From an uncultured Candidatus Saccharibacteria bacterium (GTDB lineage Bacteria > Patescibacteriota > Doudnabacteria > UBA920): 64,000 bases of DNA. The notes beneath the pieces are model-generated. The model saw only the letters and a list, made by a program, of their open reading frames with translations, did no database searches and had not been told where the DNA came from. Shown one piece after another: positions 1-64,000 of this stretch. How positions within the stretch are numbered: the first letter of the stretch is position 1; every line of letters starts with the position of its first letter. The stretch spans positions 549,357 to 613,356 of the forward strand of contig CAYQEU010000001.1 in the NCBI GenBank assembly GCA_964416765.1, in the 5' to 3' direction. The translations under genes were made by a program, and so were the position numbers.

Positions 1-1170
1 CAGCATTTCGGAAACCTGGCCAAGCGAGTTACGGTCAACAGAACCTTTTTCAAGATTATCACGGCGCACGGCTTTTATCTGGCCGCCCTCAACTTCCATG
101 GCACCGACTTCCAACCGAAGCGGCACGCCCTTCAGTTCCCAGTCATTAATCCGCCGACCAAGGCTGCTGTGAAAATCCGTATCCAACTGAGCGCGGATAC
201 CCGACTGTTTCAAATCGGCCACCAGGTTGCGGGCATATTCTTCAATTTGCTTTTGGACGTTTTCATCCCTGTTAGAAAGCGCCACAACAATAACCTGGAT
301 AGGGGCAACCATTGGCGGGAGCACCAAACCAGAATCATCTCCATGGGTTAAAACCAACCCCCCAATGGAACGGGTCGAGAATCCCCAGGAAGTTTGGTGA
401 ACCGACTGCTTATCTCCCTTGTCATCAAGGTAAGAAACGCCGAAGGCCTCGCCAAAATTAGTTCCAAGGTAGTGAGAAGTCGCTGCCTGTAATGCTTTAC
501 CGTCCGGCATAATCAGTTCAATACTGTAGGTCGCGTCCGCACCGGCGAATTTTTCGTTTTCGCTCTTTAAGCCGACGTAAGGTGAAGCGGCGAAATATTC
601 TTCGTAAAACTTCCGATACCATTCCAGGGCTTCCATGACCATTGTCATGGCATCCTCTTTATCGGCATGGGCGGTGTGCCCTTCCTGCCAGAGGAACTCT
701 GAGGTGCGCATGAACGGGTAGGTTCGTTTTTCCCAGCGCACAACGTTGCACCATTGGTTAAGCTTCATCGGCAAATCACGGTGGCTGGAAATCCAATCGG
801 CAAATTTTTGGGTAATAACTGTTTCTGAGGTGGGGCGAATTGCTAGCGGCTCAGCCAGCTCTTCTCCCCCGCCGTGGGTGACAACTGCGAGTTCAGGAGA
901 AAAACCTTCAACATGCTCCTTTTCCTTTTCAAACAGGCTCATCGGCACGAACAAAGGAAAGTAAACGTTTTGCACGCCGCCTTCTTTGAACCAGGAATCC
1001 AGCACGGTCTGCGCTTTTTCCCATAGGGCAAAGCCGTTAGGGCGCAAAATCATACAGCCTTTTACATCAGAATATTCAGCCAGTTCCGCCCTTAGCACCA
1101 CGTCGTGGTACCATTCAGAAATATTCTCTGATTTCTTAGTTAAACCTTTCTTTTCAAATGCTTTTTCCAT
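1..1170 (-). CDS. proS: Prolyl-tRNA synthetase, archaeal/eukaryotic-type class II (partial; C-terminus beyond window start)
   Basis: My own minus-strand translation from ATG at 1168-1170 gives MEKAFEKKGLTKKSENISEWYHDVVLRAELAEYSDVKGCMILRPNGFALWEKAQ..., which is typical of the archaeal-type ProRS N-terminus. The ORF runs open to position 1 and is not in the ORF track because it is truncated. Confidence 0.8.
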   Translation of the reverse strand, partial: MEKAFEKKGLTKKSENISEWYHDVVLRAELAEYSDVKGCMILRPNGFALWEKAQTVLDSWFKEGGVQNVYFPLFVPMSLFEKEKEHVEGFSPELAVVTHGGGEELAEPLAIRPTSETVITQKFADWISSHRDLPMKLNQWCNVVRWEKRTYPFMRTSEFLWQEGHTAHADKEDAMTMVMEALEWYRKFYEEYFAASPYVGLKSENEKFAGADATYSIELIMPDGKALQAATSHYLGTNFGEAFGVSYLDDKGDKQSVHQTSWGFSTRSIGGLVLTHGDDSGLVLPPMVAPIQVIVVALSNRDENVQKQIEEYARNLVADLKQSGIRAQLDTDFHSSLGRRINDWELKGVPLRLEVGAMEVEGGQIKAVRRDNLEKGSVDRNSLGQVSEML

Positions 1171-1171
1171 G

Positions 1172-2308
1172 TTAGCCAATAATATGTTTAAAGAGTGAAG
1201 TGGACAATACGTCACGCGCGGTAACTACAGCCATGAGGAGCAAGAGAAGGACAAACCCGACGGCATTCGCGGTCTGCTCCCATTGCGGGTTATTGCGTTT
1301 GCCCCGTATCTTTTCAATAAATAGGAACAGGACACGGCCCCCATCCAATGCCGGGATAGGCAAGCTGTTAAGCAGTGCCAGGTTAAGCGATAGGAAAGCG
1401 ACAAATTGCAGTAACGGAATAAATCCAACCCGGGCCACCTGTCCAGTTAACTGAGCTATCTTGACTGGGCCGCCAATATTAGCAAACCCTTGTCCCGAAG
1501 TAAACAAACCTACCAAACCGAGGACAATAGCTTTTAGCTGGTTTACTGAAGTAAGCAAGCCGCTCCAAATGGATTGATACCAAGGAAGGCGAAGCGTCCC
1601 CACATTCGCGAGCCCTATGCCAGTAGGACCGGAGTTCTCCGGTGGATTTGCGTTTGAATCCACGCCGATGTCCATGGTTTCATTAAGCCGTTTGATTTCA
1701 AAAATTATTTTTTCACCTTTGTGGCTGAAAATGAACTGTCGGGCTTCATCCAGGCTGGCAAATGACTGGCCGTCTATGCTCACGATAGTATCTCCAGGCT
1801 GTAATCCCGCTTGGGAAGCCGGAGATTCGGGCATAACATCAATAATCGCGACTCTGGGGCTGGTTAAAGTCCCGCCATGCGGGATACTGTCGCTTTCAAC
1901 CGCAACCGGCAGACCTACCGCATACCCAATTGAGAGCAAAACCCATGCCAAAACAAAATTCATCAATACGCCTGCCAGCAAAGTAAACAGCCGTGGGAAA
2001 AACTTTTGATTAATAAAACTCCGTGGGTTATTTTCCGCTTCGTTATTCTCCCCCAGGATCTTAACGAACCCGCCAAGCGGAATCCAGTTCAAAGAATATA
2101 TAGTAGTGTCCTGCCGAGGCGGGGTTTTGGAACCGATTACTTTCCATGCGCCGTCAACCTTTTGGAAACCGACCAGCCGGGGCGGAAAGCCAAAACCAAA
2201 CTCGTGGACTTCCATTCCACTGCGCTTGGCTACTAAAAAGTGTCCCGCTTCATGTACGAACACCAGTAAACCCAGTACGATTACGAAAATTATTATAGTT
2301 ACTATCAT
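1172..2308 (-). CDS. rseP: Site-2 protease / RIP zinc metalloprotease (M50) with PDZ domain
   Basis: N-terminal TM segment followed by HEAGHFLVA (HExxH) motif; internal PDZ-like segment; C-terminal TM segments. Confidence 0.85.
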   Translation of the reverse strand: MIVTIIIFVIVLGLLVFVHEAGHFLVAKRSGMEVHEFGFGFPPRLVGFQKVDGAWKVIGSKTPPRQDTTIYSLNWIPLGGFVKILGENNEAENNPRSFINQKFFPRLFTLLAGVLMNFVLAWVLLSIGYAVGLPVAVESDSIPHGGTLTSPRVAIIDVMPESPASQAGLQPGDTIVSIDGQSFASLDEARQFIFSHKGEKIIFEIKRLNETMDIGVDSNANPPENSGPTGIGLANVGTLRLPWYQSIWSGLLTSVNQLKAIVLGLVGLFTSGQGFANIGGPVKIAQLTGQVARVGFIPLLQFVAFLSLNLALLNSLPIPALDGGRVLFLFIEKIRGKRNNPQWEQTANAVGFVLLLLLMAVVTARDVLSTSLFKHIIG

Positions 2309-2856
2309 TAAATGGTCATTAATTCTTGTTCCTTGTCTTCAGCGCCGGTTTTAATCTTGGCGTTATAGTCATCGACGGCATCCTGTAGCTTCTTCTGCTC
2401 GCGGGAAACATCATCCTTGGTCAAATCCCCATCGCTTTCCCCTCTCTTCAATTCTTTCATTACTTCTTCGCGTACCTGCCGCACTCCAATGCGCGCGTTC
2501 TCCGCCATTTGCCCGACAAGCTTTACCATTTCTTTCCGGCGTTCTTCAGTTAGCGGAGGTAAATTGATACGAATAACATTGCCGTCGTTGCCCGGAGTGA
2601 AACCCAGATTGGCGGCAATAATTCCCTTTTCGATTTCCTGAATTTGGCTCTTGTCCCATGGACTTATCGTGAGAGTCTTGGCATCGCTTACCGTAACAGC
2701 GGCTACCTGCTGAAGAGGGACTTTCGTGCCATAGCTTTCTACCATAACTGTAGCGAGCAGAGCCGGATTGGCGCGCCCCGTACGGACACTGCCCAATTCA
2801 TGGTGGAAGTGTTCGATTACCTTTTCAAAATTTTCCTTGTATTGCTGTATATTCAT
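2308..2856 (-). CDS. frr: Ribosome recycling factor
   Basis: 182 aa with the characteristic RRF sequence pattern (VRTGRANPALL..., ISPWD..., NLPPLTEERRKE). Start overlaps the rseP stop. Confidence 0.9.
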   Translation of the reverse strand: MNIQQYKENFEKVIEHFHHELGSVRTGRANPALLATVMVESYGTKVPLQQVAAVTVSDAKTLTISPWDKSQIQEIEKGIIAANLGFTPGNDGNVIRINLPPLTEERRKEMVKLVGQMAENARIGVRQVREEVMKELKRGESDGDLTKDDVSREQKKLQDAVDDYNAKIKTGAEDKEQELMTI

Positions 2857-2865
2857 AAAAATTAA

Positions 2866-3930
2866 TTATTGATTAGATACTCCCGCGTATACCAACTGTG
2901 TATTACTGGGGTTTACCAAAAGAGCGCTTACCGGGATCTTAGAATTCGAGTTTTGTGTTTGCCACGAGTAACCCCCGTCCGTGCTTTTATATATAGTAAG
3001 GCCTACAGCCGTATATACCAAACTGTCATTGTTGGGGGAAGTTGCCAGAGCTCGGATTTCGGCCTGCTGGTCCTGCACCGGCAAAATCAGGCGGCTCCAA
3101 GTAGAGCCCTGGTCAAGGCTGCGGAACAAGCCGTTGTTGGTTGCAAGGTAAATTGCTCCTGAGCCCACGGCAAACGTGTTATAGCTTCCAACATTGGAAA
3201 AAGCGGAAAGAAAAGGTATACTGGATGAATTTTCCCCCGTTTGCCCGGTTGTGTTGGTAAAAGTTTGCCCGTCCGCTGACTTAAACATTCCCCGATTGTG
3301 GATTAGCACCAAAAGTGATCCGCTGAACGATTTAATCCCGGTTACCCGGCTTTGGAAATTTTGGACCAGTTTCCAGCTCAAACCACCGTCGTCGCTTCGA
3401 ACTATGTTTCCATCGTTCATGCCAATGTATACCCGCTGTGACGTTTCCGGGAGCACAACCTGAACGGCGTTGCCGGAGGTCGCTTCGTTGTAAATCTCCT
3501 GCCAAGTTTTACCTGCATCCCTAGTTACCAAAACCCGTCCATGGTTAGTGGAGATTCCGGCGGCGTAGATAATATCAGCGTTGCTAGGGTCAAACGCAAA
3601 ATCCATAATACTGAACTTGCTGAGAATTTGGTTCCAGGTCGTCCCCCCATCTTCCGAAACGTACATGCCGTTGTCATAACTAGAAGCATAAACCACATCA
3701 GGAGCACCGGGCTTAAATTTTAGCGCGGAAATACTGGCTGACCCAATGCTAGCCTGCTTAGAATCTTTCATGTTGTCGGAAAACTGCCAGTCCGTACCGC
3801 CATTGGCTGAGCGGAGCACGCCGGCCCCCTGGACTTTACCGGAACCTAAAAAGATATCACAACCGGCTCCCATGGTGGCGATAACAGTTAAGACCAAACC
3901 TATTTTTGCAATTTTGGTAAAAATATTCAT
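2866..3930 (-). CDS. Lipoprotein with BNR/Asp-box repeats (Ycf48-like / sialidase-like beta-propeller)
   Basis: Lipoprotein-type signal ending in GAGC. Repeated S/TxDGGxTW Asp-box motifs (DGGTTW, DAGKTW, DDGGLSW, DQGSTW, TDGGYSW). Confidence 0.6.
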   Translation of the reverse strand: MNIFTKIAKIGLVLTVIATMGAGCDIFLGSGKVQGAGVLRSANGGTDWQFSDNMKDSKQASIGSASISALKFKPGAPDVVYASSYDNGMYVSEDGGTTWNQILSKFSIMDFAFDPSNADIIYAAGISTNHGRVLVTRDAGKTWQEIYNEATSGNAVQVVLPETSQRVYIGMNDGNIVRSDDGGLSWKLVQNFQSRVTGIKSFSGSLLVLIHNRGMFKSADGQTFTNTTGQTGENSSSIPFLSAFSNVGSYNTFAVGSGAIYLATNNGLFRSLDQGSTWSRLILPVQDQQAEIRALATSPNNDSLVYTAVGLTIYKSTDGGYSWQTQNSNSKIPVSALLVNPSNTQLVYAGVSNQ

Positions 3931-4748
3931 AAGAGCAATCGTTGTAAAACTAATTTTTTGTTTAAGTTTGAACGGAGAAGTCCCAAAGCATCAACGGTCT
4001 TTCGCATCGCCAGGCTGAAGCCCGGTTCTGTTGCAAGCTGACTGCGTTGTTTCGCAAGCAAAAGCATAAGAACTTCGCGCAAGGTTTCCGTGTCTTCACT
4101 GCCTAATTCCGAAATTGTTAATAGCTTGTCAGCAGTGGGCGCTGTTGCCGCTTCCGCTAGCCGCTTTGACCAAGCCATAGCCTGGACCAATCCTTTGCCA
4201 TTCTTAGCGAGCTCTATCAATTTTGCCGGGGAACCCGAGGCGAGCGTAAACATTTCATCGGTAACTTCTAGCCCCCTCTCCGTCGCAAAACCTTTCAGGT
4301 CAGCGGAACTGAGGCGGTTAAACGGTATGACACGGGTACGAGACAGTACGGTGGGGACAGGCTGGCGGGAACTGATTAAAACTAAAATTGTACTGGGAGT
4401 AGGTTCTTCCAGGGTTTTCAGCATTGCGTTCTCGATTGCCGCGTTGGCCAAATCAAAATTGTTCAGCACCGCTACTTTTTTCTCACCTGCCAAGGGCTTG
4501 GAAGAAACGAGCGATAAAAACTCCCTTATGCTCTGAACGGAATTACTGTCTTCATTGGCCAGATCAAGCTCCAACAAGTCTACCACTTTACCATTCAATA
4601 TCTGGCTGGCAAATTCGCCCGCAACCAAACGCTTCCCGACACCCTGAGGACCGTAAAACAAATAGGCATGCGCGAACTGACCATTTTTAAACTGGTCAGC
4701 TAATTGCTGCCTAGCAGGTTTGTGTCCAAAAATGGGGTTTTTTTCCAT
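3927..4748 (-). CDS. holB: DNA polymerase III delta-prime subunit
   Basis: AHAYLFYGPQGVGK P-loop-like motif, LKTLEEP motif, typical size (273 aa). Confidence 0.75.
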   Translation of the reverse strand: MEKNPIFGHKPARQQLADQFKNGQFAHAYLFYGPQGVGKRLVAGEFASQILNGKVVDLLELDLANEDSNSVQSIREFLSLVSSKPLAGEKKVAVLNNFDLANAAIENAMLKTLEEPTPSTILVLISSRQPVPTVLSRTRVIPFNRLSSADLKGFATERGLEVTDEMFTLASGSPAKLIELAKNGKGLVQAMAWSKRLAEAATAPTADKLLTISELGSEDTETLREVLMLLLAKQRSQLATEPGFSLAMRKTVDALGLLRSNLNKKLVLQRLLL

Positions 4749-4801
4749 GAAAATGGTGTTTTTACCCTAAAATTATACCATTTTCGGACGCTTACTCAAA
4801 G

Positions 4802-5167
4802 TTATTTATTGGAATTGCCGGGGGTTTTAGGGGCAGTCCCCAGGTCTACCTCATTGCTGTAGTAACCCTGGCTCTCACCGTTGGAATTATTGGTAGCTTT
4901 GTTGGTATTAGCATTGCCGTTTTTATTCGTGTTGGCTTGGGCGTTGGAATTATTGGCGTTGCTTATGTTTGACTGGATATTTTGGTTCAACGCGTTGTTA
5001 ACAGGGAGCGGATTAGTGTTGTCGGGGGTCCCACTGTCAGCGTTTTCCAGATTCGTTTCTACCACGGGAACTTGGGTTTGGCTTTTACCATAAATATATA
5101 ACCCAACCAATGAAATAATGAGTATGGCAAGGATTATATATAAAACTTTGTTTTTCATTTGTTTCAA
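4802..5167 (-). CDS. Small membrane-anchored protein with Asn/Thr-rich low-complexity ectodomain
   Basis: N-terminal TM (LYIILAILIISLVGLYIY) followed by N/T/A-rich low-complexity sequence; no recognisable domain. Confidence 0.4.
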   Translation of the reverse strand: MKQMKNKVLYIILAILIISLVGLYIYGKSQTQVPVVETNLENADSGTPDNTNPLPVNNALNQNIQSNISNANNSNAQANTNKNGNANTNKATNNSNGESQGYYSNEVDLGTAPKTPGNSNK

Positions 5168-5206
5168 ATTAATGCCGATGTTATTCTACCCTCGAATTAT
5201 ACACCC

Positions 5207-6094
5207 ATGCCCAAAACAGTTGAAGCCAAGCCTAAAATACTAGTTATAGTTGGTCCCACCGCAAGCGGAAAAAGCGAATTAGCCGTTAAACTAGCCAAAA
5301 AAATTAATGGTGAGGTACTGTCTGCCGACAGCAGACAAGTTTACCGTCTCTTAAATATCGGAACCGGTAAAGTTAAAGGTAAATTCAAGGGTACGCCGCG
5401 CGGGGAAGCATATATGTATAAAGGCGTACCTCATTATGGAATTGATATAGCAGATCCCAAACGCCAGTACTCAGTAGCCCAATTCCAACGATACTCAAAG
5501 CGGGTAATTGCCAATATATTGAAACGCGGAAAGTTGCCGATCGTGTGCGGTGGTACCGCGCACTGGGTTGACGCTGTGGTATACCAACAAAATTTTCCGG
5601 CTGTGAAGCCAAACTTGGCTTTAAGAAAAAAGCTGGAGAAACTTCCGGCGGAAAAGCTGTTCGCGAAACTGGAAAAACTGGATGCCCGGCGCGCAAGCGT
5701 AATTGACCGGCATAACAAGCGCCGGCTCGTCCGGGCGCTGGAAATTATTGACGCTACCGGCGAAACGGTTCCTCATCTACTGGAAGAATCCCCCTATCAA
5801 GCAACCTGGCTGGGCATCAGAACTGACATGGAAGGATTGCGAAAAAATATCAGAGAACGGCTAAACAAGCGAGTTAAACAGGGGATGTTTAACGAAGTAC
5901 AAGGTCTCCGCGGCAACGGGTTGTCCTGGCAGCGGTTATGGGACTTAGGGCTTGAGTACCGGTGGTGCGCGGAATATTTGAAAGGTAATTTGTCAAAATC
6001 TGATGCCCTTGAAAAATTGGAGACCGAAATCAACAAATACGCCAAGCGCCAAATGACCTGGTGGAAACGGAATAAAAAAATTGAATGGGTTTAA
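5207..6094 (+). CDS. miaA: tRNA dimethylallyltransferase
   Basis: GPTASGKS P-loop and SADSRQVYR motif typical of MiaA. ATG at 5207 (MPKTV...) preferred over the track start 5159, which overlaps the upstream gene. Confidence 0.85.
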   Translation: MPKTVEAKPKILVIVGPTASGKSELAVKLAKKINGEVLSADSRQVYRLLNIGTGKVKGKFKGTPRGEAYMYKGVPHYGIDIADPKRQYSVAQFQRYSKRVIANILKRGKLPIVCGGTAHWVDAVVYQQNFPAVKPNLALRKKLEKLPAEKLFAKLEKLDARRASVIDRHNKRRLVRALEIIDATGETVPHLLEESPYQATWLGIRTDMEGLRKNIRERLNKRVKQGMFNEVQGLRGNGLSWQRLWDLGLEYRWCAEYLKGNLSKSDALEKLETEINKYAKRQMTWWKRNKKIEWV

Positions 6095-7599
6095 CCATTC
6101 AATTTTTTTCTGAGCAATTCATTTACCACTTGGGGGTTTGCCTGTCCTTTCATTTCTTTCATTACCATTCCCACTAGGAACCCGAAAGATTTTTCCTGGC
6201 CCGCTTTGTAGTCGGCTACCGCTTTTTCGCTGGCGGCAATGACTTTGTCCACGGCGGCTTCAATGGCACCTACATCGCTCACCTGGACCAGACCTAAATC
6301 TTGGACTATATTGTCCGGTTCCCCGCCTTTTTCGTACATCACTTTTAGTACCTGTTTACCCGCGGAGGAAGAGATTTGGCCAGCGTCGATGAGCTTTATA
6401 AGTTCAGCAAGATTTTCGGGGGTTACTTTAGAGTCAGCCGGGTTGTCTCCCGTGGTTTTAAGAAGCGCGGAGAATTCTTGCAGGCACCAGTTTGCCGCTT
6501 GTTTGACCAGCTTGTTGATGTCAGCCGGGCTGCTATCTGCGGCTATCCAGGCTTTCAGCTCACTGACTACATCTTCGAAATAGTAATTGAGTTCTTTCCA
6601 GGAAATAAGGTTTTCAATATCAGCCAATGGCAGGCCGTATTCTTCCATGAATCGTTTACGCTTCGCTTCCGGCAGCTCGGGCAAACGTCCGCGCAGGTCT
6701 TCCAAATACTCTTGAGTAAAATGCATTACGGGCAAGTCAGGGTCAGGGAAATAACGGTAGTCATTAGCTTCTTCCTTGCTGCGCTGTTCCACGGTCTGGT
6801 TGAGCTTCTCATTCCAGCCCATTGTTACCTGTTTGGGCATCTCCCCTTTTTCAAGCAATTCAATTTGGCGTGGAACTTCATAATTGATCGCGGCTTCCGC
6901 AAACTTAAAGGAGTTGATGTTTTTCACTTCCACTTTGTACTTCGGCAAAGTTTCCTCGCCTGGTTTGCGCACCGAAATATTCGGTTCGCAGCGCATAGTT
7001 CCTTTTTCCATATCTGCATCGCTGGCACCGACGTAGCGCACAATATTGCGCAATTCCTGCAGGAAAATGCGCGCTTCTTCCGCGCTTTCGATGTCAGGCT
7101 CAGTAACGATTTCTAACAAGGGAGCTCCAGCGCGGTTGTAGTCTACCAGAGAGTAAGGTAACCCTTCCGGGTGAACGTTCTTACCGGCATCCTCTTCCAG
7201 GTGGGCCCGGGTAATTCGCACGCGCTTGGTCCGCATGCCAGCTTCAGCGGTTGCATCGGGGATCTGAATATCAACATAACCCTTTTGGGCAATCGGTTCA
7301 TCGTATTGGGAAATTTGGTAACCTTTGGGCAAGTCTGGGTAGAAATAATGCTTGCGGTCGAATTTGGAGTATTCAGGAATTTCGCAGTTCAATGCCAAAC
7401 CGGCCATAACACCCAGGCGTATAGCTTCTTTATTTACCACGGGTAAGGTTCCGGGCTCAGCGGTAACAATTTCATCTATATTAGTGTTGGGACTCTTCTC
7501 GTTCGGGTCATTGGGCGCCGGGCCAAACATCTTGCTCTTTGTCGCAAGCTGGACATGGATTTCCAACCCAATAACCGGTTTGTAGCCTTTATTTTCCAT
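6091..7599 (-). CDS. gatB: Asp-tRNA(Asn)/Glu-tRNA(Gln) amidotransferase subunit B
   Basis: MENKGYKPVIGLEIHVQLATKSKMFG... is a canonical GatB N-terminus. Start at the internal Met gives a 1-nt TAATG overlap with the gatA stop. Confidence 0.9.
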   Translation of the reverse strand: MENKGYKPVIGLEIHVQLATKSKMFGPAPNDPNEKSPNTNIDEIVTAEPGTLPVVNKEAIRLGVMAGLALNCEIPEYSKFDRKHYFYPDLPKGYQISQYDEPIAQKGYVDIQIPDATAEAGMRTKRVRITRAHLEEDAGKNVHPEGLPYSLVDYNRAGAPLLEIVTEPDIESAEEARIFLQELRNIVRYVGASDADMEKGTMRCEPNISVRKPGEETLPKYKVEVKNINSFKFAEAAINYEVPRQIELLEKGEMPKQVTMGWNEKLNQTVEQRSKEEANDYRYFPDPDLPVMHFTQEYLEDLRGRLPELPEAKRKRFMEEYGLPLADIENLISWKELNYYFEDVVSELKAWIAADSSPADINKLVKQAANWCLQEFSALLKTTGDNPADSKVTPENLAELIKLIDAGQISSSAGKQVLKVMYEKGGEPDNIVQDLGLVQVSDVGAIEAAVDKVIAASEKAVADYKAGQEKSFGFLVGMVMKEMKGQANPQVVNELLRKKLNG

Positions 7600-9053
7600 T
7601 AGCGCGGACCTTTCTTGTGCCAATCAGTCACTTGCTGAAAAGCATGGCCAACATTAAACACCTTTTGTTCATCCCATTGCTTGCCCATAACCTGCATTCC
7701 TACCGGTAGGTTTTCGGAAAAACCTGCAGGGACAGAAACAGCTGGCAAACCGGCTAAAGATGAGGGGATGTTTAATTGGTCGGCGATATACCCAAACAAT
7801 GGGTCTGAAGCAGCTTTGCCCAACGGCAAAGCAACGTTAGGAGACGAAGGAGCAACCAAAACATCAACTTTTTTAAATACTTCTTCGAACTCATTCAAAA
7901 TCAAACGACGCACCTTTTGCGCTTTTTTATAGTAAGCATCGTAATAACCTGCGGACAAAACATATGTACCGGTCATAATACGACGTTTAGCCTCATCGCC
8001 GAAACCTTCGGCGCGGCTTTGCTTGTATACATCAAGAAGGCTTTGCGCTTCCTTGCTGGTGTGGCCATACCGAATGCCGTCATAGCGGGCTAAGTTGGAG
8101 CTGATTTCACTCGGGGCAACAATAGCGTAAACCAATGAACCGTATTTTGTGTTAGGCAAACTGACTTTGACCAGCTCGGCTCCCAGCTTCTCCAATTCCT
8201 TAATTCCTTCCATTACCGCTTGCTTAACCCCATCTTCCATACCCTCGACAAAGTACTCATCGGGGATACCTACTTTCAAACCTTTAATATCAGGGCTTAA
8301 ATTAGCAAAATAATTGGGTACATCATGAGGGCCGGTGGTGCCATCTTTAGGGTCTTGTCCCGAGATTACGCTGGCAATCATTGCCAAATCCTCAACTGAA
8401 TGAGCCATAGCCCCGGGGCTATCCAAAGATGAACCCATGGCGATAACACCATATCGACTAACTCGGCCATAGGTTGGTTTCCAACCCGAAACTCCGGTCA
8501 GTGAAGCCGGCTGACGAATACTCCCTCCTGTTTCCGTGGCTAATGCCCAAGGTATTAAACTCCCGGCCACGGCACTTGCCGAACCGCTCGATGAGCCACC
8601 GGGCATGCGTGTGGTGTCCCAAGGGTTTTTGGTGGCGCCAAAAGCGGAAGTTTCCCCAGAAGACCCATGAGCAAATTCATCCAAGTTGGTTTTTCCTAAT
8701 AGCACTGGCTTGTGTTCTTTCAGCTTCTTAATCACCGTGCCATCGTAAGGAGGAATGTAATTATCCAAAATTTTAGACGCGGCTGTGGAACGGATTCCTT
8801 TGGTAACAAATAAATCTTTCGCCGCGTATGGGATGCCGCACAAAACTGGGTTTCCCCCCGCTGATGCTAAATAATCATCAGCGATTTGGGCGTCCTTCAG
8901 CGCTTCTTCTTCCGTCACCGTAATAAACGCGTTTAATTCCGGGTTTTGTTCCTTAATGCGCGCTAAAAAATATTCCGTCAGTTCTTTTGACGAAACTTTT
9001 TTCTCATCCAAATTTTTGCGTAATTCCGCGAGTGTCAGTGTTTCCCAGTTCAT
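7599..9053 (-). CDS. gatA: Glu-tRNA(Gln) amidotransferase subunit A
   Basis: Amidase-signature GGSSSGSASAVA motif; 484 aa. Confidence 0.9.
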   Translation of the reverse strand: MNWETLTLAELRKNLDEKKVSSKELTEYFLARIKEQNPELNAFITVTEEEALKDAQIADDYLASAGGNPVLCGIPYAAKDLFVTKGIRSTAASKILDNYIPPYDGTVIKKLKEHKPVLLGKTNLDEFAHGSSGETSAFGATKNPWDTTRMPGGSSSGSASAVAGSLIPWALATETGGSIRQPASLTGVSGWKPTYGRVSRYGVIAMGSSLDSPGAMAHSVEDLAMIASVISGQDPKDGTTGPHDVPNYFANLSPDIKGLKVGIPDEYFVEGMEDGVKQAVMEGIKELEKLGAELVKVSLPNTKYGSLVYAIVAPSEISSNLARYDGIRYGHTSKEAQSLLDVYKQSRAEGFGDEAKRRIMTGTYVLSAGYYDAYYKKAQKVRRLILNEFEEVFKKVDVLVAPSSPNVALPLGKAASDPLFGYIADQLNIPSSLAGLPAVSVPAGFSENLPVGMQVMGKQWDEQKVFNVGHAFQQVTDWHKKGPR

Positions 9054-9358
9054 AAAATCGCTTTCACCTTATAAAATCCGTCTTTCGTTTCCGGCGCGCC
9101 GGCCAGAATATCGTCACGGTCTTCAGTACGAACCGGTTCATCTAAGCGCTGGACGTTTTCCAGTCCGGTGACGGAGCTGACGATCTCCAAATTTTCAGTG
9201 TCGACTTTCTGCAAATCCGCCACGTAATCCAAAACCGTGCTGAGCCCCTGCTGAAATTTTTCCACTTCTTCAGGGCGCAATTCAATGCGCGCCAATTCGG
9301 CTATTTTTTCAACTTCTTCTTTGCTTAACATAAGGTAATTATAGCTATTACCCGCCAA
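9050..9358 (-). CDS. gatC: Glu-tRNA(Gln) amidotransferase subunit C
   Basis: About 100 aa with a GatC-like sequence (LSKEEVEKIAELARIEL...). Sits immediately upstream of gatA with a 4-nt overlap. Confidence 0.8.
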   Translation of the reverse strand: MAGNSYNYLMLSKEEVEKIAELARIELRPEEVEKFQQGLSTVLDYVADLQKVDTENLEIVSSVTGLENVQRLDEPVRTEDRDDILAGAPETKDGFYKVKAIL

Positions 9359-9378
9359 AAAATAAAGACATAATTAAA

Positions 9379-9404
9379 GGGCACTCGGTCGAAACTTTGT
9401 GCCC
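9379..9404 (-). terminator. Intrinsic terminator/attenuator hairpin (GGGCAC...GTGCCC) between the orphan transcript and gatC
   Basis: 6-bp GC stem with 14-nt loop, followed on the minus strand by TTTAATTATG..TTTATTTTTT and on the plus strand by TTTTCC. It lies 20 nt upstream of the gatC start. Confidence 0.45.
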
Positions 9405-9452
9405 TTTTCCGTGTTCCATGATAACCTCAACTGTTTTGCCGGTTGGCAAAGA

Positions 9453-9705
9453 CTACTCGTAAGAGCCTTCGTGGTTTCCCGGCGACCATGTTCGTGGGTC
9501 ATCCGAAAGACTAGGTCTTTGCTTTTCGCCCGAGCATTCCCGGCGCTGGTTATCTTCCGTAGTGTCCGCCACTCGTTGCGGCGTTTCTTCGTGTTTCTTT
9601 TCGTTACACTGCATATCTGATACGGTCTCCTTGTTATAGCTTCCCCCTTGTTCTTTTCCTGAAATAAAAAGTAACCCGCCGATTCTCGCGGCGAGATTAC
9701 ATGTG
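9453..9705 (-). ncRNA. Orphan transcription unit: candidate sRNA or cis-regulatory leader of gatCAB (also contains a 53-aa charged ORF 9453..9614 with an AGGAG SD)
   Basis: Bounded by a perfect promoter (9712..9740) and the hairpin at 9379..9404. No conserved protein. I looked for RNase P, SRP and T-box signature motifs and did not find them. Confidence 0.35.
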
Positions 9706-9711
9706 AGAGAA

Positions 9712-9740
9712 AGTATACAATTTTCAGGCACAAAAGTCAA
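9712..9740 (-). promoter_or_regulatory. Sigma-70 promoter, TTGACT-N17-TATACT
   Basis: Minus-strand -35 TTGACT (9740..9735), 17-nt spacer, -10 TATACT (9717..9712). Confidence 0.55.
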
Positions 9741-9795
9741 GGCTTTCATTGCCAGGTCACGGGTGATATACTAACTATATAAGTAAAAATACATT

Positions 9796-10344
9796 ATGTT
9801 TCTAGCAATAATTATTGTAGTTGTTATTTTGGCCATTTTGGCCTTTCTGTACAATTCGCTGGTTTCGGCACGTAACCGCGTGGAAGAAGCCTGGAGCGAT
9901 ATTGAAGTGCAATTAAAGCGCCGGTATGATCTCATTCCAAATCTTGTTAATACGGTAAAGGGTTATGCAGCTCAGGAATCAGGAGTATTGGAAAAAGTTA
10001 CCGAAGCTCGCACTCGGGCTATGGGAGCGCAGACAGCTGAAGAAAAGTTGAAAGACGAAAATGAATTGTCCGGCACATTAAAAAGTTTGTTCGCCGTAGC
10101 CGAAAATTACCCGGACCTTAAGTCGAACCAGAACTTCATGCAGCTCCAGTCGGACTTAACTGACACTGAGGACAAAATTCAGGCCGCTCGCCGTTTTTAC
10201 AACGGCAATGTCCGGGATTACAATACCAAACTACAGATCTTCCCCACCAACATTTTCGCCCGCGTGTTCGGGTTTACCACCAAACAATTCTTCGACATCC
10301 CTGATGGCGGCAACGAAAGCCAGCCTGTCGAAGTTAAATTCTAA
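9796..10344 (+). CDS. lemA: LemA family membrane protein
   Basis: N-terminal TM followed by a LemA-type conserved block (RNRVEEAWSDIEVQLKRRYDLIPNLVNTVKGYA). Confidence 0.85.
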   Translation: MFLAIIIVVVILAILAFLYNSLVSARNRVEEAWSDIEVQLKRRYDLIPNLVNTVKGYAAQESGVLEKVTEARTRAMGAQTAEEKLKDENELSGTLKSLFAVAENYPDLKSNQNFMQLQSDLTDTEDKIQAARRFYNGNVRDYNTKLQIFPTNIFARVFGFTTKQFFDIPDGGNESQPVEVKF

Positions 10345-10346
10345 AA

Positions 10347-11246
10347 ATGCTCACTTACACTGAAATATCAAAAAACAAAAGCGAATCAGCGCTGCTGGTT
10401 TTTCTATTCCTCGTCTTTATCATCGGTTTAGGCTGGATATTTTCCCGCGCCTACAATTCCCCTGGTTTGCTTTTTGTCGCGGTAATTTTTAGCACGGTAT
10501 CGGCTCTTGTTTCCTATTACTTTTCTGATTCTATTACTTTGGCAATTTCGCAGGCTAAACCGGTCGATCAAAAAAGCAACCAGGAACTTTACCGGTTGGT
10601 GGAAAACCTCACTATTGCCGCCGGTCTCCCCATGCCAAAAATATACGTAATCGAGGACACCGCCATGAACGCCTTCGCTACAGGACGTGAGCCAAAACAC
10701 GCGGTTATCTGTTATACCAGCGGTATCTTGCAGAGACTGAATAAAGCCGAACTTGAAGGGGTTACCGCGCATGAACTATCGCATGTTGGAAATTACGATA
10801 TCCGTTTCATGACATTAGTCGTGGTTTTAGTGGGAATAGTGACTTTATTGGGCGATTGGTTTTTGCGGATCTCATTCTTTGGGGGACGACGTCGCAGCGA
10901 TAATAATGATGGCGGACAGATTTTCATGCTGATTGGCTTGGTTCTCGCTATCCTTTCACCTATAGTGGCTACTCTCATAAAATTGGCAGTTAGCCGCAAG
11001 CGTGAATTCCTGGCGGACGCTTCCGGCGCATTGCTGACCCGCTACCCTGAAGGGCTGGCTTCCGCTCTGCAAAAAATCAGCGCGGATACGGAACCTCTTG
11101 AAGCCGCCAATAAAGCGACGGCCCATCTATATATAGCAAACCCGCTAAAGGGAAATTCCGGGGGCGTATCGTGGTTCGCGAATTTGTTTAACACTCACCC
11201 TCCTATCGAAGAACGGATCAAACGGCTTCGCGAAATGGGAATGTAA
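10347..11246 (+). CDS. htpX: M48 family zinc metalloprotease HtpX-like
   Basis: HELSHVGNYD (HExxH) motif and multiple TM segments; conserved LemA-HtpX gene pair. Confidence 0.85.
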   Translation: MLTYTEISKNKSESALLVFLFLVFIIGLGWIFSRAYNSPGLLFVAVIFSTVSALVSYYFSDSITLAISQAKPVDQKSNQELYRLVENLTIAAGLPMPKIYVIEDTAMNAFATGREPKHAVICYTSGILQRLNKAELEGVTAHELSHVGNYDIRFMTLVVVLVGIVTLLGDWFLRISFFGGRRRSDNNDGGQIFMLIGLVLAILSPIVATLIKLAVSRKREFLADASGALLTRYPEGLASALQKISADTEPLEAANKATAHLYIANPLKGNSGGVSWFANLFNTHPPIEERIKRLREMGM

Positions 11247-11741
11247 CTATTTCGCCAGCTTCGTTACCACGCCAAAACGAAAACCTCGCGACAGCAAGCG
11301 TTGCATGAACTTTTGCTTCTCTTCATACGGCAGTGCCCGTAGCTCGGGGAGGCTAATCTTTTTTTCCGCGTAGCGCTTGGCAATTTTGTATTCGTCATCT
11401 TCACTAAGTTCATTTTCCAGGATCGTTTGGATCAGGCGGTCAGGCAACTTCTTTTCTTTCATCTTCTTCTTGATCATAAACAAACCGTAAGTCTGGTACT
11501 CTTTGAAGTTCCGAAGATAAACCTCGGCATATTCCTCGTCATTCAAGTATTTCTGCTCCAGCAATTTGCTTATAACTTCTTTGACAACTGTTTCGGTGTA
11601 GCCGCGTCTTTTCATCTTTTCTTCCACTTCTCCCACAGTCCGCATGCTGAGTCCTAACAAAAAGATGGCGTAGTTGTAACCATGTTCAACGCTTTCTGGC
11701 TCCTTCAGGGTTTTTTTAGGTCTTCTGGAACTTTTGATCAT
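11247..11741 (-). CDS. recX: Regulatory protein RecX
   Basis: 164-aa helical-repeat protein with a RecX-like pattern (YAIFLLGLSMRTVGEVEEKMKRRGY..., YLNDEEYAEVYLRN). Confidence 0.7.
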   Translation of the reverse strand: MIKSSRRPKKTLKEPESVEHGYNYAIFLLGLSMRTVGEVEEKMKRRGYTETVVKEVISKLLEQKYLNDEEYAEVYLRNFKEYQTYGLFMIKKKMKEKKLPDRLIQTILENELSEDDEYKIAKRYAEKKISLPELRALPYEEKQKFMQRLLSRGFRFGVVTKLAK

Positions 11742-11792
11742 AGCCGTTCGTTTATATTAGTAGAGGTAGTATATCAAACTCTAGCCCAAGGC

Positions 11793-11821
11793 TTGACAAA
11801 CATGCTACAATAAGGTATAAG
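11793..11821 (+). promoter_or_regulatory. Sigma-70 promoter TTGACA-N17-TATAAG upstream of clpC
   Basis: -35 TTGACA 11793..11798; 17-nt spacer; -10 TATAAG 11816..11821. Only 9 nt separate it from the ATG, so the leader is near-zero length. Confidence 0.5.
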
Positions 11822-11830
11822 AAACAAACG

Positions 11831-14383
11831 ATGAACAATTTTACATTTATTTTGGAGCGTTTATCCAGCAGGGCAAAAAACGCTCTTATCGCCGCCCAAT
11901 TAATATCCGAAGAGTTACAGCACGACCATATTGGTACGGAGCATCTTTTGTATGGAATAATCGCTGAAAAGAGCTCTTTTGCAGCTGAAATCTTGATTAA
12001 GGCAAAGGTTACTCCGGATATCGTAAAAACCGAACTAGAAAGCGTCAACAGCAACAACCATGCTGCCGTTTGGAAGCCTATTCTGTCCGAAAACCTTAAG
12101 TTAACTATTGAGAAATCGGCAATTGTGGCCAGCCAATACGGCTACCAATTTATCGGCACCGAGCACTTCCTGTACGGCCTCATTACCACTCCAACCAATA
12201 AAGGCAAAGTAATCTTGTCCCAATTAGGTATTGATATTGCCGAACTGGAACAAAACCTTATAGCGGTATTTGAAAACATTTCCAAATTCCCCGAAATTCC
12301 CAATGACCAGCACAGCCATGGTCCGCAAGGACAAGATCGTTTCGGTGCCGGCCCGCAAAATGTCGACATGAAGAAAGGCAATATGCTGGAATATTTCACC
12401 ACCGACCTAACCAAGAAAGCCGCCGAAGGAAAAGTTGATCCAGTAATCGGGCGCAAGAAGGAAATCGAACGGCTTATTAGCATTCTCGGCCGCCGCACCA
12501 AGAACAACCCAGTCCTCATAGGTGAAGCTGGCGTCGGTAAAACCGCCATTGTCGAAGGTCTGGCTTTAGCTATCGCCCGCCGCGAAGTGCCAGACACTCT
12601 CCTGGACAAGAAAATTTTAAGCTTGGACCTGGCACTTATTGTGGCTGGCTCCATGTTCCGTGGTGAATTCGAAAACCGCCTAAAGCAAATTATCGACGAG
12701 GTAAAAGCCAACCCCGACATTATTCTCTTCATTGATGAGCTCCATACCATGGTTGGCGCTGGAGCCACTACCGGGAGTTTGGATGCGGCCAATATTTTGA
12801 AGCCGGCTTTGGCTCGCGGGGAAATGCGCGCGATTGGCGCTACTACCTTGGCGGAGTACAAAAAGCACATAGAACATGACGCAGCCCTGGAACGTCGTTT
12901 CCAACCTATCCTTGTAGAAGAACCTTCCCAGGAAGAATCCATCGAGATTTTGAAAGGCTTGCGGCCTAATTACGAACGCCACCACAACATAGCCATTACG
13001 GACGAAGCCATAAAAGCAGCGGTGGAACTTTCCAGCCGCTACATCCAGGACCATTTCCTCCCTGACAAAGCCGTAGACCTGGTGGATGAAACTGCAGCCT
13101 TCCTTCGCAGCACTCAGGCCGGTTCCAAAGCACTCCGAGCCAAGAAGAAGATTGAACATGACCTACAAGCTTTGGAAGAAGAAAAAACTAAAGCAGTATT
13201 GGCCCAGGACTTCAACACCGCACTTCACCTTCGCTCCCAGGAAGAAAAGTTAATGAAGCAAAAGGAAGAACTCGAAAAGGGCGAGGAAGCCAAAGAATTT
13301 GCCCCTACCCAGTCGATCACTGCACAGGATATTGCCAACACAGTATCGTTAATGACCAAGATTCCCCTGCAGAAACTCTCGCATAATGAAGTCGGCAAAC
13401 TCGTAAATCTCGAAAAAATCCTGAAATCCCACGTAGTTGGGCAGGATGAAGCGATTACGGAAATAGCCAAAACAGTGCGCCGCAGCCGCGCTGGCATCAC
13501 CGACCCTAACCGTCCGATCGGTTCATTCATCTTCCTTGGTCCAACCGGGGTAGGAAAAACAGAAACTGCCAAGGTAATTGCTCGGGAGGTGTTTGGAGAT
13601 TCCGAAGCTCTTATCCGCGTGGATATGTCTGAATTTATGGAACGCCATAATGTTGCCCGCTTAATTGGTGCCCCTGCCGGTTATGTTGGCTACGAAGAAG
13701 GTGGCCGTCTGACCGAAGCAGTACGCCGCCGTCCTTACGCTGTTATACTGTTTGATGAAATTGAAAAAGCCCACCCTGATGTGTTCAACATCCTCCTCCA
13801 AATTCTGGAAGATGGCCACTTAACTGACGCTTCGGGAAAAAAGGTTAACTTTGCCAATACTGTAATTATCATGACTTCAAACATCGGCATGAGGGAACTC
13901 ACTGTCCAGGCCGCCAAAATCGGTTTCGCCGATAAAGAAGAAAAAGATGAAGAGAAGTTAAACCTGCAAAAGCAATACGAACAGATCAAAGAAAACGTAA
14001 CCGAAAGCCTCAAGCATGAACTCCGACCGGAGCTGCTGAACCGTATCGATAAAATCCTGGTGTTCCAGCCGCTTGGCTTTGACCAACTCAAAAAGATTTC
14101 TGCTATCCAAATTTCCGAGCTGGCTGCCCGCATGGCAAAGCAAAACATCGAACTCAAAGCCGGTCCGACAGTGGCGAAATTTATTGCCGAACGAAGCTTT
14201 GACAAAGCCCAGGGTGCGCGTTTCATCCGCAAGAACATCCAGGACCTAATCAGTGATCCTTTGGCGGAGATGGTTATCAGCCAAGACCTAAAGCAAGGCG
14301 CCACGGTAAAAGTTGAAGTAAGAAAAAACAACTTGCATCTGGACATTCAGTTGAAAAAGTCTAAGGTTGCGGTTCCTGCCTAA
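11831..14383 (+). CDS. clpC: ATP-dependent Clp protease ATP-binding subunit, ClpC/ClpB-type Hsp100
   Basis: Clp N-domain repeats, two AAA+ modules (GEAGVGKT and GPTGVGKTE Walker A motifs), short middle linker, 850 aa. Confidence 0.85.
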   Translation: MNNFTFILERLSSRAKNALIAAQLISEELQHDHIGTEHLLYGIIAEKSSFAAEILIKAKVTPDIVKTELESVNSNNHAAVWKPILSENLKLTIEKSAIVASQYGYQFIGTEHFLYGLITTPTNKGKVILSQLGIDIAELEQNLIAVFENISKFPEIPNDQHSHGPQGQDRFGAGPQNVDMKKGNMLEYFTTDLTKKAAEGKVDPVIGRKKEIERLISILGRRTKNNPVLIGEAGVGKTAIVEGLALAIARREVPDTLLDKKILSLDLALIVAGSMFRGEFENRLKQIIDEVKANPDIILFIDELHTMVGAGATTGSLDAANILKPALARGEMRAIGATTLAEYKKHIEHDAALERRFQPILVEEPSQEESIEILKGLRPNYERHHNIAITDEAIKAAVELSSRYIQDHFLPDKAVDLVDETAAFLRSTQAGSKALRAKKKIEHDLQALEEEKTKAVLAQDFNTALHLRSQEEKLMKQKEELEKGEEAKEFAPTQSITAQDIANTVSLMTKIPLQKLSHNEVGKLVNLEKILKSHVVGQDEAITEIAKTVRRSRAGITDPNRPIGSFIFLGPTGVGKTETAKVIAREVFGDSEALIRVDMSEFMERHNVARLIGAPAGYVGYEEGGRLTEAVRRRPYAVILFDEIEKAHPDVFNILLQILEDGHLTDASGKKVNFANTVIIMTSNIGMRELTVQAAKIGFADKEEKDEEKLNLQKQYEQIKENVTESLKHELRPELLNRIDKILVFQPLGFDQLKKISAIQISELAARMAKQNIELKAGPTVAKFIAERSFDKAQGARFIRKNIQDLISDPLAEMVISQDLKQGATVKVEVRKNNLHLDIQLKKSKVAVPA

Positions 14384-15042
14384 TGAAGTCGGCCACGTCG
14401 GCCCCTTACTCAATTCTAAACCTGGTTTACAAAACTCTCTTCCCTCTGAAATGCGCAAGCTGTAACAAGGAAGGGAGTTTTTTGTGTATCACCTGTGAAA
14501 ATCAACTTTCCTATTTGGTAGCAAGTCCAACCGTGATTCCCCCTCACATTGACCGAATAATTTCTTGTTTCCGTTATGAATTTCCTATCAGCCAAATGAT
14601 CATCATGGGCAAATACAATTTTATTCCGGGAATATTTGATTATCTTGGTCAGCTTGCCGCGGAATACCTCGAAAACACTGGGATTAACCTCGGGGACTCC
14701 GTATTTTGCCCTGTCCCCCTTTCCCCCCAACGACTGCGTTGGAGAGGATTTAACCAGAGCGGACGTTTATGCCACGCACTTTCCAAACATACCGGCATAC
14801 CAACCCACAACTTACTGAAACGTGTTAAAAACACCAAGACCCAGAAAAACCTTAACGCGGAGGCGCGGGAAAAGAACATGGCTGGGTCATTTGGGCTTAA
14901 TACACCTGCCAACACCCTTTCAGCTAAGATTATTCTGGTAGATGACGTGGTTACAACCGGCTCAACACTCCTGGCAGCCGCGGCCACCCTAAAAAGCGCT
15001 AATTACCGCCAAATCCAAGCCCTAACCATTGCCAAAGACTAG
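14383..15042 (+). CDS. comFC: ComF family protein (phosphoribosyltransferase-like competence protein ComFC)
   Basis: N-terminal CxxC...CxxC zinc ribbon (CASCNKEG...CITCEN) and C-terminal PRTase motif ILVDDVVTTGSTL. ATG overlaps the clpC stop (TAATG). Confidence 0.75.
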   Translation: MKSATSAPYSILNLVYKTLFPLKCASCNKEGSFLCITCENQLSYLVASPTVIPPHIDRIISCFRYEFPISQMIIMGKYNFIPGIFDYLGQLAAEYLENTGINLGDSVFCPVPLSPQRLRWRGFNQSGRLCHALSKHTGIPTHNLLKRVKNTKTQKNLNAEAREKNMAGSFGLNTPANTLSAKIILVDDVVTTGSTLLAAAATLKSANYRQIQALTIAKD

Positions 15043-15102
15043 GCTGAAACCCTGGAAATAATTGAGCATACATGCTAAAATACAGCAGTATTTATTATCA
15101 TT

Positions 15103-15196
<94 letters not shown>

Positions 15197-15361
15197 GAGA
15201 ATACGAAGTATTCTTGTCGTAGGAGATCCCTAACAAGGACGCAGTCGAAGCGACCAGGGGCCTCTCCGCCAGAAATTGCCCCACAAAATAGAACCGCAAT
15301 AATCAAGGTAATATGGTAGAATAAAGCCACCGAGAGGTGGTATTTTGTCGCCTTGTAACAT

Positions 15362-15970
15362 ATGGAAAACAATCTCGTCTATAGTGATAGCAGCCTAAAA
15401 TCAGCGTTTCAGCCAGCTTCAAACCGGCTTGAGTCGCTGCTTGAAGACGCCAAAAACGGCAGTGATGCCGCCTTTTCCAAATTGTACGACCTGTACTTCG
15501 ATAAGATTTTCCGGTTTGCGTTTTACCGCGTGAGCCACAAGGAAGTAGCCGAGGACATAACCGAAGAGGTTTTCATCCGCGCTTTCACTTCCCTGTCATC
15601 CCTGGGCAAAGCCTCTTCTTTTGAATCATGGCTTTACCAGATCGCCCGTAACCGCATTATCGACTATTACCGGGCTAAAAAATTGCTTTTGCCGATTGAC
15701 GACCTGGAGAATACCTTAGAATACGAAACCAATGTCATCGACAGCGTTAACCTGAAGTTCGATCAGAAAGTGTTCCTTAAGGTGCTGCGCGAACTGCCCA
15801 ATGACCAGCAAACCATTATCCGCCTGAAGTTCTATGAAGATCTTTCCAACTCTGAGATTGCCGACATTACTGGCAAAACCGAAGGGTCAATAAGAGTCAT
15901 TCAACACCGGGCCTTAGCTAAACTTAAAGAATTAATCGACGAATTTAAAAATTCGCAAGATGCACAATAA
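15362..15970 (+). CDS. ECF-family RNA polymerase sigma factor (sigma-70 regions 2 and 4)
   Basis: 202 aa with a region-2-like block (YDLYFDKIFRFAFYRVSHKEVAEDITEEVFIRAF) and a region-4 HTH (SNSEIADITGKTEGSIRVIQHRALAKLK). Confidence 0.85.
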   Translation: MENNLVYSDSSLKSAFQPASNRLESLLEDAKNGSDAAFSKLYDLYFDKIFRFAFYRVSHKEVAEDITEEVFIRAFTSLSSLGKASSFESWLYQIARNRIIDYYRAKKLLLPIDDLENTLEYETNVIDSVNLKFDQKVFLKVLRELPNDQQTIIRLKFYEDLSNSEIADITGKTEGSIRVIQHRALAKLKELIDEFKNSQDAQ

Positions 15971-17141
15971 TTTTGATGAAATTTTAGACCGTGCTGTAAC
16001 CGAGCTTGCCGAAGGGAAATCCCTGCAGGCGGTTTTGGCTAATTATCCCGAACATGCCAAAGAGCTTTCAGAGATTTTGCCTATGGTGGCCCCAGCAATG
16101 TCTTTGCCAAAAAATGAAGTTCCCCGCCCGAACCGCCGCCGCCGTTATGTTGCCGCTTTGCACGTTCCTCTGCAGGTTCGATTACAAAGAATTATTCGTA
16201 TTGCTCTAATTCCCGCAACCGCTATTTTTCTCCTTGTAGGCTTGGGTCATTTCGCGCAAGCTGCCCAGCAGGCCTTGCCTGGTTCCCCCTTATTCGGAAT
16301 TAAACTACTGGCGGAACGAACTCGTGTTGCGGTAACTCTCGACCAAACCCAAAAAGCCAAATTGGAACTCGGTTATTCCCAAAAACGACTTTCAGAGGCG
16401 CAGACCGTATTGCAACAGGTAAACAGTTCCTCAGACCAAAAGCTTGCCGCTTTAAATGAGCTGAAAGACCAAACCCAGAAAACCCTTTCAGTAGTGCCCC
16501 AAATAGCGACCAGCAACGCCATCAACAATAAGGATGATTCCTTGTTAAAAAACCTGATTGCAGTAAACAACCAGCAAAAAAACTTGTTACAGAATATTTC
16601 CGGCAAGGATGAAGCTAAGGCTATTGCCACCACTACTCTTCAAGTAACAGAAGACAGCCAAAAAGCGATAGCTACATTACTGGCCGCCGTAAATGACCAA
16701 ACCCTGGTTGATTTGCTGGATCGCCAAATTTCAATAACCGGTACTGTTTCCGCCGTAGACTATAAGAACCAAAAAATTACGGTTGAAAACAACTCTTTTT
16801 CCATCAACTCTTCCACGGACATTAAATCCGGTGACGCTACTTTAAAGTTGGCTGATATCCCGGCTAAAACTCAGGTTACGATTGTGGGCAATAAGACCAA
16901 AGATGGGATTGTCGCCAACAGCATCAATGTTATTGTTTTGGCTGCCGCGCCGGCTAAGGGTGAAGTTAAGGGAGTTTCGACAGCCGCGAAAAACACGGAA
17001 AAAACCGAATCGACCAAGCCCCCCGCCCCAAAAAACGACAATACCGACTCGAACCAGGTTCCCAGCAATACTAACGCTACACAGCCTGACCCAAACAAAG
17101 TAACGGGCGGTTTCATTATCGAGCAGCCTGACCAACCATAA
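15960..17141 (+). CDS. Putative anti-sigma factor (single-pass membrane protein, DUF5667-like ectodomain)
   Basis: Overlaps the sigma gene stop. N-terminal cytoplasmic helix region, one TM (IALIPATAIFLLVGLGHF), and an extracytoplasmic Q/N/T-rich domain. The call rests on gene context. Confidence 0.45.
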   Translation: MHNNFDEILDRAVTELAEGKSLQAVLANYPEHAKELSEILPMVAPAMSLPKNEVPRPNRRRRYVAALHVPLQVRLQRIIRIALIPATAIFLLVGLGHFAQAAQQALPGSPLFGIKLLAERTRVAVTLDQTQKAKLELGYSQKRLSEAQTVLQQVNSSSDQKLAALNELKDQTQKTLSVVPQIATSNAINNKDDSLLKNLIAVNNQQKNLLQNISGKDEAKAIATTTLQVTEDSQKAIATLLAAVNDQTLVDLLDRQISITGTVSAVDYKNQKITVENNSFSINSSTDIKSGDATLKLADIPAKTQVTIVGNKTKDGIVANSINVIVLAAAPAKGEVKGVSTAAKNTEKTESTKPPAPKNDNTDSNQVPSNTNATQPDPNKVTGGFIIEQPDQP

Positions 17142-17232
17142 TTCCACCGCCCATCATTCCGGGCTGGCTGCCCAAACCATTGGTTAGCCACTCCGGAGCG
17201 ATAGTAATACGGAAAGAAAAAGAAAAACAACA

Positions 17233-17266
17233 ACGGCCGAATTCTAGAGATAAGGCCGTTTTTGTA
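17233..17266 (+). terminator. Intrinsic terminator after the anti-sigma gene
   Basis: 7-bp stem AACGGCC/GGCCGTT with 14-nt loop, followed by TTTTTGTAT. Confidence 0.5.
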
Positions 17267-17279
17267 TACCCGGGAATAT

Positions 17280-17288
17280 TGGTATAAT
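17280..17288 (+). promoter_or_regulatory. Extended -10 promoter TGGTATAAT for tRNA-Ser(TGA)
   Basis: TGGTATAAT lies 15 nt upstream of the tRNA 5' end. Confidence 0.5.
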
Positions 17289-17303
17289 TAGCATACCCGA
17301 CCT

Positions 17304-17391
<88 letters not shown>

Positions 17392-17522
17392 GAGAATACA
17401 AGCGCAAAGCGCTCAAAAATGCTATAATATATACAAATACAAACTATCATTCTAACTATGGCCAAAGGCAATAACTCCCAGAAAAAAGAAAAGAAGAAAC
17501 CAAAAAAAGCCAAAAAATAGAC

Positions 17523-17990
17523 ATGGCGGAACGAACCTACTTATCGTGGGAAGCGCCGGAATTCCAGCACTACCCCAAAAACTTTACGTGGTACATCACT
17601 TTAGGGATAATTGTCCTTTTAGTTTTAACTTTTGAGCTACTCCAAAAAGATTTCTTTGGAGCCATCAGCCTGGCGGTCATTGCCGTCTTCATTGTTATCT
17701 TCGCCATGCACCAGCCGAAACGGATCAATATTGATTTGACTAGTGACGGCATCCATATCGAAAATAGTTTTATCCCCTACGAACAGATGAAATATTTCTG
17801 GATCGTGGACAATGATAACCACCGGACCCTTAACCTTGAGACCACCGCGTATATCAACCGGACCATCTTAATAGAATTAGACAGTCAGGATCCCGACGAA
17901 GTACGGGATATCATGGTCCAACAGGTACCCGAACACTCCAGCACCGAAGAAACTTTTATCCAACGGCTGATCCACCGCCTCAAGTTTTAA
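17523..17990 (+). CDS. Hypothetical two-TM membrane protein
   Basis: Two hydrophobic helices (ITLGIIVLLVLTF, AISLAVIAVFIVIFAM); no recognisable domain. Confidence 0.45.
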   Translation: MAERTYLSWEAPEFQHYPKNFTWYITLGIIVLLVLTFELLQKDFFGAISLAVIAVFIVIFAMHQPKRINIDLTSDGIHIENSFIPYEQMKYFWIVDNDNHRTLNLETTAYINRTILIELDSQDPDEVRDIMVQQVPEHSSTEETFIQRLIHRLKF

Positions 17991-17994
17991 TTTA

Positions 17995-18070
17995 GCTTCC
18001 GTAGCTCAGTGGATAGAGCGTCTCCCTCCGGAGGAGAAGGCCGCAGGTTCAATCCCTGCCGGGAGCACCA
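17995..18070 (+). tRNA. tRNA-Arg (anticodon CCG), CCA encoded
   Basis: Acceptor GCTTCCG/CGGGAGC, D-arm GCTCAGTGGATAGAGC, anticodon stem TCTCC/GGAGA with loop CTCCGGA, T-arm GCAGGTTCAATCCCTGC, discriminator A, CCA. Confidence 0.9.
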
Positions 18071-18101
18071 TCGAATTTCCGGAAACGGATTTTTTTTATT
18101 T

Positions 18102-20159
18102 ATGAGCACCTTAGACCAGCCCATCACTTCCCTGCCGGGAGTCGGTCCGGCGGCCGCTAAAAATTTCAGCCGCCTGGGAATAAACAACGTGCATGACCTG
18201 CTTTGGCATCTGCCTCTGCGTTTTTTGGATTTTCGCCATACCATACCCGTGTCCGAAGTTAAGCAGGGTCAAAGCGTGACCCTGCAGGGCACAATTAAAA
18301 CCATAACTTCGTCTTTTGCTTTCCGGGGCAGGCTTTCGAGGGCCGAGGCAGTGCTTTCCGACAAGACCGGTTCAATTAAAATTATTTGGTTTAACCAGCC
18401 CTATATCGCAAAAACCTTAGCATCCGGTGACGAAGTGGCGGTCGCGGGCAGCGCGACATATTACAAAAACGTTTTACAACTCCATAACCCCATTTACGAG
18501 AAGTTGGGAAGAGATAATGTCCACACCGGCCGCTTGGTCCCCGTTTATGGCGGCAGCACTGTTGTGTCCAACAGGGCAATGCGCAACGCGATGGCGGCAG
18601 CTTTGCCCGCGGCAGACCAGGAAGAGGAGACCCTCCCGGAATCAATCCTAAATAAATTCAAGCTGCCCTCGATTGGGACGGCACTCAAAACATTACATTT
18701 TCCAGAACAGGAAACCGACCTGGACCAAGCCCGTAACCGAATCGCTTTTGAAGAGCTCCTTGTCCACCAGCTGGCCGTGCGCCTGAGGGAAAAGCGCAAG
18801 CAAACTGATCAGGCTCCTATATTACCCATCCAAACCGACCAGATTTCTGAAGCCCTGCACGACCTTCCTTTCACCCTAACTCCCGGCCAAAAACGCGCCT
18901 TGTGGGACATTATGCAGGACATGGCCAGCGGCACGCCTATGGTTCGCCTGCTCCAAGGTGACGTGGGCAGCGGTAAAACCTTGGTAGCGGCCTTTGCCGG
19001 ACTGGAAGCAGCCATTGCGGGATGGCAGACTGCTTTTGTAGCTCCCACGGAAATACTAGCGGTTCAACATTATAAGTACCTGCAAAAGTACCTCCCATAT
19101 GTTTCAGTGGGCCTGCTCACACGAAATTTTGCCGAAGCTAATTCCAACAAGTTCACCAAAAAAGAACTGCTGGGCTTAATTACCTCTAACAAAATCCAGA
19201 TCTTGGTTGGCACTCACGCTGTCCTCCAAAAAGAAGTTGATTTCAATAAATTAGGTTTGGCCGTCATAGATGAGCAGCACCGTTTTGGAGTGGAACAACG
19301 TTCCTTTATGCTAAGCCGCGAAAATTTTGCCAATCTCACACCTCATTTGTTGTCGATGTCGGCGACACCCATCCCGCGCACCCTGGCACTGTCGTTTTAC
19401 GGCAGTTTAAAGATTTCCACCCTCAACACCATACCCCAGGGAATAAAACAGATTTCGACTAAAGTTGTCGCGGACGCTGGCCGCGAAAAAGTATATGAAG
19501 ATATAAGAAAGCATATTACTGAAGGAGCCCAAGCTTTTGTTGTCACTCCACGCGTGGAAGAAACGGAAGCCTCGTCGTTAAAATCAGTAAAGACGGAATT
19601 TGAGCGCCTGCAAAAAGAAGTATTCCCGAAAATACCCTTGGGACTGCTTTATGGCGGTATGAAAGGCAGTGACAAGGAAAAAGCTATGTCAGAATTTGCC
19701 GAAGGAAAAACAAAAATCCTAGTATCAACATCAGTTATCGAAATCGGCATCGACGTACCGCAGGCTAATTACATAGTCATTGAAGGAGCGGAGCGGTTTG
19801 GGTTGGCTCAACTGCATCAACTGCGCGGCCGGGTGGGCCGGGCCGGCCAGAAGAGTTACTGTGTGTTATTTACTAATTCCGAAGATGGAAAAACATTAGA
19901 ACGCCTGAAGTTCTTTGCTAGCTGTTTGGACGGTTTCCAGTTGGCCGAAAAGGATTTGCAGCAGCGAGGATTCGGCAACTTGTTCGGCACTGAACAAAGC
20001 GGTTTTGCTTTTGAATTCTCCCGTTTCTTTACTTCCAAAACCGCGGCCGACGCCCAGGCGGGTGCTTTAGCACTACTTAAAAAAAGCCCTACATTGAAGG
20101 CTTTTCCTCAGTTGCTAAAAAAAGTTCGGCCCCTGCTCGAAAACAGCCACGCAGAGTAA
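18102..20159 (+). CDS. recG: ATP-dependent DNA helicase RecG
   Basis: Wedge-domain N-terminus, helicase motifs (GDVGSGKT, VIDEQHRFGVEQR, QLRGRVGR). Start taken at ATG 18102 (MSTLDQP...) because the track ORF start at 18009 lies inside tRNA-Arg. Confidence 0.85.
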   Translation: MSTLDQPITSLPGVGPAAAKNFSRLGINNVHDLLWHLPLRFLDFRHTIPVSEVKQGQSVTLQGTIKTITSSFAFRGRLSRAEAVLSDKTGSIKIIWFNQPYIAKTLASGDEVAVAGSATYYKNVLQLHNPIYEKLGRDNVHTGRLVPVYGGSTVVSNRAMRNAMAAALPAADQEEETLPESILNKFKLPSIGTALKTLHFPEQETDLDQARNRIAFEELLVHQLAVRLREKRKQTDQAPILPIQTDQISEALHDLPFTLTPGQKRALWDIMQDMASGTPMVRLLQGDVGSGKTLVAAFAGLEAAIAGWQTAFVAPTEILAVQHYKYLQKYLPYVSVGLLTRNFAEANSNKFTKKELLGLITSNKIQILVGTHAVLQKEVDFNKLGLAVIDEQHRFGVEQRSFMLSRENFANLTPHLLSMSATPIPRTLALSFYGSLKISTLNTIPQGIKQISTKVVADAGREKVYEDIRKHITEGAQAFVVTPRVEETEASSLKSVKTEFERLQKEVFPKIPLGLLYGGMKGSDKEKAMSEFAEGKTKILVSTSVIEIGIDVPQANYIVIEGAERFGLAQLHQLRGRVGRAGQKSYCVLFTNSEDGKTLERLKFFASCLDGFQLAEKDLQQRGFGNLFGTEQSGFAFEFSRFFTSKTAADAQAGALALLKKSPTLKAFPQLLKKVRPLLENSHAE

Positions 20160-21509
20160 CTACTCTAGAAAACGAACCAATTCCTGGACGCGGCTGGCAA
20201 AAGTCGCGTTCCCTTTTATCTTTCCTTTATTGCCGCCAATTATCACATTTTTGAAAGCCAACTTTTCGGCTTCCTTTAGCCGTTTGTCGGCCTGTGCCAC
20301 CCCACGCAATTCTCCCAGCAGGCCAATTTCCCCAAACGCAACCAAATCTTCTGGCAAAGCGCGATTTTTAAATGAAGACAATATCGCCAAAGCAACGGGC
20401 AAATCAGCCGCGCGTTCCTGGATCTTAAAACCACCCGCGACGTTAATGTACACGTCATGGGTGTTTAGTTCCAAACGCAAACTTTTTTGTAAAATGGCAA
20501 GCAGGAGCTGGAGCCTGTTGACGTCAAATCCGGACGTTGCCCTCTTGGGGTAGCCAAATGACGACGGGTTGGTTAAGGCCTGGACTTCCAGAAACAACGT
20601 TTTGTTGCCCTCAAGCACCGCTGCAATACAGCTGCCTGGCAATGCTGACCCGCGGTTCTCCAAAAACATCAACGACGGGTTTGCTACTTCCTGCAGGCCT
20701 TCATTGGTCATTTCAAATACGCCCACTTCCCCAACACTGCCAAAACGGTTTTTACTGCTGCGCAGCAAACGCAAACTCAAAAAACGGTCGCCTTCCAAAT
20801 ATAAAACCGTGTCGACCATATGCTCGATGGTTTTCGGTCCGGCCAACATGCCCTCTTTGGTCACGTGACCAATAAGCAAAACGGCGATGTGGTTTTCCTT
20901 GGCGACCCGCATGAGGGCATTGGTGCAGTAACTTAATTGGCTCACTCCCCCAACCACGCCGCCAATTTCGGAAGAATTCAGTGTCTGGATGGAATCAATT
21001 ATGGCGAGGTCAGGGTGGTCGGCCACCATGGTATCTAAAATTGTTTCCAGATTGGTTTCCCCCAAAATCTGGATATCAGCACCGTCGGGCAAACGGCGAC
21101 TGCGCATCTTAATCTGCTGTGGGGATTCCTCACCGGAGATATACAATACTTTGGAATTCTCTCCCGCCATGTTAAGGGCGACTTGTAAGGCCAAGGTCGA
21201 TTTCCCAATTCCCGGGTCGCCGCCCAGCAATAAAAGGCTGCCCGGGACGATTCCGCCGCCCAGCACTGTGTCTAGCTCCGAAACCCCGGAAGATATACGG
21301 TCGAACTTAAGCTCTCCGACCTCACTTAAAGCCAGAATTTGGCCCAAGGCAGCTCCCGAACGGCCGGGCTTGGCCTTGGCACCGGATACGCGTTTTTCCT
21401 CGAAGGTATTCCATTCACCGCATTCCGGGCATTTGCCTTGCCAACGCTGGCTTTGGTACGCGCAATTGGAGCAAATATAGATTGTCTTGTCTTTAGTGGC
21501 CATGGTCAT
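20160..21509 (-). CDS. radA: DNA repair protein RadA/Sms
   Basis: N-terminal C4 zinc finger (CSNCAYQSQRWQGKCPECGEW), RecA-like Walker A (GGDPGIGKSTL), Lon-like C-terminal domain. Convergent with recG with zero spacer. Confidence 0.9.
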   Translation of the reverse strand: MTMATKDKTIYICSNCAYQSQRWQGKCPECGEWNTFEEKRVSGAKAKPGRSGAALGQILALSEVGELKFDRISSGVSELDTVLGGGIVPGSLLLLGGDPGIGKSTLALQVALNMAGENSKVLYISGEESPQQIKMRSRRLPDGADIQILGETNLETILDTMVADHPDLAIIDSIQTLNSSEIGGVVGGVSQLSYCTNALMRVAKENHIAVLLIGHVTKEGMLAGPKTIEHMVDTVLYLEGDRFLSLRLLRSSKNRFGSVGEVGVFEMTNEGLQEVANPSLMFLENRGSALPGSCIAAVLEGNKTLFLEVQALTNPSSFGYPKRATSGFDVNRLQLLLAILQKSLRLELNTHDVYINVAGGFKIQERAADLPVALAILSSFKNRALPEDLVAFGEIGLLGELRGVAQADKRLKEAEKLAFKNVIIGGNKGKIKGNATFASRVQELVRFLE

Positions 21510-21519
21510 TAAATAATAA

Positions 21520-21550
21520 CACTCCCTCTACGCTTTGGTAAGAGGGAGTG
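21520..21550 (-). terminator. Terminator hairpin at the end of the T4SS-like operon
   Basis: 10-bp stem CACTCCCTCT/AGAGGGAGTG with 11-nt loop, followed on the minus strand by TTATTATTTAAT. Confidence 0.45.
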
Positions 21551-21565
21551 TATTAGGAAGTTGAG

Positions 21566-22735
21566 CTAGGATGCCGGGTTGGCGGTTTTCAAGTTCAGGT
21601 AGTAGAGGCTTTGGTCTTGAAAGTTCTTAAAGAATACATTGCTACCGGTCTGGTCAGGGAAGATATTCCGCGCGTCCACGGGAATCCCAAAATCATACTT
21701 TTTCTGCGTACCGGAGGTGCTAATAACATACAAAATATCCTGGGTTAAGCTGCCGGATCCTGCCGTACCGGTATTTGGGACCGCGGCGTAAATGGTCTGG
21801 CCGTCTTTTGAGAACGAAGCTTTTTCCACGGTGGTTTGGACATTGAGGTTCTTTTCATCCCCTGTGGAAAGGTCACCCAGCCACAAACCATACTTCTGGG
21901 TTTGAGGATCCCTCTTACCAAACAGGAACTTGTTATTATCAGGGCTCCACTTTACGCCAAGGTTGTACCCGTCTTTGATAATGGACTTGAATACTTTACC
22001 ATCTGGAGAAACAAAATTAATTGCGTTGATCGCCCCGGAATTATTAAATCGATAGAACAAAACACTTTTACCATCCGGGGAAACCTTAATTTGGTTATCG
22101 CCTTCGTACAGGTCGCTTAACTGCTTATAGCCGCTGGTGTCAGGGTTGCCCGAATTCAGGAAAGCCTTCCCGTCATTGTTGTTTTGCCACACAAACAAAA
22201 TTTGACCCGTTGTCCCAAACCAGTCGAGAGACTGAACTTCGGCGGGGAGGTCAACATACGCACCCTTACTGCCATCGTAGTAACTCCAGGTAGTACGGCT
22301 GCCACTATTAAATGCTGCAATAAAATTCTGTCCCGTGGGTGCCCAATACACTTCGCTGATGTTAGACTTCTGCGGAATGGTTAGCTCCCTCTTGTTGCTT
22401 AGAACTACTTTATCTCCGGAATTTTGAAGATCTGTCGTATATAGCTGTCCTTGAGCGTTGAAGTAAGAAATGCCTTGGCCATTAAAGTAGAGGGCTGGCG
22501 CCACTACGCTGTCATCAGTCAGTTTCTGGGCCTTGTTGCTGGAGGAGGAAGTATCGTCTGTGTTGGTATTGTCATTTTGACCAGTATTATCTGGGATTAC
22601 TATAGTATTGTTCTGGTTCTGATTTGCGTTGCTATTTGTATTGGATTTCCGCGAACGCAGGAAAATCAGCAATCCTAATGCCAGTACAATAAGCAGGAAA
22701 ATCGCTCCCAAAATGGCTATGGCTTTTTTGTTCAT
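21566..22735 (-). CDS. Membrane-anchored PD40/TolB-like beta-propeller protein
   Basis: N-terminal TM, N/T/Q-rich low-complexity linker, then repeated motifs WAPTGQN, VSPDGKSVLFY, FVSPDGK, WSPDNNKFLFG typical of PD40 repeats. Confidence 0.5.
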   Translation of the reverse strand: MNKKAIAILGAIFLLIVLALGLLIFLRSRKSNTNSNANQNQNNTIVIPDNTGQNDNTNTDDTSSSSNKAQKLTDDSVVAPALYFNGQGISYFNAQGQLYTTDLQNSGDKVVLSNKRELTIPQKSNISEVYWAPTGQNFIAAFNSGSRTTWSYYDGSKGAYVDLPAEVQSLDWFGTTGQILFVWQNNNDGKAFLNSGNPDTSGYKQLSDLYEGDNQIKVSPDGKSVLFYRFNNSGAINAINFVSPDGKVFKSIIKDGYNLGVKWSPDNNKFLFGKRDPQTQKYGLWLGDLSTGDEKNLNVQTTVEKASFSKDGQTIYAAVPNTGTAGSGSLTQDILYVISTSGTQKKYDFGIPVDARNIFPDQTGSNVFFKNFQDQSLYYLNLKTANPAS

Positions 22736-22808
22736 CGTTGTGGTATTTTTGTTTCTTGAAGCTAAATAACTGCCTATATTATAACATATTTCAGCCTAGC
22801 CGGCAAAA

Positions 22809-23639
22809 TCAATTACCCTTGGCGGCTTGGTCAATTAAAGTCTTATATTCGCTATAGAGGTTAGACCCTTCGTCCTTCTTCCCGTTTATGAATATGGTAG
22901 GGGTAGCCCTCACACCTGAATCCTGGCCTAATTTAAACTGCTGGGCAACCGCCTGGGCGGTATCGGGGTTCTTTATGCAGGAATTATATTTCGCCATGTT
23001 TAGGCCCGCTTGTGTGGCCAGCTTTTTGAGCTCAGCGTCCGTAAACACCCCGCTGTTTTCCAACCCCTGGGTATGGTATAGCAGATCGTGATAAGGCCAG
23101 AATTTGTTTTGTTGACGGGCGCATTCGGCTGAGATGGCCGCTGAAGTTGATTCATCGCCGAGGAAAGGAAAGTTAAGGAAATAAAACTTTACTATGCCCT
23201 TATCTATATAATCGGACTTAATCTTGGCAAAAGCATTGTCCTGGAAATCCTTGCAGTAAGGGCATTGAAAATCAGCAAACTCAATCATTGTTACAGGAGC
23301 ATCAGCAGACCCGAGCATTGGGTAGTTTGGGGAAAGAGGAATTTCCACCACGGTATTGGGGTCGGAGTTTGAATTGGTATTGCTGTCGGCCGAGTTAAGG
23401 GTGTTTTGCTGGCCACCCGGCAAATTTACGTTAAATAGGCCAAATCCCGGCACTTTTCCAGATGAAAAGATAACGCTCAGACCAATAATTGTTGAACCAA
23501 TAAGGATGGCAAAGATTATTCCGAGATATCCTAGTACTGATTGACCCTTTTCCGGCCTGTATTCCGAATCGTAATCTTCATAGATTTCTTCGGTGTCCTC
23601 CGGGTGAATGTGGGTTGAAAGTCGTTTACGTTTTTCCAT
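22809..23639 (-). CDS. Membrane-anchored DsbA-family thiol:disulfide oxidoreductase
   Basis: N-terminal TM plus thioredoxin-fold active site CPYC (FADFQCPYCKDF). Confidence 0.75.
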   Translation of the reverse strand: MEKRKRLSTHIHPEDTEEIYEDYDSEYRPEKGQSVLGYLGIIFAILIGSTIIGLSVIFSSGKVPGFGLFNVNLPGGQQNTLNSADSNTNSNSDPNTVVEIPLSPNYPMLGSADAPVTMIEFADFQCPYCKDFQDNAFAKIKSDYIDKGIVKFYFLNFPFLGDESTSAAISAECARQQNKFWPYHDLLYHTQGLENSGVFTDAELKKLATQAGLNMAKYNSCIKNPDTAQAVAQQFKLGQDSGVRATPTIFINGKKDEGSNLYSEYKTLIDQAAKGN

Positions 23640-24277
23640 TATTTTTTATTTCTTCTTATAAACATTATAACAAATACCGCCACAATAGCTACCGCCAACA
23701 TGACAAACACCAGGATCAAAATATTGAATAGCCTGATAGCCGGATCACCTGAGGCATTTGTGTTATTAGCATTCTGGTTGGTTGGGCTGTTGCCGTTGCT
23801 TACTGTCCCGCCGCAATCCATGGGACAGTTATTCTTGTTTTCCCCGGCCTGGGTTTGGCACGACTTATCGTCGTTGCAAATAGCCGTTTTGCTTACCGAC
23901 ACCACCAGCATCGGTTGGTTATCAACGTTGCTTTTATAAAAGGCCACGGACTTAGCGTCGCCAAAATACGGGGCTATAATCTCATTGTCCCCTTCCAAAA
24001 GATCAAAGTGAAAATCACCGAGAGTCTGGTTAGAGAGTGAAAACACGCGGCCATAATACAGGCCGGGACCGTCAACAAATTGCTCGGATATGAAATCATA
24101 GGGCAAAACATCCTTCACTATAGGGGTTAGGTTTCCGTTTTCAAAACGTAAATGGAACTTATACTCCATGGGCCCTAAATCATACGATGAGTCGGCGCTG
24201 GATTGGGCACGGGCCTGATTCGCCAAAAACAGAAGCGCAAGTAGGGCAGAAAATAACAATATCGTTGTCTTTTTCAT
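23639..24277 (-). CDS. Secreted Cys-containing protein with C-terminal TM anchor
   Basis: Signal peptide (MKKTTILLFSALLALLFLANQARA), Cys cluster (CNDDKSCQ...CPMDCGG), C-terminal TM followed by RRNKK. Confidence 0.4.
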   Translation of the reverse strand: MKKTTILLFSALLALLFLANQARAQSSADSSYDLGPMEYKFHLRFENGNLTPIVKDVLPYDFISEQFVDGPGLYYGRVFSLSNQTLGDFHFDLLEGDNEIIAPYFGDAKSVAFYKSNVDNQPMLVVSVSKTAICNDDKSCQTQAGENKNNCPMDCGGTVSNGNSPTNQNANNTNASGDPAIRLFNILILVFVMLAVAIVAVFVIMFIRRNKK

Positions 24278-26106
24278 TAGTTACCTCCTCCGCCATTAAA
24301 TTTAATGTAGCAAGCAAAAACGTACTGGGCGTACTTTTGGCCTTCCTCCACGTACTTATTGCACTGTTGGTGCCCGGCATCGGTCCACAGACATTCCCAC
24401 GACTTCACGGGGCTACCATCGCATCCGGTTTCTCCGGAACAGCTGGTATATTTGCCGTCAGCTACACGACAGTAGTCCGGCCCGCGGTTATAACCGGCGG
24501 CGATATTGCGAACCTCAACCCTCGGTTTACCGCAGGATCCGGCGGCAATAGACTGGAAATACTTAAGCGACATGCAAATTTGTTCGGTAGGATGGCTTTT
24601 GCGCCATTCACGGCTGGAATTGTAATCGTTGGAGCACTGCGGCCCGTATGTATTAGCCGCTCCGGTAGTAAATTGCATCAGACCAGCCGCACCTGTGTGT
24701 GATTCGGCATTAGGGTCACCCCCCGATTCTTGAGTCATGATAGCTTTCAAAAACGCTGAAGTATTGGCAACGCCGGGTATAGGTCCGTAGCGTGCCACAG
24801 CGGCGTCTACCTGGCCCGCCCAATTATTGACCGCGGCTATTTTGGACGCGTTAGTGCAATTACCCCCGAGCTTACCCTGACACAAATTTACGTTGCTAAA
24901 CAAACAACTCCCGCCAGGAGGAGTGAACGTACCCACGGTTTCATCACCGGAAACACTCCCCGCGCTTCCTCCAGCGCCACCACCGCCAAAATCCCCACCT
25001 TTTACACCGCCAGGATTGTTAAACGCCGTACAAAATGAGTCACTACTGGTAGTGGCACTGTCTATGACTCCCCCCACGGCACCGCCGAGCGGTCCGCCTA
25101 CCGCGCTTCCTACTGCGGCTGCCGGGTTACAATAGAGGTACAATCCCACAAAAATTGCCAATATCGTGGCTTCTATTACCATGAAATCCATAATAACGAT
25201 CCCAATCTTTTCCCACCACACAAGGCCCTGCATAACAGCCAGTTCTTTTACGAAAGGGATGGAACCCGCCGCCCAATACACATTTACCGCTGCAAGGGGT
25301 ATTACTAACCCTATTGTGGGAATAAGGGTGCCAAATATTAGTGCTCCCAGCAGGAATAAAACGAACACCACTATTTTGGTGACCGCCCTAATGAAATAGT
25401 GCATGGCTTCTTTAGGGTGGCCCTTGGCCAGTTCGATTGTACCGTCTATAGCGTCAGAAATACCCAAGCTTATTGCAATTACAATTAGCTGAGCAAGGAT
25501 TTCAGTAATACCAAAGGTTTCCAAGGCACCTGCTGCACCCAAAGCTTCTACACCTACCTCCAATCCACCCTCAACCACAGCGTCCGCGCCAATTTTCGCA
25601 CCTTGCTTTACAACCTGCTCAGTGCCTTCCTTAACAACATCCTTTGCACCCGTCTTAACCAAATTCTTTGCGCCTTTTTCCACTCCCTCCTTTACGCCTT
25701 CTTTTGCTTCGCCTTTAAAACGCTGGTTCAGGTACCTTTTGATTTCTTCCTTACCCTCTTTCTTGATGTAGTCTTTGGCCTGCTGCTTTAGTTCTTCACG
25801 GTCCATGGTAGGGCTAAACCCTGCTTTGTTAAGCTTACCCAACATACCACCGGTTTTGGAATCGAGCTTCGATAAAAGCTCTTTTCCTTTAGCAGTCACT
25901 TTTTTTCCGGCTTCAGTATTGGCTAAATAATCGGTCCCCTTAGAAAAAGCTTTCTTCTTTGCCTGATTCGCTATTGTGTCCCTAATACCCCCTGATTTCT
26001 TGGATGAACTTGAAGAATCAGAAACACCCTGGCCAGACGCTTGGACGTCTTCACCAGGGTTTATACTGTCAGCGCCCCGCCTGTTTCGAGTGTCATCAAA
26101 CAACAT
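24277..26106 (-). CDS. Polytopic membrane protein with C-terminal lytic transglycosylase (SLT, VirB1/TcpG-like) domain
   Basis: K-rich cytoplasmic N-terminus, 4-5 TM helices, Gly-rich linker, Cys-rich C-terminal domain with the SLT catalytic signature AIMTQESGGDP...GAAGLMQF. Confidence 0.65.
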   Translation of the reverse strand: MLFDDTRNRRGADSINPGEDVQASGQGVSDSSSSSKKSGGIRDTIANQAKKKAFSKGTDYLANTEAGKKVTAKGKELLSKLDSKTGGMLGKLNKAGFSPTMDREELKQQAKDYIKKEGKEEIKRYLNQRFKGEAKEGVKEGVEKGAKNLVKTGAKDVVKEGTEQVVKQGAKIGADAVVEGGLEVGVEALGAAGALETFGITEILAQLIVIAISLGISDAIDGTIELAKGHPKEAMHYFIRAVTKIVVFVLFLLGALIFGTLIPTIGLVIPLAAVNVYWAAGSIPFVKELAVMQGLVWWEKIGIVIMDFMVIEATILAIFVGLYLYCNPAAAVGSAVGGPLGGAVGGVIDSATTSSDSFCTAFNNPGGVKGGDFGGGGAGGSAGSVSGDETVGTFTPPGGSCLFSNVNLCQGKLGGNCTNASKIAAVNNWAGQVDAAVARYGPIPGVANTSAFLKAIMTQESGGDPNAESHTGAAGLMQFTTGAANTYGPQCSNDYNSSREWRKSHPTEQICMSLKYFQSIAAGSCGKPRVEVRNIAAGYNRGPDYCRVADGKYTSCSGETGCDGSPVKSWECLWTDAGHQQCNKYVEEGQKYAQYVFACYIKFNGGGGN

Positions 26107-26118
26107 GAGCGCGAAAGG

Positions 26119-27960
26119 TTAATTTATTTCTTCTTTGCTTTCCTTGATTTCCAGGAGTTGTTTCGGGTCAGTGGTAATAATTTGGTCTTCTACGTAAGAC
26201 CCATAAATTTTGATGGCGGCGTGCTTGAGACCGGCAAAGAAAATCCCTTCGCCCACATCACTTTCAAGCAAAAGATACTTTTCCCCCTCGGTCAGGAAGA
26301 ATGTTTCGGCAATAACATCAATAGCCGCTGGGCTTTGCTTAAGCAACAATTGGATGGAGGAGTTGGTTACAATTGGTTTCCCATAAGGACTGTTCATGAA
26401 ATCGGCAACGTCCTGCGTAATAGTAGTCAGGCCGAGGTAGTACTTGCGGCAGCGCTTGGCAATACCGAACACGAAGCGAGCGGAGTCTTCGTGCTGCATC
26501 ATAATCCAGGCTTCATCCAGCACCAGAATGCGCCTCTTCATTTCACTGCGCACCAAATTCCAGATATGGCCCAAAATGATATACATGGCAATCGGGCGGA
26601 GTTGATCCTCCAAATCACGAATTGAGAATACCAGGAGTTGGTTGCTTAAGGTAACGTTGGTCGGCTGGTTCAGCAATCCGGCAAAGGTACCTTCGGTGAA
26701 TTTAGTAAGGCGTTGGGCCAAGCTTTCGGCGCCAACCATTTCCCCAAGAACCTCGATAAGGTCATTCATTACCGGTGGTTCCACAGTGCGCAGATCGCTG
26801 TTTTCAGTTATATCCTTCTTGGCGTAGGTTTGCCATAAGGCCTTATCCATGAGAGCTTCTTCGGTAGGGTCCATCTTTCCCAAAATCAGACTAAACAAGC
26901 CGAGCAGGTTGATAATTCCACTGCGCAAAATGTCGGCAGTGTCTTCGTCTTCAATTGCAGCCGGGAGGTCGAATGGATTAATACGGAAGTCAGAGTTAAG
27001 AGATATATTAAGGTATGTCCCGCCGACAGCGTCGGACAAATGCTTGTACTCGTTTTCCGGGTCAACAATGATGACTTCAGTGCCCACCATGAGCGACCGA
27101 AGTACTTCGAGCTTAATAGCATACGACTTACCCGCACCGGATTTGGCAAACACGACGAAATTAGCGTTTTCCATTTTGAACCGGTCGAATAAAATTAAAC
27201 TGTTGTTATGCCGGTTAATCCCGTACAAAATGCCGTCATTCCCCGTAAGGTCCGAAGAAACAAACGGGAATGTAGTGGACAGCGGGGAACTGTTAAGGTT
27301 ATTGGCAATATCAAGCTCGTCCAGCCCAAGAGGCAGGGTAGAGTTAAACCCCTCTTCGGTCTGGAACAAAGCGCGTTTGGTAACCACCAGTTTCGCGCCC
27401 AAAGAGCTTTCCAAAATAGTAGAGCTCTTTTCCAGTTCATCTTTGCTGTTGGCGTATATGGTAAAGTAAAGGGCAAACCGGAAATACTTCTCCGTACCCT
27501 GGGATAGATCGTCACGCAATGATTCTACGTCCTGGTAAGCAGTTTGGAGAACCGGATCGCGAACCATCCCCTTTTCTTCATTTATGCTTATTTGCGAGCC
27601 AATTTCCCCCACTTTAGCCTTTAGCTTTTTCAAAATTACAGCCGAATCAATGGGATAAATGAACATGGACACATCCAGCTCACCTTCAGAGTTGATGACA
27701 AAAGACAGCCAGTTAGTTGAAAGCATACGCGGGTATGCCAGCACGAAAAAGGTACGGGCATACTTGTTGTTGAGTTGGAAGTCGTTGCTTTCAAAGTGCA
27801 AAGCCGAAGGAGCGAGCAAATCCTTCATTGTGGTCAGCCCTTCGCGGTAGTTCTTTTCCACCTCAGCAAGACGGGCATTCTCGTCTAAAGTACCCTTAAG
27901 CTTGGCCAGCTCCTGCTTTTTCTTTTCGAGATCAGTTTCGTTTAGTTTAAATAACGCCAT
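26119..27960 (-). CDS. VirB4/TrbE/CagE-family T4SS ATPase (C-terminal ATPase portion)
   Basis: Walker A (VFAKSGAGKSYAI), Walker B (ILVLDEAWIMM) and surrounding blocks typical of VirB4-type ATPases. Confidence 0.75.
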   Translation of the reverse strand: MALFKLNETDLEKKKQELAKLKGTLDENARLAEVEKNYREGLTTMKDLLAPSALHFESNDFQLNNKYARTFFVLAYPRMLSTNWLSFVINSEGELDVSMFIYPIDSAVILKKLKAKVGEIGSQISINEEKGMVRDPVLQTAYQDVESLRDDLSQGTEKYFRFALYFTIYANSKDELEKSSTILESSLGAKLVVTKRALFQTEEGFNSTLPLGLDELDIANNLNSSPLSTTFPFVSSDLTGNDGILYGINRHNNSLILFDRFKMENANFVVFAKSGAGKSYAIKLEVLRSLMVGTEVIIVDPENEYKHLSDAVGGTYLNISLNSDFRINPFDLPAAIEDEDTADILRSGIINLLGLFSLILGKMDPTEEALMDKALWQTYAKKDITENSDLRTVEPPVMNDLIEVLGEMVGAESLAQRLTKFTEGTFAGLLNQPTNVTLSNQLLVFSIRDLEDQLRPIAMYIILGHIWNLVRSEMKRRILVLDEAWIMMQHEDSARFVFGIAKRCRKYYLGLTTITQDVADFMNSPYGKPIVTNSSIQLLLKQSPAAIDVIAETFFLTEGEKYLLLESDVGEGIFFAGLKHAAIKIYGSYVEDQIITTDPKQLLEIKESKEEIN

Positions 27961-28664
27961 TATTTTGTTTCGGGGGTTAGAGTTACGTTGTCCAATTGGC
28001 TTGCGTCAATTAGAGGTGCAGACTCAAAATTATAAGAGTTGTAGATCAATTCGATGATTTGCTCAGTATTTAACTTTACGGCACGCAGCCCCATGGCATT
28101 CAAGTTGCTGACCACGCTGGTTACGCGCTCTTCCAACATGGAGCGATGGTGTTCAAAATTGGCTTCGCGTTTAGTTATGGCTTTGGCCCGGCCGCGCGCA
28201 AATAAGGAAGAAAAGAACCCGCCGCTGTCTGAACCGATACTTTCATTGTAAGGGACGACGCAGTAAAAATTCTTGTTCATGATATTCCCCGTTTCCACCA
28301 GTTGGTTGATGAACTCGATATACTCGCCAGTCTGCATGCGCAGCAACTCATTGGTCTGCTTCTCCATCATGTCCTTCAGTTTTTCGGTATAACTGCCAAT
28401 ATCCATGCGGCGGCTTTGCATGATTATCTGAATGGAAAAATCCAGCGAATTCAAAAACCGCTGGTAGGAAAATATAAGGGCGTCCTGCTCGCTTTGGCTT
28501 TTCAAGTCAAAGTTAGTGGAAGATACCGCCACCACCGCCCGCAGAGTCCCGTCATCCATAATCATGGTATCCTGCTTGATCTCTTTGGTGCGCAGGAAAT
28601 TCTGGGTGGGATTTATCGATTTATGATGTTTGTTTTGTTTTTTCTCCATCGACAATGTGTTCAA
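27960..28664 (-). CDS. VirB4 N-terminal-domain-like protein (split VirB4, translationally coupled to the ATPase)
   Basis: Pattern MIMDDGTLRAVVAVSSTNFDLKSQSEQDALIFSYQRFLNSLDFSIQIIMQSRRMDI resembles the conserved VirB4/TrbE N-terminal block. Stop/start overlap at 27960. Confidence 0.45.
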   Translation of the reverse strand: MNTLSMEKKQNKHHKSINPTQNFLRTKEIKQDTMIMDDGTLRAVVAVSSTNFDLKSQSEQDALIFSYQRFLNSLDFSIQIIMQSRRMDIGSYTEKLKDMMEKQTNELLRMQTGEYIEFINQLVETGNIMNKNFYCVVPYNESIGSDSGGFFSSLFARGRAKAITKREANFEHHRSMLEERVTSVVSNLNAMGLRAVKLNTEQIIELIYNSYNFESAPLIDASQLDNVTLTPETK

Positions 28665-29082
28665 TGAGCGAATGCTCTTCCGATGCTTGCTGCTGCAAGA
28701 GATAATTCATTTCTTTAATGCGCACCAGTGCGTTGCCTTGCGCCTTTTCCGGTGCTTCTTCCGTGATGGTCGCCTTCCCCTGGCTTTCTACCAAGCTTTT
28801 CCCTTGTTTATGGAAGACAAAATGCTTTGGCTCAAAACTGGAGCCGGCTAAGGCAAACATGGAATTATACAACGGCCTGCCATTTACCTTGATAAAGACA
28901 ATGGCCAAGGCAGGAATTCCGATAAAAACCAACACGAATATTAGTAAAAGTACGCTGTGGCTAAGGTTCCAAGTCAAAAAGGCCAGGACCCCCACACCGA
29001 ATAAAATCCCGAACTGTTTAAAGCCCAAACCCGCTACGAGTTTGTCTTCGATATCGGTAAATTGAGGGACGTTATATTGCAT
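28621..29082 (-). CDS. VirB3/PrgI-like small two-TM protein
   Basis: 153 aa, two adjacent TM helices near the N-terminus, immediately upstream of VirB4 as in monoderm T4SS operons. Confidence 0.4.
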   Translation of the reverse strand: MQYNVPQFTDIEDKLVAGLGFKQFGILFGVGVLAFLTWNLSHSVLLLIFVLVFIGIPALAIVFIKVNGRPLYNSMFALAGSSFEPKHFVFHKQGKSLVESQGKATITEEAPEKAQGNALVRIKEMNYLLQQQASEEHSLIEHIVDGEKTKQTS

Positions 29083-29109
29083 ATTGGCCCCTTAATTATA
29101 CCATATGAA

Positions 29110-29898
29110 CTAGCTAAATTGAATTGATTTTAGCAAATCAGAGAAGGCTTCAAATTCGGCTTTAGACATCAAGCTTTTGCCTTCCCACTGTTCAGGAAAA
29201 GCCCCCGCGGGGCTGCTTAAAGCAGCGCGGCCGGTATCCAGGTATGTCTGGTATAAGAGGCTCTTCTCTAAATAAAACAGAACTTCAAAGTAATTAGAAG
29301 CCGCAACAAGTTTTTTGAGCGCAGGGATAAGTCCCCCGTCCATAGTCCTCATGCTTCCTAAGGTTAGCAGAGAGGCGTCTTTAGGCTGGTCCAACTCCTT
29401 GGGGCCTGGTGGCTCCGGTTTTACGGGTTTGGACGCGGCTTTCGGGTAAGAAACCGGCGGCTTAACTGCTCCCGCCGAAGTGACGGTTCTTTTGCCGTCG
29501 GTTAGCCGGCCTTCGGGTCTCGTGCCGGTTAATTCCTTCTCCTCCATAGCCTGACGCAAATTTGCTTCCCATTGCTTTAACGTGCCGCGCTTGCGGGACG
29601 TTGGCAAAGGAAACTTCGGCAAGTTTGAAATGTGGCTTAGGGGCATTTTCTGGGGCTGGGATGGAGTTGCGACTACGGGCGGTGTTGCCTTGGCGGGAGT
29701 AGTAGCTGGCGTGGTGGCAGGCGCTCCGGGTTTAGCAGCCGCTGATGGGCCAGGACCTTCCAAAATCGCCTGCAACTCTGAAGCCTGCTTGTCATTCATT
29801 ACAATAAGCATATCCAACCATTCCGCCTTTTCCGCGTCGCTGAGCATGGTGGAGGAATGAATCATCTGCTTAAGTTTTTCCATTTGCTGTGATTGCAT
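29110..29898 (-). CDS. Hypothetical cytoplasmic protein with Pro/Ala/Thr-rich linker
   Basis: No TM and no recognisable domain; in an operon with T4SS-like genes. Confidence 0.35.
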   Translation of the reverse strand: MQSQQMEKLKQMIHSSTMLSDAEKAEWLDMLIVMNDKQASELQAILEGPGPSAAAKPGAPATTPATTPAKATPPVVATPSQPQKMPLSHISNLPKFPLPTSRKRGTLKQWEANLRQAMEEKELTGTRPEGRLTDGKRTVTSAGAVKPPVSYPKAASKPVKPEPPGPKELDQPKDASLLTLGSMRTMDGGLIPALKKLVAASNYFEVLFYLEKSLLYQTYLDTGRAALSSPAGAFPEQWEGKSLMSKAEFEAFSDLLKSIQFS

Positions 29899-29899
29899 G

Positions 29900-31333
29900 C
29901 TAGCTTTGCTTTCTGCTTCTTAATTCGTCCAGTTTTTTGGCGATATCATCCGCGCTAGGGCCCGTTTTTATTTCCGCTGGCGCCACGGGGAGCTGGGAAG
30001 GAACTGCAAGAGCCGCCGCTTTCGAAGGCTCATTCGCTATGGGTTTTACTGCCGGTTTGTCTGCTTCTTTGTCCGCCGGTTTTCGTGATGGTGTTTCGAT
30101 CTTTGGCGCTGGGTCGAACACAATTCCTCCTCGCCCCTTTGTGCGCTGGTTCAAGAAGTCTTGGATGTTCATGGGCGGATTGGCAGTCCGGATATTCATC
30201 TCCTTGAGTTTTGCCTTAATCTCTTCATCTACTTCACTGGATTTGGGTGGTACCACTGGAGCAGGCTTGTCCTCAACTATGTAGCTTTCGGCCGGAAGCT
30301 TGGGCTTGGGTGCTGCGGGTACGAATTTGGCCGCCGGTGCCGGCTTAGGCATGGATGCCTCCACGGGTTTAGGTGGCTGGATAGGAGCTGGCTGGGGTTT
30401 TACTGCCGCAGAAGCCGGTTTGACGACGGCTGTAGGTTTAACCAATTCGGAATTGGTCACCGGTGTTGGTACACTAATCTCATACTTTTCCTCGGACGCA
30501 GGCTGAATGGGAATGTCTTCTTCGATAGGCGGAGCTATTTCAAAATGGGGTTTCAGCAACCAACGATAAAAATCAATTAATTTCAAAAATAGTTTTTTCT
30601 CTTCGGCGTTTAAGGTTTGGACGTTTTTGGACGTAGAAACGTATTTGGCTTCGTCATATGCGTCACGGCCGCTATTTACTGAAGTTAAATAGGGGCGGGC
30701 GTCTTCCAGCCAGTTCTTAATGTAAGGCAATCGCTGCCCATCAATACTGGTCAATTTGGTTGACCCTAGAATCTCTTCGTTTTGGTCCAGCGCCTGGATA
30801 AATTTTTGGGTCCAGGTTAAGTCAAAATTGGCCTGTTCAATAAGGAAGCGACGTTCAAAGCTGGCCAGCAGGTTCAGTCGGGGCAAAAAATAGAGGATGT
30901 CATTGCGCAGGATATCAGCCCATTCCTCGTCGGACAGGTCGTCAAAAACGCCAACTTCAAAAATATTAATAGCGTCAATAAGGTCTTGTCCTACCTGAAT
31001 GTCTTTGCTGTTAATCCACCCTGGCAAATCGCGCATTAAACCGATAGCATACGTGCCAAAATTAAAATCAGCGTCGTCAATGACTGTCTTCAGAAACTCT
31101 GGAACTCCACGGATATCACCGTCGTGGGCCTTTTTACCGAGGTCAGCCAGCTTTAATATGACATTAACCAAAGAATCCTTTATCAGTTCAAAATCGCTGC
31201 TGTTTATGACCTTCCAGATAAGATCCTGGGAATGCTCTCCCAAATTAGGGATTGCAGCAAGGACTGACTGCTTTTGCGCGTCAGTCCAGTTTGATTGGCT
31301 GATTAATTGTGTAAATTCTTCTATTGAAGCCAT
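29900..31333 (-). CDS. Hypothetical protein with long Pro/Lys/Ala-rich C-terminal region
   Basis: No TM and no NTPase motifs; in an operon with T4SS-like genes. Confidence 0.35.
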   Translation of the reverse strand: MASIEEFTQLISQSNWTDAQKQSVLAAIPNLGEHSQDLIWKVINSSDFELIKDSLVNVILKLADLGKKAHDGDIRGVPEFLKTVIDDADFNFGTYAIGLMRDLPGWINSKDIQVGQDLIDAINIFEVGVFDDLSDEEWADILRNDILYFLPRLNLLASFERRFLIEQANFDLTWTQKFIQALDQNEEILGSTKLTSIDGQRLPYIKNWLEDARPYLTSVNSGRDAYDEAKYVSTSKNVQTLNAEEKKLFLKLIDFYRWLLKPHFEIAPPIEEDIPIQPASEEKYEISVPTPVTNSELVKPTAVVKPASAAVKPQPAPIQPPKPVEASMPKPAPAAKFVPAAPKPKLPAESYIVEDKPAPVVPPKSSEVDEEIKAKLKEMNIRTANPPMNIQDFLNQRTKGRGGIVFDPAPKIETPSRKPADKEADKPAVKPIANEPSKAAALAVPSQLPVAPAEIKTGPSADDIAKKLDELRSRKQS

Positions 31334-31341
31334 CGATTATA

Positions 31342-34300
31342 CTAGAATGTTTTTCTATATCTTGGTTCTTTCCTCTCAAAATCGCTGCTAGGAACAATCT
31401 TCGGCTCGTCATCGTTGACTGACGCAGGATTAGGGTTGGCGTTCGGGGTGAAAGTTTGCCCTGCCGGAGCCGGAGTGCTTGGAGCAGCTTGTCCTTGTAG
31501 ATAATTCTTCCTGAATAATGCGATTTTATCGGCGGCTCTGGCCAAAGAATCGGCTTCGGTCATGTTTGGGTTCTGTTCTCTAAATGCTTTGGCCACCTTT
31601 TCGACAGCTTTAGGATCTTCACTCAAGGCTCCTTCATATTTAATTTTCTGGGCCTTGTTAACACGCGTAGCATTTTTATAATTAGTCTCATCCGCATCTA
31701 CTATAAAATGTGCGGCTCCTCCACTCATGATATACCTGTTTTGGCTGTCTTTCTCCGCAATCGCAGAATGGTGGCCATTTCGTGCAATGTCTTGAGGTTC
31801 CCATTTTCTACGCTGGGCAGTTTGATACTCATACATATCTTTCATGTCTTTGGCGCTTTCAGTGTCTCTAATTTTCAAGTTTCCACTTTTGTCACGATAA
31901 GTAAGCCCCATCAACGCCTGGTTTCGTTTGGAAAAGCCTACGCCATTTATAGATTCCAAAACGCGTGCGGCATAGTCTTCGCTAAAAATACCATGCTCAA
32001 CCTGAGCTTTCATAAAGTTAAGGATATCCTTGGATAATTCACCAGTTTTTTCGAAATGATTGTTCGCATCTTCTGAATAACGATCCATTGCGGTATTTAA
32101 GCCATTGGCTTGGGCCAAGGCTAACAAGCTTCCCGCTTGTTGAGTCATACGAGTATTGCCGCTACCTTGGTGCATACCATGAAGCAATTCCTGCACTTGG
32201 TATTCTTCATCCTTGTCTTTCATGTGGTCAGCGTGATGCGCCGCTTCGTGGTCGAGCGTGCTAAAGTACTCATCAGAAACAGGACCGCCACCCAAAAGTG
32301 TTCGTCCTCTGACTTTAATACCTTTGCGGAAAGTATCAAAGGCTTGTCCCTTAACCTGCTTCTCCTGCGCTTCCTTCTTTTCCGTATCCTGCGCTTTATA
32401 ACCTTCGTATTGACGCTTGGGCGTAAGGGCCATACCCAAAGCTTTCAAAGCGCCACCCTGCAGGCCACCCTTTCCTTCTCCTCTTTCAATTAACCTCATA
32501 GCCTGATCAGTCTTGTATCTATTGGCCCTATCAGCAGCAGCCGCACCCCCAGCCTTAGCCGCTTTCCCATACCATTCAAATGGCTTGCGCATTCCCTTTT
32601 CCGCAAAGTTGGCTACTGCTTGCCCACCGTACGTACCGGAACTGGAAGCTGCCTTAAGGCCAACCAAGATAAACAAGATAGTTAAAATTTGACTGCCAGC
32701 GAGGTAAACAAACTGTGAAATTTCCCCGCTAACTTTTTGACTGGCCAACAATTGGGAAAAAGTCCCCTGGTCACGCAGCATGGTGGTCACAAAAACCGCG
32801 GACAGGTTCAGGAAGAATGCCAAAACCGGGGTCATGAAAGCATACTTCAAAAAGTGCGTCCACCAACTTCTGGTGTAGCTGGCTGTTTGGGGCAGGACAT
32901 TCGCCACATAAGCTAGTGGCGATACTAGTAGTAATATCCAAAGGGCCACTATTCGAATTACCAGGAAAGCAGCCAAAGCCAGGAAAGTAAAGAACGCGCC
33001 CAACGCCAATGCCAAGGCGAATATAGGCTTCGTTAGGTTGGCAAACGAGGCGCCGGCCGTGGTAGCGTTGCCGGTGCTGAAGTTACTGGAGTCGGTGAGT
33101 TTGTTGATCGGCTCAACCATCAACTTGCTGCCCAAAGCGCGAATTACATTGGTGCTATCGGGCAGAAACTGTTGTTGCACGGTATCGGCAACGCCCAATA
33201 CGGCCTGGCCAAACACAAGACTAAAGTTAACCAACAAAGCCGCTATAACTACCTTAACCAGCAAGTGCTTATAGTTGTAGCTTTCCAACCGGAATAATGT
33301 ACCCAACCCAATAACCAGCAATATAACAATAAAGAAAATGTTGCAGAGGTTGCGGATGAGCTGCCACCCCAGGTAAATGGCTTCTACGAACACGTCCTGG
33401 TAAGGGTGAACCTGGAGGAGAGACTCAATTAACGGCGCTACCACGTTTGAAAACGCCCAATAAATAATTCTTACATGGGCGAGGATGTAATAAGTTAAAA
33501 TCCTATTTAAAATATCCGCGAGAGTTGAACCGGTACCCCCTAGCGTGCCACTTCCTCCGGTATTGTCAGTAGTGTCTGGCGGTTTATCTTTATCGGCTAA
33601 GTAAGCTGCTTTACCCGCATCAGTATTTGCGTAAACTTTAACATTGATTTTCCTGACAAGATCGGAAGAAACATACGCCGCTTCGGTGCTGCCCGGCAAA
33701 AGCCAATTGGAATAACCGACATATGGAAAAACGTAAAGAGTGTTGATCTGTCCTGTGTCAGAGGCTTTGTTAATTCCATAGGATTCACGGGTGGCTTTAT
33801 CTAAAACAATGTCTGTGGATGCTGGTTCATTCGCGTTTATTGTAAGATATACCGGAAATATTGCGTTGCTGGTTATAAGATATGGGGCAGCTAACTTTTG
33901 GGAACAGCTTCTAACATTAGTGCTAAAGACGACTCCCCCCGAACACAATGTCGCAGGGTCGGCGTTGGTGTATATTAGTCCGAATCCCACAATTTGCCTC
34001 GCGCTCGGCATGACCTTGTCGACATATAAATTGTCCCATCCCACACCCCCTGCGTTGTAGCCGCTTATATAAAGCTTGTCCGGCTTAACCATGGACAGAC
34101 TGGCTGTAATCTTAATAGGGCCGCTCCCCGTACCGGCTGCATCAACCGGACCATCCTTATCAACCAATACACGGAAAAAATCCCCGGGTTTAAACGGATC
34201 AATTTTTACGCCTATATCATCAACACCAAAGTTTCGCTGTGAAAGGTCGGCTTTTGCCGGATTTGAATTCGCAAAAAACACAGTAATTGCAAGCACAAAT

Positions 34301-34353
34301 ACTGTGGTAAACCCTAGGAAGATAGATTTTAGTTTTGGTTTCTTGAAAGTCAC
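31342..34353 (-). CDS. VirB6/TrbL-like polytopic membrane protein with large N-terminal ectodomain and ~470-aa C-terminal cytoplasmic extension
   Basis: GTG start, signal/anchor, ~300-aa ectodomain, then 6+ hydrophobic helices (e.g. IFALALALGAFFTFLALAAFLVIRIVALWILLLVSPLAYV), then a long charged tail containing HEAAHHADH. Confidence 0.5.
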   Translation of the reverse strand: MTFKKPKLKSIFLGFTTVFVLAITVFFANSNPAKADLSQRNFGVDDIGVKIDPFKPGDFFRVLVDKDGPVDAAGTGSGPIKITASLSMVKPDKLYISGYNAGGVGWDNLYVDKVMPSARQIVGFGLIYTNADPATLCSGGVVFSTNVRSCSQKLAAPYLITSNAIFPVYLTINANEPASTDIVLDKATRESYGINKASDTGQINTLYVFPYVGYSNWLLPGSTEAAYVSSDLVRKINVKVYANTDAGKAAYLADKDKPPDTTDNTGGSGTLGGTGSTLADILNRILTYYILAHVRIIYWAFSNVVAPLIESLLQVHPYQDVFVEAIYLGWQLIRNLCNIFFIVILLVIGLGTLFRLESYNYKHLLVKVVIAALLVNFSLVFGQAVLGVADTVQQQFLPDSTNVIRALGSKLMVEPINKLTDSSNFSTGNATTAGASFANLTKPIFALALALGAFFTFLALAAFLVIRIVALWILLLVSPLAYVANVLPQTASYTRSWWTHFLKYAFMTPVLAFFLNLSAVFVTTMLRDQGTFSQLLASQKVSGEISQFVYLAGSQILTILFILVGLKAASSSGTYGGQAVANFAEKGMRKPFEWYGKAAKAGGAAAADRANRYKTDQAMRLIERGEGKGGLQGGALKALGMALTPKRQYEGYKAQDTEKKEAQEKQVKGQAFDTFRKGIKVRGRTLLGGGPVSDEYFSTLDHEAAHHADHMKDKDEEYQVQELLHGMHQGSGNTRMTQQAGSLLALAQANGLNTAMDRYSEDANNHFEKTGELSKDILNFMKAQVEHGIFSEDYAARVLESINGVGFSKRNQALMGLTYRDKSGNLKIRDTESAKDMKDMYEYQTAQRRKWEPQDIARNGHHSAIAEKDSQNRYIMSGGAAHFIVDADETNYKNATRVNKAQKIKYEGALSEDPKAVEKVAKAFREQNPNMTEADSLARAADKIALFRKNYLQGQAAPSTPAPAGQTFTPNANPNPASVNDDEPKIVPSSDFERKEPRYRKTF

Positions 34354-34377
34354 TTATTTAGAGCGAATTGCACCTTG

Positions 34378-34413
34378 ATTATACCATAAAAGCCCTTGGA
34401 ATACCAAGGGCTT
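34378..34413 (-). promoter_or_regulatory. Hairpin plus extended -10 (TGGTATAAT) internal promoter ahead of the VirB6-like gene
   Basis: Minus strand: 10-bp stem AAGCCCTTGG/CCAAGGGCTT with 4-nt loop (34413..34390), then TTATGGTATAAT (ext -10 at 34386..34378). Confidence 0.4.
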
Positions 34414-34417
34414 CTTG

Positions 34418-35611
34418 TTAGCGAAGGTACCGGTCAATACATCTGCTTATATCCGCCGATATATTGGTGGTTCCTTTTATGCAGGCCTGGAATTGGTCGA
34501 TGTCGCCAAAGGTTTCCTGCTGTTTGGAATCGAGGATTGCTGAACGATTTTGGGCGTAAGCCGCTGTACAATCCGCAGCTCCCCTTTTGGCGGCTTCCTG
34601 CTGCTGTGGTGTAACCAATACAGGGTCGCTATCATATATCCCCTGGGAACTTCCATCAATACATTGGCTCAGGCCCATGCTATCCGTAGGACTATCAGGG
34701 TAGGGTAAGTCGGTGCCGCCCCCTCCGCCATTATCCTCATTGGGAGCAGCGATGTTAAGTACTCGACCCGAAGGGGCTTGGTTATCCAGACAAACCATGT
34801 CGAATGGCGCGCAACCCGCGGCCGCGTGGGAATTAATATAACCTTGAAGCGAAGGATCAGAGTAATCCCTAACCATATGAGAATATGGATTGGCAAGAGA
34901 AACGTCATAAAGAGGAGCGGCGCTGGGGTTGGAGCCCTCAGTGCCGGTGCTGACGCCTAGTACCCGGCTCGATAGCTGATAATCAGAAACCAGTTTGGCG
35001 CAAGTGCTCGCGTTGGTCTGGTCATCACACAAAGTCACGCACTTGCTTGCAGTACCGCAAGCGGCAAAGTCACGGCTAGAAAGCAAGCCAACAGCCATGC
35101 GCGTTGCTACGTCAATCATGTCCGGTTTCATGTAACCTTGTTTGACTGAGAAGGTGGCACAAAGCGGTACATGGGTAAGCTGGTCACAAAAATCCAAACA
35201 AGCTTGCTGACTAACACAGTTGTGTAATTCCGTGATTGGGTAAGTGTAACCGAGCATGTAAGTTTTGATGGGCGCGGTTGGCTGCATGTCAGAAGCGGTC
35301 ATAATAACTGCTGCCGCTCCCCCGTTGGAAGTCGTGCTAATTCCGCTCGGCTGGCCCGGGAATGGATTAACATAAATTCCCTGCAGCGGATTTGCCTGCG
35401 GATTGTCGCTCGCTCCCAACACCGTGCCTTTGTCTTCCGGCAATGAGCTCGCGCTGGACTGTGCCGCCGCCACTACATTACCAGTCACTGGCTTGCCCTG
35501 ATGGATGGCAAACTGGGTCCGCACCGACTTGACCAAGTAACTGGTCAGCCCAATGGTCATGAGTGCGGCCAGGAGCAGTAAGCTTAATTGTGTTTTTCTT
35601 TCAACGCTCAT
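34418..35611 (-). CDS. Membrane-anchored Cys-rich extracytoplasmic protein
   Basis: N-terminal TM, ~20 Cys residues; no recognisable domain. Confidence 0.4.
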   Translation of the reverse strand: MSVERKTQLSLLLLAALMTIGLTSYLVKSVRTQFAIHQGKPVTGNVVAAAQSSASSLPEDKGTVLGASDNPQANPLQGIYVNPFPGQPSGISTTSNGGAAAVIMTASDMQPTAPIKTYMLGYTYPITELHNCVSQQACLDFCDQLTHVPLCATFSVKQGYMKPDMIDVATRMAVGLLSSRDFAACGTASKCVTLCDDQTNASTCAKLVSDYQLSSRVLGVSTGTEGSNPSAAPLYDVSLANPYSHMVRDYSDPSLQGYINSHAAAGCAPFDMVCLDNQAPSGRVLNIAAPNEDNGGGGGTDLPYPDSPTDSMGLSQCIDGSSQGIYDSDPVLVTPQQQEAAKRGAADCTAAYAQNRSAILDSKQQETFGDIDQFQACIKGTTNISADISRCIDRYLR

Positions 35612-35616
35612 ATAAA

Positions 35617-37248
35617 TTATTTATTGCCCGATGTTTGATGCTGGTTCGGCAGGTTCGGGTTCGTGTTACTCAGCTGTCCTTTAAGCTGCGCCAATCCTTC
35701 GTTAATCCCTACCGGCAGCAAAGAGTTGGCGGTGTTGGAAAGGAATCCGCCAAAAGTGGTTCCGTTCTGAATGCCGAACAATTCGTCCGCTACTGTTTTA
35801 CCAAGCTTGGAAGCGATTTTGCCAGCCAGGGTTGGATGAGTGGTGTTGTATTTGGTCTGGTCGAACAATGACTGCATCCACTTATCGGAAGCATTGTGGG
35901 CTTCCTGGGCTAGAGTCTTGATGTTGCGGTCGCAAGGTTCGAGTATGCCCGTACCAACTTTATTCTGAAGGTCGTTCAGGGCCTGCACGGCGGCATTGTA
36001 AACCTGCTGCGCCTGGTCAATCTGGTCTTTGATGGCGCGGTCAACATCCGAAATTCCGGTATTGCCACCGCCCTGATTTTTCAAAATCTGCAAGGCTAAT
36101 GCAGCTTCGCCCACCTTATTAGTAGCTGCCGCCAGGTCGCTGTTGATCTTAGTTTGTTCTGCGGTCTTATCAGTACAAGTTCGGACGTTCTTAAACTGGT
36201 TGCCGGTTTGCATTTCCTGCTGAGCCAATTTGTCGCTATCAGCCAGGAAGCGGTCCACGTCAGACATCCCGGTGTATAGATGAGTTTCCGACCAGCTGCG
36301 TTCGTCCCCGGCGTCGGAGACTTTGCCCCAGTAATCAGGGCTTGTCCAGTCCAGCGTGTCCGCGGAAACCTGGTATTTACTGGCTTCAACAGCGGCCAGG
36401 TTCTTGGCAGTAGTAAGTCCGGTCACATCACCCAGTACCTGATTCTTGTATAAGGATGCCGCAATCAACCGGGTCCGTTCATTTCCTTTAGCGGACTTGT
36501 TGATTTCCTGGATGCCATAGATTTGGCTTTGCAATGCTTGCTTGAGCAGGTCAGGGTCACGGTTACCCAATACACTACTTAGTGTCTTGATGCCGCGAAT
36601 GGAAGCTTCCTGCTGCACCGCCATGGTAAAGTTGTACATTATTCCTTCGAACACGTCGGAGAAAGCCTGGTCCTCTTGCTGTTCGTATTGGGCAAGTTGG
36701 GTCTGCAAGTCAGCTTTCTTTTGGTTGATGATAGTGCGGTTATGTTCGATGTTATCCGACTGGGAGATACTCGCGCCTTTTGCGTTGTCTACCGCGATAG
36801 AAAGCGGTACCCAGCAAGCGGTAAGTTGGTTCAATGTCGAATCAACTTTGTAGGCCGGGAAAAACGTATTGCTTACGTCTGTTTTGTCAGAACCAGCAAT
36901 AACTTTGCCAGCCCGGTCGGCCAAGTCCAAAAAGATATTTGAATCGTTAAACTTATCACAGTAAGTCGGGTTGAGGAGCTGGTCAGTTACCACGCGTTCC
37001 CAAGGGGTACCGTCGGCCACAAATTTAGCGGTGCTAACAGCAGCGTTGGTTGTCGTCGAAACAGAAGTGACACCAGTAGTAACGGTGGTAGCCGCTCCTT
37101 CAATTTCTTGAGGGGGATCTGCGCAAAAGAATGGTGGGCAGGGAATTCCGAAAACGGCTTTTGTTTGATGGTGCGGATATACCAGACCTCCACAAACAAT
37201 ACTCAAGACTAGAATTGATATTGAAATTCTCTTAAAAACCAACATCAT
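35617..37248 (-). CDS. Secreted coiled-coil protein (T4SS-associated, function unknown)
   Basis: Signal/anchor, CPPFFC motif, long Q/A/L-rich predicted helical regions. Confidence 0.4.
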   Translation of the reverse strand: MMLVFKRISISILVLSIVCGGLVYPHHQTKAVFGIPCPPFFCADPPQEIEGAATTVTTGVTSVSTTTNAAVSTAKFVADGTPWERVVTDQLLNPTYCDKFNDSNIFLDLADRAGKVIAGSDKTDVSNTFFPAYKVDSTLNQLTACWVPLSIAVDNAKGASISQSDNIEHNRTIINQKKADLQTQLAQYEQQEDQAFSDVFEGIMYNFTMAVQQEASIRGIKTLSSVLGNRDPDLLKQALQSQIYGIQEINKSAKGNERTRLIAASLYKNQVLGDVTGLTTAKNLAAVEASKYQVSADTLDWTSPDYWGKVSDAGDERSWSETHLYTGMSDVDRFLADSDKLAQQEMQTGNQFKNVRTCTDKTAEQTKINSDLAAATNKVGEAALALQILKNQGGGNTGISDVDRAIKDQIDQAQQVYNAAVQALNDLQNKVGTGILEPCDRNIKTLAQEAHNASDKWMQSLFDQTKYNTTHPTLAGKIASKLGKTVADELFGIQNGTTFGGFLSNTANSLLPVGINEGLAQLKGQLSNTNPNLPNQHQTSGNK

Positions 37249-37988
37249 AGCACCACTCCGTACTGCGCGCTTAACTGGACGCGCGTTGTTTTGATTTTAT
37301 CGCCGAGGGAATAAAACAACGATGCGGCGGAAACCGCGTTGTCGTCCGGTCCATTTGGCGACATGCTTAACGCCATCTGGGCAAGCGAAGTATAATAAAC
37401 AATTTTCATCCGGTGAAACTGCTCAAACTGGGAAGGAACTTTGAGGTTGCGCAATTCCGCGACAACCGCTTTATAAGTTTGCGCGGAACTTTCCAAGCTT
37501 TGCGGGTCGCGGCCGGACAAAGCACCAATGGCAAAGTTGGTGCCGTACTGGCTTTCAATTTGGTGCAGTTGTAGCGCGTAATCATTCAAGTCATAACGGT
37601 CGTTGGTTTGGTAAACGTTCAAAGGCAATGAAGTAACCAGATCGGAATTCAAAACTTCCTCAGTGTCGACGCTGGTATCAAGCCCCGTGCTGGCGCCAAG
37701 AACCGCGCCGGGAGCGGACATGGTTGGGTCAAGCTCAGCGAGCTGCGATTGGGTCTGCCCATCATCGGCGGAACCCTGAGCGCCGCCCTGCTTCGCTAAA
37801 ATTTCCCGCGCCTGCGCTAGTGCTTGTTCGTAAGTCATGCCTGGCTTGTCGGCCTTGGCATGGCCAAAATTAAAAGCGCCTAAAGTGAAACCGCCGCGCA
37901 TGAACAAAGCCGCGGTTAAAGCAACGACGCTTAAAACAATAAGTTTAATGTGGCCTCTGGCAAAAGAGGTCCCGGAATCAGATTCCAT
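37245..37988 (-). CDS. Membrane-anchored hypothetical protein, first gene of the block
   Basis: N-terminal TM (IKLIVLSVVALTAALFM); preceded by an extended -10 TGCTATAAT on the minus strand (about 38062..38070). Confidence 0.4.
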   Translation of the reverse strand: MESDSGTSFARGHIKLIVLSVVALTAALFMRGGFTLGAFNFGHAKADKPGMTYEQALAQAREILAKQGGAQGSADDGQTQSQLAELDPTMSAPGAVLGASTGLDTSVDTEEVLNSDLVTSLPLNVYQTNDRYDLNDYALQLHQIESQYGTNFAIGALSGRDPQSLESSAQTYKAVVAELRNLKVPSQFEQFHRMKIVYYTSLAQMALSMSPNGPDDNAVSAASLFYSLGDKIKTTRVQLSAQYGVVL

Positions 37989-38121
37989 ATTTATTGATTG
38001 AATTGTGTTTTTGTTTCTATGTGGAACTATTTTGGTTCCGCTAGATTACTCACTATATCCTTATTATAGCATAGTTTAAGAAAAATTGCAACCGCATTTA
38101 GACGACTCTCCCCCGCGGGCG

Positions 38122-38127
38122 TATAAT
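38122..38127 (+). promoter_or_regulatory. -10 TATAAT 6 nt upstream of ATG (leaderless DUF192 gene)
   Basis: TATAAT-TAACTC-ATG; no SD sequence. Confidence 0.4.
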
Positions 38128-38133
38128 TAACTC

Positions 38134-38658
38134 ATGAAAGTTTACGGGAAAGAATTTGGGAAAGTTTTTGTAATTGTTTTGGCGGCGGTGTTGTGCTCCG
38201 TTGCCGTGGGAATTTATTTTATGGAAAATAAAACAGCGCCTGAGGCGGCTGAAGCCACCGGCGCGGCGCGTCTGAATTTTGACCACAATGTTATGTTGGA
38301 TGGAGCGAGCCTGAAGGTAGCGCTTGCCGACACCGACCAAACCAGACAGCAAGGGCTCTCCGGCCAAACCTCGCTGACGGACAGTGAAGGAATGATGTTC
38401 GACTTTTCCAACTCCGAACGGCGCCGTCCGGGATTCTGGATGAAAGAGATGCAATTCCCGCTCGACATCATTTGGGTTAAAGACAATGTCGTCATCGATA
38501 TCGCGCGGGATGTCCCGGCTCCCAACACGGGGACGGAACTTTCCAAGCTCCCGCTTTATTTCCCCCCAACTGAAATAGACAAAGTAATTGAAGTTAACGC
38601 GGGATGGTGCGCGCGCCACAACATTGGCAACGGCAGTAAGTTAACTATTAGCAAGTAA
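38134..38658 (+). CDS. DUF192 (COG1430) family protein
   Basis: N-terminal TM plus conserved DUF192 blocks (GLSGQTSLTDSEGMMFDF..., FWMKEMQFPLDIIWV). Confidence 0.65.
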   Translation: MKVYGKEFGKVFVIVLAAVLCSVAVGIYFMENKTAPEAAEATGAARLNFDHNVMLDGASLKVALADTDQTRQQGLSGQTSLTDSEGMMFDFSNSERRRPGFWMKEMQFPLDIIWVKDNVVIDIARDVPAPNTGTELSKLPLYFPPTEIDKVIEVNAGWCARHNIGNGSKLTISK

Positions 38659-39483
38659 TGGCTGTAACTCTGTCGCCAGCTTCACCCAGCTTTCCAAACT
38701 GATTTGTTGCGGACGAAGTTCGGGCGCGATGGAAACCTTTTGCAATACTGCCTCCACGGTTTCGCGGGGCAGTTTTAAATTGTTCGTTAGCGTGTTATGG
38801 ATTTGCTTGCGCTTGCCGGAGAAGCACGCGCGCAACACGCGGAACAAAAGTTTGCGGTCCATTTCAGGAAAGCGCGGCTCATCTAAAAATTCAATCCGAA
38901 CCACCGCGCTGTCAACTTTTGGTTTAGGGTAAAACTTTTCCGCCGGGACATTGAGCACAAACGTGGCGTCCGCGACCAACTGCACCGATAAAGCGAGCAG
39001 GTTCAAGTCCCCCACTCCCGCGGTGATGTTCTCCGCCACTTCCTTTTGTACCAGCACAGTGAGGCTGTCCGGTTTTTTTTCAGCGTTCACGAACAGCTGG
39101 ATAATTTTTCCGGTAACGTAGTACGGAATGTTGGCCACCACCACGTAAGAATCAAACTTCTTTAAGGCTTCCTGGAAATTAAATTTCAGGATATCATCAA
39201 TTTCAAATTTAAAATTTTTGTGTTTACCGGCCAGTTCGGTTAAGAGCGGAATGAAGCGCGGGTCTTTGTCGACCGACAAAACAAAATTCCCGGTGGCAAT
39301 AAGGTGCTGGGTGAGGTTAGCAATTCCCGGTCCCACTTCCAAAATCGCCTGTCCGGGTTTTATGCCGGCACCGTCAACAATGTCCTGCAAAAGAAAATCA
39401 TCAAGCAAAAAATTCTGTCCCAGTTTCTTGCTGGGGGAAAGGTTGTAATGGGCGAGGAGTTCCTGGAGCTGCTCTATAGTCAT
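38641..39483 (-). CDS. rsmA: 16S rRNA (adenine1518/1519-N6)-dimethyltransferase
   Basis: KKLGQNFL motif, SAM-binding EVGPGIANLT, 280 aa. Confidence 0.85.
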   Translation of the reverse strand: MTIEQLQELLAHYNLSPSKKLGQNFLLDDFLLQDIVDGAGIKPGQAILEVGPGIANLTQHLIATGNFVLSVDKDPRFIPLLTELAGKHKNFKFEIDDILKFNFQEALKKFDSYVVVANIPYYVTGKIIQLFVNAEKKPDSLTVLVQKEVAENITAGVGDLNLLALSVQLVADATFVLNVPAEKFYPKPKVDSAVVRIEFLDEPRFPEMDRKLLFRVLRACFSGKRKQIHNTLTNNLKLPRETVEAVLQKVSIAPELRPQQISLESWVKLATELQPLLANS

Positions 39484-39497
39484 ATGGTCATATAGTT

Positions 39498-41681
39498 TTA
39501 GAAGTCCGATGCTTCGTAGCGAAGCCCTGTGTCAATGAAACTGGAGGACGGCGCGTGGATGTCCAAAGCCTCCTGGGGCAGGGCGCGCAAGATGCGTGAT
39601 GGCGCGTTCACCTGGAGCGAGCCGAACACGCGCCGAGCACGGGCGTAAATTAAGTATAGCTGTTTTCGCGCGCGGGTTAACCCCACGTAAGCCAGGCGGA
39701 TCTCCTCGGCCAGCTGGGCCGGATCCAGCATGGACTGGGAGTGCGGCAGCAAACCTTCCTCAAGACCCACAAAAAATACCGTGTCGAATTCCAGGCCTTT
39801 GGCGCTGTGCAGAGTCATCAAGGTAACCGCGTCCTTCTCGTCTTCCACCTGGTCCAGGTCGGTTATGAGGGCAACCTCTTCCAAAAACGCGGTTAACCCT
39901 TCCCGCCAGGTCTGGTTTTCAAATTTAACAGCCACGTTAAACAGTTCTTGGATGTTTTCCACCCGGGCTTCACCTGCGTCGGTCCCGTCGCGCAACCAGT
40001 CTTCCATTTTGGTTAATTTTAAAATCAGCCTGAGGGCATCAGAAATCGTAGCGTGTGGGGGCAGGTTTTGGGCCGCGGATATTATAGAGTAAAAATCCAG
40101 TACTCCCTGTTTTTGTTTTGGCGGCAGGCCAATTTCCTGCAGGGCGGCCAGGAACTGGTCCAGATCTGACACTTCAGCATCCCGGGGGTTGGCACGGCGG
40201 TAATCGGCCACGAAAGTCTTAATAATAGAGTAAGACTTCTCTCCCACGCCGCGGGCGGGAACATTGACCACCCGCTTCAGGCTGACCAGATCGGTAAAAT
40301 TCAAGATCAGGCGGGCATACGCCAGCATGTCCTTGATTTCCTTGCGCTCGTAGAACTTCACCCCGCCCACAATTTGGTACGGGATACCACACTGGATAAA
40401 GACTTCTTCCAGCTCACGGGACTGGGCGTTAGTCCGATAAAGCACGGCGTAATTATTCAAGCCCGTTGCTTCGGGCGGCATTTGCGGCATACCCCAACCA
40501 GAAATACGTCCTGAACCGGCACGGCCGCTAAACCCGTCACCATACCCCGGCTTTTTAAGGAACTGGTCGAGGATAGAGAATGTGGTGGTTTCCGGCTCGG
40601 GTTCGGATTCATATTCCAGTTCCTGTGCGCTTTCCGCGTCCCCGGAAACTTGTTTGATGATCTGTCGGGCAATAAACAGAGCTTCTTCCCTGCCATCCCC
40701 GACTTCTTCCACCCATATCCGTTTTCCGGCGTCGTTATCGGTCCACAGCTTTTTCGGTTTTTGTTCCCGGTTCAATTCAATCACGTTTTGCGCCACCGCG
40801 AGAATATTTTTCGTGGAGCGGTAGTTTTGCTCCAGTTTTATAACCTGGGTTTCCGGATAGTCTTTTTCAAAATTCAGGATATTAGCGATGTCGCTACCCC
40901 GGAACCCATAAATACTTTGGGCATCATCCCCAACCACAAACAAATTCTTGTGGTGGAGGGAGAGGAGGTGGAGGAACATATATTGCGCCTGATTGGTATC
41001 CTGGTACTCGTCCACTAATATATAGCCGAAAATCTTCTGGTATTTTTCCAGAATCTTGGGGAAAGCCTGGAACAGGCGAATCGGCAGCATAAGCAGGTCA
41101 TCAAAATCCAGGGCATTTTGTTCGTACAGGAAATTTTGGTAGGCCGTGTACACCCTGACCACCATGTCGTGGAAAGATGGGTCGTAGCCTAAATTGAACT
41201 CACCCGGGGTTTGCAGAACATTCTTGGCTTTGGATATCACGCCGCGGAAAACCGTGGGCGGGAACTTTTTACCAATCTGTAGTTCATCACAAATTTCCCG
41301 AAGGACCCTCAGCTGGTCCTGGGCGTCAAATATAGAGAAGTCCCGGCCGTAACCTAGAACCGCGATTTCCTTGCGCAGGAGCCGCGCTCCAATGGAATGA
41401 AAAGTGCCCATATTAGGCATGCCAGCCATGGGAGAATTGCCTTTTTTCGAGCCCGACCCCAGTAATTTAAGCATCCGGGTCTGCATCTCCTTGGCAGCCT
41501 TATTGGTAAAAGTCAGCGCCAGGATATTTTCAGGAGCCACCAAACCCTGCTCTATCAAATAGGCGATCCGGAAAGTCAAAACCCGGGTTTTCCCGGAACC
41601 CGCGCCGGCCAAGACTAAAACAGGCCCCAGGGGGGCTGTAACGGCGGCTAACTGTCTGTCATTCAAGGAAGATAAATCCAT
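39498..41681 (-). CDS. pcrA: UvrD/PcrA-family ATP-dependent DNA helicase
   Basis: Walker A GAGSGKT, motifs DEYQDTN and YRS, 727 aa. Confidence 0.85.
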   Translation of the reverse strand: MDLSSLNDRQLAAVTAPLGPVLVLAGAGSGKTRVLTFRIAYLIEQGLVAPENILALTFTNKAAKEMQTRMLKLLGSGSKKGNSPMAGMPNMGTFHSIGARLLRKEIAVLGYGRDFSIFDAQDQLRVLREICDELQIGKKFPPTVFRGVISKAKNVLQTPGEFNLGYDPSFHDMVVRVYTAYQNFLYEQNALDFDDLLMLPIRLFQAFPKILEKYQKIFGYILVDEYQDTNQAQYMFLHLLSLHHKNLFVVGDDAQSIYGFRGSDIANILNFEKDYPETQVIKLEQNYRSTKNILAVAQNVIELNREQKPKKLWTDNDAGKRIWVEEVGDGREEALFIARQIIKQVSGDAESAQELEYESEPEPETTTFSILDQFLKKPGYGDGFSGRAGSGRISGWGMPQMPPEATGLNNYAVLYRTNAQSRELEEVFIQCGIPYQIVGGVKFYERKEIKDMLAYARLILNFTDLVSLKRVVNVPARGVGEKSYSIIKTFVADYRRANPRDAEVSDLDQFLAALQEIGLPPKQKQGVLDFYSIISAAQNLPPHATISDALRLILKLTKMEDWLRDGTDAGEARVENIQELFNVAVKFENQTWREGLTAFLEEVALITDLDQVEDEKDAVTLMTLHSAKGLEFDTVFFVGLEEGLLPHSQSMLDPAQLAEEIRLAYVGLTRARKQLYLIYARARRVFGSLQVNAPSRILRALPQEALDIHAPSSSFIDTGLRYEASDF

Positions 41682-42218
41682 AGTTCCTACCTATTATAGC
41701 ATCTTTGGATTGTAGGTCAGTTTCAGACAATTTCTGCTGACTTATGGCAAATTTACTCATATATAAGCCAAAAAGGGATTTTTTTTCCCTTGTTCAAGGG
41801 GTAAATGGCGAGCCTGGGGACAATTTTCTTGCCTGGCCCAAATGAGGTTGGTAGTATAGTTGAGGTTGACGAGCGCAGGCTCGTTTTCCAGTTAATAAGA
41901 TCGTAATAAGCGCTAGTTTAAGCCAAATTTTTGGTCGCAGCCCTAGATGTAACGAAAATGCTCAGAAAACGTTGCTGTTCCCGGAAAAATGGTATTTAAG
42001 GAGTTCGTATTTCCGCTTTCCTTCGAGCCCTGCAAAGGGCATTCAAGCGGGCTAAAACCTACGGTTTTGTAGCCCAGTACTACGTCAAAAAAACCTCTAT
42101 TGCCCTCTACAAGCGATTCCCTGAAATCGCAAGTTTTTACCGACACCGCTTCCCCGGCGTAACCCTCCGGGATAAACTCGACCATTGGGATTATGCCCTT
42201 AATTTCTCCAGCGAAATT

Positions 42219-43280
42219 TTGGTAGGTATCCTCGTCGGCGCAGTTGTTTTAATAAACGTTGGATTGTTCCGTTTTGGGACAGTTAAAGAATTCACTTATT
42301 CTGACGCTAGCCTTTCGGCTAAACTGCTCAGCTACCACTCCAGCCTCAACTCAGCCCTCTACGCCAAGGAAAACACTTTACGTACCACCATCAGCCAGGA
42401 TGGTTTGATTGCCCATGCCTACGCAGATACGACCTTGGCCACTCTAGCTGATGGCACTGACGCTTCCGCCGCGGCCAATGATGCCAACGCCACCGATGAA
42501 GATGCCACTTTCAGCGACAACATCATGGTTAAGCCAAACCCGGATTCCGTGCAGGGACTGGTTTCCAAGCAGGTTCAGATTTACGAGAGCCAGGGCGGCG
42601 ATACCCTTTCTTCCATTGCCCAGAAATTTAACATTTCCGTCAACACTATTAAGTGGGCCAACAACCTGCCGAGCGATACTGTAAAACCAGGCTGGTACCT
42701 CAAGATTTTGCCCCGCAACGGCGTTCTATACCAAGTAGACTCTAACGACACCTTGCCTGACATTGCCAATTACTTCCACGGCAATATGGACACTATTATT
42801 GCTTACAACGGTTTGGCCAACGCTGAAGATATTGATGCCGGCCAATGGTTGATTATCCCTGACGGCACCGTTCCCCCGCCGCCGGCACCAGCTCCCGCCC
42901 CGACTTCCAAACCAGCACCCAAGATTGCGACCAGAACCAAAGCAGGCACTCCGGTTATCGTGCACAACGGCAGCGGCCACAGCTTCCCTTGGGGTTACTG
43001 TACTTACTATGTTTCCACCCGCCGCAAGATCACTTTTGGCGGTAACGCCAAGGCTTGGCTGAGCAACGCGAAAGCCGCCGGATACGCTACCGGTTCTACC
43101 CCAGCTCCCGGTGCGGTCATGGTAACCACCGAAAGCCGCGCTTATGGCCACGTTGCCTACGTGGAAGAAGTCAGCGGCGGTAAAGTAAAGATCTCGGAAA
43201 TGAACTATTCAGGCTTCGGCAAAGTTGATACACGCTGGTTAGATATCGATTCCGGAGTTATCCGCGGATACATTTACTAA
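42219..43280 (+). CDS. Membrane-anchored peptidoglycan hydrolase: 2x LysM plus C-terminal CHAP domain
   Basis: TTG start with TM anchor; two LysM repeats (YESQGGDTLSSIAQKFNISVNTIKWANNL and YQVDSNDTLPDIANYFHGNMDTIIAYNGL); Pro-rich linker; CHAP Cys/His (GYCTYYV...GHVAYVE). Confidence 0.7.
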   Translation: MVGILVGAVVLINVGLFRFGTVKEFTYSDASLSAKLLSYHSSLNSALYAKENTLRTTISQDGLIAHAYADTTLATLADGTDASAAANDANATDEDATFSDNIMVKPNPDSVQGLVSKQVQIYESQGGDTLSSIAQKFNISVNTIKWANNLPSDTVKPGWYLKILPRNGVLYQVDSNDTLPDIANYFHGNMDTIIAYNGLANAEDIDAGQWLIIPDGTVPPPPAPAPAPTSKPAPKIATRTKAGTPVIVHNGSGHSFPWGYCTYYVSTRRKITFGGNAKAWLSNAKAAGYATGSTPAPGAVMVTTESRAYGHVAYVEEVSGGKVKISEMNYSGFGKVDTRWLDIDSGVIRGYIY

Positions 43281-43295
43281 TATCACAAAACACTA

Positions 43296-43320
43296 AACGC
43301 CCCCTAACCGGGGCGTTTTT
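43296..43320. terminator. Bidirectional intrinsic terminator
   Basis: 8-bp stem AACGCCCC/GGGGCGTT with 6-nt loop, followed by TTTTTCG. Confidence 0.55.
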
Positions 43321-43390
43321 CGTTATATAAAAACACGCCGCTCTTATAGGTATAGGAGCGGCGCGCTTGTGATTTGTCGCAATGTGTAGG

Positions 43391-43828
43391 TTACAGCCAA
43401 CCGGTGAAGCCGCCCCGGTATGAATGCGTGGGCGCGGGGGGTTTGTTACAGACCACCATGGGTCCTCTGCAAAATTTGCAATTTGTTTTCCCCAGCGGCG
43501 GATAATACTCGTCCTGAGGGCGGTTACAGTGGGGGCAGGTAACGTCATACGGATATGTTTCGCTCCGATAGACATCAACTGCCTTCTTCCGAGCAGTGTG
43601 GAAGCCGGGGTTTGCCTTGTCCTTTTTCTTCGCTCCGCCGTGGGCGCAGAGCTGATTCTTGAGCGTCCTGACGTTCCCCTTGGTCAGGCGCCCGAGTTCG
43701 GGAAGTTGGTTGCAGACGAACTTGCCACCAGCCCGCGAACTAAAAGTCAGGTTTGCTGCCTGAAACTGTTTAATTTGCGATGGAGACAACGATAAATTTC
43801 GGGATTTCACTCCCGCGTTAACTGCCAT
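43391..43828 (-). CDS. Hypothetical Cys-rich zinc-ribbon protein
   Basis: 145 aa with CxxC-like pairs (CNQL...CAHGG; CPHCNRP...CKFCRGP); strong SD AGGAGG 8 nt before the ATG. Confidence 0.45.
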   Translation of the reverse strand: MAVNAGVKSRNLSLSPSQIKQFQAANLTFSSRAGGKFVCNQLPELGRLTKGNVRTLKNQLCAHGGAKKKDKANPGFHTARKKAVDVYRSETYPYDVTCPHCNRPQDEYYPPLGKTNCKFCRGPMVVCNKPPAPTHSYRGGFTGWL

Positions 43829-43900
43829 TGCTGATTCCTCCTGAATCTAAAGCTTTGGTTGAAAATTTAGCAAACTACGCTAGCCAAAGCATTTCAATAT

Positions 43901-43929
43901 AACAAAAAAGGCTTGGATTATCAAGCCTT
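43901..43929 (-). terminator. Intrinsic terminator after the repeat-protein gene
   Basis: 8-bp stem AAGGCTTG/CAAGCCTT followed by a T-run on the minus strand. Confidence 0.45.
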
Positions 43930-43946
43930 TTGGTAATTGCTCTTAT

Positions 43947-45743
43947 TTAGTTCACGTCACTGCTTTGAACATCATCCGTGTCCAAGTGGATATTCTGGTT
44001 AGTGAAGGAATCCTTGGCTGAGAAGTTGATGCTCTTGAACAAGGTAAACGTATTGCCATTTTGGCCGCTTGAAGGAGTCACCTTTACTTGGAAACTTAAT
44101 CTTCTGGCAGGGTTGAAATCGCCAGTATGCGCCGACAGCGTATCCACTTTCCAGGTAAGTTTCCCGGTGGACGGATCGTAGCTTACCGCGCCCGCTTCTT
44201 TCGCGGTAATGCTGGATTTGTCGAAGTTAGAAATATTGGTGGCGATAAACCCGGTCAGCACGGCGTTGGTCATGTCATTATTGCTGTTGCGGAGGCTCAG
44301 GGTGACCTGGTAAACAGTGCTCGAGCCATTTTGCGGTGGGTTGGGGCCACTTACCACGCTTACGCTGGAAGATAAGTCCGCGGGACTGGATACCTTAAGA
44401 TTAACTGTATTTCCGGGCAAATAAGTGGAATACTCATTGGATTTAATCTTGACGTTCGAAACAACGGTTATGTTTTTACTGCTGTCTTTGGTTGCGGGGT
44501 TTCGCAGACGAACATTGTAAGACAGGGTACCGCTTTCGTTTGGGTTCAAGTGTTCGAAATTCGACACGCTGGCGGTGTTCCAGGTGATGGTGTTGTTATT
44601 GATCTCAGCGCCCCCTTCAGACTTTAGGGTCGACAGATCGATTGCCTTGGAGTCGATACTCGCCGATACACTGACGCCGGTAGCTGGCACCTGGGCGTTA
44701 TTTTGATAGTGGATGGTGAAAGTCAGCGTCGCGCCCGGGTCAACTATGCCGTCATGGGCTCCCTGGGCTTCCTGGGATACCAGCAAAGGGCTGCTTGAAA
44801 TCGTAGTGACCCAATCAGCACTGGCTTGGGAGTTATAGTTTCCCTGGTCATCCTGAACCTGGAAATCCGCTTTAAAGCTGGCTTTGGCACCAGGTTGGGC
44901 GGAGGTAAATGTTCCGCTAAAAGTGATGGTATTATCGTCGTTTTTCTTCAAATTTCCCACGTTCCAGATGTTATTGCCCAAATTAGGTTGCGGATCCGAA
45001 CCTCCATAGCTAAACCCTTCCGGGTATGTTACCTGAATACGGGCGTTTGATACGTCGTGATCTGACTCATTCTTATAGTGCAAGGTGTATGACACGCTCT
45101 GTGTGTTGGTGGCCGTTTGGGGGCCCGACAGTTCCATGAGGATGTCGGAAGCCTGCAGGCGCAAAGTATGGTCCGCTTCTTTCACGAAGTCCGAGTTGAA
45201 GTTGCTGTACTTGTAATGGAGACGCACGGTAAGCTTCTTTTCATCATTGACGCTGCCTTGCGCGTTAACCTTTATGATAACCACCGCGTTTTGGCCGGAA
45301 GAGAGGTCAGGGATGCTAAACACGCTGCCCGACAGATTTTGGGCGTTGGGCGTGCTGCTTAAATAGGTAAAGCCGTCTGGGTATACCACTTCCAATTCCA
45401 TCTTGGTTAACGTGGCGGGATCTTGGTTATCAACTTTGACCTTATACACCACCTGGGATCCGCTCGGGGCTGTAGCGGGGGCATCAATCGAAATGTTTAC
45501 GTTTGCCTCGCCACCCGGGCCTTTATTGCCCACATGGAAAGCAATGAAGGCCAGGACGCCGATTATTAGTAAACCGGCGATAATGGCCCAAATATACCAC
45601 TTATTAGCAAAATAAAAGTCCTTAACCTGCTCCCACCGGGAGGTTGGCTGCGGGCTTGGCGCGCCTGCCCCGGAGGCAGGCTGGAACTGGGTTTCGGGTG
45701 CCGGAGTGGAGGAATCCGCGACCGGACGAGTAGTAAAATCCAT
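43947..45743 (-). CDS. Membrane-anchored surface protein with repeated beta-sandwich (DUF11/CARDB-like) modules
   Basis: Pro-rich N-terminus, one TM (IWAIIAGLLIIGVLAFIAF), then ~500 aa of T/S/N-rich repeated segments. Confidence 0.45.
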   Translation of the reverse strand: MDFTTRPVADSSTPAPETQFQPASGAGAPSPQPTSRWEQVKDFYFANKWYIWAIIAGLLIIGVLAFIAFHVGNKGPGGEANVNISIDAPATAPSGSQVVYKVKVDNQDPATLTKMELEVVYPDGFTYLSSTPNAQNLSGSVFSIPDLSSGQNAVVIIKVNAQGSVNDEKKLTVRLHYKYSNFNSDFVKEADHTLRLQASDILMELSGPQTATNTQSVSYTLHYKNESDHDVSNARIQVTYPEGFSYGGSDPQPNLGNNIWNVGNLKKNDDNTITFSGTFTSAQPGAKASFKADFQVQDDQGNYNSQASADWVTTISSSPLLVSQEAQGAHDGIVDPGATLTFTIHYQNNAQVPATGVSVSASIDSKAIDLSTLKSEGGAEINNNTITWNTASVSNFEHLNPNESGTLSYNVRLRNPATKDSSKNITVVSNVKIKSNEYSTYLPGNTVNLKVSSPADLSSSVSVVSGPNPPQNGSSTVYQVTLSLRNSNNDMTNAVLTGFIATNISNFDKSSITAKEAGAVSYDPSTGKLTWKVDTLSAHTGDFNPARRLSFQVKVTPSSGQNGNTFTLFKSINFSAKDSFTNQNIHLDTDDVQSSDVN

Positions 45744-45786
45744 ATAATAAAAGAATAATAGCCCTTTTATTATATCACGAAAGGTA

Positions 45787-46512
45787 TTAAAGGTAGCGTT
45801 CAGACTTAATTTCCCGTTCGATCTGGTATGTCATGAACGAGCTGACCAGGTTATTCAAATGTTCAAGCCAATTATCATTTTCAGGCAGCTGTCCCCAGGA
45901 AGAGTTCTTAACACTTTGGTAGCCTTTCCACACGCTTTCGCTCGCGGTAGCGGAATCAGCCCCTCCCCGGCCATTGGAGTCATAGTAGAAACCGCCCTTG
46001 GAAGGACTAAACAAGAGAGGCTGGCCAGGAACGTACTCGGGGATCTCATGCACTCCCATTCCGGTTGATGTCATGGCTGCCAATTTGAACTTCAACAAAC
46101 CGATTTCAAGTTGCTCTTCGGATAGCTCCCCTGCGCTATCCAGGAAATCCAAAAACGCCGCGATGAGGCGGTAAAACTCGTCATTAGGTTGATTGTCCGG
46201 CAGCAACTTAGTGCATATTTCGGCCGCTACAAACCACAGCGCGACCCGTTCAGGCCGCGCATGGAGATTTGGATAGGTCATCTTTATTGAAGCGCGGATA
46301 AGCTTGGGCAAACTGGAATTTCCGGAAACCGCGGCATCTACCAGGAACATAGGTTGCAGTGCGTACTGCAGTTTGCTGGTGGACAGCTTGCTCGACTTGG
46401 AAACCGCGCGGACTTTTCCCACCCCTTCGGCAAGCATGGTGACAATTTCGTCCGCTTCGCCAAGCGGCTGCTTCTTTATGATGAAAGCGGTAAAACTGCT
46501 TTCTCGGGCCAT
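45787..46512 (-). CDS. recO: DNA repair protein RecO
   Basis: OB-fold N-terminus pattern (FIIKKQPLGEADEIVTMLAEGVGKVRAVSKSS). Start at the internal Met gives a TAATG overlap with the ileS stop. Confidence 0.65.
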   Translation of the reverse strand: MARESSFTAFIIKKQPLGEADEIVTMLAEGVGKVRAVSKSSKLSTSKLQYALQPMFLVDAAVSGNSSLPKLIRASIKMTYPNLHARPERVALWFVAAEICTKLLPDNQPNDEFYRLIAAFLDFLDSAGELSEEQLEIGLLKFKLAAMTSTGMGVHEIPEYVPGQPLLFSPSKGGFYYDSNGRGGADSATASESVWKGYQSVKNSSWGQLPENDNWLEHLNNLVSSFMTYQIEREIKSERYL

Positions 46513-49500
46513 TACACCCTCACTATACCAAGCCACACCACCGCGCCGCCGATGTCAGCCTGGGTCTCGTAATCCGCTTCGACTTCCAAGGAGGTTTGTA
46601 CTTGGTTAACAAAAGTTTTCCTGCGGTCCACTAACTCCACCAGAGCCCGCTCCATTTTTTCATCCGTAGTAGTGTAGTAAAGATCTACCAGTTCCCCTAC
46701 CTGCAAACCGGCTTTCTTGCGCATGTCCTGGATTTGGCGTTCCAATTTACGGGCCGCGCCCATGGCTTCCAGTTCCGGGGTCAATTCAATATCAAGAAAC
46801 GCCTGTTGTAACCGTCCTTCACCCTCCCCTGTTTTTATAGTTTCCGGACGAATGGAGGCTTTATCGACAATAGAGGTGTCCCATTCCTGGACATTCAACT
46901 CGGCAAGAATTAATTTCACCAGGTCCTTGTCCAAGTCAATGTCCGTCTGCAAACGCGCGGCTACGGCACGGAGGGGTTGGCTCACGGCGATGCTTGATGC
47001 TTTGCGGAGGGCGTGGCCGGCGGTAACAATCTGCCGAGCCAGTTCCATGTCGGACAAAATGGTTTCGTTGCTCGAACTCGGAGCTATCGGCCAGTCTTCC
47101 AAATGGACTGACTCACCGCCGGTCAGGTCACGATAGATAAAGTCGGAGAGGTATGGCATAAACGGTGCCAGGACCTTGCTGGTCTGGACTAATACGTATT
47201 GCAGTACCGCGAGCGCGGTCTTGCCACTGTCATCACCTTGCTTAATGCGGTCACGGCTGCGCCGCAAATACCAGGTAGATAAATCATTAACAAATTCCAC
47301 GATGAGCTTGCCAGCCTTAACTGTATCGTAGTTATCCAGCTCCTTGGTCACTCGGGCGACCAGCTGGTCAAGCAAAGCCAGTACCCATTGGTCGAGGACA
47401 TCCGATGTTTCGGGACGCTCGCCGGGGCTCGTTTCCTTGCTGTACATACGGTAGAACGACCATACATTGTACATCATCATGTTGACCTTGCGGCTGATCT
47501 CAGAAATAGTTTTCTCGGAAAAGTTGATATCTTCACCGTTTATGACCGGGCTTGTCAGCAAGTAAAACCGCAAAGCGTCCGCGCCGTATTTTTCTATAAC
47601 CAAGTTTGGATCCGGGTAATTGTTTTTAGATTTCGACATTTTAGTGCCGTCTTCAGCCAGAATAGTCCCGGTAGTGATGACATTCTTAAACGGAGTGCGT
47701 TCGAATATAATATTAGACACAACATGCATGACGTAGAACCAAGCCCGGGTTTGCGGGATGTATTCCACGACGAAATCCGAAGGGAATCGCTGTTTGAATA
47801 AATCCTGGTTTTCGAACGGGTAGTGGAGTTCGGCAAAAGGCATGGAACCGCTTTCCACCCAGCAGTCGATTACTTCAGGTATGCGAGTCATTGAAGTTTG
47901 ACATTCTTCACACTTCAGTTTCACCTGGTCAATGTAAGGGCGGTGCAAGTCTAGTTTTGCGAACTTCTCCGATTGGTTAAGGTTTTGTTCGTGGGAACCA
48001 GCATCATAATTTATTTCACTGAGGTTGAAGTCGGGGTAAACTTCATTGAAGTTCGTGGATTTTTCAATCAGCTCGCTTACCGAACCTATACAAGTAACAT
48101 TTTTACAATCTTTATTGTCGCACTTCCAGAAAGGCAAAGCGGTAGCCCAGTAGCGGTTGCGGGAAATGTTCCAGTCCGGCGCGTTTTCAATACCAAGCTT
48201 GAACCGTCCGTACTTTAAATGCTCGGGGTACCAGTTAATGCTTTCATTCTGCTCCAACAATTGCGGCTTGAGCTTTTGGATATTGATAAACCAGGCTGGC
48301 AAAGCGTTGTAGAACAGCGGGGTGCCGCAGCGGTAACAGTGGGGGTAGCTGTGGGTGTACGGGAGCGCTTTATAGAGCTGGTTCTTCTCCTGTAAGACTT
48401 TGATGACTATGGGGTCAGCGTCCTTGAAAAACACGCCGCGGAGATGTTGGGGCGCAATGTCCATGTACTGGCCTTTATGATCAAGCATTTCCACGCGCGG
48501 CAATTCCTTCTCTTTGGCCAGCTTATAGTCGTCTTCCCCGTACATGGCGGCATTGTGCACTACGCCGGTACCATCCGTAGTGGTGACGAAATCAGCAATA
48601 TATATTTTATGAGCGCGTCCCGATTCATCAACAATAACTCCGGGGAATAATGGTTCATAAACCAACCCTTCGAGTGACCGGGCCGAACATTCCATCTTTA
48701 TCTCATATTCCCCTTCCAAAACTTCCAAACGTTCCTTCGCTAGAATGTAGTTTTCCCCATTTTGTTCCACTACAACATATGTTATGTCGCCGCCAATGTT
48801 TAAGGAAGTGTTCCCGGGCAATGTCCACGGGGTGGTAGTCCATGCCAGGGCATAAGTGTTTTCATCGGTCAACCAGTCCACAATACGTTGGCGCGCAGGC
48901 AACTTGAATTTAACAAAAACAGATTCTTCCGTAATATCACGGTAACTGTTATCCATGGCCACCTCAAAATTAGAGATTGGGGTTTCGCACCGGCTGCAGT
49001 AAAGCAAGACTTTCCTGTCTTCATAAATCAAACCCTTGTCCCAAGTCTTTTTTAAGCCCCACCACACGCTTTCCATGAAGGAGGTATCCATGGTTTTGTA
49101 GGAATTTTCGAAATCAACCCAGCGGGCAACTCGGGAAATGGTTTTACCCCATTCTTCCGCGTAGCTCAGCACATTCTGGCGGCAAGTCTCATTAAACTTC
49201 GCGACTCCGATTTCTTCAATCTGTTTTTTACCGGAAATACCGAGCTGTTGCTCAACAATATTTTCGATGGGCAAACCGTGGCAGTCCCAACCCCAACGGC
49301 GCCGGACAAAACGTCCGCGCATGGTCTGGTAGCGGGGAATGGCGTCTTTTACCACCGACGGCAAAATACTGCCGTAGTGGGGCAGTCCGGTGGCGAAAGG
49401 CGGGCCATCATAAAAAATATAGGGTTCCCCATCGCGGGTTTTTTCCAGGGATTTCTCAAAGACCCGGTTGTCCTTCCAGTATTGCTGGATGGACTTTTCC

Positions 49501-49550
49501 AGTTCGTCAAAGTTCGGGGTATTGGATTGTGGCTTTTCGGTGTCAGTCAT
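46512..49550 (-). CDS. ileS: Isoleucyl-tRNA synthetase (type 2, eukaryote-like)
   Basis: HIGH-region PPFATGLPHYGS and KMSKS motif; 1012 aa. Confidence 0.9.
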   Translation of the reverse strand: MTDTEKPQSNTPNFDELEKSIQQYWKDNRVFEKSLEKTRDGEPYIFYDGPPFATGLPHYGSILPSVVKDAIPRYQTMRGRFVRRRWGWDCHGLPIENIVEQQLGISGKKQIEEIGVAKFNETCRQNVLSYAEEWGKTISRVARWVDFENSYKTMDTSFMESVWWGLKKTWDKGLIYEDRKVLLYCSRCETPISNFEVAMDNSYRDITEESVFVKFKLPARQRIVDWLTDENTYALAWTTTPWTLPGNTSLNIGGDITYVVVEQNGENYILAKERLEVLEGEYEIKMECSARSLEGLVYEPLFPGVIVDESGRAHKIYIADFVTTTDGTGVVHNAAMYGEDDYKLAKEKELPRVEMLDHKGQYMDIAPQHLRGVFFKDADPIVIKVLQEKNQLYKALPYTHSYPHCYRCGTPLFYNALPAWFINIQKLKPQLLEQNESINWYPEHLKYGRFKLGIENAPDWNISRNRYWATALPFWKCDNKDCKNVTCIGSVSELIEKSTNFNEVYPDFNLSEINYDAGSHEQNLNQSEKFAKLDLHRPYIDQVKLKCEECQTSMTRIPEVIDCWVESGSMPFAELHYPFENQDLFKQRFPSDFVVEYIPQTRAWFYVMHVVSNIIFERTPFKNVITTGTILAEDGTKMSKSKNNYPDPNLVIEKYGADALRFYLLTSPVINGEDINFSEKTISEISRKVNMMMYNVWSFYRMYSKETSPGERPETSDVLDQWVLALLDQLVARVTKELDNYDTVKAGKLIVEFVNDLSTWYLRRSRDRIKQGDDSGKTALAVLQYVLVQTSKVLAPFMPYLSDFIYRDLTGGESVHLEDWPIAPSSSNETILSDMELARQIVTAGHALRKASSIAVSQPLRAVAARLQTDIDLDKDLVKLILAELNVQEWDTSIVDKASIRPETIKTGEGEGRLQQAFLDIELTPELEAMGAARKLERQIQDMRKKAGLQVGELVDLYYTTTDEKMERALVELVDRRKTFVNQVQTSLEVEADYETQADIGGAVVWLGIVRV

Positions 49551-49563
49551 AGATTTATAGTTA

Positions 49564-51306
49564 TTACATTCGTTCAGGGGCCGTGATGCCCAGCAGGCCC
49601 AAGCCGTGGCTTAAGACATTGGCAGTGGCTTCAAGCAAAGCGAGGCGCTGTATCCTAATTTTCGGGTCGCTTTCCTTAATAATCGGCACGTCGTTGTAAA
49701 ACCCATTAAACGCGCTGGCTAACTCATGAAGATAATTGCATAGCAAGTTGGGTTTGTACTCCGAGGCGGCTGCGATAATGGCGTTTTCGTAGCGATTGAG
49801 CAAACGCATGAGGTTCAGTTCCGGTTCGCCTGAAAGACTTTCTATCTTGGGCGCGGCCGCTTCCCCGGCTTTTTCAAAAATACTTTTGATGCGGGCATGG
49901 GCGTACTGGATATATGGCCCGGTATTGCCCTCCAAGGAAATGGTTTGTTCGATATCAAAGTAAATCCTGGTCTGGGGTTCATAGTGCAAGTAGCCATACT
50001 TAATGGCGCCATAAGCAATTGATTCAACCAAGGCCTCATCGTCAGCCGAACCCTTCAGGCGCTCCAGAGTAGCCATGGTTTGCTTCACCCGGTCTTTCAC
50101 GCTCTCGAGCAGGCCGTCCGAAGTAATGGCATTACCTGACCGGGATGACATCTTGTCCTTGCCTAGGTAAACATGTTCGTAGGGCAAGTGGCGGAAGTTT
50201 TTTGACCAAGGGTATTCAAGCAACTCAAAAATGCGGCGGAGTACTTCAAAATGGTACGACTGTTCGCTTGCGGTGGTGACAATGGCCAGGTCAGGACTAT
50301 GCCGCCTGTTGCGAAGATCCCACAAATACATGTCCTGCGTTATGTAAATGGTGGTGCCGTCTTTCCGGAGCAAATATTTTTTGCCCAAATGCTCCTCCGG
50401 GAATGACACGCTCACGCTCCCGTCTTTTTCCTGCTGAAAAATTCCCTTCTCTACTCCAGACATGACTAAGTCACGCCCTTTGTCATAGATTTCACTTTCA
50501 AAATCAACTTCGTCAAAGGTAGTGCCTTCCTTTTCGTAGGTTTCTTTTACGCCTTCAAAAAACCAAGCGTTCATTTTTTCCCATAAGGCGCGGACTTCCT
50601 GATCCCCGGCTTCCCAGCGGCGGAGCAGTTCCTGAGCTTCATCATTGAGTTCTTGCTCTGACTGTTGGTTCACCGAAGATTTTTCACCAAACATTTTATA
50701 AAAATGCCCCACGAAATGGTCCGGTTTCATCCCCGCTTGCTCAGGGTTTTGCCCATCGCCAAATTTCATATACATGAGCACGCTCTTCATTATGTGAATA
50801 CCGCGGTCGTTGATAATTTCGCAGGTAGTCACGTCATACCCCAGCGCCTGCAGTAAGTTAATACAGGCCTTGCCGTAAACATCATTGCGGACATGGCCGA
50901 TGTGCAGGGGCTTGTTGGTGTTCGGGCTGGAATACTCAAAAACTACTTTCTTTCCTTCGCCGATTTTCGGTCCCCCCATGAACTCACCAGCTTTGAGCTG
51001 GGTGGTGCGCTCGGCAAGGGCCATGCCAGATAGCTTAAAGTTTATAAAACCGCCCGCGGCCTGAACGGACTCAAATTTATTTGCTGCGGCTTGGTCCGCC
51101 GCTGTAAGCTTTTCTGCTAAATCTGTTGCTATGGCGTTGGGGTTAGCCTTAAGCTGGCTGGCCAGCCGCATGGCAACATTGGTAAAGTAATCGCCGTGGG
51201 CGAGCTCAGGCAAACCCACTTCAATTCCGGGAATGTCCTGAAGTTTTCCGGCGGCCTGCATTTCACTCAAAATGCCCTGTAATAGCTGTAAAACGTACTG
51301 TTTCAT
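49564..51306 (-). CDS. argS: Arginyl-tRNA synthetase
   Basis: SSPNTNKPLHIGHVRN HIGH motif; 580 aa; ArgRS-type N-terminal domain. Confidence 0.9.
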   Translation of the reverse strand: MKQYVLQLLQGILSEMQAAGKLQDIPGIEVGLPELAHGDYFTNVAMRLASQLKANPNAIATDLAEKLTAADQAAANKFESVQAAGGFINFKLSGMALAERTTQLKAGEFMGGPKIGEGKKVVFEYSSPNTNKPLHIGHVRNDVYGKACINLLQALGYDVTTCEIINDRGIHIMKSVLMYMKFGDGQNPEQAGMKPDHFVGHFYKMFGEKSSVNQQSEQELNDEAQELLRRWEAGDQEVRALWEKMNAWFFEGVKETYEKEGTTFDEVDFESEIYDKGRDLVMSGVEKGIFQQEKDGSVSVSFPEEHLGKKYLLRKDGTTIYITQDMYLWDLRNRRHSPDLAIVTTASEQSYHFEVLRRIFELLEYPWSKNFRHLPYEHVYLGKDKMSSRSGNAITSDGLLESVKDRVKQTMATLERLKGSADDEALVESIAYGAIKYGYLHYEPQTRIYFDIEQTISLEGNTGPYIQYAHARIKSIFEKAGEAAAPKIESLSGEPELNLMRLLNRYENAIIAAASEYKPNLLCNYLHELASAFNGFYNDVPIIKESDPKIRIQRLALLEATANVLSHGLGLLGITAPERM

Positions 51307-51494
51307 AGAGGTAATTATAGCATAATTTCAGGCACAAATTTGACAGTATTTCGGGTTATGCTAGAGTTAAACCAGTATGAATATATCAGCTACCTTTACC
51401 TATAACTGGCATTTCTTCAGCTTTTCCCTAAAGCCGGTTTTTGGTTATGTAGCTATCAGATAGTACCACCAGGTACAAATCAGCATTCTACCTA

Positions 51495-51515
51495 CCGGCT
51501 CAGGCCGGTTTTTTT
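51495..51515 (+). terminator. Terminator-like hairpin 14 nt upstream of the HAD gene start (candidate attenuator or sRNA 3' end)
   Basis: CCGGC-TCAG-GCCGG followed by a run of 7 T. Confidence 0.4.
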
Positions 51516-51529
51516 ATTAATACACGCAA

Positions 51530-51985
51530 ATGAACAAAGTAATCATTTTTGATTTTAACAGGACAATATACGATCCCGAACAGCGCAGTCTCATTGCCGG
51601 GGCTTTGGCTATGCTTAAAGAACTCATCGGGCAGGGATTCCAGCTGCACCTGATTAGTATGGCTGCGCCATCACGGGAAGAGCTCATCAGGAATTTGGGC
51701 CTGCATTCGTTTTTTGAATCGGTTACCCTTTGTGAACATAAGAGCCTGCAAATATTTGAACAAATCCTAAAAGAGGCCGAAGCGGACATCCATCAAAGTT
51801 TCGCCGTGGGCGACCGGGTCAAAAAGGAACTTTATTTTGCCAACCAATTGGGCTTGCCTACTGTCTGGTACCGACAGGGCCGGTTCGCCGCCGAGCTCCC
51901 CGAAACCATGGCGGAGCATCCCACTTACATCGCGCATTCCCTTAGCGAAATCCCGCGCATAGTGGCCAGGCATACAAACCCTTAA
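51530..51985 (+). CDS. HAD-superfamily hydrolase-like protein
   Basis: Motif I-like IIFDFNRTIYD, motif hhhS(M) and a C-terminal Asp box (GDRVKKELYFA). Confidence 0.45.
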   Translation: MNKVIIFDFNRTIYDPEQRSLIAGALAMLKELIGQGFQLHLISMAAPSREELIRNLGLHSFFESVTLCEHKSLQIFEQILKEAEADIHQSFAVGDRVKKELYFANQLGLPTVWYRQGRFAAELPETMAEHPTYIAHSLSEIPRIVARHTNP

Positions 51986-52070
51986 TGACAGTGCGGAGTT
52001 GGAGATGCATAACCAACTCCCCGCTGCCATTAAGCAGCAAGAAACAAAAAACAAAACTTAAGGAGTGGTT

Positions 52071-53363
52071 ATGACACAAGAACTGCATGAACGACTGCGT
52101 AAAGTGGTCTCGGAAACCGGCTTGTGGAATGGGGGCGCGGGCAATCGCGCGTTCCTCCTTTCCCCTTCGGTATATGAACTGACCGCCGACAAGGCGACGG
52201 AGCTGGCCCTACTGGGTCAATCCATTAAATCCTGCTTTGCGGGACTCAACGGGATGGCGGCGGAAGTCTCCAATCCCAAAAACGGGCATTCCCGCGCCTG
52301 GCGTATCGCCCGTGCCGCTTTTACGAACGGGGTCTCCAAGCTATACGGCAACCTGCAAAGGGCGAACCCTCACCACGAGCCGCTGATTACCAAAGTGGAC
52401 TTGATGGAGGACAAGCAGGGCAACTACCTTATAGCGGAAATTGACGGCTACAACCCGCGCGGGATGGGATATTCGACGCTCGCCTCCTATCTCGCCAGGA
52501 CGGTATCCGACCAACCCCGGCTTCCGGGAGTGGCGGCGTGTCTCGCCCGTGAGTTACTCGCGGAGGGAGTGGATAAGGTTACATTCCTGTACGCCGACAA
52601 CGAACGGTTTTACCTTCCCGAGTTCACTATCTTCCAAAAAGAAATGGCAAACCACGGGGTTCAGGTAATTCTAGTTTCGGAATTGGACGACGTACTCCAC
52701 CCTTTGACGGAATACTACGTTGTCCTGCCGCAACTCAACCGCAAGCCCGCGCTGGGATCCCAACTGGCGCAGCTATATCTGGAAGACAAAGTGTTCTTCC
52801 TCATTCCGCCCAAACCCTACCTCGGCTCAAAATCCGTTCTCGCCCTGCTCAAAAACGAGGATGGCGTGGAAGAACTGGAAAACCTGCTCTGCTCCTACAT
52901 TCCCCTGCCTGAACTGGAGCGGGTCCGCCGTCACATTCCCGAAACCTACCTTGTGGGGAAAAACCCGCTCAAGCATTCGGCGCGGGCGGTCAGGAACTCA
53001 CTGGGCTTAACTTTGTGGGAAGAAGCACTCGCCTCCGCCCCCAGAGAATTCGTCCTGAAACGTTCCATCTCCAGCGGGATGAAAGGTGTGTTTTTTGCCG
53101 ACGACCACCAGTACGAATCCGCGCTGGTGGAAGCAGGCAACGCGCAAGGCTGCTTTGTGCTTCAGCGCGAAGTCGAACAGCTCGACCGCTGTTTCTCCTG
53201 CTTCACGGCGGAGGGAGCCGAAGCCGCTCACGACAACTGGCACACCCGTGTTACCGCGCATTACATTGCCGGTAATTTGGCTGACATCGTTGTAACGGCG
53301 CGCCGGGACAAAAGAGTCCACGGCTCAACGGACTGCCTTCAACTGGGAACCGTTCTTGTTTAA
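52071..53363 (+). CDS. ATP-grasp-like (glutathionylspermidine synthase-like / circularly permuted ATP-grasp) protein, probably horizontally acquired
   Basis: 431 aa; GC content visibly higher than neighbours; strong SD AAGGAG 5 nt upstream of the ATG. The family assignment is weak. Confidence 0.35.
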   Translation: MTQELHERLRKVVSETGLWNGGAGNRAFLLSPSVYELTADKATELALLGQSIKSCFAGLNGMAAEVSNPKNGHSRAWRIARAAFTNGVSKLYGNLQRANPHHEPLITKVDLMEDKQGNYLIAEIDGYNPRGMGYSTLASYLARTVSDQPRLPGVAACLARELLAEGVDKVTFLYADNERFYLPEFTIFQKEMANHGVQVILVSELDDVLHPLTEYYVVLPQLNRKPALGSQLAQLYLEDKVFFLIPPKPYLGSKSVLALLKNEDGVEELENLLCSYIPLPELERVRRHIPETYLVGKNPLKHSARAVRNSLGLTLWEEALASAPREFVLKRSISSGMKGVFFADDHQYESALVEAGNAQGCFVLQREVEQLDRCFSCFTAEGAEAAHDNWHTRVTAHYIAGNLADIVVTARRDKRVHGSTDCLQLGTVLV

Positions 53364-53465
53364 TTGGCTCTATATAATAGAGCATCAAAAGCCTGGTTTA
53401 ACCAACCACGGCTTTTCTTTTTGCTTAATTTTGTTTTATTCCCTGACAAAAGGTAAACTTAATAT

Positions 53466-54050
53466 ATGGTTTTACCACTCGATCGAATAATCCAGCTTCT
53501 GGAAGAATCAAAATACCTCCTGCTTTTTCCAATATCAATTATGGAAGGGCCCATTGTCAGCATTTTGGCTGGTTTTATTTCTTCCCTGGGAAAAATGAAC
53601 CCCTTCATCGCCACCGGGATTGTCATATTGGGCGACCTAACGGGCGACACCGCATACTATTTAATCGGGCGCTATGGGCGGAAGGGCATAATTTTAAAAT
53701 ACGGCAGGTTTTTGGGGATTACGGAAGCCAACGTAAACCGTATGGACGACCATTTTGAAAAGAACACCGGCAAGACGTTACTGTTTGGCAAGTTTGCCCA
53801 CGCCCTGGGCACCCCAATCCTGTTCGCGGCTGGTATAGCAAAAGTTCCCTTCGGCCGTTTCCTCCTATACAACTTCGTGGGAACCGTTCCCAAATCGGCC
53901 GTACTCGTTTTGATAGGTTATTACTTTGGCAGCAGTTACCAAAAAATTAACGGCTACTTCGACAACGCCACTTACATTGGCATCGGCATAGCCGTCGTGC
54001 TGGTAATAGCTTACGTGCTGTTTACCCGCTACGCGAGGGAGAAGGTATGA
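53466..54050 (+). CDS. dedA: DedA/VTT-domain membrane protein
   Basis: Characteristic DedA pattern (LLFPISIMEGPIV...GKFAHALGTPILFAAGIAKVPFGRFLLYNFVG). Confidence 0.8.
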   Translation: MVLPLDRIIQLLEESKYLLLFPISIMEGPIVSILAGFISSLGKMNPFIATGIVILGDLTGDTAYYLIGRYGRKGIILKYGRFLGITEANVNRMDDHFEKNTGKTLLFGKFAHALGTPILFAAGIAKVPFGRFLLYNFVGTVPKSAVLVLIGYYFGSSYQKINGYFDNATYIGIGIAVVLVIAYVLFTRYAREKV

Positions 54051-55234
54051 GAATAGCCATGTTCACCGAAAACTTCTACCCGGAGTTGAGCGGCATCAGC
54101 GATTCCATAATGACAATTTCCAAAGCGCTGGCCAGCCGCGGCCATGAGCTGCATATTTTCGCGCCCCGTTACTCAAAGAAAAATTACGTCCATCTTAAAT
54201 TGGATTACAAAGAACCCGATCTGGGCGAAGGCGTGCATTTCCACCGCTTGTTTTCTTTTCCTTTCCCTGGCCCCACCGGACAGGCCCGTTTGGTTATCCC
54301 AACAGGGCTTCGAACCCTGGCCGTAAAAAAAATCCAACCTGACGTCATACATACTCATATGTTTTTCGGCGTTGGATGGGAAGGATTGCTGGCAGCCAAA
54401 ATACTGGGACTTCCTTTCATGGGCACGAGCCACACGCCAATTGGTGAATTCGTTAAATACTCCCCGCTCCATGGCAAATTCTTTACCGCGCTAAGTGAAC
54501 GCGCGGTGGCATGGTACTACAACCGCTGTGACTTCGTTTCTGCCCCGTCCCAATCCGTTCTGGATGAGATGGCGCAGTACGGATTCCGCAAGCCGCATCA
54601 AGTTTTGTCCAACCCAATCCAGCTGGATAGCTTTAAGCCGGTGGACACTCAAACAAAGCACAAACTCAAGGAAAAGTTCGGGCTAGGCGAGCGCTCTATT
54701 CTGTACACTGGCCGTCTGGCGGAAGAAAAGCACATTGATGTCATCCTGCGCGCTTTTGCCCTGGCGAAAGGAAAGCATCCTGGCTTGACCCTCGCCATCA
54801 CGGGACGCGGCCAGGCGGAAAGGGACCTCAAAAATCTGGCCAAAAGCTTGAGCGTGGCAGATTCGGTAAAATTCCTTGGTTTCCTTGATGACACCCAGTT
54901 TGCCGAACTCTACCAGGCATCTGATATTTTCGCCATTGCCAGCACCGCCGAAACCCAAAGCATTGCCCTCATGCAGGCCCTGTCCACCGGAATTCCCTCG
55001 GTGGTAGTAAACGCGCGCGCGCTCCCTCAGTACGTTAACGAATCCAACGGTTTCGTGGTCCCCATCGGCGACTTCCAAACAATGGCCGCCCGGTTTAATG
55101 AGCTAATTGATGACGAACAGGTATATAATAAGCTTAGCAAGGGTGCCAAGGTTTCCGTGGCCTCCCTTTCCATAGACAAAATCGCCGACGAATGGGAACA
55201 GCTATATACGATGATCATTAAACAAAAACCATGA
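54047..55234 (+). CDS. Glycosyltransferase family 4 (GT-B fold)
   Basis: EX7E-type motif region (ASTAETQSIALMQALSTGIPSVV); 395 aa; ATGA overlap with dedA. Confidence 0.8.
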   Translation: MRIAMFTENFYPELSGISDSIMTISKALASRGHELHIFAPRYSKKNYVHLKLDYKEPDLGEGVHFHRLFSFPFPGPTGQARLVIPTGLRTLAVKKIQPDVIHTHMFFGVGWEGLLAAKILGLPFMGTSHTPIGEFVKYSPLHGKFFTALSERAVAWYYNRCDFVSAPSQSVLDEMAQYGFRKPHQVLSNPIQLDSFKPVDTQTKHKLKEKFGLGERSILYTGRLAEEKHIDVILRAFALAKGKHPGLTLAITGRGQAERDLKNLAKSLSVADSVKFLGFLDDTQFAELYQASDIFAIASTAETQSIALMQALSTGIPSVVVNARALPQYVNESNGFVVPIGDFQTMAARFNELIDDEQVYNKLSKGAKVSVASLSIDKIADEWEQLYTMIIKQKP

Positions 55235-55968
55235 AGTTAAGTTTCGTTATCCCCGCTTACAACGAAGAGAACTATGTGGGAGAATGTCTCAAGGCCATTG
55301 CCGCCGAAACTGCAGGTGCCCAATACGACACCGAAGTCATTGTGGTTAACAACGCCAGTACTGATAACACCAAAGCCATTGCGGAGCGGTTCCCCGGAGT
55401 AATAGTAGTGGATGAGATGCAAAAAGGTTTGGTTAAAGCCCGCCACGCCGGTTTCGTGCGCGCCACCGGGGAAATAATCGCCAATATCGATTCCGACACC
55501 AGGATCAGCAAAGGCTGGCTGAAAAAAGTGATGTCGCAGTTCGAAGAGCACCCCAGGTTAGTAGCCCTCAGCGGACCATTCGTTTATTACGACATGTCGG
55601 CGGAATTTAATTTTGTCGTTCATCTCTACTACTATATTGCTTACTTGATGTATCTGGTGAACCGGTTTGTCCTGCGGCACGGCAGCCTCCTCCAGGGCGG
55701 CAATTTCGTGGTCAAAAAAACCGCGCTCCAGCAGGTGGGCGGCTTCGATACCAGCATCGATTTTTTCGGCGAAGACGCGGATGTCGCCCGGCGCATGGTC
55801 AAAGCCGGCCAGGTAAAATTTATGCTTGGTCTGAAAGCCTACTCCTCCGGCCGCCGCCTCGCCGGCGAAGGAGCACTCAAGACCGGTTGGAAGTATCTGG
55901 TAAATTATGTTTGGATAATGCTGCTTGGAAGGCCCTACCACACCGCGTCATCCGACTTCAGAAAATAA
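55231..55968 (+). CDS. Glycosyltransferase family 2
   Basis: N-terminal SFVIPAYNEE, VIVVNNASTDNT, DSDT motifs typical of GT2. Confidence 0.8.
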   Translation: MKLSFVIPAYNEENYVGECLKAIAAETAGAQYDTEVIVVNNASTDNTKAIAERFPGVIVVDEMQKGLVKARHAGFVRATGEIIANIDSDTRISKGWLKKVMSQFEEHPRLVALSGPFVYYDMSAEFNFVVHLYYYIAYLMYLVNRFVLRHGSLLQGGNFVVKKTALQQVGGFDTSIDFFGEDADVARRMVKAGQVKFMLGLKAYSSGRRLAGEGALKTGWKYLVNYVWIMLLGRPYHTASSDFRK

Positions 55969-56018
55969 TCGCCCCAAGGGCGATTTTTTTATCCCCCAAA
56001 CAATGTTAAAATTAACCC

Positions 56019-56447
56019 ATGGCGCTAATCGCAAAGAACAAACGAGCCACATTTGATTACGACATCAAGGATACTTTTGATGCCGGTTTAGTATTGTCCG
56101 GTGCCGAAGTGAAATCCGCCAAAGCCGGCAACCTGTCCATGACAGGCAGCTACGTGACCGTCGCGCAAAACGGCGCCAACCTCGTGGCCCTGCACATTGG
56201 CCCTTATCCCTACGCCCCCAATGAGGGCTACAACCCCACCCGTACCCGGCAGCTGCTCCTCAACAAATCCGAACTAAACTCGCTAATAGGCAAAGAGAAA
56301 GGGTTGGCTATCATTCCATTGGAAATATTCCACAACAACCGCGGCCTGGTCAAAGTCAAAATCGGACTGGGTCGGCCGCGCAAAAAAGAAGACAAACGCG
56401 ACTACCTCAAGAAGCGCGAAGATATCCGCGAAATCCGAGAAACCTAA
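56019..56447 (+). CDS. smpB: SsrA-binding protein
   Basis: 142 aa with a canonical SmpB sequence (ATFDYDIKDTFDAGLVLSGAEVKS...GLGRPRKKEDKRD). Extended -10 TGTTAAAAT lies 6 nt upstream of the ATG. Confidence 0.9.
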   Translation: MALIAKNKRATFDYDIKDTFDAGLVLSGAEVKSAKAGNLSMTGSYVTVAQNGANLVALHIGPYPYAPNEGYNPTRTRQLLLNKSELNSLIGKEKGLAIIPLEIFHNNRGLVKVKIGLGRPRKKEDKRDYLKKREDIREIRET

Positions 56448-56448
56448 A

Positions 56449-56991
56449 ATGAGCAGACTTCGAGAGGGAATCTATCTAGGCATAATCATAATTCTGCTGG
56501 CCGCCTGCATCAGCCTGGGCTACAGCAACGTGTGGGTGCCGCAAAACGACGCCAAGGTTTTCTATAACCGGGACACCGGACTTGATGACCAAGTTATGGG
56601 CGTTATCCAAAGCGCGGATAAGTACGTCTATTTCGGCATATACACTTTCACTAAAACTGACATTAAAGATGCCTTGCTCGGAGCCAAACATCGAGGCCTG
56701 GACGTGCAAGGTGTCACCGACAAGCAGCAATACGCGGCAATAGATGCCCAGAAAAAAATAATTGATGAGCTGCGTGCCGCGGGCATCCCCATTGCGGTGC
56801 AAACCCACAGCGCCATAATGCACGTAAAGCTCATTGTCACGGATAAGGGCTACGCCTCGGGTTCCTACAACTGGACGGCCAGCGCGACCAAAGAAAACGA
56901 TGAAGTTCTCGAAGTGGGCCATACTGAAATCGTACGGAAACAATATTACCAAATCATACGACATATACTCCGAGAATACCCGCCCGCATAA
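56449..56991 (+). CDS. Membrane-anchored phospholipase D-like (Nuc-type) nuclease
   Basis: N-terminal TM; single HKD motif (MHVKLIVTD...GSYNWT); start is 1 nt after the smpB stop. Confidence 0.65.
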   Translation: MSRLREGIYLGIIIILLAACISLGYSNVWVPQNDAKVFYNRDTGLDDQVMGVIQSADKYVYFGIYTFTKTDIKDALLGAKHRGLDVQGVTDKQQYAAIDAQKKIIDELRAAGIPIAVQTHSAIMHVKLIVTDKGYASGSYNWTASATKENDEVLEVGHTEIVRKQYYQIIRHILREYPPA

Positions 56992-57011
56992 TAATATGCT
57001 AAAATAACTTT

Positions 57012-57290
57012 ATGGATCACAATAGCTTAGTCGATATCTTCTTTACCCTCACCGGTGTCGCGGTAATCATTATCACCATTTTGATTGCCATCATCGCCAT
57101 CTATGTTATAAGCGTTTTTCGAACCGTACGCCGCATCGTACGCACAGCGGAATTCGCGGCCAACGTGGTTAAAGAAGATTTTGGAGAATTGAGGACTAAC
57201 CTCAAAGAGCAGGGGCTAAACTTTTTCGCTTTCGCGAATTTCTTCAAGAATATTGCCAAAAAGCGCATCATTCCAAACCGAAAAAAATAA
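57012..57290 (+). CDS. DUF948 (YtxG-like) small membrane protein
   Basis: 92 aa, single N-terminal TM then a charged helix. Extended -10 TGCTAAAAT lies 6 nt before the ATG. Confidence 0.45.
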   Translation: MDHNSLVDIFFTLTGVAVIIITILIAIIAIYVISVFRTVRRIVRTAEFAANVVKEDFGELRTNLKEQGLNFFAFANFFKNIAKKRIIPNRKK

Positions 57291-57306
57291 TTAACAAAAC
57301 AATATT

Positions 57307-57768
57307 ATGGCTTTAAAAAAGTCCCAAAAAACCGCAGTAGCGGTAGGTGCCGGTTTAGCCGGACTCGCTGCCACAGCCGCCGGCGTTTACTTCATGACCG
57401 GCAAGAACGCCAAGAACCGCAAGAAGCTTGCCACCTGGGCAGGCAAGATGCAGAAGGAAGTTCTCACTGAACTCCACAAAATGGAAAAGGCAACCAAGGC
57501 AAATTACAATAAGGTAATTGATACCGCCGCCAAAAACTACAAGACCCTGAAGTCCGTCAGCCCGGTCGAATTGGCCGCGCTGGCCAACGAGATGAAAGGC
57601 CACTGGGATTCCATTCAGCAGGAAATGCAGATGGCAGCTTCCAAGGTCCGTAAGGTAGTGCCACGCAGCGCCAAGCGCCCCAAGGCCAAAGTCGCGGTAA
57701 AGAAGGCCCCTGCCCGCAAGACCGCCGCAAAGAAACCGGCAGCAAAAAAAGCCACCCGTCGGAAGTAG
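57307..57768 (+). CDS. YtxH-like protein with Lys/Ala-rich histone-H1-like C-terminal tail
   Basis: N-terminal AVGAGLAGLAATAAGVYFMTGKNAKNRKK (YtxH signature), C-terminal KAKVAVKKAPARKTAAKKPAAKKATRRK. Confidence 0.5.
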   Translation: MALKKSQKTAVAVGAGLAGLAATAAGVYFMTGKNAKNRKKLATWAGKMQKEVLTELHKMEKATKANYNKVIDTAAKNYKTLKSVSPVELAALANEMKGHWDSIQQEMQMAASKVRKVVPRSAKRPKAKVAVKKAPARKTAAKKPAAKKATRRK

Positions 57769-57780
57769 AAACATAAATTT

Positions 57781-57808
57781 AAAATCCCCCATACGGGGGA
57801 TTTTTTTA
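57781..57808. terminator. Bidirectional intrinsic terminator
   Basis: AAATCCCCC-ATAC-GGGGGATTT flanked by T-runs; shared by convergent genes. Confidence 0.6.
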
Positions 57809-58420
57809 TTCTGCTTTTTCGGGAAGAAACTCCGTCAGCCTGGCAGCAGCCTCGGGGATTTGTGCCGCCCGGGAACCATATATTTGCTCCAGTTTCAGGG
57901 TTAACCCATGGACATCACCAAAGTTATAAAAGTCCTGCTGCGTTGGGTACATGCGCTTAAACTTTGTAAAATCTTGGATAGTCATGTTCTGGGCCAGGTC
58001 ATAGTTGTTATGGACACAGTGCGCTATTATAGATTTTGCGTACCCGTTATCCTGGATTTCTTTCCATTGCTGTTCAGTGACGTATTCCTGCGCGGAATCC
58101 GGGATAGTGAGTTCACCGGTTGGGAATTGTTCCATCAGCGAATCGCGGGCCTCGCGGAGGCGCTGGAGCTGGGCATCGTACTGCCCCACTGGAACCAGGT
58201 CGAACTCTGCCCCGCCCTTCGGAAAATTATCGGCATTGCCAGTCATGGGATAGGTCGGACTTTTGCCGCTCAAGTCAGCCAGCCGCGCCACTTTGGCGTC
58301 ATATGCTTTCTGGACTTCATTGGCCGTGGGATTGGGATTATCAATACCCAAAATCTCTAACGGTGATTTTGCGCTTTCAACCTCACTTGCGGCCGGATGG
58401 CCAAATTCTGATTCAGACAT
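57806..58420 (-). CDS. Hypothetical protein
   Basis: 204 aa, acidic, no TM. Weak J-domain-like N-terminal resemblance but no HPD motif. Confidence 0.4.
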   Translation of the reverse strand: MSESEFGHPAASEVESAKSPLEILGIDNPNPTANEVQKAYDAKVARLADLSGKSPTYPMTGNADNFPKGGAEFDLVPVGQYDAQLQRLREARDSLMEQFPTGELTIPDSAQEYVTEQQWKEIQDNGYAKSIIAHCVHNNYDLAQNMTIQDFTKFKRMYPTQQDFYNFGDVHGLTLKLEQIYGSRAAQIPEAAARLTEFLPEKAE

Positions 58421-58471
58421 ATAGTAAGTTTAGTAAGGTTATTATACCAAAATAGGCTGGTTGTGAGGATC

Positions 58472-58500
58472 TTGACAAAATGCCCAAAAAGGTGTATAAT
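58472..58500 (+). promoter_or_regulatory. Consensus sigma-70 promoter TTGACA-N17-TATAAT driving tmRNA
   Basis: -35 TTGACA 58472..58477; 17-nt spacer; -10 TATAAT 58495..58500. The mature tmRNA 5' end is 10 nt downstream. Confidence 0.75.
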
Positions 58501-58510
58501 ATGTATTCAT

Positions 58511-58902
58511 GGGGATGCCGGATTTTGACAAGACGGAAACCTCAATTGATATGCAAGACGAGCAAGCATTCTAACTCGCAAATCTGGTATGCAACAATAA
58601 ATGCTAACGCATTTTCTAAGGTAAAGGAAGCTATGGCTTTGGCCTTCGCTCCTGTACCTGTACTCGCCTAACATAACTGGCTAGTACCCTGGCCCTCAGG
58701 TCTCCCTGCTTGAGGACCACCAGGTTCATTTTGGGATATAGCTTTATGGTTTGATTTACGCCGTAAAGTGGAACATTGGTAAATCAACTTTTGTTCTTAG
58801 CTGTCCACCGCTTGGGCAAAAGTACTTTGATGGACTAATCTTGTGACCAATCAGTTTGGGAATTTGTTTTGGACGCGAGTTTAACTCTCGCCATCTCCAC
58901 CA
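58511..58902 (+). ncRNA. ssrA: tmRNA (SsrA), ~392 nt including encoded CCA
   Basis: 5' GGGGATGCCGGATTTTGACAAGACGG and 3' GGACGCGAGTTTAACTCTCGCCATCTCCACCA closely match the E. coli tmRNA termini. Acceptor pairing GGGGATG/CATCTCC, T-arm GCGAG-TTTAACT-CTCGC. UCGCAAA resume-codon context, as in E. coli. Confidence 0.85.
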
Positions 58903-58992
58903 AAATAGGTTTGCCTAGCCCGCAGGGCGCAGGCAAAGCGAGATTTTGGTAGGATGCTGAGCCGAAGGCGAAGCGCCACCAAATAATTTTTA

Positions 58993-59018
58993 AACCGCGT
59001 TTCAGCGGTTTTGTTATA
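58993..59018 (+). terminator. Intrinsic terminator downstream of tmRNA
   Basis: AACCGC-GTTTCA-GCGGTT followed by TTGTTATATT. Confidence 0.45.
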
Positions 59019-59028
59019 TTATAACTAC

Positions 59029-59457
59029 ATGACACTTTCTCCTTTAACCAAACAGGCCATTACACACACCTTACACTGTCTTCTTGGGTGTTCCATTGGA
59101 GAGGTGGGCGGCATGGCAATAGGCACGGCATTCCACTGGCACAATATCACCATGACAATTGTGTCCATTGCGCTCTCCTTTGTTTTCGGGTATTTACTTA
59201 CCACTCTTTCCCTGGTTAAGAAAGGCTCCCAGATAAAGCAGGCTGTGAAAGCCGCCGTCGCTACCGATACCGTGTCAATCATCTCCATGGAATTGATTGA
59301 CAATGTTTTTGTTTGGTTAATACCTGGGGCATTGGATGCCACATTAAACCAACCATTGTTTTGGCTGAGCCTCTTAGCCTCTTTAGTGGTTGCTTTCTCT
59401 TTGACTGTTCCCGTGAACCGTTGGTTCATAGCCGAAAAGGGTCATTCGCACCACTAG
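59029..59457 (+). CDS. DUF4396 domain membrane protein
   Basis: HCLLGCSIGEV motif and 4 TM helices. ATG at 59029 preferred because the track start at 59011 is TTG inside the terminator. Confidence 0.55.
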   Translation: MTLSPLTKQAITHTLHCLLGCSIGEVGGMAIGTAFHWHNITMTIVSIALSFVFGYLLTTLSLVKKGSQIKQAVKAAVATDTVSIISMELIDNVFVWLIPGALDATLNQPLFWLSLLASLVVAFSLTVPVNRWFIAEKGHSHH

Positions 59458-59511
59458 CCCTCTCTCCAATCCCCGGACACGCAAGCGTTGGGGCATGTTA
59501 TAATTATTTCT

Positions 59512-59862
59512 ATGAATAACTTACAAGATGTATTTAGCAGAATCCGCGAAACGCGGGTCAAAGCAAAACAGATTCGCGCCATGTATAAAGACTCCCTGGC
59601 GCAACACCCCGAGTACAAAACCATAGTGGAAAAAATAGACGCTCTGAAAGAGCAGAAGAAGCAGATTGAAACCCAGGTTAAAGACGACCAGCTGGCGGAA
59701 TTCCAGAAGCTAGATGCATACAAAATGCACGTTAAGAATGATTTAGAGATGCTGTCGGACTTGGCTTTAAATCAGTTAGTTTCGGGCGAGACCGTGGAGG
59801 TTGTTGACGAAGACAATAACAAATACGAACCTTTGTTCACGGTTAAGTTTAAGAAAGCATAA
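59512..59862 (+). CDS. Hypothetical coiled-coil protein
   Basis: ATG at 59512 (MNNLQDVF...) is preceded by TATAAT-TATTTCT, so it is probably leaderless. The track start at 59488 is TTG. Confidence 0.4.
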   Translation: MNNLQDVFSRIRETRVKAKQIRAMYKDSLAQHPEYKTIVEKIDALKEQKKQIETQVKDDQLAEFQKLDAYKMHVKNDLEMLSDLALNQLVSGETVEVVDEDNNKYEPLFTVKFKKA

Positions 59863-59873
59863 ATATAGATTAA

Positions 59874-59897
59874 AAAACCGCCCGTGTGGGCGGTTTT
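59874..59897. terminator. Bidirectional intrinsic terminator
   Basis: AAAACCGCCC-GTGT-GGGCGGTTTT, shared by convergent genes. Confidence 0.55.
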
Positions 59898-59909
59898 TAT
59901 ATATTTGTT

Positions 59910-62900
59910 TTACTCCCAATTTAGTTCCCCAACCGGGCGGGTGGAAAGAACTTTGGTTTGGGAAAGTTTAGTGTCTGAAGAGTTTACTTTGACTGCCTTG
60001 GTGTAGTCATATCCCCAGGAAGCCAAGACATCCATGGAAGGGATGCCGACCAGGCCGTCTTTGCCCATTAGCTGAAGAGTTTTGCCGTTTAGCACCAAAG
60101 TACCCTTTCGGTGAGCCTCGGTGGAACTGTCGATATTAGAATCGCTGGCCATGAAGGACACATCACCGGTCTTGGCAGTGGTGAAACTAAAGCCTAAAGC
60201 TTTAAACACCGCAGCAGAGGTAAAGGCTGCCTTCTTGCCGTCAGTAATGAGATAGCAGGTGCCCTTGTCAGATCCCCTGTCAGAACAGATGATGCTGCCG
60301 TCACGGGGGGGAATATACGAGCCGGCGGAAAGGGCCAGGTCACCTTCTTGCGCGATCGCTACGTTAGCAAAGGTGTTGAAACCGTAAGACAAGAAAGCGG
60401 CGGCGGAAGTGTAAGCCCGGCGAGTGCCGTCTTTGGTGATGGTATAAATGGTTCCGTCAGATAACTTTACGTTTGCTCCGGTCGCGCTACGGGCAGAAGG
60501 CACAGTAGGAGTTTTCGGAACTGCCGGAGCTGCTGGTGCGGGACCACCTCCGGAGGATGCGGGGGCATTGCCCATAAGGCTAAACATCGAGAAGCTGGAA
60601 GTATTACAAGTGACAGTATTAGCTGTTGTATCAACCACGCACCCTGTTAGAGGAGTCCAAGCACCACCACTGTAGTGGTAGATGACCAGGGAGGTTTCGT
60701 TAATTCCGGACACGTCGGCATCATCGTACGTAATTGTAATGGAAAGCGGGACCGAGAATGAGGTGACGGCTGTTGAGGGTCCGGTCAGGGATTTTAATTC
60801 GTACGTATGGGTGCCTGCTGCCAGGAATCCGTTTGGTAGGCCTACAGCGTTCAAAGCACTTGTGGAATCCAGCTTTAAGATCTGGAAAGTCGCGTCACTA
60901 CCCACGGCGTGGGCAGGAACATCCAACGACAAGCCGGTGCCGCCGCTGGTCAGCTGGACGTTGCCACCGCTGGAGTCGGTTACCGGATTAGAGGTACTGC
61001 TGGTCACCGTAGAGGAACCGGTACAACCGCTGGTGGTAAAGGTATGGTCAGTATCGGTCGCTAAATTACCAGTAGCGTCATTGGAACGGACGCGGTAATG
61101 GTAAGTAGTACAAGCTACCAAGGAAGGTAAATTCACTGTGTGGCTGGTTACCCGGGGAGCGGTGTCGGTTTCAGATGTTGTACTGCCGTAGCTAGCGCTC
61201 AAGCCATAGTTAACAATGGAAGAAGAAGCTTCGTTGGTAGACCAACTAATGGAAGCAGAGGTTGTCCCGGCGGATGCGGCAGTAGAAGAAATCACCGGCG
61301 CGGTGGAATCTACCGTAATTGGCTCGTCAAAGTGCACGGCCCAGTTGTATAAAGTATTGCCATACGATGAAGTAGTTGGGTCAGTGTCGCGTAGGTTTCC
61401 TCCAGCGGCCCCTGCGGAATGAGACCCGGCATCCACGCCGGCTGTACCCGTGTAAGCGTAACGCAAGCGCTGGTTAGACCCGGTCGGGGTTTGGTTCAAT
61501 GTTATGGCGACGGTGTCATCGCTTACGATTGCCACAGAAGTGATGGATGCCGAGGAAGTGCTGTCGAAATATTCAAATCCCTTGTTGGCAATGGCCTGTT
61601 CGATGGTCGTGTCGAAAGCCAAAACGCCGGCTGGGACATGAAATTTCGCGTAAATGACGTTGCTGCTGCGAGTAATAGTCTCAGGAGACAGTGGTCGCCA
61701 ATCTTCGTGGTCAACCACAACTTTTTTTATTACCTTACCGTAGTATTCGCCCAGCCAGCGATAGCTAGCCGCGGTTAGGTGGTGTCGGTCAGAATAGTTA
61801 AAAAAGTATTTCGGGGTAACCAAATATATTTTACCCGGGTTATCGAGCGAGGCTTTATACTGATAGATAGGGATCTGTGAGGTCGGAGTGTTAGCGTAAG
61901 AAGAGAAGTATGAGCTCATCTGGTCAATAAAGAATGGGATAGTGCCGCTCTGCCCGGTGATTGCTTTATAATCGGTTTCCATGTCGTGCTGCCATTCAAC
62001 GAGATAGCCTTCGTACGTAGGACCGCTGACACCATTAAAGTTGTCGGTCTCACCGTGGATACTGGTGGTAGCAACCACGCGGGACATTTTGCCCTGGGCG
62101 GCAGCTGCGGTCTTTACGTTGGTAACCTGGTTCAAACCGGTGCTGTACGGGCCCGTGCCCTTTTTGAGCTGGGAGTAGGTATAGCCACTAACCCCATAGT
62201 TGGTAAGCGCAATATTGTACCCATTTCCGGCGACTTTGCCGGTGATAAAGTTGGCTAAGGCACTGCCCATGGTTTCAACACCGCTTTCAACGAGCGGGGT
62301 AAAGCTGCCGCCGGCGCCCATTCCACCGCCCGCTCCGGTAAGCATGACGTTGCTGTAAGGCTGGGTGGTAGTCAGGGCCGGGGAACCGCCAACACCCACG
62401 GATAAGGACTGTCCGGTAGAAACAATTTGGTTGATGTAGTCGACTTGGGCTACCTGCGCGGAAGCCGCGCTGAGAGCCGGGGAACCGGTGGTAGGGCTTA
62501 CGCTCGCCACGGGAGTAACCTCAAACTTTAGGTATTGGCCGATGTCGTTTGTGGTAACGGTATAGCTAATTCCGGTAGCGCCCGGAATGGCAGTGTAAGT
62601 CCCGCCCGCGCTGCTGGAGCGAAGCCACCGATAAGTGGAAGTTGCCTCACTGTTCCCATTGGCATCAGCAAAAGTGTAAGTACCAGTCAAAAGCTCATCC
62701 ACTGAGGCTGTCCCGCTAATGGCCACTGAAAGCGCGGTGGGAGCAGTAGGCGTGGAAGAAATGGGGGTTGCGTTGGCTGAAGATGAAGGATCGCTAGTTC
62801 CATTGGCGTTGACCCCCATGACCCGGAAATTATAAGCTAAACCATTCGTCAGCCCGGTAACGGTGGTTGAGGTGGAAGCAGATGTCCCATCGACAAAAGT

Positions 62901-64000
62901 AGACCAGGAACCGCTGGTGCTAAGTTTATACTGGATAACGTAGTCGGTAATAGCGGCACCGTTGTCCCCTCCCGAAGCCCAGGTAAGGCCAACCTGGCCG
63001 TCGCCGGCTGTTGCGTTAAGACTGACCGGGGCAAATGGCCCCGTAAGCGGTTCGATTATTCTGACGTCATCGTAAGACGCTGTTCCCCCGCTGGATATGC
63101 CGCTGCCAATCCAGAAAGGCTTGTTGGTAAAGGTGCCGCCCGTAAGCGTAGCGCTTGCCGTACCTGAACCATTTACGTAAACCTTGGCACCCCCTGCCTG
63201 TAAGGCCACGATTTTAAAAGTTATGGGAACACCATTCGTGCACGAGGTTAAACCTGATAATGTCTGAGGGGAGTTGGCCTGGTTACTGCCGTTCAGCCAA
63301 TAGTATATTTCCCAGTTGCTCGAATTAGCCAAAAAAATGTAGGCCGCGGAGCTGCCCGTGGTGAAATCAAAATCCCCATACCCTGCCGCTACGGCAACAT
63401 TGGAACCGCAGGCAGTCCGGCTTACGGAAAATTCCATGCTAACATCCCCATTGGTGCGGTCATAAGTATCGGTGGTGTATATCCCATCTTGGGAACTCCA
63501 GGCATGGGTACCGCTCACAATATTGAGGGAGCCGTTTTGGGTGACACTGCCGGTTGTGCCTCCTAATCCTCCGGCGTCAACTTCATTCCATTTTGATGTA
63601 TCAATTGTAGTCCCGGTGAAAAAGTCGGACATTGTCACTGGAGCCGGTGTCGCGCTGATGGTGCTGGAAACAGCGCCGGTACCCACAGAGTTAACCGCTG
63701 AAACCCTAAAATCATATTGAGAATTGTTTGTTAATCCGGTAACAGTAGCCGAGGTTGAGGTTGATGTGTCGTCGGAAAAGGTGGTCCATGAGGAATCACT
63801 GTGGAGCTTGTATTCCACTATGTAGTCCGTAATGGCAGCGCCGCCGTTAGAGATTGGCGCACTCCAGGACAAAGACGACTGGGAGTTTTCACTGCTGGTG
63901 GCCGTCAAACTTTGAGGCGCGCTCGGTACGCTGAGTGCCGGTGTGGCAGTGGCCGTGGACGAAGCAGCGCCAGTGCCTACCGAGTTAACAGCCGAAACCC
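59910..64000 (-). CDS. Giant secreted multi-domain surface protein (FN3 repeats, SGNH/sialate-O-acetylesterase-like segment, C-terminal beta-rich domains); N-terminus beyond window end
   Basis: >1330 aa with no stop before the window edge. Repeated fibronectin type III-like modules (…AITDYIVEYKL…TGLTNNSQYDFRVSAVN…) and a GQS-containing esterase-like segment (IVSTGQSLSVGVGG). The DNA repeat period is ~280 nt. Confidence 0.55.
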   Translation of the reverse strand, partial: VSAVNSVGTGAASSTATATPALSVPSAPQSLTATSSENSQSSLSWSAPISNGGAAITDYIVEYKLHSDSSWTTFSDDTSTSTSATVTGLTNNSQYDFRVSAVNSVGTGAVSSTISATPAPVTMSDFFTGTTIDTSKWNEVDAGGLGGTTGSVTQNGSLNIVSGTHAWSSQDGIYTTDTYDRTNGDVSMEFSVSRTACGSNVAVAAGYGDFDFTTGSSAAYIFLANSSNWEIYYWLNGSNQANSPQTLSGLTSCTNGVPITFKIVALQAGGAKVYVNGSGTASATLTGGTFTNKPFWIGSGISSGGTASYDDVRIIEPLTGPFAPVSLNATAGDGQVGLTWASGGDNGAAITDYVIQYKLSTSGSWSTFVDGTSASTSTTVTGLTNGLAYNFRVMGVNANGTSDPSSSANATPISSTPTAPTALSVAISGTASVDELLTGTYTFADANGNSEATSTYRWLRSSSAGGTYTAIPGATGISYTVTTNDIGQYLKFEVTPVASVSPTTGSPALSAASAQVAQVDYINQIVSTGQSLSVGVGGSPALTTTQPYSNVMLTGAGGGMGAGGSFTPLVESGVETMGSALANFITGKVAGNGYNIALTNYGVSGYTYSQLKKGTGPYSTGLNQVTNVKTAAAAQGKMSRVVATTSIHGETDNFNGVSGPTYEGYLVEWQHDMETDYKAITGQSGTIPFFIDQMSSYFSSYANTPTSQIPIYQYKASLDNPGKIYLVTPKYFFNYSDRHHLTAASYRWLGEYYGKVIKKVVVDHEDWRPLSPETITRSSNVIYAKFHVPAGVLAFDTTIEQAIANKGFEYFDSTSSASITSVAIVSDDTVAITLNQTPTGSNQRLRYAYTGTAGVDAGSHSAGAAGGNLRDTDPTTSSYGNTLYNWAVHFDEPITVDSTAPVISSTAASAGTTSASISWSTNEASSSIVNYGLSASYGSTTSETDTAPRVTSHTVNLPSLVACTTYHYRVRSNDATGNLATDTDHTFTTSGCTGSSTVTSSTSNPVTDSSGGNVQLTSGGTGLSLDVPAHAVGSDATFQILKLDSTSALNAVGLPNGFLAAGTHTYELKSLTGPSTAVTSFSVPLSITITYDDADVSGINETSLVIYHYSGGAWTPLTGCVVDTTANTVTCNTSSFSMFSLMGNAPASSGGGPAPAAPAVPKTPTVPSARSATGANVKLSDGTIYTITKDGTRRAYTSAAAFLSYGFNTFANVAIAQEGDLALSAGSYIPPRDGSIICSDRGSDKGTCYLITDGKKAAFTSAAVFKALGFSFTTAKTGDVSFMASDSNIDSSTEAHRKGTLVLNGKTLQLMGKDGLVGIPSMDVLASWGYDYTKAVKVNSSDTKLSQTKVLSTRPVGELNWE

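Follow-up and report, generated by a model that had tools for sequence, protein, structure and literature searches.

A clade-restricted putative small gene with its own predicted promoter and terminator between lemA and gatCAB in Doudnabacteria-like Patescibacteria

The 64-kb stretch of DNA analysed here, which we call the window, holds a short unit between lemA and gatC that we read, with a probability of about 0.6, as an autonomous monocistronic small gene with its own promoter (P1), a 5' hairpin, a 53-codon frame and a terminator, that is, as a small-protein mRNA whose RNA sequence is additionally constrained. The unit and the gatC features lie on the minus strand of the window and lemA lies on the plus strand. 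The coordinates of the features on which this reading is based are collected in Table 1.

The unit was recovered by a metagenome scan with GatC, by protein searches and by contig look-ups, and the many contigs obtained in this way reduce to four distinct versions, each representing a lineage: that of the window, L088, the L113 type and the L118 type. All conservation counts reported below have these four versions behind them (n = 4). The window version is identical to one Logan contig and to one NCBI contig of 681 kb. When the sample was widened through the members of the GatC and LemA clusters, we obtained identical copies or contigs too short to contain the unit, and nothing else. Among species-representative genomes, the best matches of GatA are Patescibacteria MAGs with 72-74% identity, and the labels of three GatA-matching MAGs are Candidatus Doudnabacteria, unclassified Patescibacteria group bacterium and Candidatus Saccharibacteria. 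Searches for repeats or extra copies of the unit with blastn and nhmmer, covering the window and 141 loci, returned orthologous copies only, and a distant blastn search with the unit found no match in phages or plasmids. On the sequences compared, the unit is lineage-restricted, being confined to one narrow, uncultivated, Doudnabacteria-like clade of Patescibacteria.

Between the four versions, the unit is 83-91% identical over 380 nt. As a neutral benchmark we used the four-fold degenerate sites of lemA, gatC and gatA, which are 45-64% identical between the lineages. Measured against this benchmark, the conservation of the unit indicates that it is functional. An earlier reading of the window made from its letters (the first-pass annotation) had staked its proposal on conservation of the region in related genomes, and the region is present there in the versions just described.

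Table 1. Features of the unit and of its two boundaries, with coordinates in the window.
Feature	Sequence	Coordinates	Strand	Basis or remark
Extended -10 of the putative divergent lemA promoter	TGATATACT	9764-9772	+	Read from sequence; upstream boundary
P1 -35 hexamer (putative)	TTGACT	9740-9735	-	Promoter scan; invariant in 4/4 lineages
P1 -10 hexamer (putative)	TATACT	9717-9712	-	Promoter scan; invariant in 4/4 lineages
Start-stop	AUG-UAA	9702-9697	-	Read from sequence; overlaps the 5' arm of the 5' hairpin
5' stem-loop	GUAAUCUCGCCG-CGAGAAU-CGGCGGGUUAC	9700-9671	-	Terminator-like in scan
U-run directly after the 5' stem-loop	UUUUUAUUU	9670-9662	-	Invariant in 4/4 lineages
Rest of the 5'UTR, A/G-rich	contains invariant AAAAGAACAAGGGGGAA and AAGGAG	9661-9615	-	Lineage comparison
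53-codon ORF and stop	MQCNEKKHEETPQRVADTTEDNQRRECSGEKQRPSLSDDPRTWSPGNHEGSYE	9614-9453 (ATG 9614-9612, TAG 9455-9453)	-	Open in 4/4 lineages
Candidate tryptic fragments of the 53-aa peptide	QRPSLSDDPR, TWSPGNHEGSYE
Variable spacer after the stop codon		9452-9429	-	Least conserved transcribed segment
Conserved segment	GAGGUUAUCAUGGAACA	9428-9412	-	89-95% identity between lineages
3' hairpin (predicted terminator)	AAAGGGCAC..GUGCCCUUU	9407-9376	-	Folds in 4/4 versions
Tail of the 3' hairpin	UUUAAUUAUG..UUUAUUUUUU / UUUAAUUAUGUCUUUAUUUUUU	to 9357	-	T-rich
gatC -10 and start codon	TATAAT; ATG	9343-9338; ATG 9331-9329	-	Exactly 6 nt apart; downstream boundary of the unit

The two hexamers of P1 match the consensus at 10 of 12 positions across a spacer of 17 nt. 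Thus, the TTGACT-N17-TATACT promoter proposed in the first-pass annotation is present on the minus strand, but its description as perfect was wrong. Promoter matches of this quality occur 17 times in the window and 11.8 times in shuffled sequence, indicating that the motif alone is not beyond chance and that the reality of the promoter rests on its conservation. While the hexamers do not change, the spacer has accumulated about 6-9 differences per lineage pair, which is about the neutral rate, and has kept its length. Invariant hexamers around a spacer that drifts at fixed length argue that P1 is a real, if putative, sigma-70-type promoter. From the promoter spacing, transcription would start at about 9705-9704, and the predicted transcript from P1 to the 3' hairpin would be about 330-340 nt in length.

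Approximately 5 nt past this predicted start, the sequence enters a stem-loop with a folding energy of -14 kcal/mol (z = -3.1). In all four lineages the stem is preserved, its changes being U.G/U-A and C-G/U.G, with a shift of register in L113, and a CAGG that follows the U-run is invariant in all four. We suggest a role for the 5' hairpin in stability or in premature termination. This terminator-like hairpin is stronger than the 3' one and had been overlooked in the earlier reading. The AUG-UAA start-stop lies 9 nt after the -10 hexamer and is invariant in the four lineages, although the 9 nt that precede it vary; AUGUAAUC, the 5' hairpin and the U-run are all invariant across the lineages. 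What the start-stop might mean for the unit is a matter for speculation.

The 5'UTR of the 53-codon ORF, about 95 nt in total, is 78-95% identical between lineages as compared with 45-64% at the four-fold sites of the neighboring genes. Indels in the part that follows the hairpin and U-run are of 1, 2-5 and 2-5 nt, none of them a multiple of three. This part contains a conserved SD-like AAGGAG/AAGGA (9632-9627, minus strand) that lies 12-13 nt from the ATG of the ORF, which is long for Shine-Dalgarno spacing. The 53-aa ORF of the first-pass annotation, described there with an AGGAG Shine-Dalgarno sequence, is real, and the AAGGAG lies 12 nt from its ATG. Among the crudely called genes of the window, approximately 6 of 50 have a Shine-Dalgarno sequence at 4-10 nt, suggesting that such sites are not the rule in this genome.

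The 53-codon frame was checked for conservation, as the first-pass annotation had recommended, and was found to share its start and its stop among all four versions. Its sole indel is a 3-nt insertion in L118, which lengthens the product to 54 aa, whereas the indels outside the ORF, in the UTRs, are of 1, 2, 2-5, 5 and 10 nt. Taken as a whole, the ORF has 23 variable codons of which 7 are synonymous, a count that two antisense frames equal. When the ORF is divided, post hoc, into codons 2-17 and codons 18-53, the N-terminal part has 0 synonymous and 11 non-synonymous variable codons, and the C-terminal part has 7 synonymous and 5 non-synonymous ones and no stops, which makes it the best of the six frames; the five other frames over codons 18-53 have 1-4 synonymous variable codons and/or stops. 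Permutation of the column patterns gave probabilities, for a stop-free frame with no fewer synonymous codons than observed, of 0.042 for the whole ORF and 0.006 for codons 18-53; the P values for a synonymous excess in codons 18-53 span 0.006-0.009. The differences between the window and L113 fall on codon positions 1, 2 and 3 in the ratio 3/1/11 (P = 0.002), and 7 of the 8 codons changed in L113 in the C-terminal part are synonymous. Divergence rises abruptly right past the stop codon. Given a frame that is open in all four lineages, an indel that preserves it and an excess of synonymous change in codons 18-53, we consider a small-protein mRNA likelier than a pure sRNA, and the 53-codon frame is probably a translated gene for a small hydrophilic protein. 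The view that the region contains no convincing protein was thus too strong, as the frame is intact in the four versions, has an in-frame indel only and shows a synonymous excess over its C-terminal two thirds. Gene callers do call a protein of 53 or 54 aa in relatives; they do so inconsistently and skip it in some identical contigs.

The nucleotide sequence of the ORF appears to be constrained as well. Between lineages, codons 18-53 are 91-97% identical. The window differs from L088 or L118 by 1-2 synonymous differences in these 36 codons, compared with differences at 36-55% of the four-fold sites of the neighboring genes, and dS of the ORF is 0.05-0.34, which is several-fold below the 0.63-1.2 calculated for the flanking lemA and gatC. 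The low dS of the ORF, together with the conservation of the 5'UTR, suggests that selection acts on the nucleotide sequence itself.

The predicted 53-aa peptide is very hydrophilic and acidic and has neither a hydrophobic segment nor a hydrophobic core, indicating that it is probably disordered. AlphaFold modeled it as one helix with a pLDDT of 62, which denotes low confidence. The C-terminal 30-odd residues, RRECSGEKQRPSLSDDPRTWSPGNHEGSYE, are conserved and the N-terminal third is fast-evolving; the conserved C-terminal half is likely to be the functional part of the peptide, with the N-terminal third free to vary. Searches of Pfam, NCBIfam, PHROGs and PDB sequences with the peptide returned nothing meaningful. 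Likewise, when 1.84 billion protein representatives were searched exhaustively with a HMMER profile, no homologue appeared outside the cluster of the clade itself (P0003). A further cluster, P0004, was rejected as a homologue, being a spurious match to a repeat protein.

Several other frames cross the region. Two mechanical ORFs of 98 and 119 aa overlap it, are absent from the first-pass annotation and are not conserved. The 98-aa ORF (9749-9453), which is annotated by a gene caller and by NCBI, is broken by a 2-nt indel in L088 and by larger indels in the others. The 119-aa ORF (9733-9374) has stops in L088 and L118 and 1 synonymous versus 11 non-synonymous variable codons. On the opposite strand, a 73-aa antisense ORF (9399-9620, plus strand) is interrupted by a stop in L113 and has 4 synonymous versus 8 non-synonymous variable codons. 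Lastly, a mini-ORF behind GAGG-N5-ATG (9419-9348, minus strand) varies in length and has no coding signal, and its changes are explained by covariation of the terminator hairpin.

In the 24-28 nt after the stop codon of the 53-codon ORF, identity between lineages falls to 24-77%, with indels of 10 nt and 2 nt. The conserved GAGGUUAUCAUGGAACA that follows consists of an SD-like GAGG and an AUG that opens a frame of 21-30 codons extending across the terminator. A 7-bp long-range helix is predicted between this conserved segment and a GAUAACC within the 53-codon ORF, and it has a single G.U/G-C change. Next comes the 3' hairpin, with a 9-bp stem, a 14-nt loop and folding energies of -13 to -15.5 kcal/mol in all versions. 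One pair of its stem varies in a compensatory manner, being G-C in the window, G.U in L088 and L118 and A-U in L113. A stem, a U-rich tract and a compensatory change are the features of a predicted intrinsic (Rho-independent) terminator, and the interrupted tail UUUAAUUAU and the long loop of 14 nt account for its having been missed by a simple terminator scan. A hairpin and T-tract had been reported 20 nt before gatC; they are present, the T-run ending 25 nt and the stem 44 nt before the ATG. In relatives, the next promoter begins approximately 15-20 nt downstream of this hairpin.

We compared the window with Rfam 15 (4227 models). At the gathering score, the whole window contains a tmRNA (58511-58902) and three tRNAs, with nothing in the unit, and at E <= 10 the interval 9200-9900 gave four chance-level matches, none of them in the body of the unit. 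The T-box model (RF00230) has no match in the window at the gathering score and none in 9200-9900 at E <= 10. Rfam scans of L088 and L113 found no match in the unit, and ARAGORN placed three tRNAs in the window, all elsewhere than the unit. The Rfam scan that the first-pass annotation had advised thus matched no family in the unit, in agreement with its statement that the region has no T-box, RNase P, SRP or tmRNA motif.

As for structure, the whole region folds marginally better than shuffled sequences (z = -1.8). The transcript is A-rich and U-poor, with a strong A-over-T skew that is ill suited to an RNA with much structure. A consensus fold of the whole transcript is without covariation support except at the two terminal hairpins (covariation term +0.94, about zero), and synonymous changes in L113 break 3 predicted pairs inside the ORF region. 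The covariation analysis, also proposed at the outset, showed that the 3' hairpin covaries and gave no support to the whole-transcript fold. No alternative (antiterminator) pairing with the 5' arm of the 3' hairpin is conserved in the consensus fold.

The surroundings of the unit bear on its independence from gatCAB. The unit sits between the divergent lemA-htpX and gatCAB, with clpB and recX also in the neighborhood. The start of lemA at 9796 (plus strand), divergent from the unit, had been overlooked earlier. TAGTATATCA at the lemA promoter is invariant in the four lineages, and TGATATACT would belong to this promoter. The interval between lemA and gatC measures 67 bp in L002, where the unit is absent, about 440 bp in the window and about 1.1 kb in L088, L113 and L118, and it holds other cargo in L083. 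In L088 and in the L113 and L118 types, approximately 660 nt containing a promoter, two small ORFs and two terminators separate the unit from gatC. After a second promoter (TTGACT-17-TATAAT in L113) comes a leaderless ORF of 34 codons, then a CxxC ORF of 93-103 aa, each followed by a terminator of its own, and gatC stands last. A homologue of the 34-codon unit lies beside lemA in L083, the GatC of which is 80% identical, but the present unit is missing there, and L001 and L003 have secA upstream of gatC, unrelated AT-rich spacers and no unit. The unit adjoins lemA in all of its lineages and so travels with lemA rather than with gatC. This arrangement supports the reading of the lemA-gatC interval as a variable islet and of the unit as an independent cassette within it.

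The layout of gatC points in the same direction. The TATAAT described earlier 6 nt before the gatC ATG is there in the window, and all seven close relatives examined (L001, L002, L003, L083, L088, L113 and L118) have a -10-like hexamer exactly 6 nt ahead of the gatC ATG, as do 13 of the 27 gatC loci overall. Other genes of the window, those at 38134, 51306 and 56019 among them, share the TATAAT-N6/7-ATG arrangement without a Shine-Dalgarno sequence. A -10 hexamer at exactly this distance predicts a transcription start at the A of the ATG, and the gatC mRNA is, from this spacing, most likely leaderless. Since gatC keeps the layout with or without the unit, it would have a promoter of its own. 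The fallback reading of the first-pass annotation, in which an independent unit lies beside a gatC with a leaderless promoter of its own, is thus supported both by synteny and by the layout in relatives that lack the unit.

The unit might instead be a cis leader of gatCAB (an attenuator, T-box or riboswitch), with a regulated 3' hairpin and expression of gatC by read-through. The promoter, some 330 nt, the hairpin with its T-tract and gatC are indeed contiguous in the window, and the gatCAB operon of Clostridium acetobutylicum is described as being under T-box control (Saad et al. 2012, pmid 22505715, as cited in PMC4206432). The resemblance to that system is that a promoter and a terminator-ended RNA stand directly upstream of gatC, which they do in the window alone; unlike that system, the unit lacks a model match, a specifier/antiterminator architecture and conserved linkage to gatC, which itself has a predicted leaderless promoter. 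Two units and two more terminators come before gatC in three of the four lineages, the gatC -10 hexamer is kept whether the unit is present or absent, no T-box or riboswitch match and no conserved antiterminator pairing were found, and it is lemA with which the unit travels. Given the intervening units and the constant gatC layout, we reject the attenuation-leader or riboswitch reading with which the first-pass annotation had begun, and regard it as scarcely credible. Very improbable, too, is a functionless, decaying remnant, such as a pseudogene fragment or mobile-element debris, in the variable lemA-gatC islet. Variability of the interval among relatives and confinement of the unit to one narrow clade would fit such a remnant, but the unit is 83-91% identical where neutral sites are 45-64% identical, its promoter hexamers are invariant and its hairpins are kept by compensatory changes, and it has neither repeats in the window nor similarity to phages or plasmids.

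An independent non-coding sRNA of about 340 nt, trans-acting or protein-binding, with a frame that is incidental to a purine-rich, T-poor sequence, is a serious rival, though in our estimation a clearly less likely one. It would account for 5'UTR and synonymous positions conserved far above neutral sites, for an N-terminal third of the ORF that is without a coding signature, for a poorly placed Shine-Dalgarno sequence, for a predicted peptide without a fold or homologues outside the clade, and for the conservation of both terminal hairpins. However, no Rfam family matches even at E <= 10, the composition is A-rich and U-poor with weak folding, and the RNA body is without covariation, the L113 changes breaking predicted pairs and yet being mostly synonymous (7/8). 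The frame, moreover, is intact in all four lineages with an in-frame indel, whereas the UTRs carry frame-breaking indels. Of the sRNA proposal in the first-pass annotation, independence therefore stands, but a pure sRNA is less favored than a small-protein mRNA on account of the coding signature. Improbable, in our view, is a dual-function RNA in which a ribosome on the 5' AUG-UAA would block the 5' terminator and license transcription of the ORF while the RNA body serves a second function; where leaderless starts abound, as they seem to in this genome, a ribosome that occupies AUG-UAA could keep the 5' terminator from forming.

If the unit is the mRNA of a small protein, P1 would fire divergently from lemA, and the nascent RNA would at once fold the 5' stem-loop, which might stabilize the 5' end or, by virtue of the U-run, act as a promoter-proximal terminator and in this way keep read-through low. 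RNAs extended beyond it would carry the 53-codon frame and end at the 3' hairpin, which would insulate the next unit, namely gatC in the window and the 34-codon unit in relatives. The gatCAB genes would be transcribed separately, from the TATAAT 6 nt before the ATG, as a leaderless mRNA. The 53-codon frame would encode a very hydrophilic, acidic and probably disordered peptide, for which the neighborhood of lemA, htpX and clpB would at most point to a part in stress.

Catalogues of E. coli, Bacillus and other bacteria include orphan small-protein genes (<= 50-60 codons), each equipped with a promoter and an intrinsic terminator of its own. The unit resembles them in its predicted monocistronic layout, a short ORF between a sigma-70-type promoter and a hairpin terminator, and in being lineage-restricted, without a family and unevenly called by gene finders. 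It differs from the usual orphan small genes in that its 5'UTR of about 95 nt opens with a terminator-like hairpin and its synonymous sites are unusually conserved. Many characterized bacterial small proteins are membrane helices; unlike many small proteins, the predicted product of the unit is extremely hydrophilic and acidic, without a hydrophobic segment. Dual-function sRNAs that also encode a peptide are exemplified by SgrS/SgrT, RNAIII/delta-haemolysin and SR1/SR1P. Like these, the unit has a predicted transcript of about 340 nt with conserved UTRs, a short ORF, a terminator and signatures of constraint at both the amino-acid and the nucleotide level; unlike them, it has no identified base-pairing target, seed or chaperone link, and it shares no sequence or structural similarity with them. 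Leaderless mRNAs, with a -10 hexamer about 6-7 nt before the start codon, are well known in Actinobacteria, Deinococcus and archaea. By prediction, gatC and several other genes of the window are of this type, with a TATAAT-like hexamer 6-7 nt before the ATG and no Shine-Dalgarno sequence, whereas the 53-codon ORF itself would have a 5'UTR of about 95 nt.

Taken together, the unit is probably a fairly ordinary clade-restricted orphan small gene, and there are some indications that its RNA is of importance at the sequence level as well. The analysis removes a false lead, in that this locus does not present a new riboswitch or attenuator of tRNA-dependent amidation. It also gives a picture of apparent gene expression in one Patescibacteria genome, with the TATAAT-N6-ATG leaderless layout and rare Shine-Dalgarno sites, and of a variable lemA-gatC islet that gathers autonomous mini-genes. 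Neither the protein outcome nor the RNA outcome would overturn current understanding. If the 53-codon frame is translated, its product, a disordered, acidic micro-protein, would extend the small proteome of these episymbiotic bacteria, about which very little is known, and if the constraint at the RNA level is real, the unit would be among the few candidate regulatory RNAs in the group.

The interval between lemA and gatC behaves as a small variable islet. Directly upstream of gatC, several loci of relatives carry an ORF of 93-103 aa with a CxxC...C motif at its C-terminal end and its own terminator, and this ORF is absent from the window. Against Pfam it gave only sub-threshold hits, to the C1_2 and Yippee zinc-binding families, and in the relative's locus L083 its position is occupied by an unrelated 143-aa ORF. 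The window likewise lacks a second autonomous unit found in relatives, which has a wider distribution than the 53-codon unit. This second unit has a TTGACT-17-TATAAT promoter, a leaderless ORF of 34-35 codons (versions MYNATYCIKPIRSVVANPIGLLLARTIIVAIKRR and MHNANSCIKSVRPVTANQIGLILVCPHEVAKKRR, and MYNLAIHAIWIKRNFAKNIGINFAYGQGVAGGIST in L083) and a conserved terminator (AAACTCGCTAC..GTAGCGAGTTTTCTTTTG); Rfam and protein-family searches with it returned no match.

Coordinates of the features in the window and in loci of relatives (L-numbers)
Feature	Location	Strand	Remarks
Second autonomous unit	L088 540-790; L113 1778-1985; L083 860-1090		Promoter, leaderless ORF and terminator
CxxC ORF, 93-103 aa	L088 796-1107; L113 2028-2333; L118 3456-3737; L140 105-392		Directly upstream of gatC
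GAGGUUAUCAUGGAACA	Window 9412-9428	minus	Between 53-codon ORF stop and terminator; 89-95% conserved
53-codon ORF, codons 2-17 (N-terminal third)	Window 9563-9611	minus	11 variable codons
gatC -10/ATG layout	Window 9329-9343	minus	TATAAT hexamer 6 nt before ATG, no Shine-Dalgarno
Further hexamer-to-ATG sites	Window, about 38120-38136, 51306-51321, 56005-56021	plus, minus, plus
TTGACA-17-TATAAT match	Window 58472-58500	plus	Precedes tmRNA gene (region 58472-58902)
tmRNA gene	Window 58511-58902	plus	120 bits

Within the 53-codon frame, none of the 11 variable codons among codons 2-17 is synonymous. The variants form two "alleles", one shared by the window and L113 and the other by L088 and L118. 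This sorting conflicts with the similarity pattern in the rest of the unit. Recombination or diversifying selection is suggested for this segment. Annotation of the 53/54-codon ORF is unstable: when L123, L125, L131, L132, L134, L135 and L137 were compared with L113 and L118, gene callers called or skipped it inconsistently across contigs of identical DNA, and in the window's own genome an extended 98-aa version is called in its place. The peptide segment DDPRTWSPGN matched P0004, a 236-aa cystatin-like protein, presumably eukaryotic, with six GGDPRTWGPGNQPQ repeats (E = 8e-5); we judged this match a repeat-driven coincidence and rejected P0004 as a homologue.

Downstream of the ORF, GAGGUUAUCAUGGAACA resembles a Shine-Dalgarno sequence and AUG at ideal spacing, in a genome where Shine-Dalgarno sequences are otherwise rare. 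The frame behind this AUG runs for 21-30 codons and passes through the terminator, and a search of it for a coding signal found none. RNAalifold predicts pairing of GGUUAUC with GAUAACC inside the 53-codon ORF, at codons 21-23.

The sole perfect (12/12) TTGACA-17-TATAAT match in the window lies 5' of the tmRNA gene.

At gatC and several other genes, a TATAAT-like hexamer stands 6-7 nt 5' of the ATG with no Shine-Dalgarno sequence, frequently in the common form TATAATTAnCYY-ATG that these genes share. The layout also occurs in the relatives' loci L001-L003, L083, L088, L113 and L118, and at gatC itself it is kept in 13 of the 27 gatC loci examined. By crude gene calls, only about 6 of 50 window genes have a Shine-Dalgarno sequence at 4-10 nt. 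The recurrence of the hexamer at this distance, together with the few Shine-Dalgarno sequences, suggests that leaderless mRNAs are widespread in this Patescibacteria genome.

Follow-up and report, generated by a model that had tools for sequence, protein, structure and literature searches.

Gene content and layout of the block

The window, the whole 64-kb stretch of DNA that was analysed, contains a block of 13 co-directional genes at 21566-37988, all on the minus strand, as originally predicted. The ORFs (g01 to g13) are intact in 13 of 13 cases, and public gene calls on an identical contig agree with them. The block and its context genes are as follows.

37245..37988, minus: g01, bitopic membrane protein, first gene of the block; 247 aa, one TM segment, helical C-terminal ectodomain
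35617..37248, minus: g02, secreted or anchored protein; 543 aa, 7 Cys, N-terminal signal/anchor segment
34418..35611, minus: g03, Cys-rich ectoprotein; 397 aa, 14 Cys, N-terminal signal/anchor segment
31342..34353, minus: g04, extended VirB6/TrbL-like polytopic protein; 1003 aa, Pfam TrbL, at least 6 TM segments
29900..31333, minus: g05, hypervariable cytoplasmic protein; 477 aa, no TM, ~10% Pro
29110..29898, minus: g06, cytoplasmic protein of a lineage-restricted family; 262 aa, no TM, ~10% Pro
28621..29082, minus: g07, PrgI/VirB3-like protein; 153 aa, Pfam PrgI, 2 TM segments
27960..28649, minus: g08, TrsD/TraD-like protein; 229 aa (234 from an upstream TTG), NCBIfam matches below curated cut-offs, precomputed PF26593 match
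26119..27960, minus: g09, VirB4 ATPase; 613 aa, NCBIfam conju_CD1110, Walker A GAGKS, Walker B DEAW
24277..26106, minus: g10, polytopic protein with a C-terminal Cys-rich SLT lytic transglycosylase; 609 aa, Pfam SLT
23639..24277, minus: g11, 212-aa protein; signal peptide, 4 Cys, C-terminal TM anchor
22809..23639, minus: g12, membrane-anchored DsbA-type thiol-disulfide oxidoreductase; 276 aa, CPYC, Pfam
21566..22735, minus: g13, anchored PD40/TolB-like beta-propeller; 389 aa, Pfam PD40
20160..21509, minus: radA/sms, context, outside the machine; Pfam domain set
18071..20159, plus: recG, convergent conserved neighbour, context
14383..15042, plus: comFC-like gene (zinc ribbon and phosphoribosyltransferase), context

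Overlaps of 1-4 nt, claimed throughout by the original prediction, were found at only four of the 12 junctions. The other junctions comprise one 29-nt overlap, four gaps of 1-12 nt, one 27-nt gap and two larger gaps, 64 nt before the VirB6 gene g04 and 73 nt before the PD40 gene g13. Each of the larger gaps contains a promoter-like site, the one at 22806-22778 being g13's own, and a further promoter-like site (38091-38063) lies just upstream of g01. A 173-aa minus-strand ORF that had been listed upstream is not a real gene; a DUF192 gene (38134-38658, plus strand) is found there instead. Downstream, radA extends the co-directional run. Profile searches confirmed the named components, namely VirB6/TrbL-like, PrgI/VirB3-like, VirB4, SLT, DsbA and PD40 proteins, and the motifs quoted for them were all present: GAGKS and DEAW in the 613-aa, ES...GLMQ in the 609-aa and CPYC in the 276-aa protein. 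No family could be assigned to seven of the 13 proteins (g01, g02, g03, g05, g06, g11 and, for its N-terminal part, g10). The cluster is real and intact.

The flanks consist of housekeeping genes (radA, recG, comFC, ksgA, uvrD), and the window also contains the recombination genes recX (11247-11741) and recO. The ORF listed for recG starts at 18009; since a tRNA-Arg gene occupies 17995-18070, the real start lies later. No VirD4, relaxase or VirB11 was found in the 64-kb window, in line with the original claim on the block, and no PcfC- or PcfG-like sequence in ~1.4 Mb of related loci. Monoderm T4SSs normally have no VirB11. The window also showed no integrase, att repeats or GC shift, and no VirB2-like pilin or pilin array; this lineage may have a different surface structure, or its pilins may be encoded elsewhere. 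A separate LysM-CHAP gene at 42219-43280 matches the CHAP domain of PrgK.

The VirB4, TrsD-like, VirB6 and PrgI genes

The class of the g09 ATPase was examined by profile and structure searches. The protein matched NCBIfam conju_CD1110 at profile positions 158-728 with 350.7 bits (curated cut-off 325), and all further matches above E = 1e-10 in this search were VirB4/TraC/TraG/CedB-type ATPases. Pfam matches were P-loop_TraG (2e-26), AAA_10 and CagE_TrbE_VirB. The best solved structure was PDB 4AG5, the C-terminal domain of Thermoanaerobacter VirB4 (E 1.2e-46), and residues 221-772 of pCF10 PrgJ aligned with g09 at E 6e-43. A VirD4/FtsK-type ATPase was therefore rejected on the conju_CD1110, 4AG5 and PrgJ matches, and the T4SS reading survives this test of ATPase class. 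The 613-aa ORF had been described as the ATPase part of a split protein, but it is not a bare ATPase domain, as a CagE_TrbE_VirB N-domain is also present at residues 52-210.

The smaller ORF, g08, matched VirB4_plasma (positions 91-237 of 894, E 4.2e-11), TrsD NF041427 (E 8.6e-6, 25.7 bits against a cut-off of 200) and conju_CD1110 (positions 16-116 of 752, E 2.6e-4) in NCBIfam, all three under the curated cut-offs, and carries a precomputed PF26593 TraC-like match. Because its NF041427 score is far under the cut-off, g08 is a distant relative of TrsD and not a member of the subfamily. The two proteins tile conju_CD1110, with g08 covering positions 16-116 and g09 positions 158-728. By profile alignment, g08 and g09 together correspond to a full-length monoderm VirB4, with g08 as the N-terminal segment. 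The predicted split VirB4 hence holds as homology; as a split it does not, since g08 is a long-established separate gene of the TrsD/TraD type. The TrsD-like ORF was separate from VirB4 in 77 of the 77 loci that have it and was never fused. At dS 0.5-0.8, dN/dS was 0.003 for g08 and 0.007 for g09; such extreme constraint on the TrsD-like protein and VirB4 shows that the machine is in use.

The 1003-aa g04 protein matched Pfam TrbL above the gathering score (E 3.6e-6, 27.4 bits; cut-off 25.9), as did 21 of 31 homologous TM cores, which matched no other family. Precomputed PF19590 TrbL_3 matches agree with this. The expectation of a TrbL/VirB6-like protein is thus supported by profile evidence. 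Its layout comprises an N-terminal ectodomain (~aa 31-327), the TM core (~328-570) and a large cytoplasmic tail (~571-1003). g07 matched Pfam PrgI (E 7.5e-10, 39.7 bits; cut-off 27), and in 72 of 80 loci it immediately precedes the TrsD-like gene. By sequence, g04 (VirB6), g07 (PrgI/VirB3), g08 (TrsD-like) and g09 (VirB4) constitute the cytoplasmic-membrane translocon set.

Conservation and variability of the remaining genes

Synteny was compared in a set that includes 80 loci from Doudnabacteria/Patescibacteria genome contigs. The conserved order was VirB6-g05-g06-PrgI-TrsD-VirB4-variable gene-PD40-radA-recG, with radA kept in 60 and recG in 52 of the 80 loci, and comFC in 6 loci within flank reach. 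The closest relatives, MAGs of Ca. Doudnabacteria, have the same gene order, and the near relatives of the VirB4 are all from Patescibacteria.

The gene after VirB4, g10, encodes a polytopic protein with 14 Cys, and its SLT domain (residues 450-544, Pfam E 3.6e-12) was also matched by PHROG endolysin and transglycosylase profiles. It is a membrane-bound transglycosylase in the VirB1/PrgK position. This slot is very variable in relatives, with SLT or SLT_3 in 7 of the 52 relatives' ORFs scanned. g11 occupies the position of PrgL (VirB8-like) without detectable similarity to it; no family was found in Pfam, NCBIfam or PHROGs, and tblastn gave no match in the 80 loci. A 214-aa gene stands at its place in a JGI relative. 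No VirB8-like protein was recognised in the block. g12 matched Thioredoxin_4 (E 1.2e-37) and DSBA (1.3e-13) in Pfam, and as an in-operon DsbA it accompanies the exported Cys-rich proteins g02, g03, g10 and g11. g13 matched Pfam PD40 (26.5 bits; cut-off 20.9) and adjoins radA, between it and the T4SS, in 70 of 80 loci; in locus L073 it has stayed with radA and is separated from VirB4.

Upstream of VirB6, g01 gave no significant match in Pfam, NCBIfam or PHROGs, and 8-9 related loci have a homologue of it upstream of the T4SS. No family was found for g02 by profile searches; its dN/dS was 0.03, and its identity was 93.6% in the close relative L082 and just 37-38% in L001, though the VirB4 of L001 is 93% identical. 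All 14 Cys columns of g03 were invariant in an alignment of four homologues (39-90% identity), which fits the presence of the DsbA g12, and no family was found in Pfam, NCBIfam or further profile searches. Since promoter-like sites precede g04 and g13 and the DsbA is in the same slot in only 4 of 80 loci, g01-g03, g12 and g13 may lie beside the machine without being part of it, with g12 and g13 perhaps belonging to the radA neighbourhood.

The two cytoplasmic proteins are Pro-rich. In g05 the N-domain is helical, a disordered region is rich in Pro, and the motifs NIQDFLNQR...GGIVFD and, at the C-terminus, IAKKLDELRSRKQS are conserved; no family was found in Pfam, NCBIfam or PHROGs, and its AF2 model was unusable (pLDDT 47). 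In g06 an N-terminal bundle of three helices is followed by a disordered Pro-rich linker, whose SHISNLP motif is invariant in the alignment, and by a helical C-terminal domain modelled by AF2 at pLDDT ~90; no PDB fold match was found for the model. A search of 1.84 billion proteins gave 449 cluster representatives as homologues of g06 at E<=1e-3, and 56 of the 80 loci have it in the same place. In L082, whose VirB4 is 99.5% identical, g05 shows just 41% identity, and the ecto- and cytoplasmic domains of the VirB6 g04 are replaced in close relatives. These domains, g05 and the gene after VirB4 thus undergo repeated cassette-like replacement between near-identical machines, which is possibly a new point.

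Identity, proposed function and relation to known systems

Best-profile and best-structure matches, together with the literature, place the system in MPF_FATA. The block is very probably a chromosomal, non-conjugative T4SS typical of Patescibacteria (CPR), in a Ca. Doudnabacteria-like genome, and descended from monoderm MPF_FATA conjugation machinery; its conjugative ancestors are predicted to be of the pCF10 Prg and pGO1/pIP501 Trs/Tra types. Since systems of this kind were described in 2023-2025, it is a further member and not a new system. The view that it is a dedicated secretion, uptake or contact machine rather than a conjugative element agrees with published conclusions (PMC10633639, PMC12102498).

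VirB4 with TrsD, docked on VirB3 and VirB6, would power assembly and transport via a channel across the cell's one membrane. The SLT domain of g10 would open the cell's own peptidoglycan and possibly that of the host, and g12 would oxidise the Cys-rich surface proteins. Contact with the host could be made by a surface part formed of g01-g03 and the variable ectodomain of VirB6, while g05 and g06 would be accessories or handle substrates in the cytoplasm. If Southlakia is taken as a model, the machine may move macromolecules across the epibiont-host interface and serve growth on the host rather than plasmid or ICE transfer, an analogy weakened by the functional data coming from another class, Saccharimonadia. 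Either effectors may be exported or host material imported, the sequence itself giving no effector, substrate or direction.

Import of host or environmental DNA or RNA by a ComB-/Ced-like machine, for delivery to the adjacent recombination and competence proteins, is unlikely. The locus is embedded among recX, comFC, recG, radA, uvrD and recO; the radA/recG adjacency noted above persists through rearrangement in two loci, L073 (Uhrbacteria) and L079, and the same context in ABY1 was taken to suggest functional coordination (PMC12102498). Within a class, however, synteny can reflect inherited order instead of functional coupling, and no such radA/recG linkage is seen in the loci from Moranbacteria and Portnoybacteria. 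Relaxase and linked T4CP are missing, as for ComB and Ced, and VirB4 gave a weak CedB match (E 3.9e-14), but this is far weaker than its matches to conjugative VirB4s. A cultivated patescibacterium was reported to take up host RNA and to bear tubular structures, perhaps T4SS pili (2026 preprint, 10.64898/2026.06.21.733656). In Southlakia, by contrast, natural transformation requires ComEC and type IV pili, and comEC deletion abolishes competence and not viability, whereas the T4SS is essential (PMC12857230; PMC10633639), which rules out DNA uptake through ComEC as the essential role.

That the block is a working conjugative or mobilising T4SS, its coupling protein, relaxase and oriT lying elsewhere in the genome, is very improbable. 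The machine's ancestry is conjugative, the window covers 64 kb of a 681-kb contig, and VirD4-like genes occur in 2,918 of 3,035 Patescibacteria genomes, usually far from virB4 (PMC12102498). Nevertheless, the window, with its housekeeping flanks, contained no T4CP, relaxase, integrase or att repeats, and ~1.4 Mb of related loci contained no PcfC- or PcfG-like sequence; the survey counted 109 relaxases in 103 of the 3,035 genomes, just 15 of them near virB4 (PMC12102498); the Southlakia T4CP homologue is dispensable while the T4SS is essential; and, unlike in a mobile element, synteny is vertically conserved across the class. If the block were what is left of a conjugative element that integrated and is now decaying without function, with the split VirB4 as a sign of pseudogenisation, this would account for the two VirB4 ORFs, the missing relaxase and T4CP and the many ORFs without a family. 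Selection and conservation refute this reading: none of the 13 ORFs is broken and public records call them identically, the dN/dS values of g08 and g09 are very low, the TrsD-like ORF belongs to a known family and is separate in every locus that has it, and synteny is maintained across classes.

Among known systems, Helicobacter pylori ComB and archaeal Ced are likewise VirB4-based and chromosomal, without relaxase and with competence or recombination genes nearby. ComB differs in being a diderm VirB2-4/6-10 set and Ced in resembling g09 much less than conjugative VirB4s do. The patescibacterial system is not known to import DNA, and Southlakia competence depends on type IV pili and ComEC (PMC12857230). 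Staphylococcal pGO1/pSK41 Trs and pIP501 Tra (TrsC-TrsD-TrsE) share the separate TrsD/TraD-type gene between the VirB3-like and VirB4 genes; unlike the present block, they are plasmid-borne and conjugative, with T4CP and relaxase. Enterococcus faecalis pCF10 (MPF_FATA, CD1110-family VirB4, whose NCBIfam cut-off g09 passes) has the order PrgH(VirB6)-PrgI(VirB3)-PrgJ(VirB4)-PrgK(hydrolase)-PrgL, corresponding to g04-g07-g08/g09-g10-g11. It differs in being a plasmid, in carrying PcfC (VirD4), the PcfG relaxase, oriT and the PrgB adhesin, in a VirB6 of 266 aa (PrgH) against 1003 aa here, in a VirB4 that is not divided into two genes, in a hydrolase with CHAP besides SLT, and in a PrgL dissimilar to g11.

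The closest likeness is to the Patescibacteria T4SSs surveyed by Quinonero-Coronel et al. 2025 (PMC12102498), a picture supported by a review (PMC12857230). Most patescibacterial VirB4s form one clade inside MPF_FATA, and the clade's systems are chromosomal, with TrsD, VirB3 and VirB6 adjoining virB4, relaxase absent and t4cp rarely linked; the recG/radA/comF context is that of class ABY1, and at least one entry of the survey's genome table is from a Doudnabacteria-like class (PMC12102498). The present block is similarly chromosomal with housekeeping flanks, has VirB6, VirB3/PrgI, TrsD and VirB4 adjacent and then a cell-wall hydrolase, shares the ksgA and recG/radA/comF context of some classes, and has no relaxase or linked T4CP in the 64-kb window. 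In Southlakia epibionticum, epibiotic growth depends on the T4SS (SEML1_0006-0019; Wang et al. 2023, PMC10633639), for which neither a relaxase nor a coupling protein can be recognised. The pilins of Southlakia are essential, whereas the window here has no VirB2-like pilin array, and Southlakia belongs to Saccharimonadia, whereas the class here is Doudnabacteria-like. Features that set the present block apart from the Patescibacteria-clade systems are the lineage-specific cytoplasmic g05 and g06 between VirB6 and VirB3 and the in-operon DsbA with its set of Cys-rich ectoproteins.

Layout and components of the gene block

The region 21520-38070 contained 13 intact co-directional open reading frames (ORFs) on the minus strand, numbered g01 to g13 from 37988 downward, and their gene calls were those in the public record of the identical contig.

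Genes of the block, with Pfam matches
37245-37988, minus, g01
35617-37248, minus, g02
34418-35611, minus, g03, Cys-rich protein of 397 aa
31342-34353, minus, g04, TrbL/VirB6 (27.4 bits, cut-off 25.9)
29900-31333, minus, g05
29110-29898, minus, g06
28621-29082, minus, g07, PrgI, VirB3-like (39.7 bits, cut-off 27)
27960-28649, minus, g08, TrsD-like protein
26119-27960, minus, g09, VirB4 ATPase (P-loop_TraG, AAA_10, CagE_TrbE_VirB)
24277-26106, minus, g10, C-terminal SLT domain (E 3.6e-12)
23639-24277, minus, g11
22809-23639, minus, g12, DsbA (Thioredoxin_4 and DSBA)
21566-22735, minus, g13, PD40 propeller

The original prediction had described co-directional genes with overlaps of 1-4 nt. The 13 co-directional ORFs were confirmed, and the overlap size held at four junctions only, the others being one overlap of 29 nt, five gaps of 1-27 nt and two larger intergenic gaps (64 nt before g04 and 73 nt before g13). 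The motifs it had quoted (GAGKS, DEAW, ES...GLMQ and CPYC) were all found in the ORFs, its topology and composition descriptors were borne out, and the PrgI-like (g07), SLT (g10), DsbA (g12) and PD40 (g13) genes it had named each had Pfam matches. Its statement that most components lack a family agreed with the searches: nothing in Pfam, NCBIfam or PHROGs matched g01, g02, g03, g05, g06, g11 or the N-terminal portion of g10, and these also had no relatives among PDB sequences.

On the minus strand, the best sigma-70-like sites, which are consensus matches only, were located in the 64-nt and 73-nt gaps and also 5' of g01 and 5' of radA. Terminator-like sites showed no excess over shuffled sequence. 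At the upstream border, the plus-strand ORF at 38134-38658 matched DUF192 (E 3.8e-27) and is called as a gene in public records; since this is a real gene, the co-directional block ends at g01. A 173-aa minus-strand ORF at 38098-38619 is Arg-rich, has no family and is covered by the DUF192 gene; it was not accepted as a gene. Downstream, the same-strand run continued into radA.

To our knowledge, a VirB4-family ATPase is the only universal marker of type IV secretion systems (T4SS), and NCBIfam, PDB and Pfam matches all identified g09 as such an ATPase. It belonged to the NCBIfam family conju_CD1110, where it scored 350.7 bits (cut-off 325) over profile positions 158-728 of 752, and its other NCBIfam matches better than E 1e-10 were Mycoplasma ICE VirB4, TraC, VirB4_CagE, Bacteroides TraG and CedB, a related DNA-import ATPase. 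Its best solved structure was 4AG5, the VirB4 C-terminal domain of Thermoanaerobacter pseudethanolicus (E 1.2e-46), and it aligned to residues 221-772 of pCF10 PrgJ (E 6e-43). An affiliation of the ATPase with FtsK, TraG, VirD4 or another non-VirB4 family, which the original prediction had named as the contrary case, was not found: g09 is a CD1110-family VirB4 with VirB4-type matches, and no VirD4 or FtsK family occurred in its NCBIfam match list. The VirB3-like and VirB6-like genes that a T4SS requires near virB4 were present as g07 (PrgI) and g04 (TrbL).

The predicted split of VirB4 into an N-domain ORF and an ATPase ORF agreed with the profile matches of g08 (229 aa). This protein gave three NCBIfam matches, all far below the curated cut-offs: N-terminal positions 91-237 of 894 of the full-length Mbov_0397-family VirB4 model (E 4.2e-11), positions 16-116 of 752 of CD1110 (E 2.6e-4) and the TrsD/TraD family NF041427 (E 8.6e-6), whose membership cut-off of 200 bits was missed with 25.7 bits. 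Because g08 matches the VirB4 N terminus and the g09 match begins at CD1110 position 158, the two ORFs side by side correspond to one full-length monoderm VirB4. NCBIfam decided the homology of g08, after a PDB search with a profile of 36 g08 homologues had found nothing and hhalign of this profile against the PrgJ N terminus was not significant. Judged from sequence, g08 is a putative distant TrsD/TraD homologue, better named TrsD-like or VirB4-N-terminal-like.

A recent break of VirB4 into g08 and g09 was ruled out by separate ORFs, Pro-rich extensions and dN/dS. In each of the 77 related loci with a g08 homologue, that homologue was an ORF of its own, and there was no TrsD-VirB4 fusion among them; the long VirB4 homologues (690-807 aa), considered as candidate fusions, carried Pro-rich N-terminal extensions instead of g08; and dN/dS against a close relative was 0.003 for g08 and 0.007 for g09, at dS 0.5-0.8. 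The core motor (TrsD, VirB4 and VirB3) is under extreme constraint. Its VirB3-like/TrsD/VirB4 order is known from pGO1-type systems. As in T4SS of the Patescibacteria clade, a TrsD homologue stood beside virB4 here and in 77 of 80 related loci, TrsD being the most abundant T4SS component adjoining virB4 in Patescibacteria (PMC12102498).

The original prediction had also considered that the 1003-aa g04 might lack a TrbL/VirB6-like fold; its TrbL match exceeded the cut-off, on sequence and not on fold. The transmembrane (TM) cores of VirB6 homologues from related loci matched TrbL and no other family in 21 of 31 cases, TrbL_3 (PF19590) matches are precomputed in public records, and a profile of the TM core found no match among PDB sequences. 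The SLT domain of g10 provided the VirB1-type peptidoglycan hydrolase after virB4; g10 matched endolysin and transglycosylase PHROGs, and this domain was the sole PHROGs match of the unknown ORFs. No sequence match to a VirB8-like (NTF2-fold) bitopic protein such as PrgL, TraM or TcpC was obtained with NCBIfam or in the pCF10 comparison; g11 occupies the PrgL position, yet has no detectable PrgL similarity.

The proteins g02, g03 and g10 had no significant match among PDB sequences. All 14 Cys residues of g03 were invariant among homologues of 39-90% identity. The g06 family was lineage-restricted (449 representatives among 1.84 billion proteins), and the alignment and AF2 model of g06 indicated a bundle of three helices at the N terminus, then a disordered linker in which the SHISNLP motif is invariant, and a helical C-terminal domain modelled with confidence; Foldseek of the model against PDB gave no match at E<=0.001. 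In the cytoplasmic g05, a long region is disordered and the C-terminal helix is basic and conserved; the AF2 model of g05 (5 homologues retrieved, mean pLDDT 47) was too poor for a fold search. BLASTP of one against the other ruled out g05 and g06 as paralogues.

Chromosomal setting and lack of conjugation genes in the window

The block had been predicted to lack VirD4, relaxase and VirB11, and none of these was detected in the ORFs scanned across the 64-kb window. No type IV coupling protein (VirD4/TcpA) and no relaxase or integrase family match was present in the window, and tblastn with PcfC (VirD4) and PcfG (relaxase) gave no match, either in the window or across ~1.4 Mb of related loci. 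The VirB7/9/10 outer-membrane core and VirB11 had no Pfam or NCBIfam match in any scanned ORF of the window. Neither a small ORF with a signal peptide and two TM segments nor a T4SS_pilin match, as expected of a VirB2-like pilin, was found in the window; such a pilin often lies near virB4, though not always (in 1,135 of the 1,948 assemblies with pilins; PMC12102498). GC content was uniform across the window without a shift, and the search for att-like flanking direct repeats returned nothing beyond tRNA-Ser paralogy and some short matches attributable to chance. The two tRNA-Ser genes, which lie at 15103 and 17304, are identical over a 39-nt 3' part. None of the marks of a conjugative T4SS (its own coupling protein, a relaxase, or the integrase and att sites of an ICE) was found in the window. 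The prediction of a non-conjugative T4SS is supported by the profile matches, the synteny and the lack of relaxase and VirD4 in the window.

The rest of the window was housekeeping in character. Before the block were rseP, frr, holB, miaA, gatA, gatB, lemA, htpX, recX and clpC, and also comFC, an ECF sigma factor gene, three tRNAs, recG and radA; beyond it were DUF192, ksgA, uvrD, a LysM-CHAP hydrolase and a DUF11 surface protein, and further on recO, ileS, argS, glycosyltransferases, smpB, tmRNA and a giant fn3 protein. Within ~35 kb around the T4SS, in a probably small genome, lay six genes of recombination, repair or competence, of which radA and recG kept their adjacency in 60 and 52 of 80 related loci.

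Recombination, repair or competence genes
11247-11741, recX
14383-15042, comFC
18009-20159 (longest ORF), recG
20160-21509, radA
39498-41681, uvrD/pcrA
45787-46536, recO

Several neighbouring features were recorded. The longest recG ORF begins (GTG at 18009) inside the tRNA-Arg(CCG) gene at 17995-18070, so recG must truly start at a later position; public records give it as 685 aa, compared with 716 aa for the ORF from 18009. Between comFC and recG, an ECF-type sigma factor gene (15362-15970) overlaps the start of a DUF5667/DUF5666 gene (15960-17141), whose product may be its anti-sigma or envelope-sensor partner. Two large proteins are probable surface proteins, a 598-aa DUF11-repeat protein (43947-45743, minus) and a 1332-aa fn3/purple-acid-phosphatase-N/SASA-like protein (59910-63908, minus), and by analogy they are possible adhesins of the kind essential in Southlakia. 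A probable smpB (56019-56447, recognised by eye) and tmRNA (58511-58902, Rfam 120 bits) are separated by ~2 kb that contains a PLD-like gene and small membrane ORFs.

Conserved order and cassette-like variation among relatives

VirB4 had thousands of close homologues, and the named sources among the 120 matches listed were Patescibacteria or Doudnabacteria. We compared the window with 80 genome loci, all from CPR MAGs, which were labelled Ca. Doudnabacteria, Patescibacteria group or "uncultured Saccharibacteria", with Moran-, Uhr- and Portnoybacteria among the more distant loci (~60% VirB4 identity). The order VirB6-g05-g06-PrgI-TrsD-VirB4-variable gene(s)-PD40-radA-recG was conserved, and a JGI relative had the same 13-gene layout with similar gene sizes. 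As in T4SS of the Patescibacteria clade, the nearest VirB4s were patescibacterial and the locus is chromosomal among core genes (radA, recG, ksgA and uvrD). Two contigs of one MAG (CAZLAR01) carried TrsD-VirB4-PD40 segments with 96.8% identical VirB4 DNA, either because the bin mixes strains or because the T4SS is duplicated.

Loci with a match, among 80 compared
VirB6, 57
g06, 56
PrgI, 72
TrsD-like (g08), 77
VirB4, 80
PD40, 70
radA, 60
recG, 52

One related locus (L082) was nearly identical to the window in VirB4 (99.5%), TrsD (99.6-100%) and PrgI (98.7%), with 93.6% identity in g02 and 92% in g06. Blastn between them showed no similarity at 34320-33533, which is the VirB6 N-terminal ectodomain, or at 32546-30320, which comprises the VirB6 cytoplasmic tail and the first ~340 codons of g05, and the flanks of both stretches were 83-87% identical DNA. 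The N-terminal ~130 residues of g05 did not align at all between these strains. Three independent close pairs of loci (L021/L022, L013/L015 and L011/L047) had the same hot spots and, in addition, the gene after VirB4. This gene was very heterogeneous: 52 such ORFs taken from relatives matched SLT, SLT_3, M15/VanY, PT-TG (one) or T4SS_pilin (two, both in distant relatives), and mostly nothing. The PT-TG pre-toxin domain (E 1.2e-9), a polymorphic-toxin hallmark, hints that the slot after VirB4 can hold toxins or effectors.

Because cassette-like replacement recurs between strains with near-identical VirB4, TrsD and VirB3, the machine could carry exchangeable specificity modules on a frozen motor, a reading that we consider rather unlikely. 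If it were true, the VirB6 ectodomain could decide which host envelope is engaged, the VirB6 tail and g05 could decide what is loaded, and g05 itself could be a translocated effector. The cassette-like variation is possibly new, and the VirB6 ecto- and endodomains, g05 and the post-VirB4 hydrolase slot are places to seek determinants of host range and substrate.

Possible function and comparison with known systems

Patescibacteria account for a sizeable fraction of bacterial diversity; they are epibionts whose metabolism is minimal. Theirs is the first T4SS on which survival of the bacterium carrying it was shown to depend, and it is the leading candidate for the epibiont-host conduit (PMC10633639, PMC12857230). 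In the machine encoded here, VirB4 and the TrsD-like protein, anchored via PrgI/VirB3 to the extended VirB6, would form the membrane translocon; the membrane-bound SLT domain would open the cell wall, DsbA would serve the Cys-rich exported proteins, and the surface parts would contact the host.

The literature offers three possibilities for what patescibacterial T4SS do: effector export, signal exchange and uptake of host molecules. A 2026 preprint describes host-RNA uptake together with tubular structures that may be T4SS pili (10.64898/2026.06.21.733656). The system could import host nucleic acids, again a rather unlikely reading, and such a role would be reflected in its embedding among recX, comFC, recG, radA, uvrD and recO; the recombination-gene neighbourhood is striking and the embedding is conserved, but the Southlakia comEC result weakens this explanation (PMC12857230).

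The best profiles of g09 were CD1110 (Clostridioides/Enterococcus) and Mbov_0397 (Mycoplasma ICE) and its best structure was from Thermoanaerobacter, all of them best matches and not a tree; a published tree places the Patescibacteria VirB4 clade inside MPF_FATA (PMC12102498). In pCF10, the order is PrgH (VirB6), PrgI (VirB3), PrgJ (VirB4, CD1110), PrgK (hydrolase) and PrgL, with PcfC (VirD4) and the relaxase coming after them. Of these, the first five positions are kept in the window, where g05, g06 and g08 are inserted, but the DNA-processing half is absent. When the 13 proteins were compared with pCF10 PrgD-PcfC by BLASTP and phmmer, VirB4-PrgJ was the only match. A LysM-LysM-CHAP cell-wall hydrolase gene (42219-43280, plus) is located 4 kb upstream of the block on the other strand, and its CHAP domain matches that of PrgK (E 7.5e-7). 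SLT and CHAP are fused in PrgK, whereas here, given the SLT domain of g10 and this CHAP match, they are therefore on separate genes.

Wang et al. (2023) described an unusual Gram-positive-like T4SS in Southlakia epibionticum that is essential for epibiotic growth and is without a recognisable coupling protein or relaxase (PMC10633639). Quinonero-Coronel et al. (2025) found VirB4 in 2,417 of 3,035 Patescibacteria genomes, almost all in one clade nested in MPF_FATA; TrsD, VirB3 and VirB6 adjoin virB4, the relaxase is nearly always absent, the coupling protein is usually unlinked, and ksgA, in class ABY1 also recG/radA/comF, is nearby (PMC12102498). At least one Doudnabacteria-class genome with VirB4 is listed in their genome table (PMC12102498). 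In a 2025 review, these systems count as a new branch of the T4SS superfamily that is by now recognised (PMC12857230). The locus is a clean, complete example from a class without functional data, and its value lies in the catalogue of conserved components without a family and in the cassette-like variation. Since the Southlakia study and the Patescibacteria survey describe the same features, this kind of system is already known, and the locus adds a further example from a Doudnabacteria-like genome.

Follow-up and report, generated by a model that had tools for sequence, protein, structure and literature searches.

The window, by which we mean the whole 64,000-nucleotide stretch of DNA that was analysed, very probably carries VirB4, the motor ATPase of a T4SS, in a natural, anciently split form of the TrsD/TrsE type (pGO1/pSK41). 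The split virB4 is situated in a chromosomal MPF-FATA-like T4SS locus of a bacterium of the Patescibacteria (CPR). The pair of genes encodes proteins of 229 and 613 aa (Table 1). The former would correspond to the first subdomain of the VirB4 N-terminal domain, made as a separate protein, and the latter would combine the second half of that domain with the ATPase domain bearing the Walker A and B motifs. The two-gene VirB4 is real, natural and conserved and, being already described for the Patescibacteria and for some Gram-positive plasmids, it is ordinary.

Table 1. Features of the virB4 region (window coordinates)
Feature	Position	Strand	Details
609-aa membrane protein with C-terminal SLT lytic transglycosylase domain (VirB1-like)	24277..26106	-	directly downstream of virB4; PF01464, E 3.6e-12, residues 450-544
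Short VirB4 (TrsE/TraE-type) gene	26119..27960	-	613 aa; second half of N-terminal domain and RecA-like ATPase C-terminal domain
VirB4 C-terminal ATPase domain	26173..27252	-	residues 237-596 of the 613-aa protein; matches 4ag5
Walker B	26512..26529	-	ILVLDE, residues 478-483 of the 613-aa protein
Walker A	27124..27147	-	AKSGAGKS, residues 272-279 of the 613-aa protein
Second half of VirB4 N-terminal domain	27331..27807	-	residues 52-210 of the 613-aa protein; PF03135
Gene junction TAATG	27958..27962	-	stop TAA 27962..27960 and ATG 27960..27958; 1-nt overlap
TrsD-like gene	27960..28649	-	229 aa; corresponds to the VirB4 N-terminal domain up to about residue 200 (first subdomain)
Alternative TTG start of the TrsD-like gene	28664	-	upstream; would give 234 aa
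PrgI-family (VirB3-like) small membrane protein	28621..29082	-	directly upstream; PF12666, E 7.5e-10, 39.7 bits (cut-off 27)
1003-aa protein with TrbL/VirB6 domain	31342..34353	-	same cluster; PF04610, E 3.6e-6, 27.4 bits (cut-off 25.9), residues 369-553

The gene pair and its junction

Both reading frames, 27960..28664 and 26119..27960, are present on the minus strand. The sequence-only reading took the former for a 234-aa gene. The frame indeed exists, but the TTG at its beginning is probably a wrong start, as the close homologues of the small protein, all of them 227–232 aa long, start at the position corresponding to the ATG at 28649; the 229-aa product is thus preferred.

The two genes abut, as had been read from the sequence. 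The junction is ...AAA TAA TGG CG..., with one base shared by the stop of the small gene and the ATG of the ATPase gene, and stop codons occur upstream of this ATG in its own frame. Such TAATG geometry is typical of translational coupling. The order of genes on the strand is PrgI (VirB3-like) – TrsD-like – VirB4 – SLT (VirB1-like), the PrgI gene overlapping the TrsD-like gene by 29 nt. Given the common strand, the gene order and the overlapping stop and start codons, co-transcription and translational coupling of the genes are most likely, and would provide matched amounts of the two products.

The order PrgI – TrsD-like – VirB4 is seen also in L001, pSK41 and the megaplasmids considered below. 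The cluster is surrounded by housekeeping genes (RRF, GatA/B, IleRS, ArgRS, RecO, RecG, RadA and tmRNA). A scan of 37 of the window ORFs of at least 150 aa revealed neither a relaxase nor, VirB4 itself apart, any match of the VirD4/TraG type.

The TrsD-like protein

The small ORF was said to bear a pattern typical of the VirB4/TrbE N-terminal region, and the motif, DDGTLRAVVAVSSTNFDLKSQSEQDALIFSYQRFLNSLDFSIQIIMQSRRMDI, is indeed located at residues 32–84 (in the 229-aa numbering). The length of the protein, in the range of about 200–230 aa, and its place, after a VirB3-like gene and before a short virB4, are those of TrsD. The NCBIfam TrsD/TraD model (NF041427) matches it at positions 22–142 of 201 with 25.8 bits against the cut-off of 200 (E 7.8e-6), and its homologue P0058 matches the same family with E 4e-7. 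The profile comparison with TrsD of pSK41 gives a weak match (E 0.0046, probability 7.5%). As the NF041427 score is far under the cut-off and the pSK41 match is weak, the kinship with the staphylococcal TrsD is distant. Judged by these profiles, the 229-aa protein is a distant relative of the TrsD/TraD family and not an equivalog.

A local Pfam scan of the protein yielded no match; the precomputed domain PF26593 ("TraC-like") is found in each of its top 120 homologues, one of which, P0001, is 99% identical. None of the top 120 homologues of the large protein has this domain. Neither the sequence of the small protein nor its profile gave a match in the PDB, and the best match of its predicted fold is TrwK. 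All of the best 120 homologues are 209–240 aa long; among the best 150 cluster representatives (50% identity), 148 have 157–443 aa. The two N-terminal-domain halves have similar β-α-β-αα-β-α-β strings and give a weak BLAST match, but an internal duplication is not supported (hhalign E 0.021, probability 2%).

The short VirB4

The ATPase domain of the 613-aa protein is homologous to solved VirB4 structures. Residues 237–596 match 4ag5, the C-terminal domain of VirB4 from Thermoanaerobacter pseudethanolicus, with E 1.2e-46, and there is also a match to residues 446–735 of TrwK (E 2e-4). The Pfam domains seen in the protein are P-loop_TraG, AAA_10, DUF87 and CagE_TrbE_VirB. The score against PF03135 is 23.4 bits (cut-off 21), and this match spans only profile positions 46–196 of 204.

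The earlier description of the pair as an N-domain ORF and an ATPase ORF is therefore to be corrected in part: the small ORF does correspond to the N-terminal ~200 residues, but the large one retains the second half of the N-terminal domain. At that, the 613-aa protein does not have the complete N-terminal and ATPase domains combined in one polypeptide of about 800 aa. Of its best 120 homologues, 115 are 612–624 aa long.

Complementarity with full-length VirB4

Aligned to full-length VirB4, both ORFs match, and their matches are complementary, colinear and do not overlap. On the VirB4_plasma model (NF045975) the small protein takes positions 88–237 and the large one, 266–893 of 894. On the CD1110 VirB4-like model (NF045971) these are positions 2–122, as seen via the small-protein homologue P0041, and 158–728 of 752; on TIGR00929, positions 21–179, again via P0041, and 209–724 of 792. 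By this mapping, the break is situated inside the VirB4 N-terminal domain, at about positions 180–210 of the 792-position TIGR00929 model, and not at the boundary between the N-terminal and ATPase domains. Taken together, the two proteins have the domain content of one full-length VirB4.

Two fused relatives have the same arrangement in one polypeptide. In P0223 (898 aa), residues 1–212 match the small protein (35% identity, E 4e-44) and residues 323–890 match the large one (54% identity). In P0260 (797 aa), the respective segments are 8–208 and 226–796. Such fusions are rare; each has one copy of either part, in the same order.

By analogy with the R388 TrwK/VirB4 structures and from general VirB4 biology, a complete VirB4 protomer is expected to form by non-covalent association of the two polypeptides. 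Once rebuilt, it would oligomerise and be docked to the membrane via PrgI/VirB3, and the docked VirB4 would power assembly and/or substrate transfer. The AlphaFold2 model of the concatenated pair (842 aa; pLDDT 58.7, pTM 0.44) is too poor to judge the interface.

A different role of the small protein may be considered. It could be an accessory paralogue, that is, an adaptor or regulator sharing ancestry with the VirB4 N-terminus and evolving separately, the 613-aa protein then being a self-sufficient short VirB4. The latter alone passes the CD1110 cut-off (350.7 bits against 325), short VirB4s such as TraE of pSK41 are commonly regarded as the VirB4 of the system they belong to, and Quiñonero-Coronel et al. 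2025 (PMC12102498) report that the TrsD homologues of the Gracilibacteria are not associated with virB4. However, the 613-aa protein lacks the first ~150–260 profile positions of every full-length model, exactly those supplied by the upstream protein, and the fused relatives hold each part only once, in that order. Moreover, no full-length VirB4 is found beside the TrsD-like gene in the 72 loci compared below, and a TrsD homologue is reported as essential in S. epibionticum ML1 (PMC12102498). Hence we consider a separate accessory role quite improbable and prefer the split VirB4.

If TrsD and a short VirB4 make up one canonical VirB4, the predicted role of TrsD is that of the first N-terminal subdomain, probably at the VirB3/membrane-docking side. 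Annotators and modellers should then treat the pair of a TrsD-like protein and a short VirB4 as one protomer.

Conservation of the split

The orthologous loci of related genomes show the same split. The two genes are fused in none of the 72 species-level relatives: in each, a stop codon of its own ends the small gene and a separate start codon opens the ATPase gene. The split form is also present in hundreds of database clusters. The gap between the two genes in the 72 loci varies from -4 to +1886 nt, and all three relative frames are seen. In 38 loci there is an overlap of -1 or -4 nt or a short spacer of 1–30 nt. Tight coupling is not universal, since a gap of more than 200 nt separates the genes in roughly one relative out of four; some 12 loci have another small gene inserted between the two. 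All 80 genome loci come from Patescibacteria-type MAGs, the closest being labelled as Saccharibacteria, Doudnabacteria or Patescibacteria, and the closest relatives of both window proteins are likewise from Patescibacteria genomes.

The sequence-only reading had offered two explanations of the split. That of a natural two-gene VirB4 is borne out by the colinear mapping and by the recurrence of the split, with varied junctions, in every relative. The other was a frameshift or pseudogenisation of a single gene, to which an assembly indel in this genome may be added. As this explanation would have it, the ORFs directly adjoin each other in different frames, and short C5 and A4 runs are situated just upstream of the junction. 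However, the large ORF has its own ATG exactly at the junction, with the stops upstream in its frame, and the 72 related species share the split while differing in spacers and frames. Independent assemblies agree, with one protein of 229 aa that is 99% identical and proteins of 613 aa that are 93% identical to those of the window. Further, pN relative to the closest relative is 0.086 for the small gene and 0.065 for the large one at a saturated pS of about 0.85, and the resulting pN/pS of about 0.1 indicates that both genes are under strong purifying selection. On these comparisons, a frameshift, pseudogene or assembly error is refuted at the comparative level, and we give it practically no credence.

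Programmed ribosomal frameshifting at TAATG, producing a fused full-length VirB4 besides or instead of the two products, might be suggested by the 1-nt overlap in an A-rich context (AAAATAATG), but it is hardly conceivable, as the relatives have spacers of 1–37 nt with further in-frame stops, all three relative frames and, in some cases, an intervening gene, and with junctions so variable in frame, stops and inserted genes no slippery site or stimulatory structure is common to the family.

With the split being natural, VirB4 half-genes that abut in a CPR genome should not be taken for pseudogenes or misassemblies in genome scanning.

Comparison with plasmid systems

TrsD and TrsE of pGO1 are equivalent to TraD and TraE of pSK41 (and of the pIP501 family), and belong to the staphylococcal/enterococcal MPF-FATA conjugation system. 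As in the window, the order in pSK41 is a VirB3-like gene, TrsD of about 227 aa, a short VirB4 (672 aa) and then, further downstream, a cell-wall hydrolase. The breakpoint is also common: residue 11 of the large window protein aligns to residue 6 of TraE, and trsD (227 aa) is directly upstream in pSK41. On the other hand, the ATPases are very distant (23% identity), the hydrolase has an SLT domain in the window and CHAP in the pSK41 type, and the window locus, unlike the pSK41 type, is chromosomal, situated among housekeeping genes and with no relaxase or coupling protein among the ORFs scanned.

Counterparts of both halves, at about 30% identity, also come from megaplasmids of the Bacillota and Actinomycetota. 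In pGspE55-1 of Geobacillus, pJFP838A of C. perfringens and in Miltoncostaea, PrgI is followed by a homologue of 312–337 aa and then by a DUF87 ATPase of 636–661 aa. These triads have the gene order and the breakpoint of the window, but their small protein is longer due to a C-terminal tail, and the context is different, featuring a sigma factor, TlpA and Tad/T2SS-F genes. The plasmids are non-mobilizable.

The single-polypeptide VirB4s, namely TrwK of R388 (7o41/7o42), the CD1110 family of clostridial elements and VirB4 of the Mycoplasma ICE (NF045975), differ from the window in that the latter uses two polypeptides.

A more speculative possibility, which we regard as rather unlikely, is that the PrgI – TrsD-like – short-VirB4 triad with its fixed breakpoint represents an ancient lineage of T4SS motors, spanning chromosomes of the Patescibacteria, non-mobilizable megaplasmids of the Bacillota and Actinomycetota and plasmids of the pGO1/pSK41 type. 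The N-subdomain would then be a separately dosed or exchangeable adaptor for assembly or membrane docking, and not just a passive piece of a split protein. If this were the case, the small genes repeatedly inserted exactly between the halves, together with the rare re-fusions (P0223, P0260), would be traces of fission and fusion still under way.

The T4SS of the Patescibacteria

The window locus belongs to the family of chromosomal T4SS of the Patescibacteria with TrsD beside virB4 (PMC12102498), with no substantive difference. The descriptions of this family and of SEML1_0006-0019 in S. epibionticum ML1 (Wang et al. 2023, PMC10633639) list PrgI, TrsD-like, VirB4, VirB6 and VirB1-like proteins, as in the window; the systems of PMC12102498, as presented there, are also from the same phylum, chromosomal and with no relaxase nearby.

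A literature search for the phrase "split VirB4" retrieved no papers, TrsD is not named in the main text of Guglielmini 2014, and the papers on pELF and pNP40 had no bearing on the matter. The accessible text of PMC12102498 does not state the exact complementarity of TrsD and short VirB4 or the breakpoint common with plasmids. According to the same text, TrsD homologues are the most abundant T4SS component in the Patescibacteria, 2,272 in number, of which 1,664 are associated with virB4; TrsD is usually adjacent to virB4 and is described as having remote homology to the N-terminal portion of VirB4 and no assigned function. The Patescibacteria T4SS is essential for the epibiotic lifestyle in one tested species, S. 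epibionticum ML1.

The TrsD-like gene and virB4

The sequence-only reading gave two adjoining ORFs, 27960..28664 and 26119..27960, the latter encoding an ATPase with Walker A and B motifs. Both are present, on the minus strand: AKSGAGKS (Walker A) and ILVLDE (Walker B) are at residues 272–279 and 478–483 of the 613-aa protein, and the VirB4/TrbE N-terminal pattern quoted for the small ORF is found verbatim in its translation. The exact abutment also holds. The junction is AAA-TAA-TGG, with one A shared by the TAA of the small ORF (27962..27960) and the ATG of the ATPase ORF (27960..27958). However, the length of 234 aa corresponds to a longer reading from a TTG start. Since close homologues (227–232 aa) start at the position that corresponds to the ATG at 28649, the true small gene is most likely 27960..28649 (229 aa), which shares 29 nt with the PrgI-family gene upstream of it. 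The ATPase ORF cannot be extended, because stops in the same frame lie just upstream of its start.

The small protein has no match in the local Pfam copy, and neither it nor its profile matched any PDB sequence. In NCBIfam, it maps N-terminally on full-length VirB4 models and hits 'TrsD/TraD family conjugative transfer protein' (E 7.8e-6, far under the curated cut-off). The precomputed Pfam annotation of its homologues in the database is PF26593, 'TraC-like'. The large protein matches Pfam P-loop_TraG, AAA_10 and DUF87; its residues 237–596 match TrwK of R388 and, with E 1.2e-46, 4ag5, the crystal structure of the C-terminal domain of VirB4 from Thermoanaerobacter pseudethanolicus.

Position of the breakpoint

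On full-length VirB4 models the two proteins cover complementary, colinear segments, the small one being the N-terminal part and the large one the remainder. In VirB4_plasma (NF045975, 894 positions) these are 88–237 (E 1.6e-11) and 266–893 (E 4e-80); in the CD1110 family (752 positions), 2–122 and 158–728; in TIGR00929 (792 positions), 21–179 and 209–724, the small protein being placed in the latter two via its homologue P0041. Between them, the proteins contain each VirB4 segment once and in the right order. The proposed division into an N-terminal-domain ORF and an ATPase ORF needs correction: positions 46–196 of the 204 in CagE_TrbE_VirB (PF03135) remain in the ATPase ORF, where residues 52–210 match above the gathering score. 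Since the model segments are complementary and the large protein retains this partial match, the breakpoint lies within the VirB4 N-terminal domain and not at its border with the ATPase domain. An origin of the two halves of this domain by internal duplication is unsupported (hhalign E 0.021, probability 2%).

Both proteins also have weak, colinear matches, all under the cut-off, to the actinobacterial NCBIfam model SCO6880_fam (477 positions): small-protein residues 170–224 to 244–299 and large-protein residues 97–213 to 363–477. This hints that Streptomyces may encode the entire VirB4 N-terminal domain separately, with the break at another position.

Conservation of the split

For the small protein, the 120 top-ranking database clusters come from Patescibacteria metagenomes; every one is 209–240 aa long, with 58–99% identity. 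The small-protein profile retrieved 3,091 relatives from 1.84 billion cluster representatives; 148 of the best 150 have 157–443 aa. The only long forms among these 150, P0223 (898 aa) and P0260 (797 aa), are both matched N-terminally. Both are true fusions: in P0223, residues 1–212 align with the small protein at 35% identity (E 4e-44) and residues 323–890 with the large one at 54% identity, and in P0260 the respective segments are 8–208 and 226–796. For the large protein, 115 of the top 120 relatives have 612–624 aa, and PF26593 is absent from all 120.

When a single genome was scanned for each species, 80 loci were obtained, all in MAGs labelled Saccharibacteria, Doudnabacteria or Patescibacteria, 72 of which hold both genes. 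In all 72 the small gene has its own stop codon and the large gene its own start, nearly always ATG, with a product of about 614 aa in nearly all; no fused gene occurs among them. The two genes are separated by −4 to +1886 nt: 7 pairs overlap, 31 are 0–30 nt apart, 14 are 31–200 nt apart and 20 more than 200 nt. All three relative reading frames are represented. At non-synonymous sites the small gene differs from that of the closest relative by 0.086 and the large gene by 0.065, while synonymous sites are saturated (∼0.85); both genes are under purifying selection. Hence the natural two-gene VirB4, one of two options in the sequence-only reading, is supported by the same split in orthologous loci. 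A conserved programmed frameshift is excluded by the three relative frames, the variable spacers and the intervening genes in relatives. The other option, frameshift or pseudogenisation of a single gene, is refuted along with an assembly indel by the homologue lengths, the separate stops and starts and the divergence pattern.

In about 12 of the 72 loci another small gene lies exactly between the two. By eye, one type (∼120–135 aa) resembles four-helix-bundle/23S-rRNA-intervening-sequence proteins and the other (∼87–138 aa) is a GxxExxY-type (PD-(D/E)XK-like) protein. Since two unrelated families recur at the same site, it may be an insertion hot spot.

Several relatives have atypical virB4 genes. 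Upstream of the usual start, the open frame continues for about 500 codons in L054:4677-8018 and for about 200 in L045:2194-4644, and L038:4647-7271 has a C-terminal extension of about 260 aa. In L025:4669-6990 and L040:5156-6157 no single frame holds the whole gene; an interruption, an insertion or a faulty assembly could account for this.

Possible assembly of the protomer

The pair adjoins a VirB3-like gene. Given the TAATG overlap here and an overlap or a gap of at most 30 nt in 38 of the 72 relatives, the two genes are probably co-transcribed and translationally coupled. The two proteins would associate and rebuild a VirB4 protomer, which may oligomerise and dock at the membrane through PrgI/VirB3, much as TrwK docks with its N-terminal domain in the R388 structures. 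A concatenated-chain model of the pair (pLDDT 58.7, pTM 0.44) is too poor for use.

Plasmid systems and published arrangements

The order in pSK41 is like that in the window: a VirB3-like protein, trsD (227 aa) and the 672-aa DUF87 protein TraE. Window ATPase residue 11 aligns with TraE residue 6, hence the breakpoint is the same. Megaplasmids of Geobacillus, Clostridium perfringens and the actinobacterium Miltoncostaea, typed as non-mobilizable, encode PrgI, a 312–337-aa small-protein homologue and a 636–661-aa DUF87 ATPase with the same start point, at about 30% identity in both halves. This triad may be a non-conjugative T4SS-like module shared with CPR. Besides the triad, both Bacillota loci have a gene for a sigma factor of the ECF type and one for a TlpA-like disulfide reductase; the locus in Geobacillus also has T2SS-F/Tad-like genes. 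A clostridial plasmid has the fused 797-aa form, whose residues 29–192 match the small-protein profile.

The two-gene arrangement is already known in Patescibacteria and pGO1/pSK41-type plasmids. A survey of type IV secretion across Patescibacteria (Quiñonero-Coronel et al. 2025, PMC12102498) names TrsD homologues as the commonest component of these systems, with remote homology to the VirB4 N-terminus. It reports 2,272 of them in the phylum, 1,664 being virB4-associated; elsewhere TrsD is confined to the pGO1 subclass of MPF-FATA. TrsD has no assigned function there and is listed as essential in S. epibionticum ML1, whose essential cluster was described by Wang et al. 2023 (PMC10633639). The pair in the window thus exemplifies an arrangement already published for the whole phylum. 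That TrsD and the short VirB4 are exactly complementary, with one breakpoint across these lineages, was not found stated explicitly in the passages covered; it amounts to a small clarification rather than a discovery.

Genomic context

The window is chromosomal, with genes for RRF, GatA/GatB, IleRS, ArgRS, RecO, ClpB, RecG and RadA. A 787-kb relative contig likewise has the order PrgI – 230 aa – 614 aa, followed downstream by RadA and RecG. The 37 window ORFs scanned yielded neither a relaxase nor a coupling protein.

Features of the window and of related loci (L-coordinates are local)
Feature	Position	Strand	Remark
TrbL/VirB6-domain protein	31342..34353	-	1003 aa; first in secretion cluster
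Two proteins without database matches	between VirB6-domain and PrgI genes	-	
PrgI/VirB3-like	28621..29082	-	followed by TrsD-like gene, virB4
TrsD-like	27960..28649	-	229 aa; ATG at 28649
virB4 ATPase	26119..27960	-	613 aa
SLT-domain membrane protein	24277..26106	-	609 aa; directly downstream of virB4
DUF11-repeat protein	43947-45743	-	598 aa
Fibronectin-III/purple-acid-phosphatase-N protein	59910-63908	-	1332 aa
tRNA-Ser-GCT	15103-15196	+	
tRNA-Ser-TGA	17304-17391	+	
tRNA-Arg-CCG	17995-18070	+	
tmRNA	58511-58902	+	Rfam 120 bits; absent from ARAGORN output
Intervening small gene, relatives	L033:4693-5191, L035:4672-5101, L056:4687-5142, L062:4681-5110, L070:4669-5162		
Intervening small gene, relatives (continued)	L037:1542-2022, L040:4678-5162, L049:1663-2189, L053:4678-5147, L057:4687-5177, L059:3407-3896, L068:2826-3311		
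Megaplasmid triads	L002:5600-8761, L003:5596-8902, L086:4562-7988		

The SLT-domain protein, rich in Lys and Glu towards its N-terminus, has several hydrophobic segments and a Gly-rich stretch. Its C-terminal SLT lytic transglycosylase domain (residues 450–544) is Cys-rich, and the protein looks like a membrane-anchored VirB1-like enzyme. Five minus-strand cluster ORFs (262, 477, 397, 543 and 247 aa; 29110-31333 and 34418-37988) have no Pfam match and may encode T4SS components specific to the lineage; Pro/Ala/Lys low-complexity tracts abound in the 262- and 477-aa proteins. Large fibronectin-III and DUF11-type proteins are common in reports of CPR cell-surface proteins, and the two in the window are probable surface proteins. 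The GTG predicted as the start of the RecG ORF (18009) lies within the tRNA-Arg gene.
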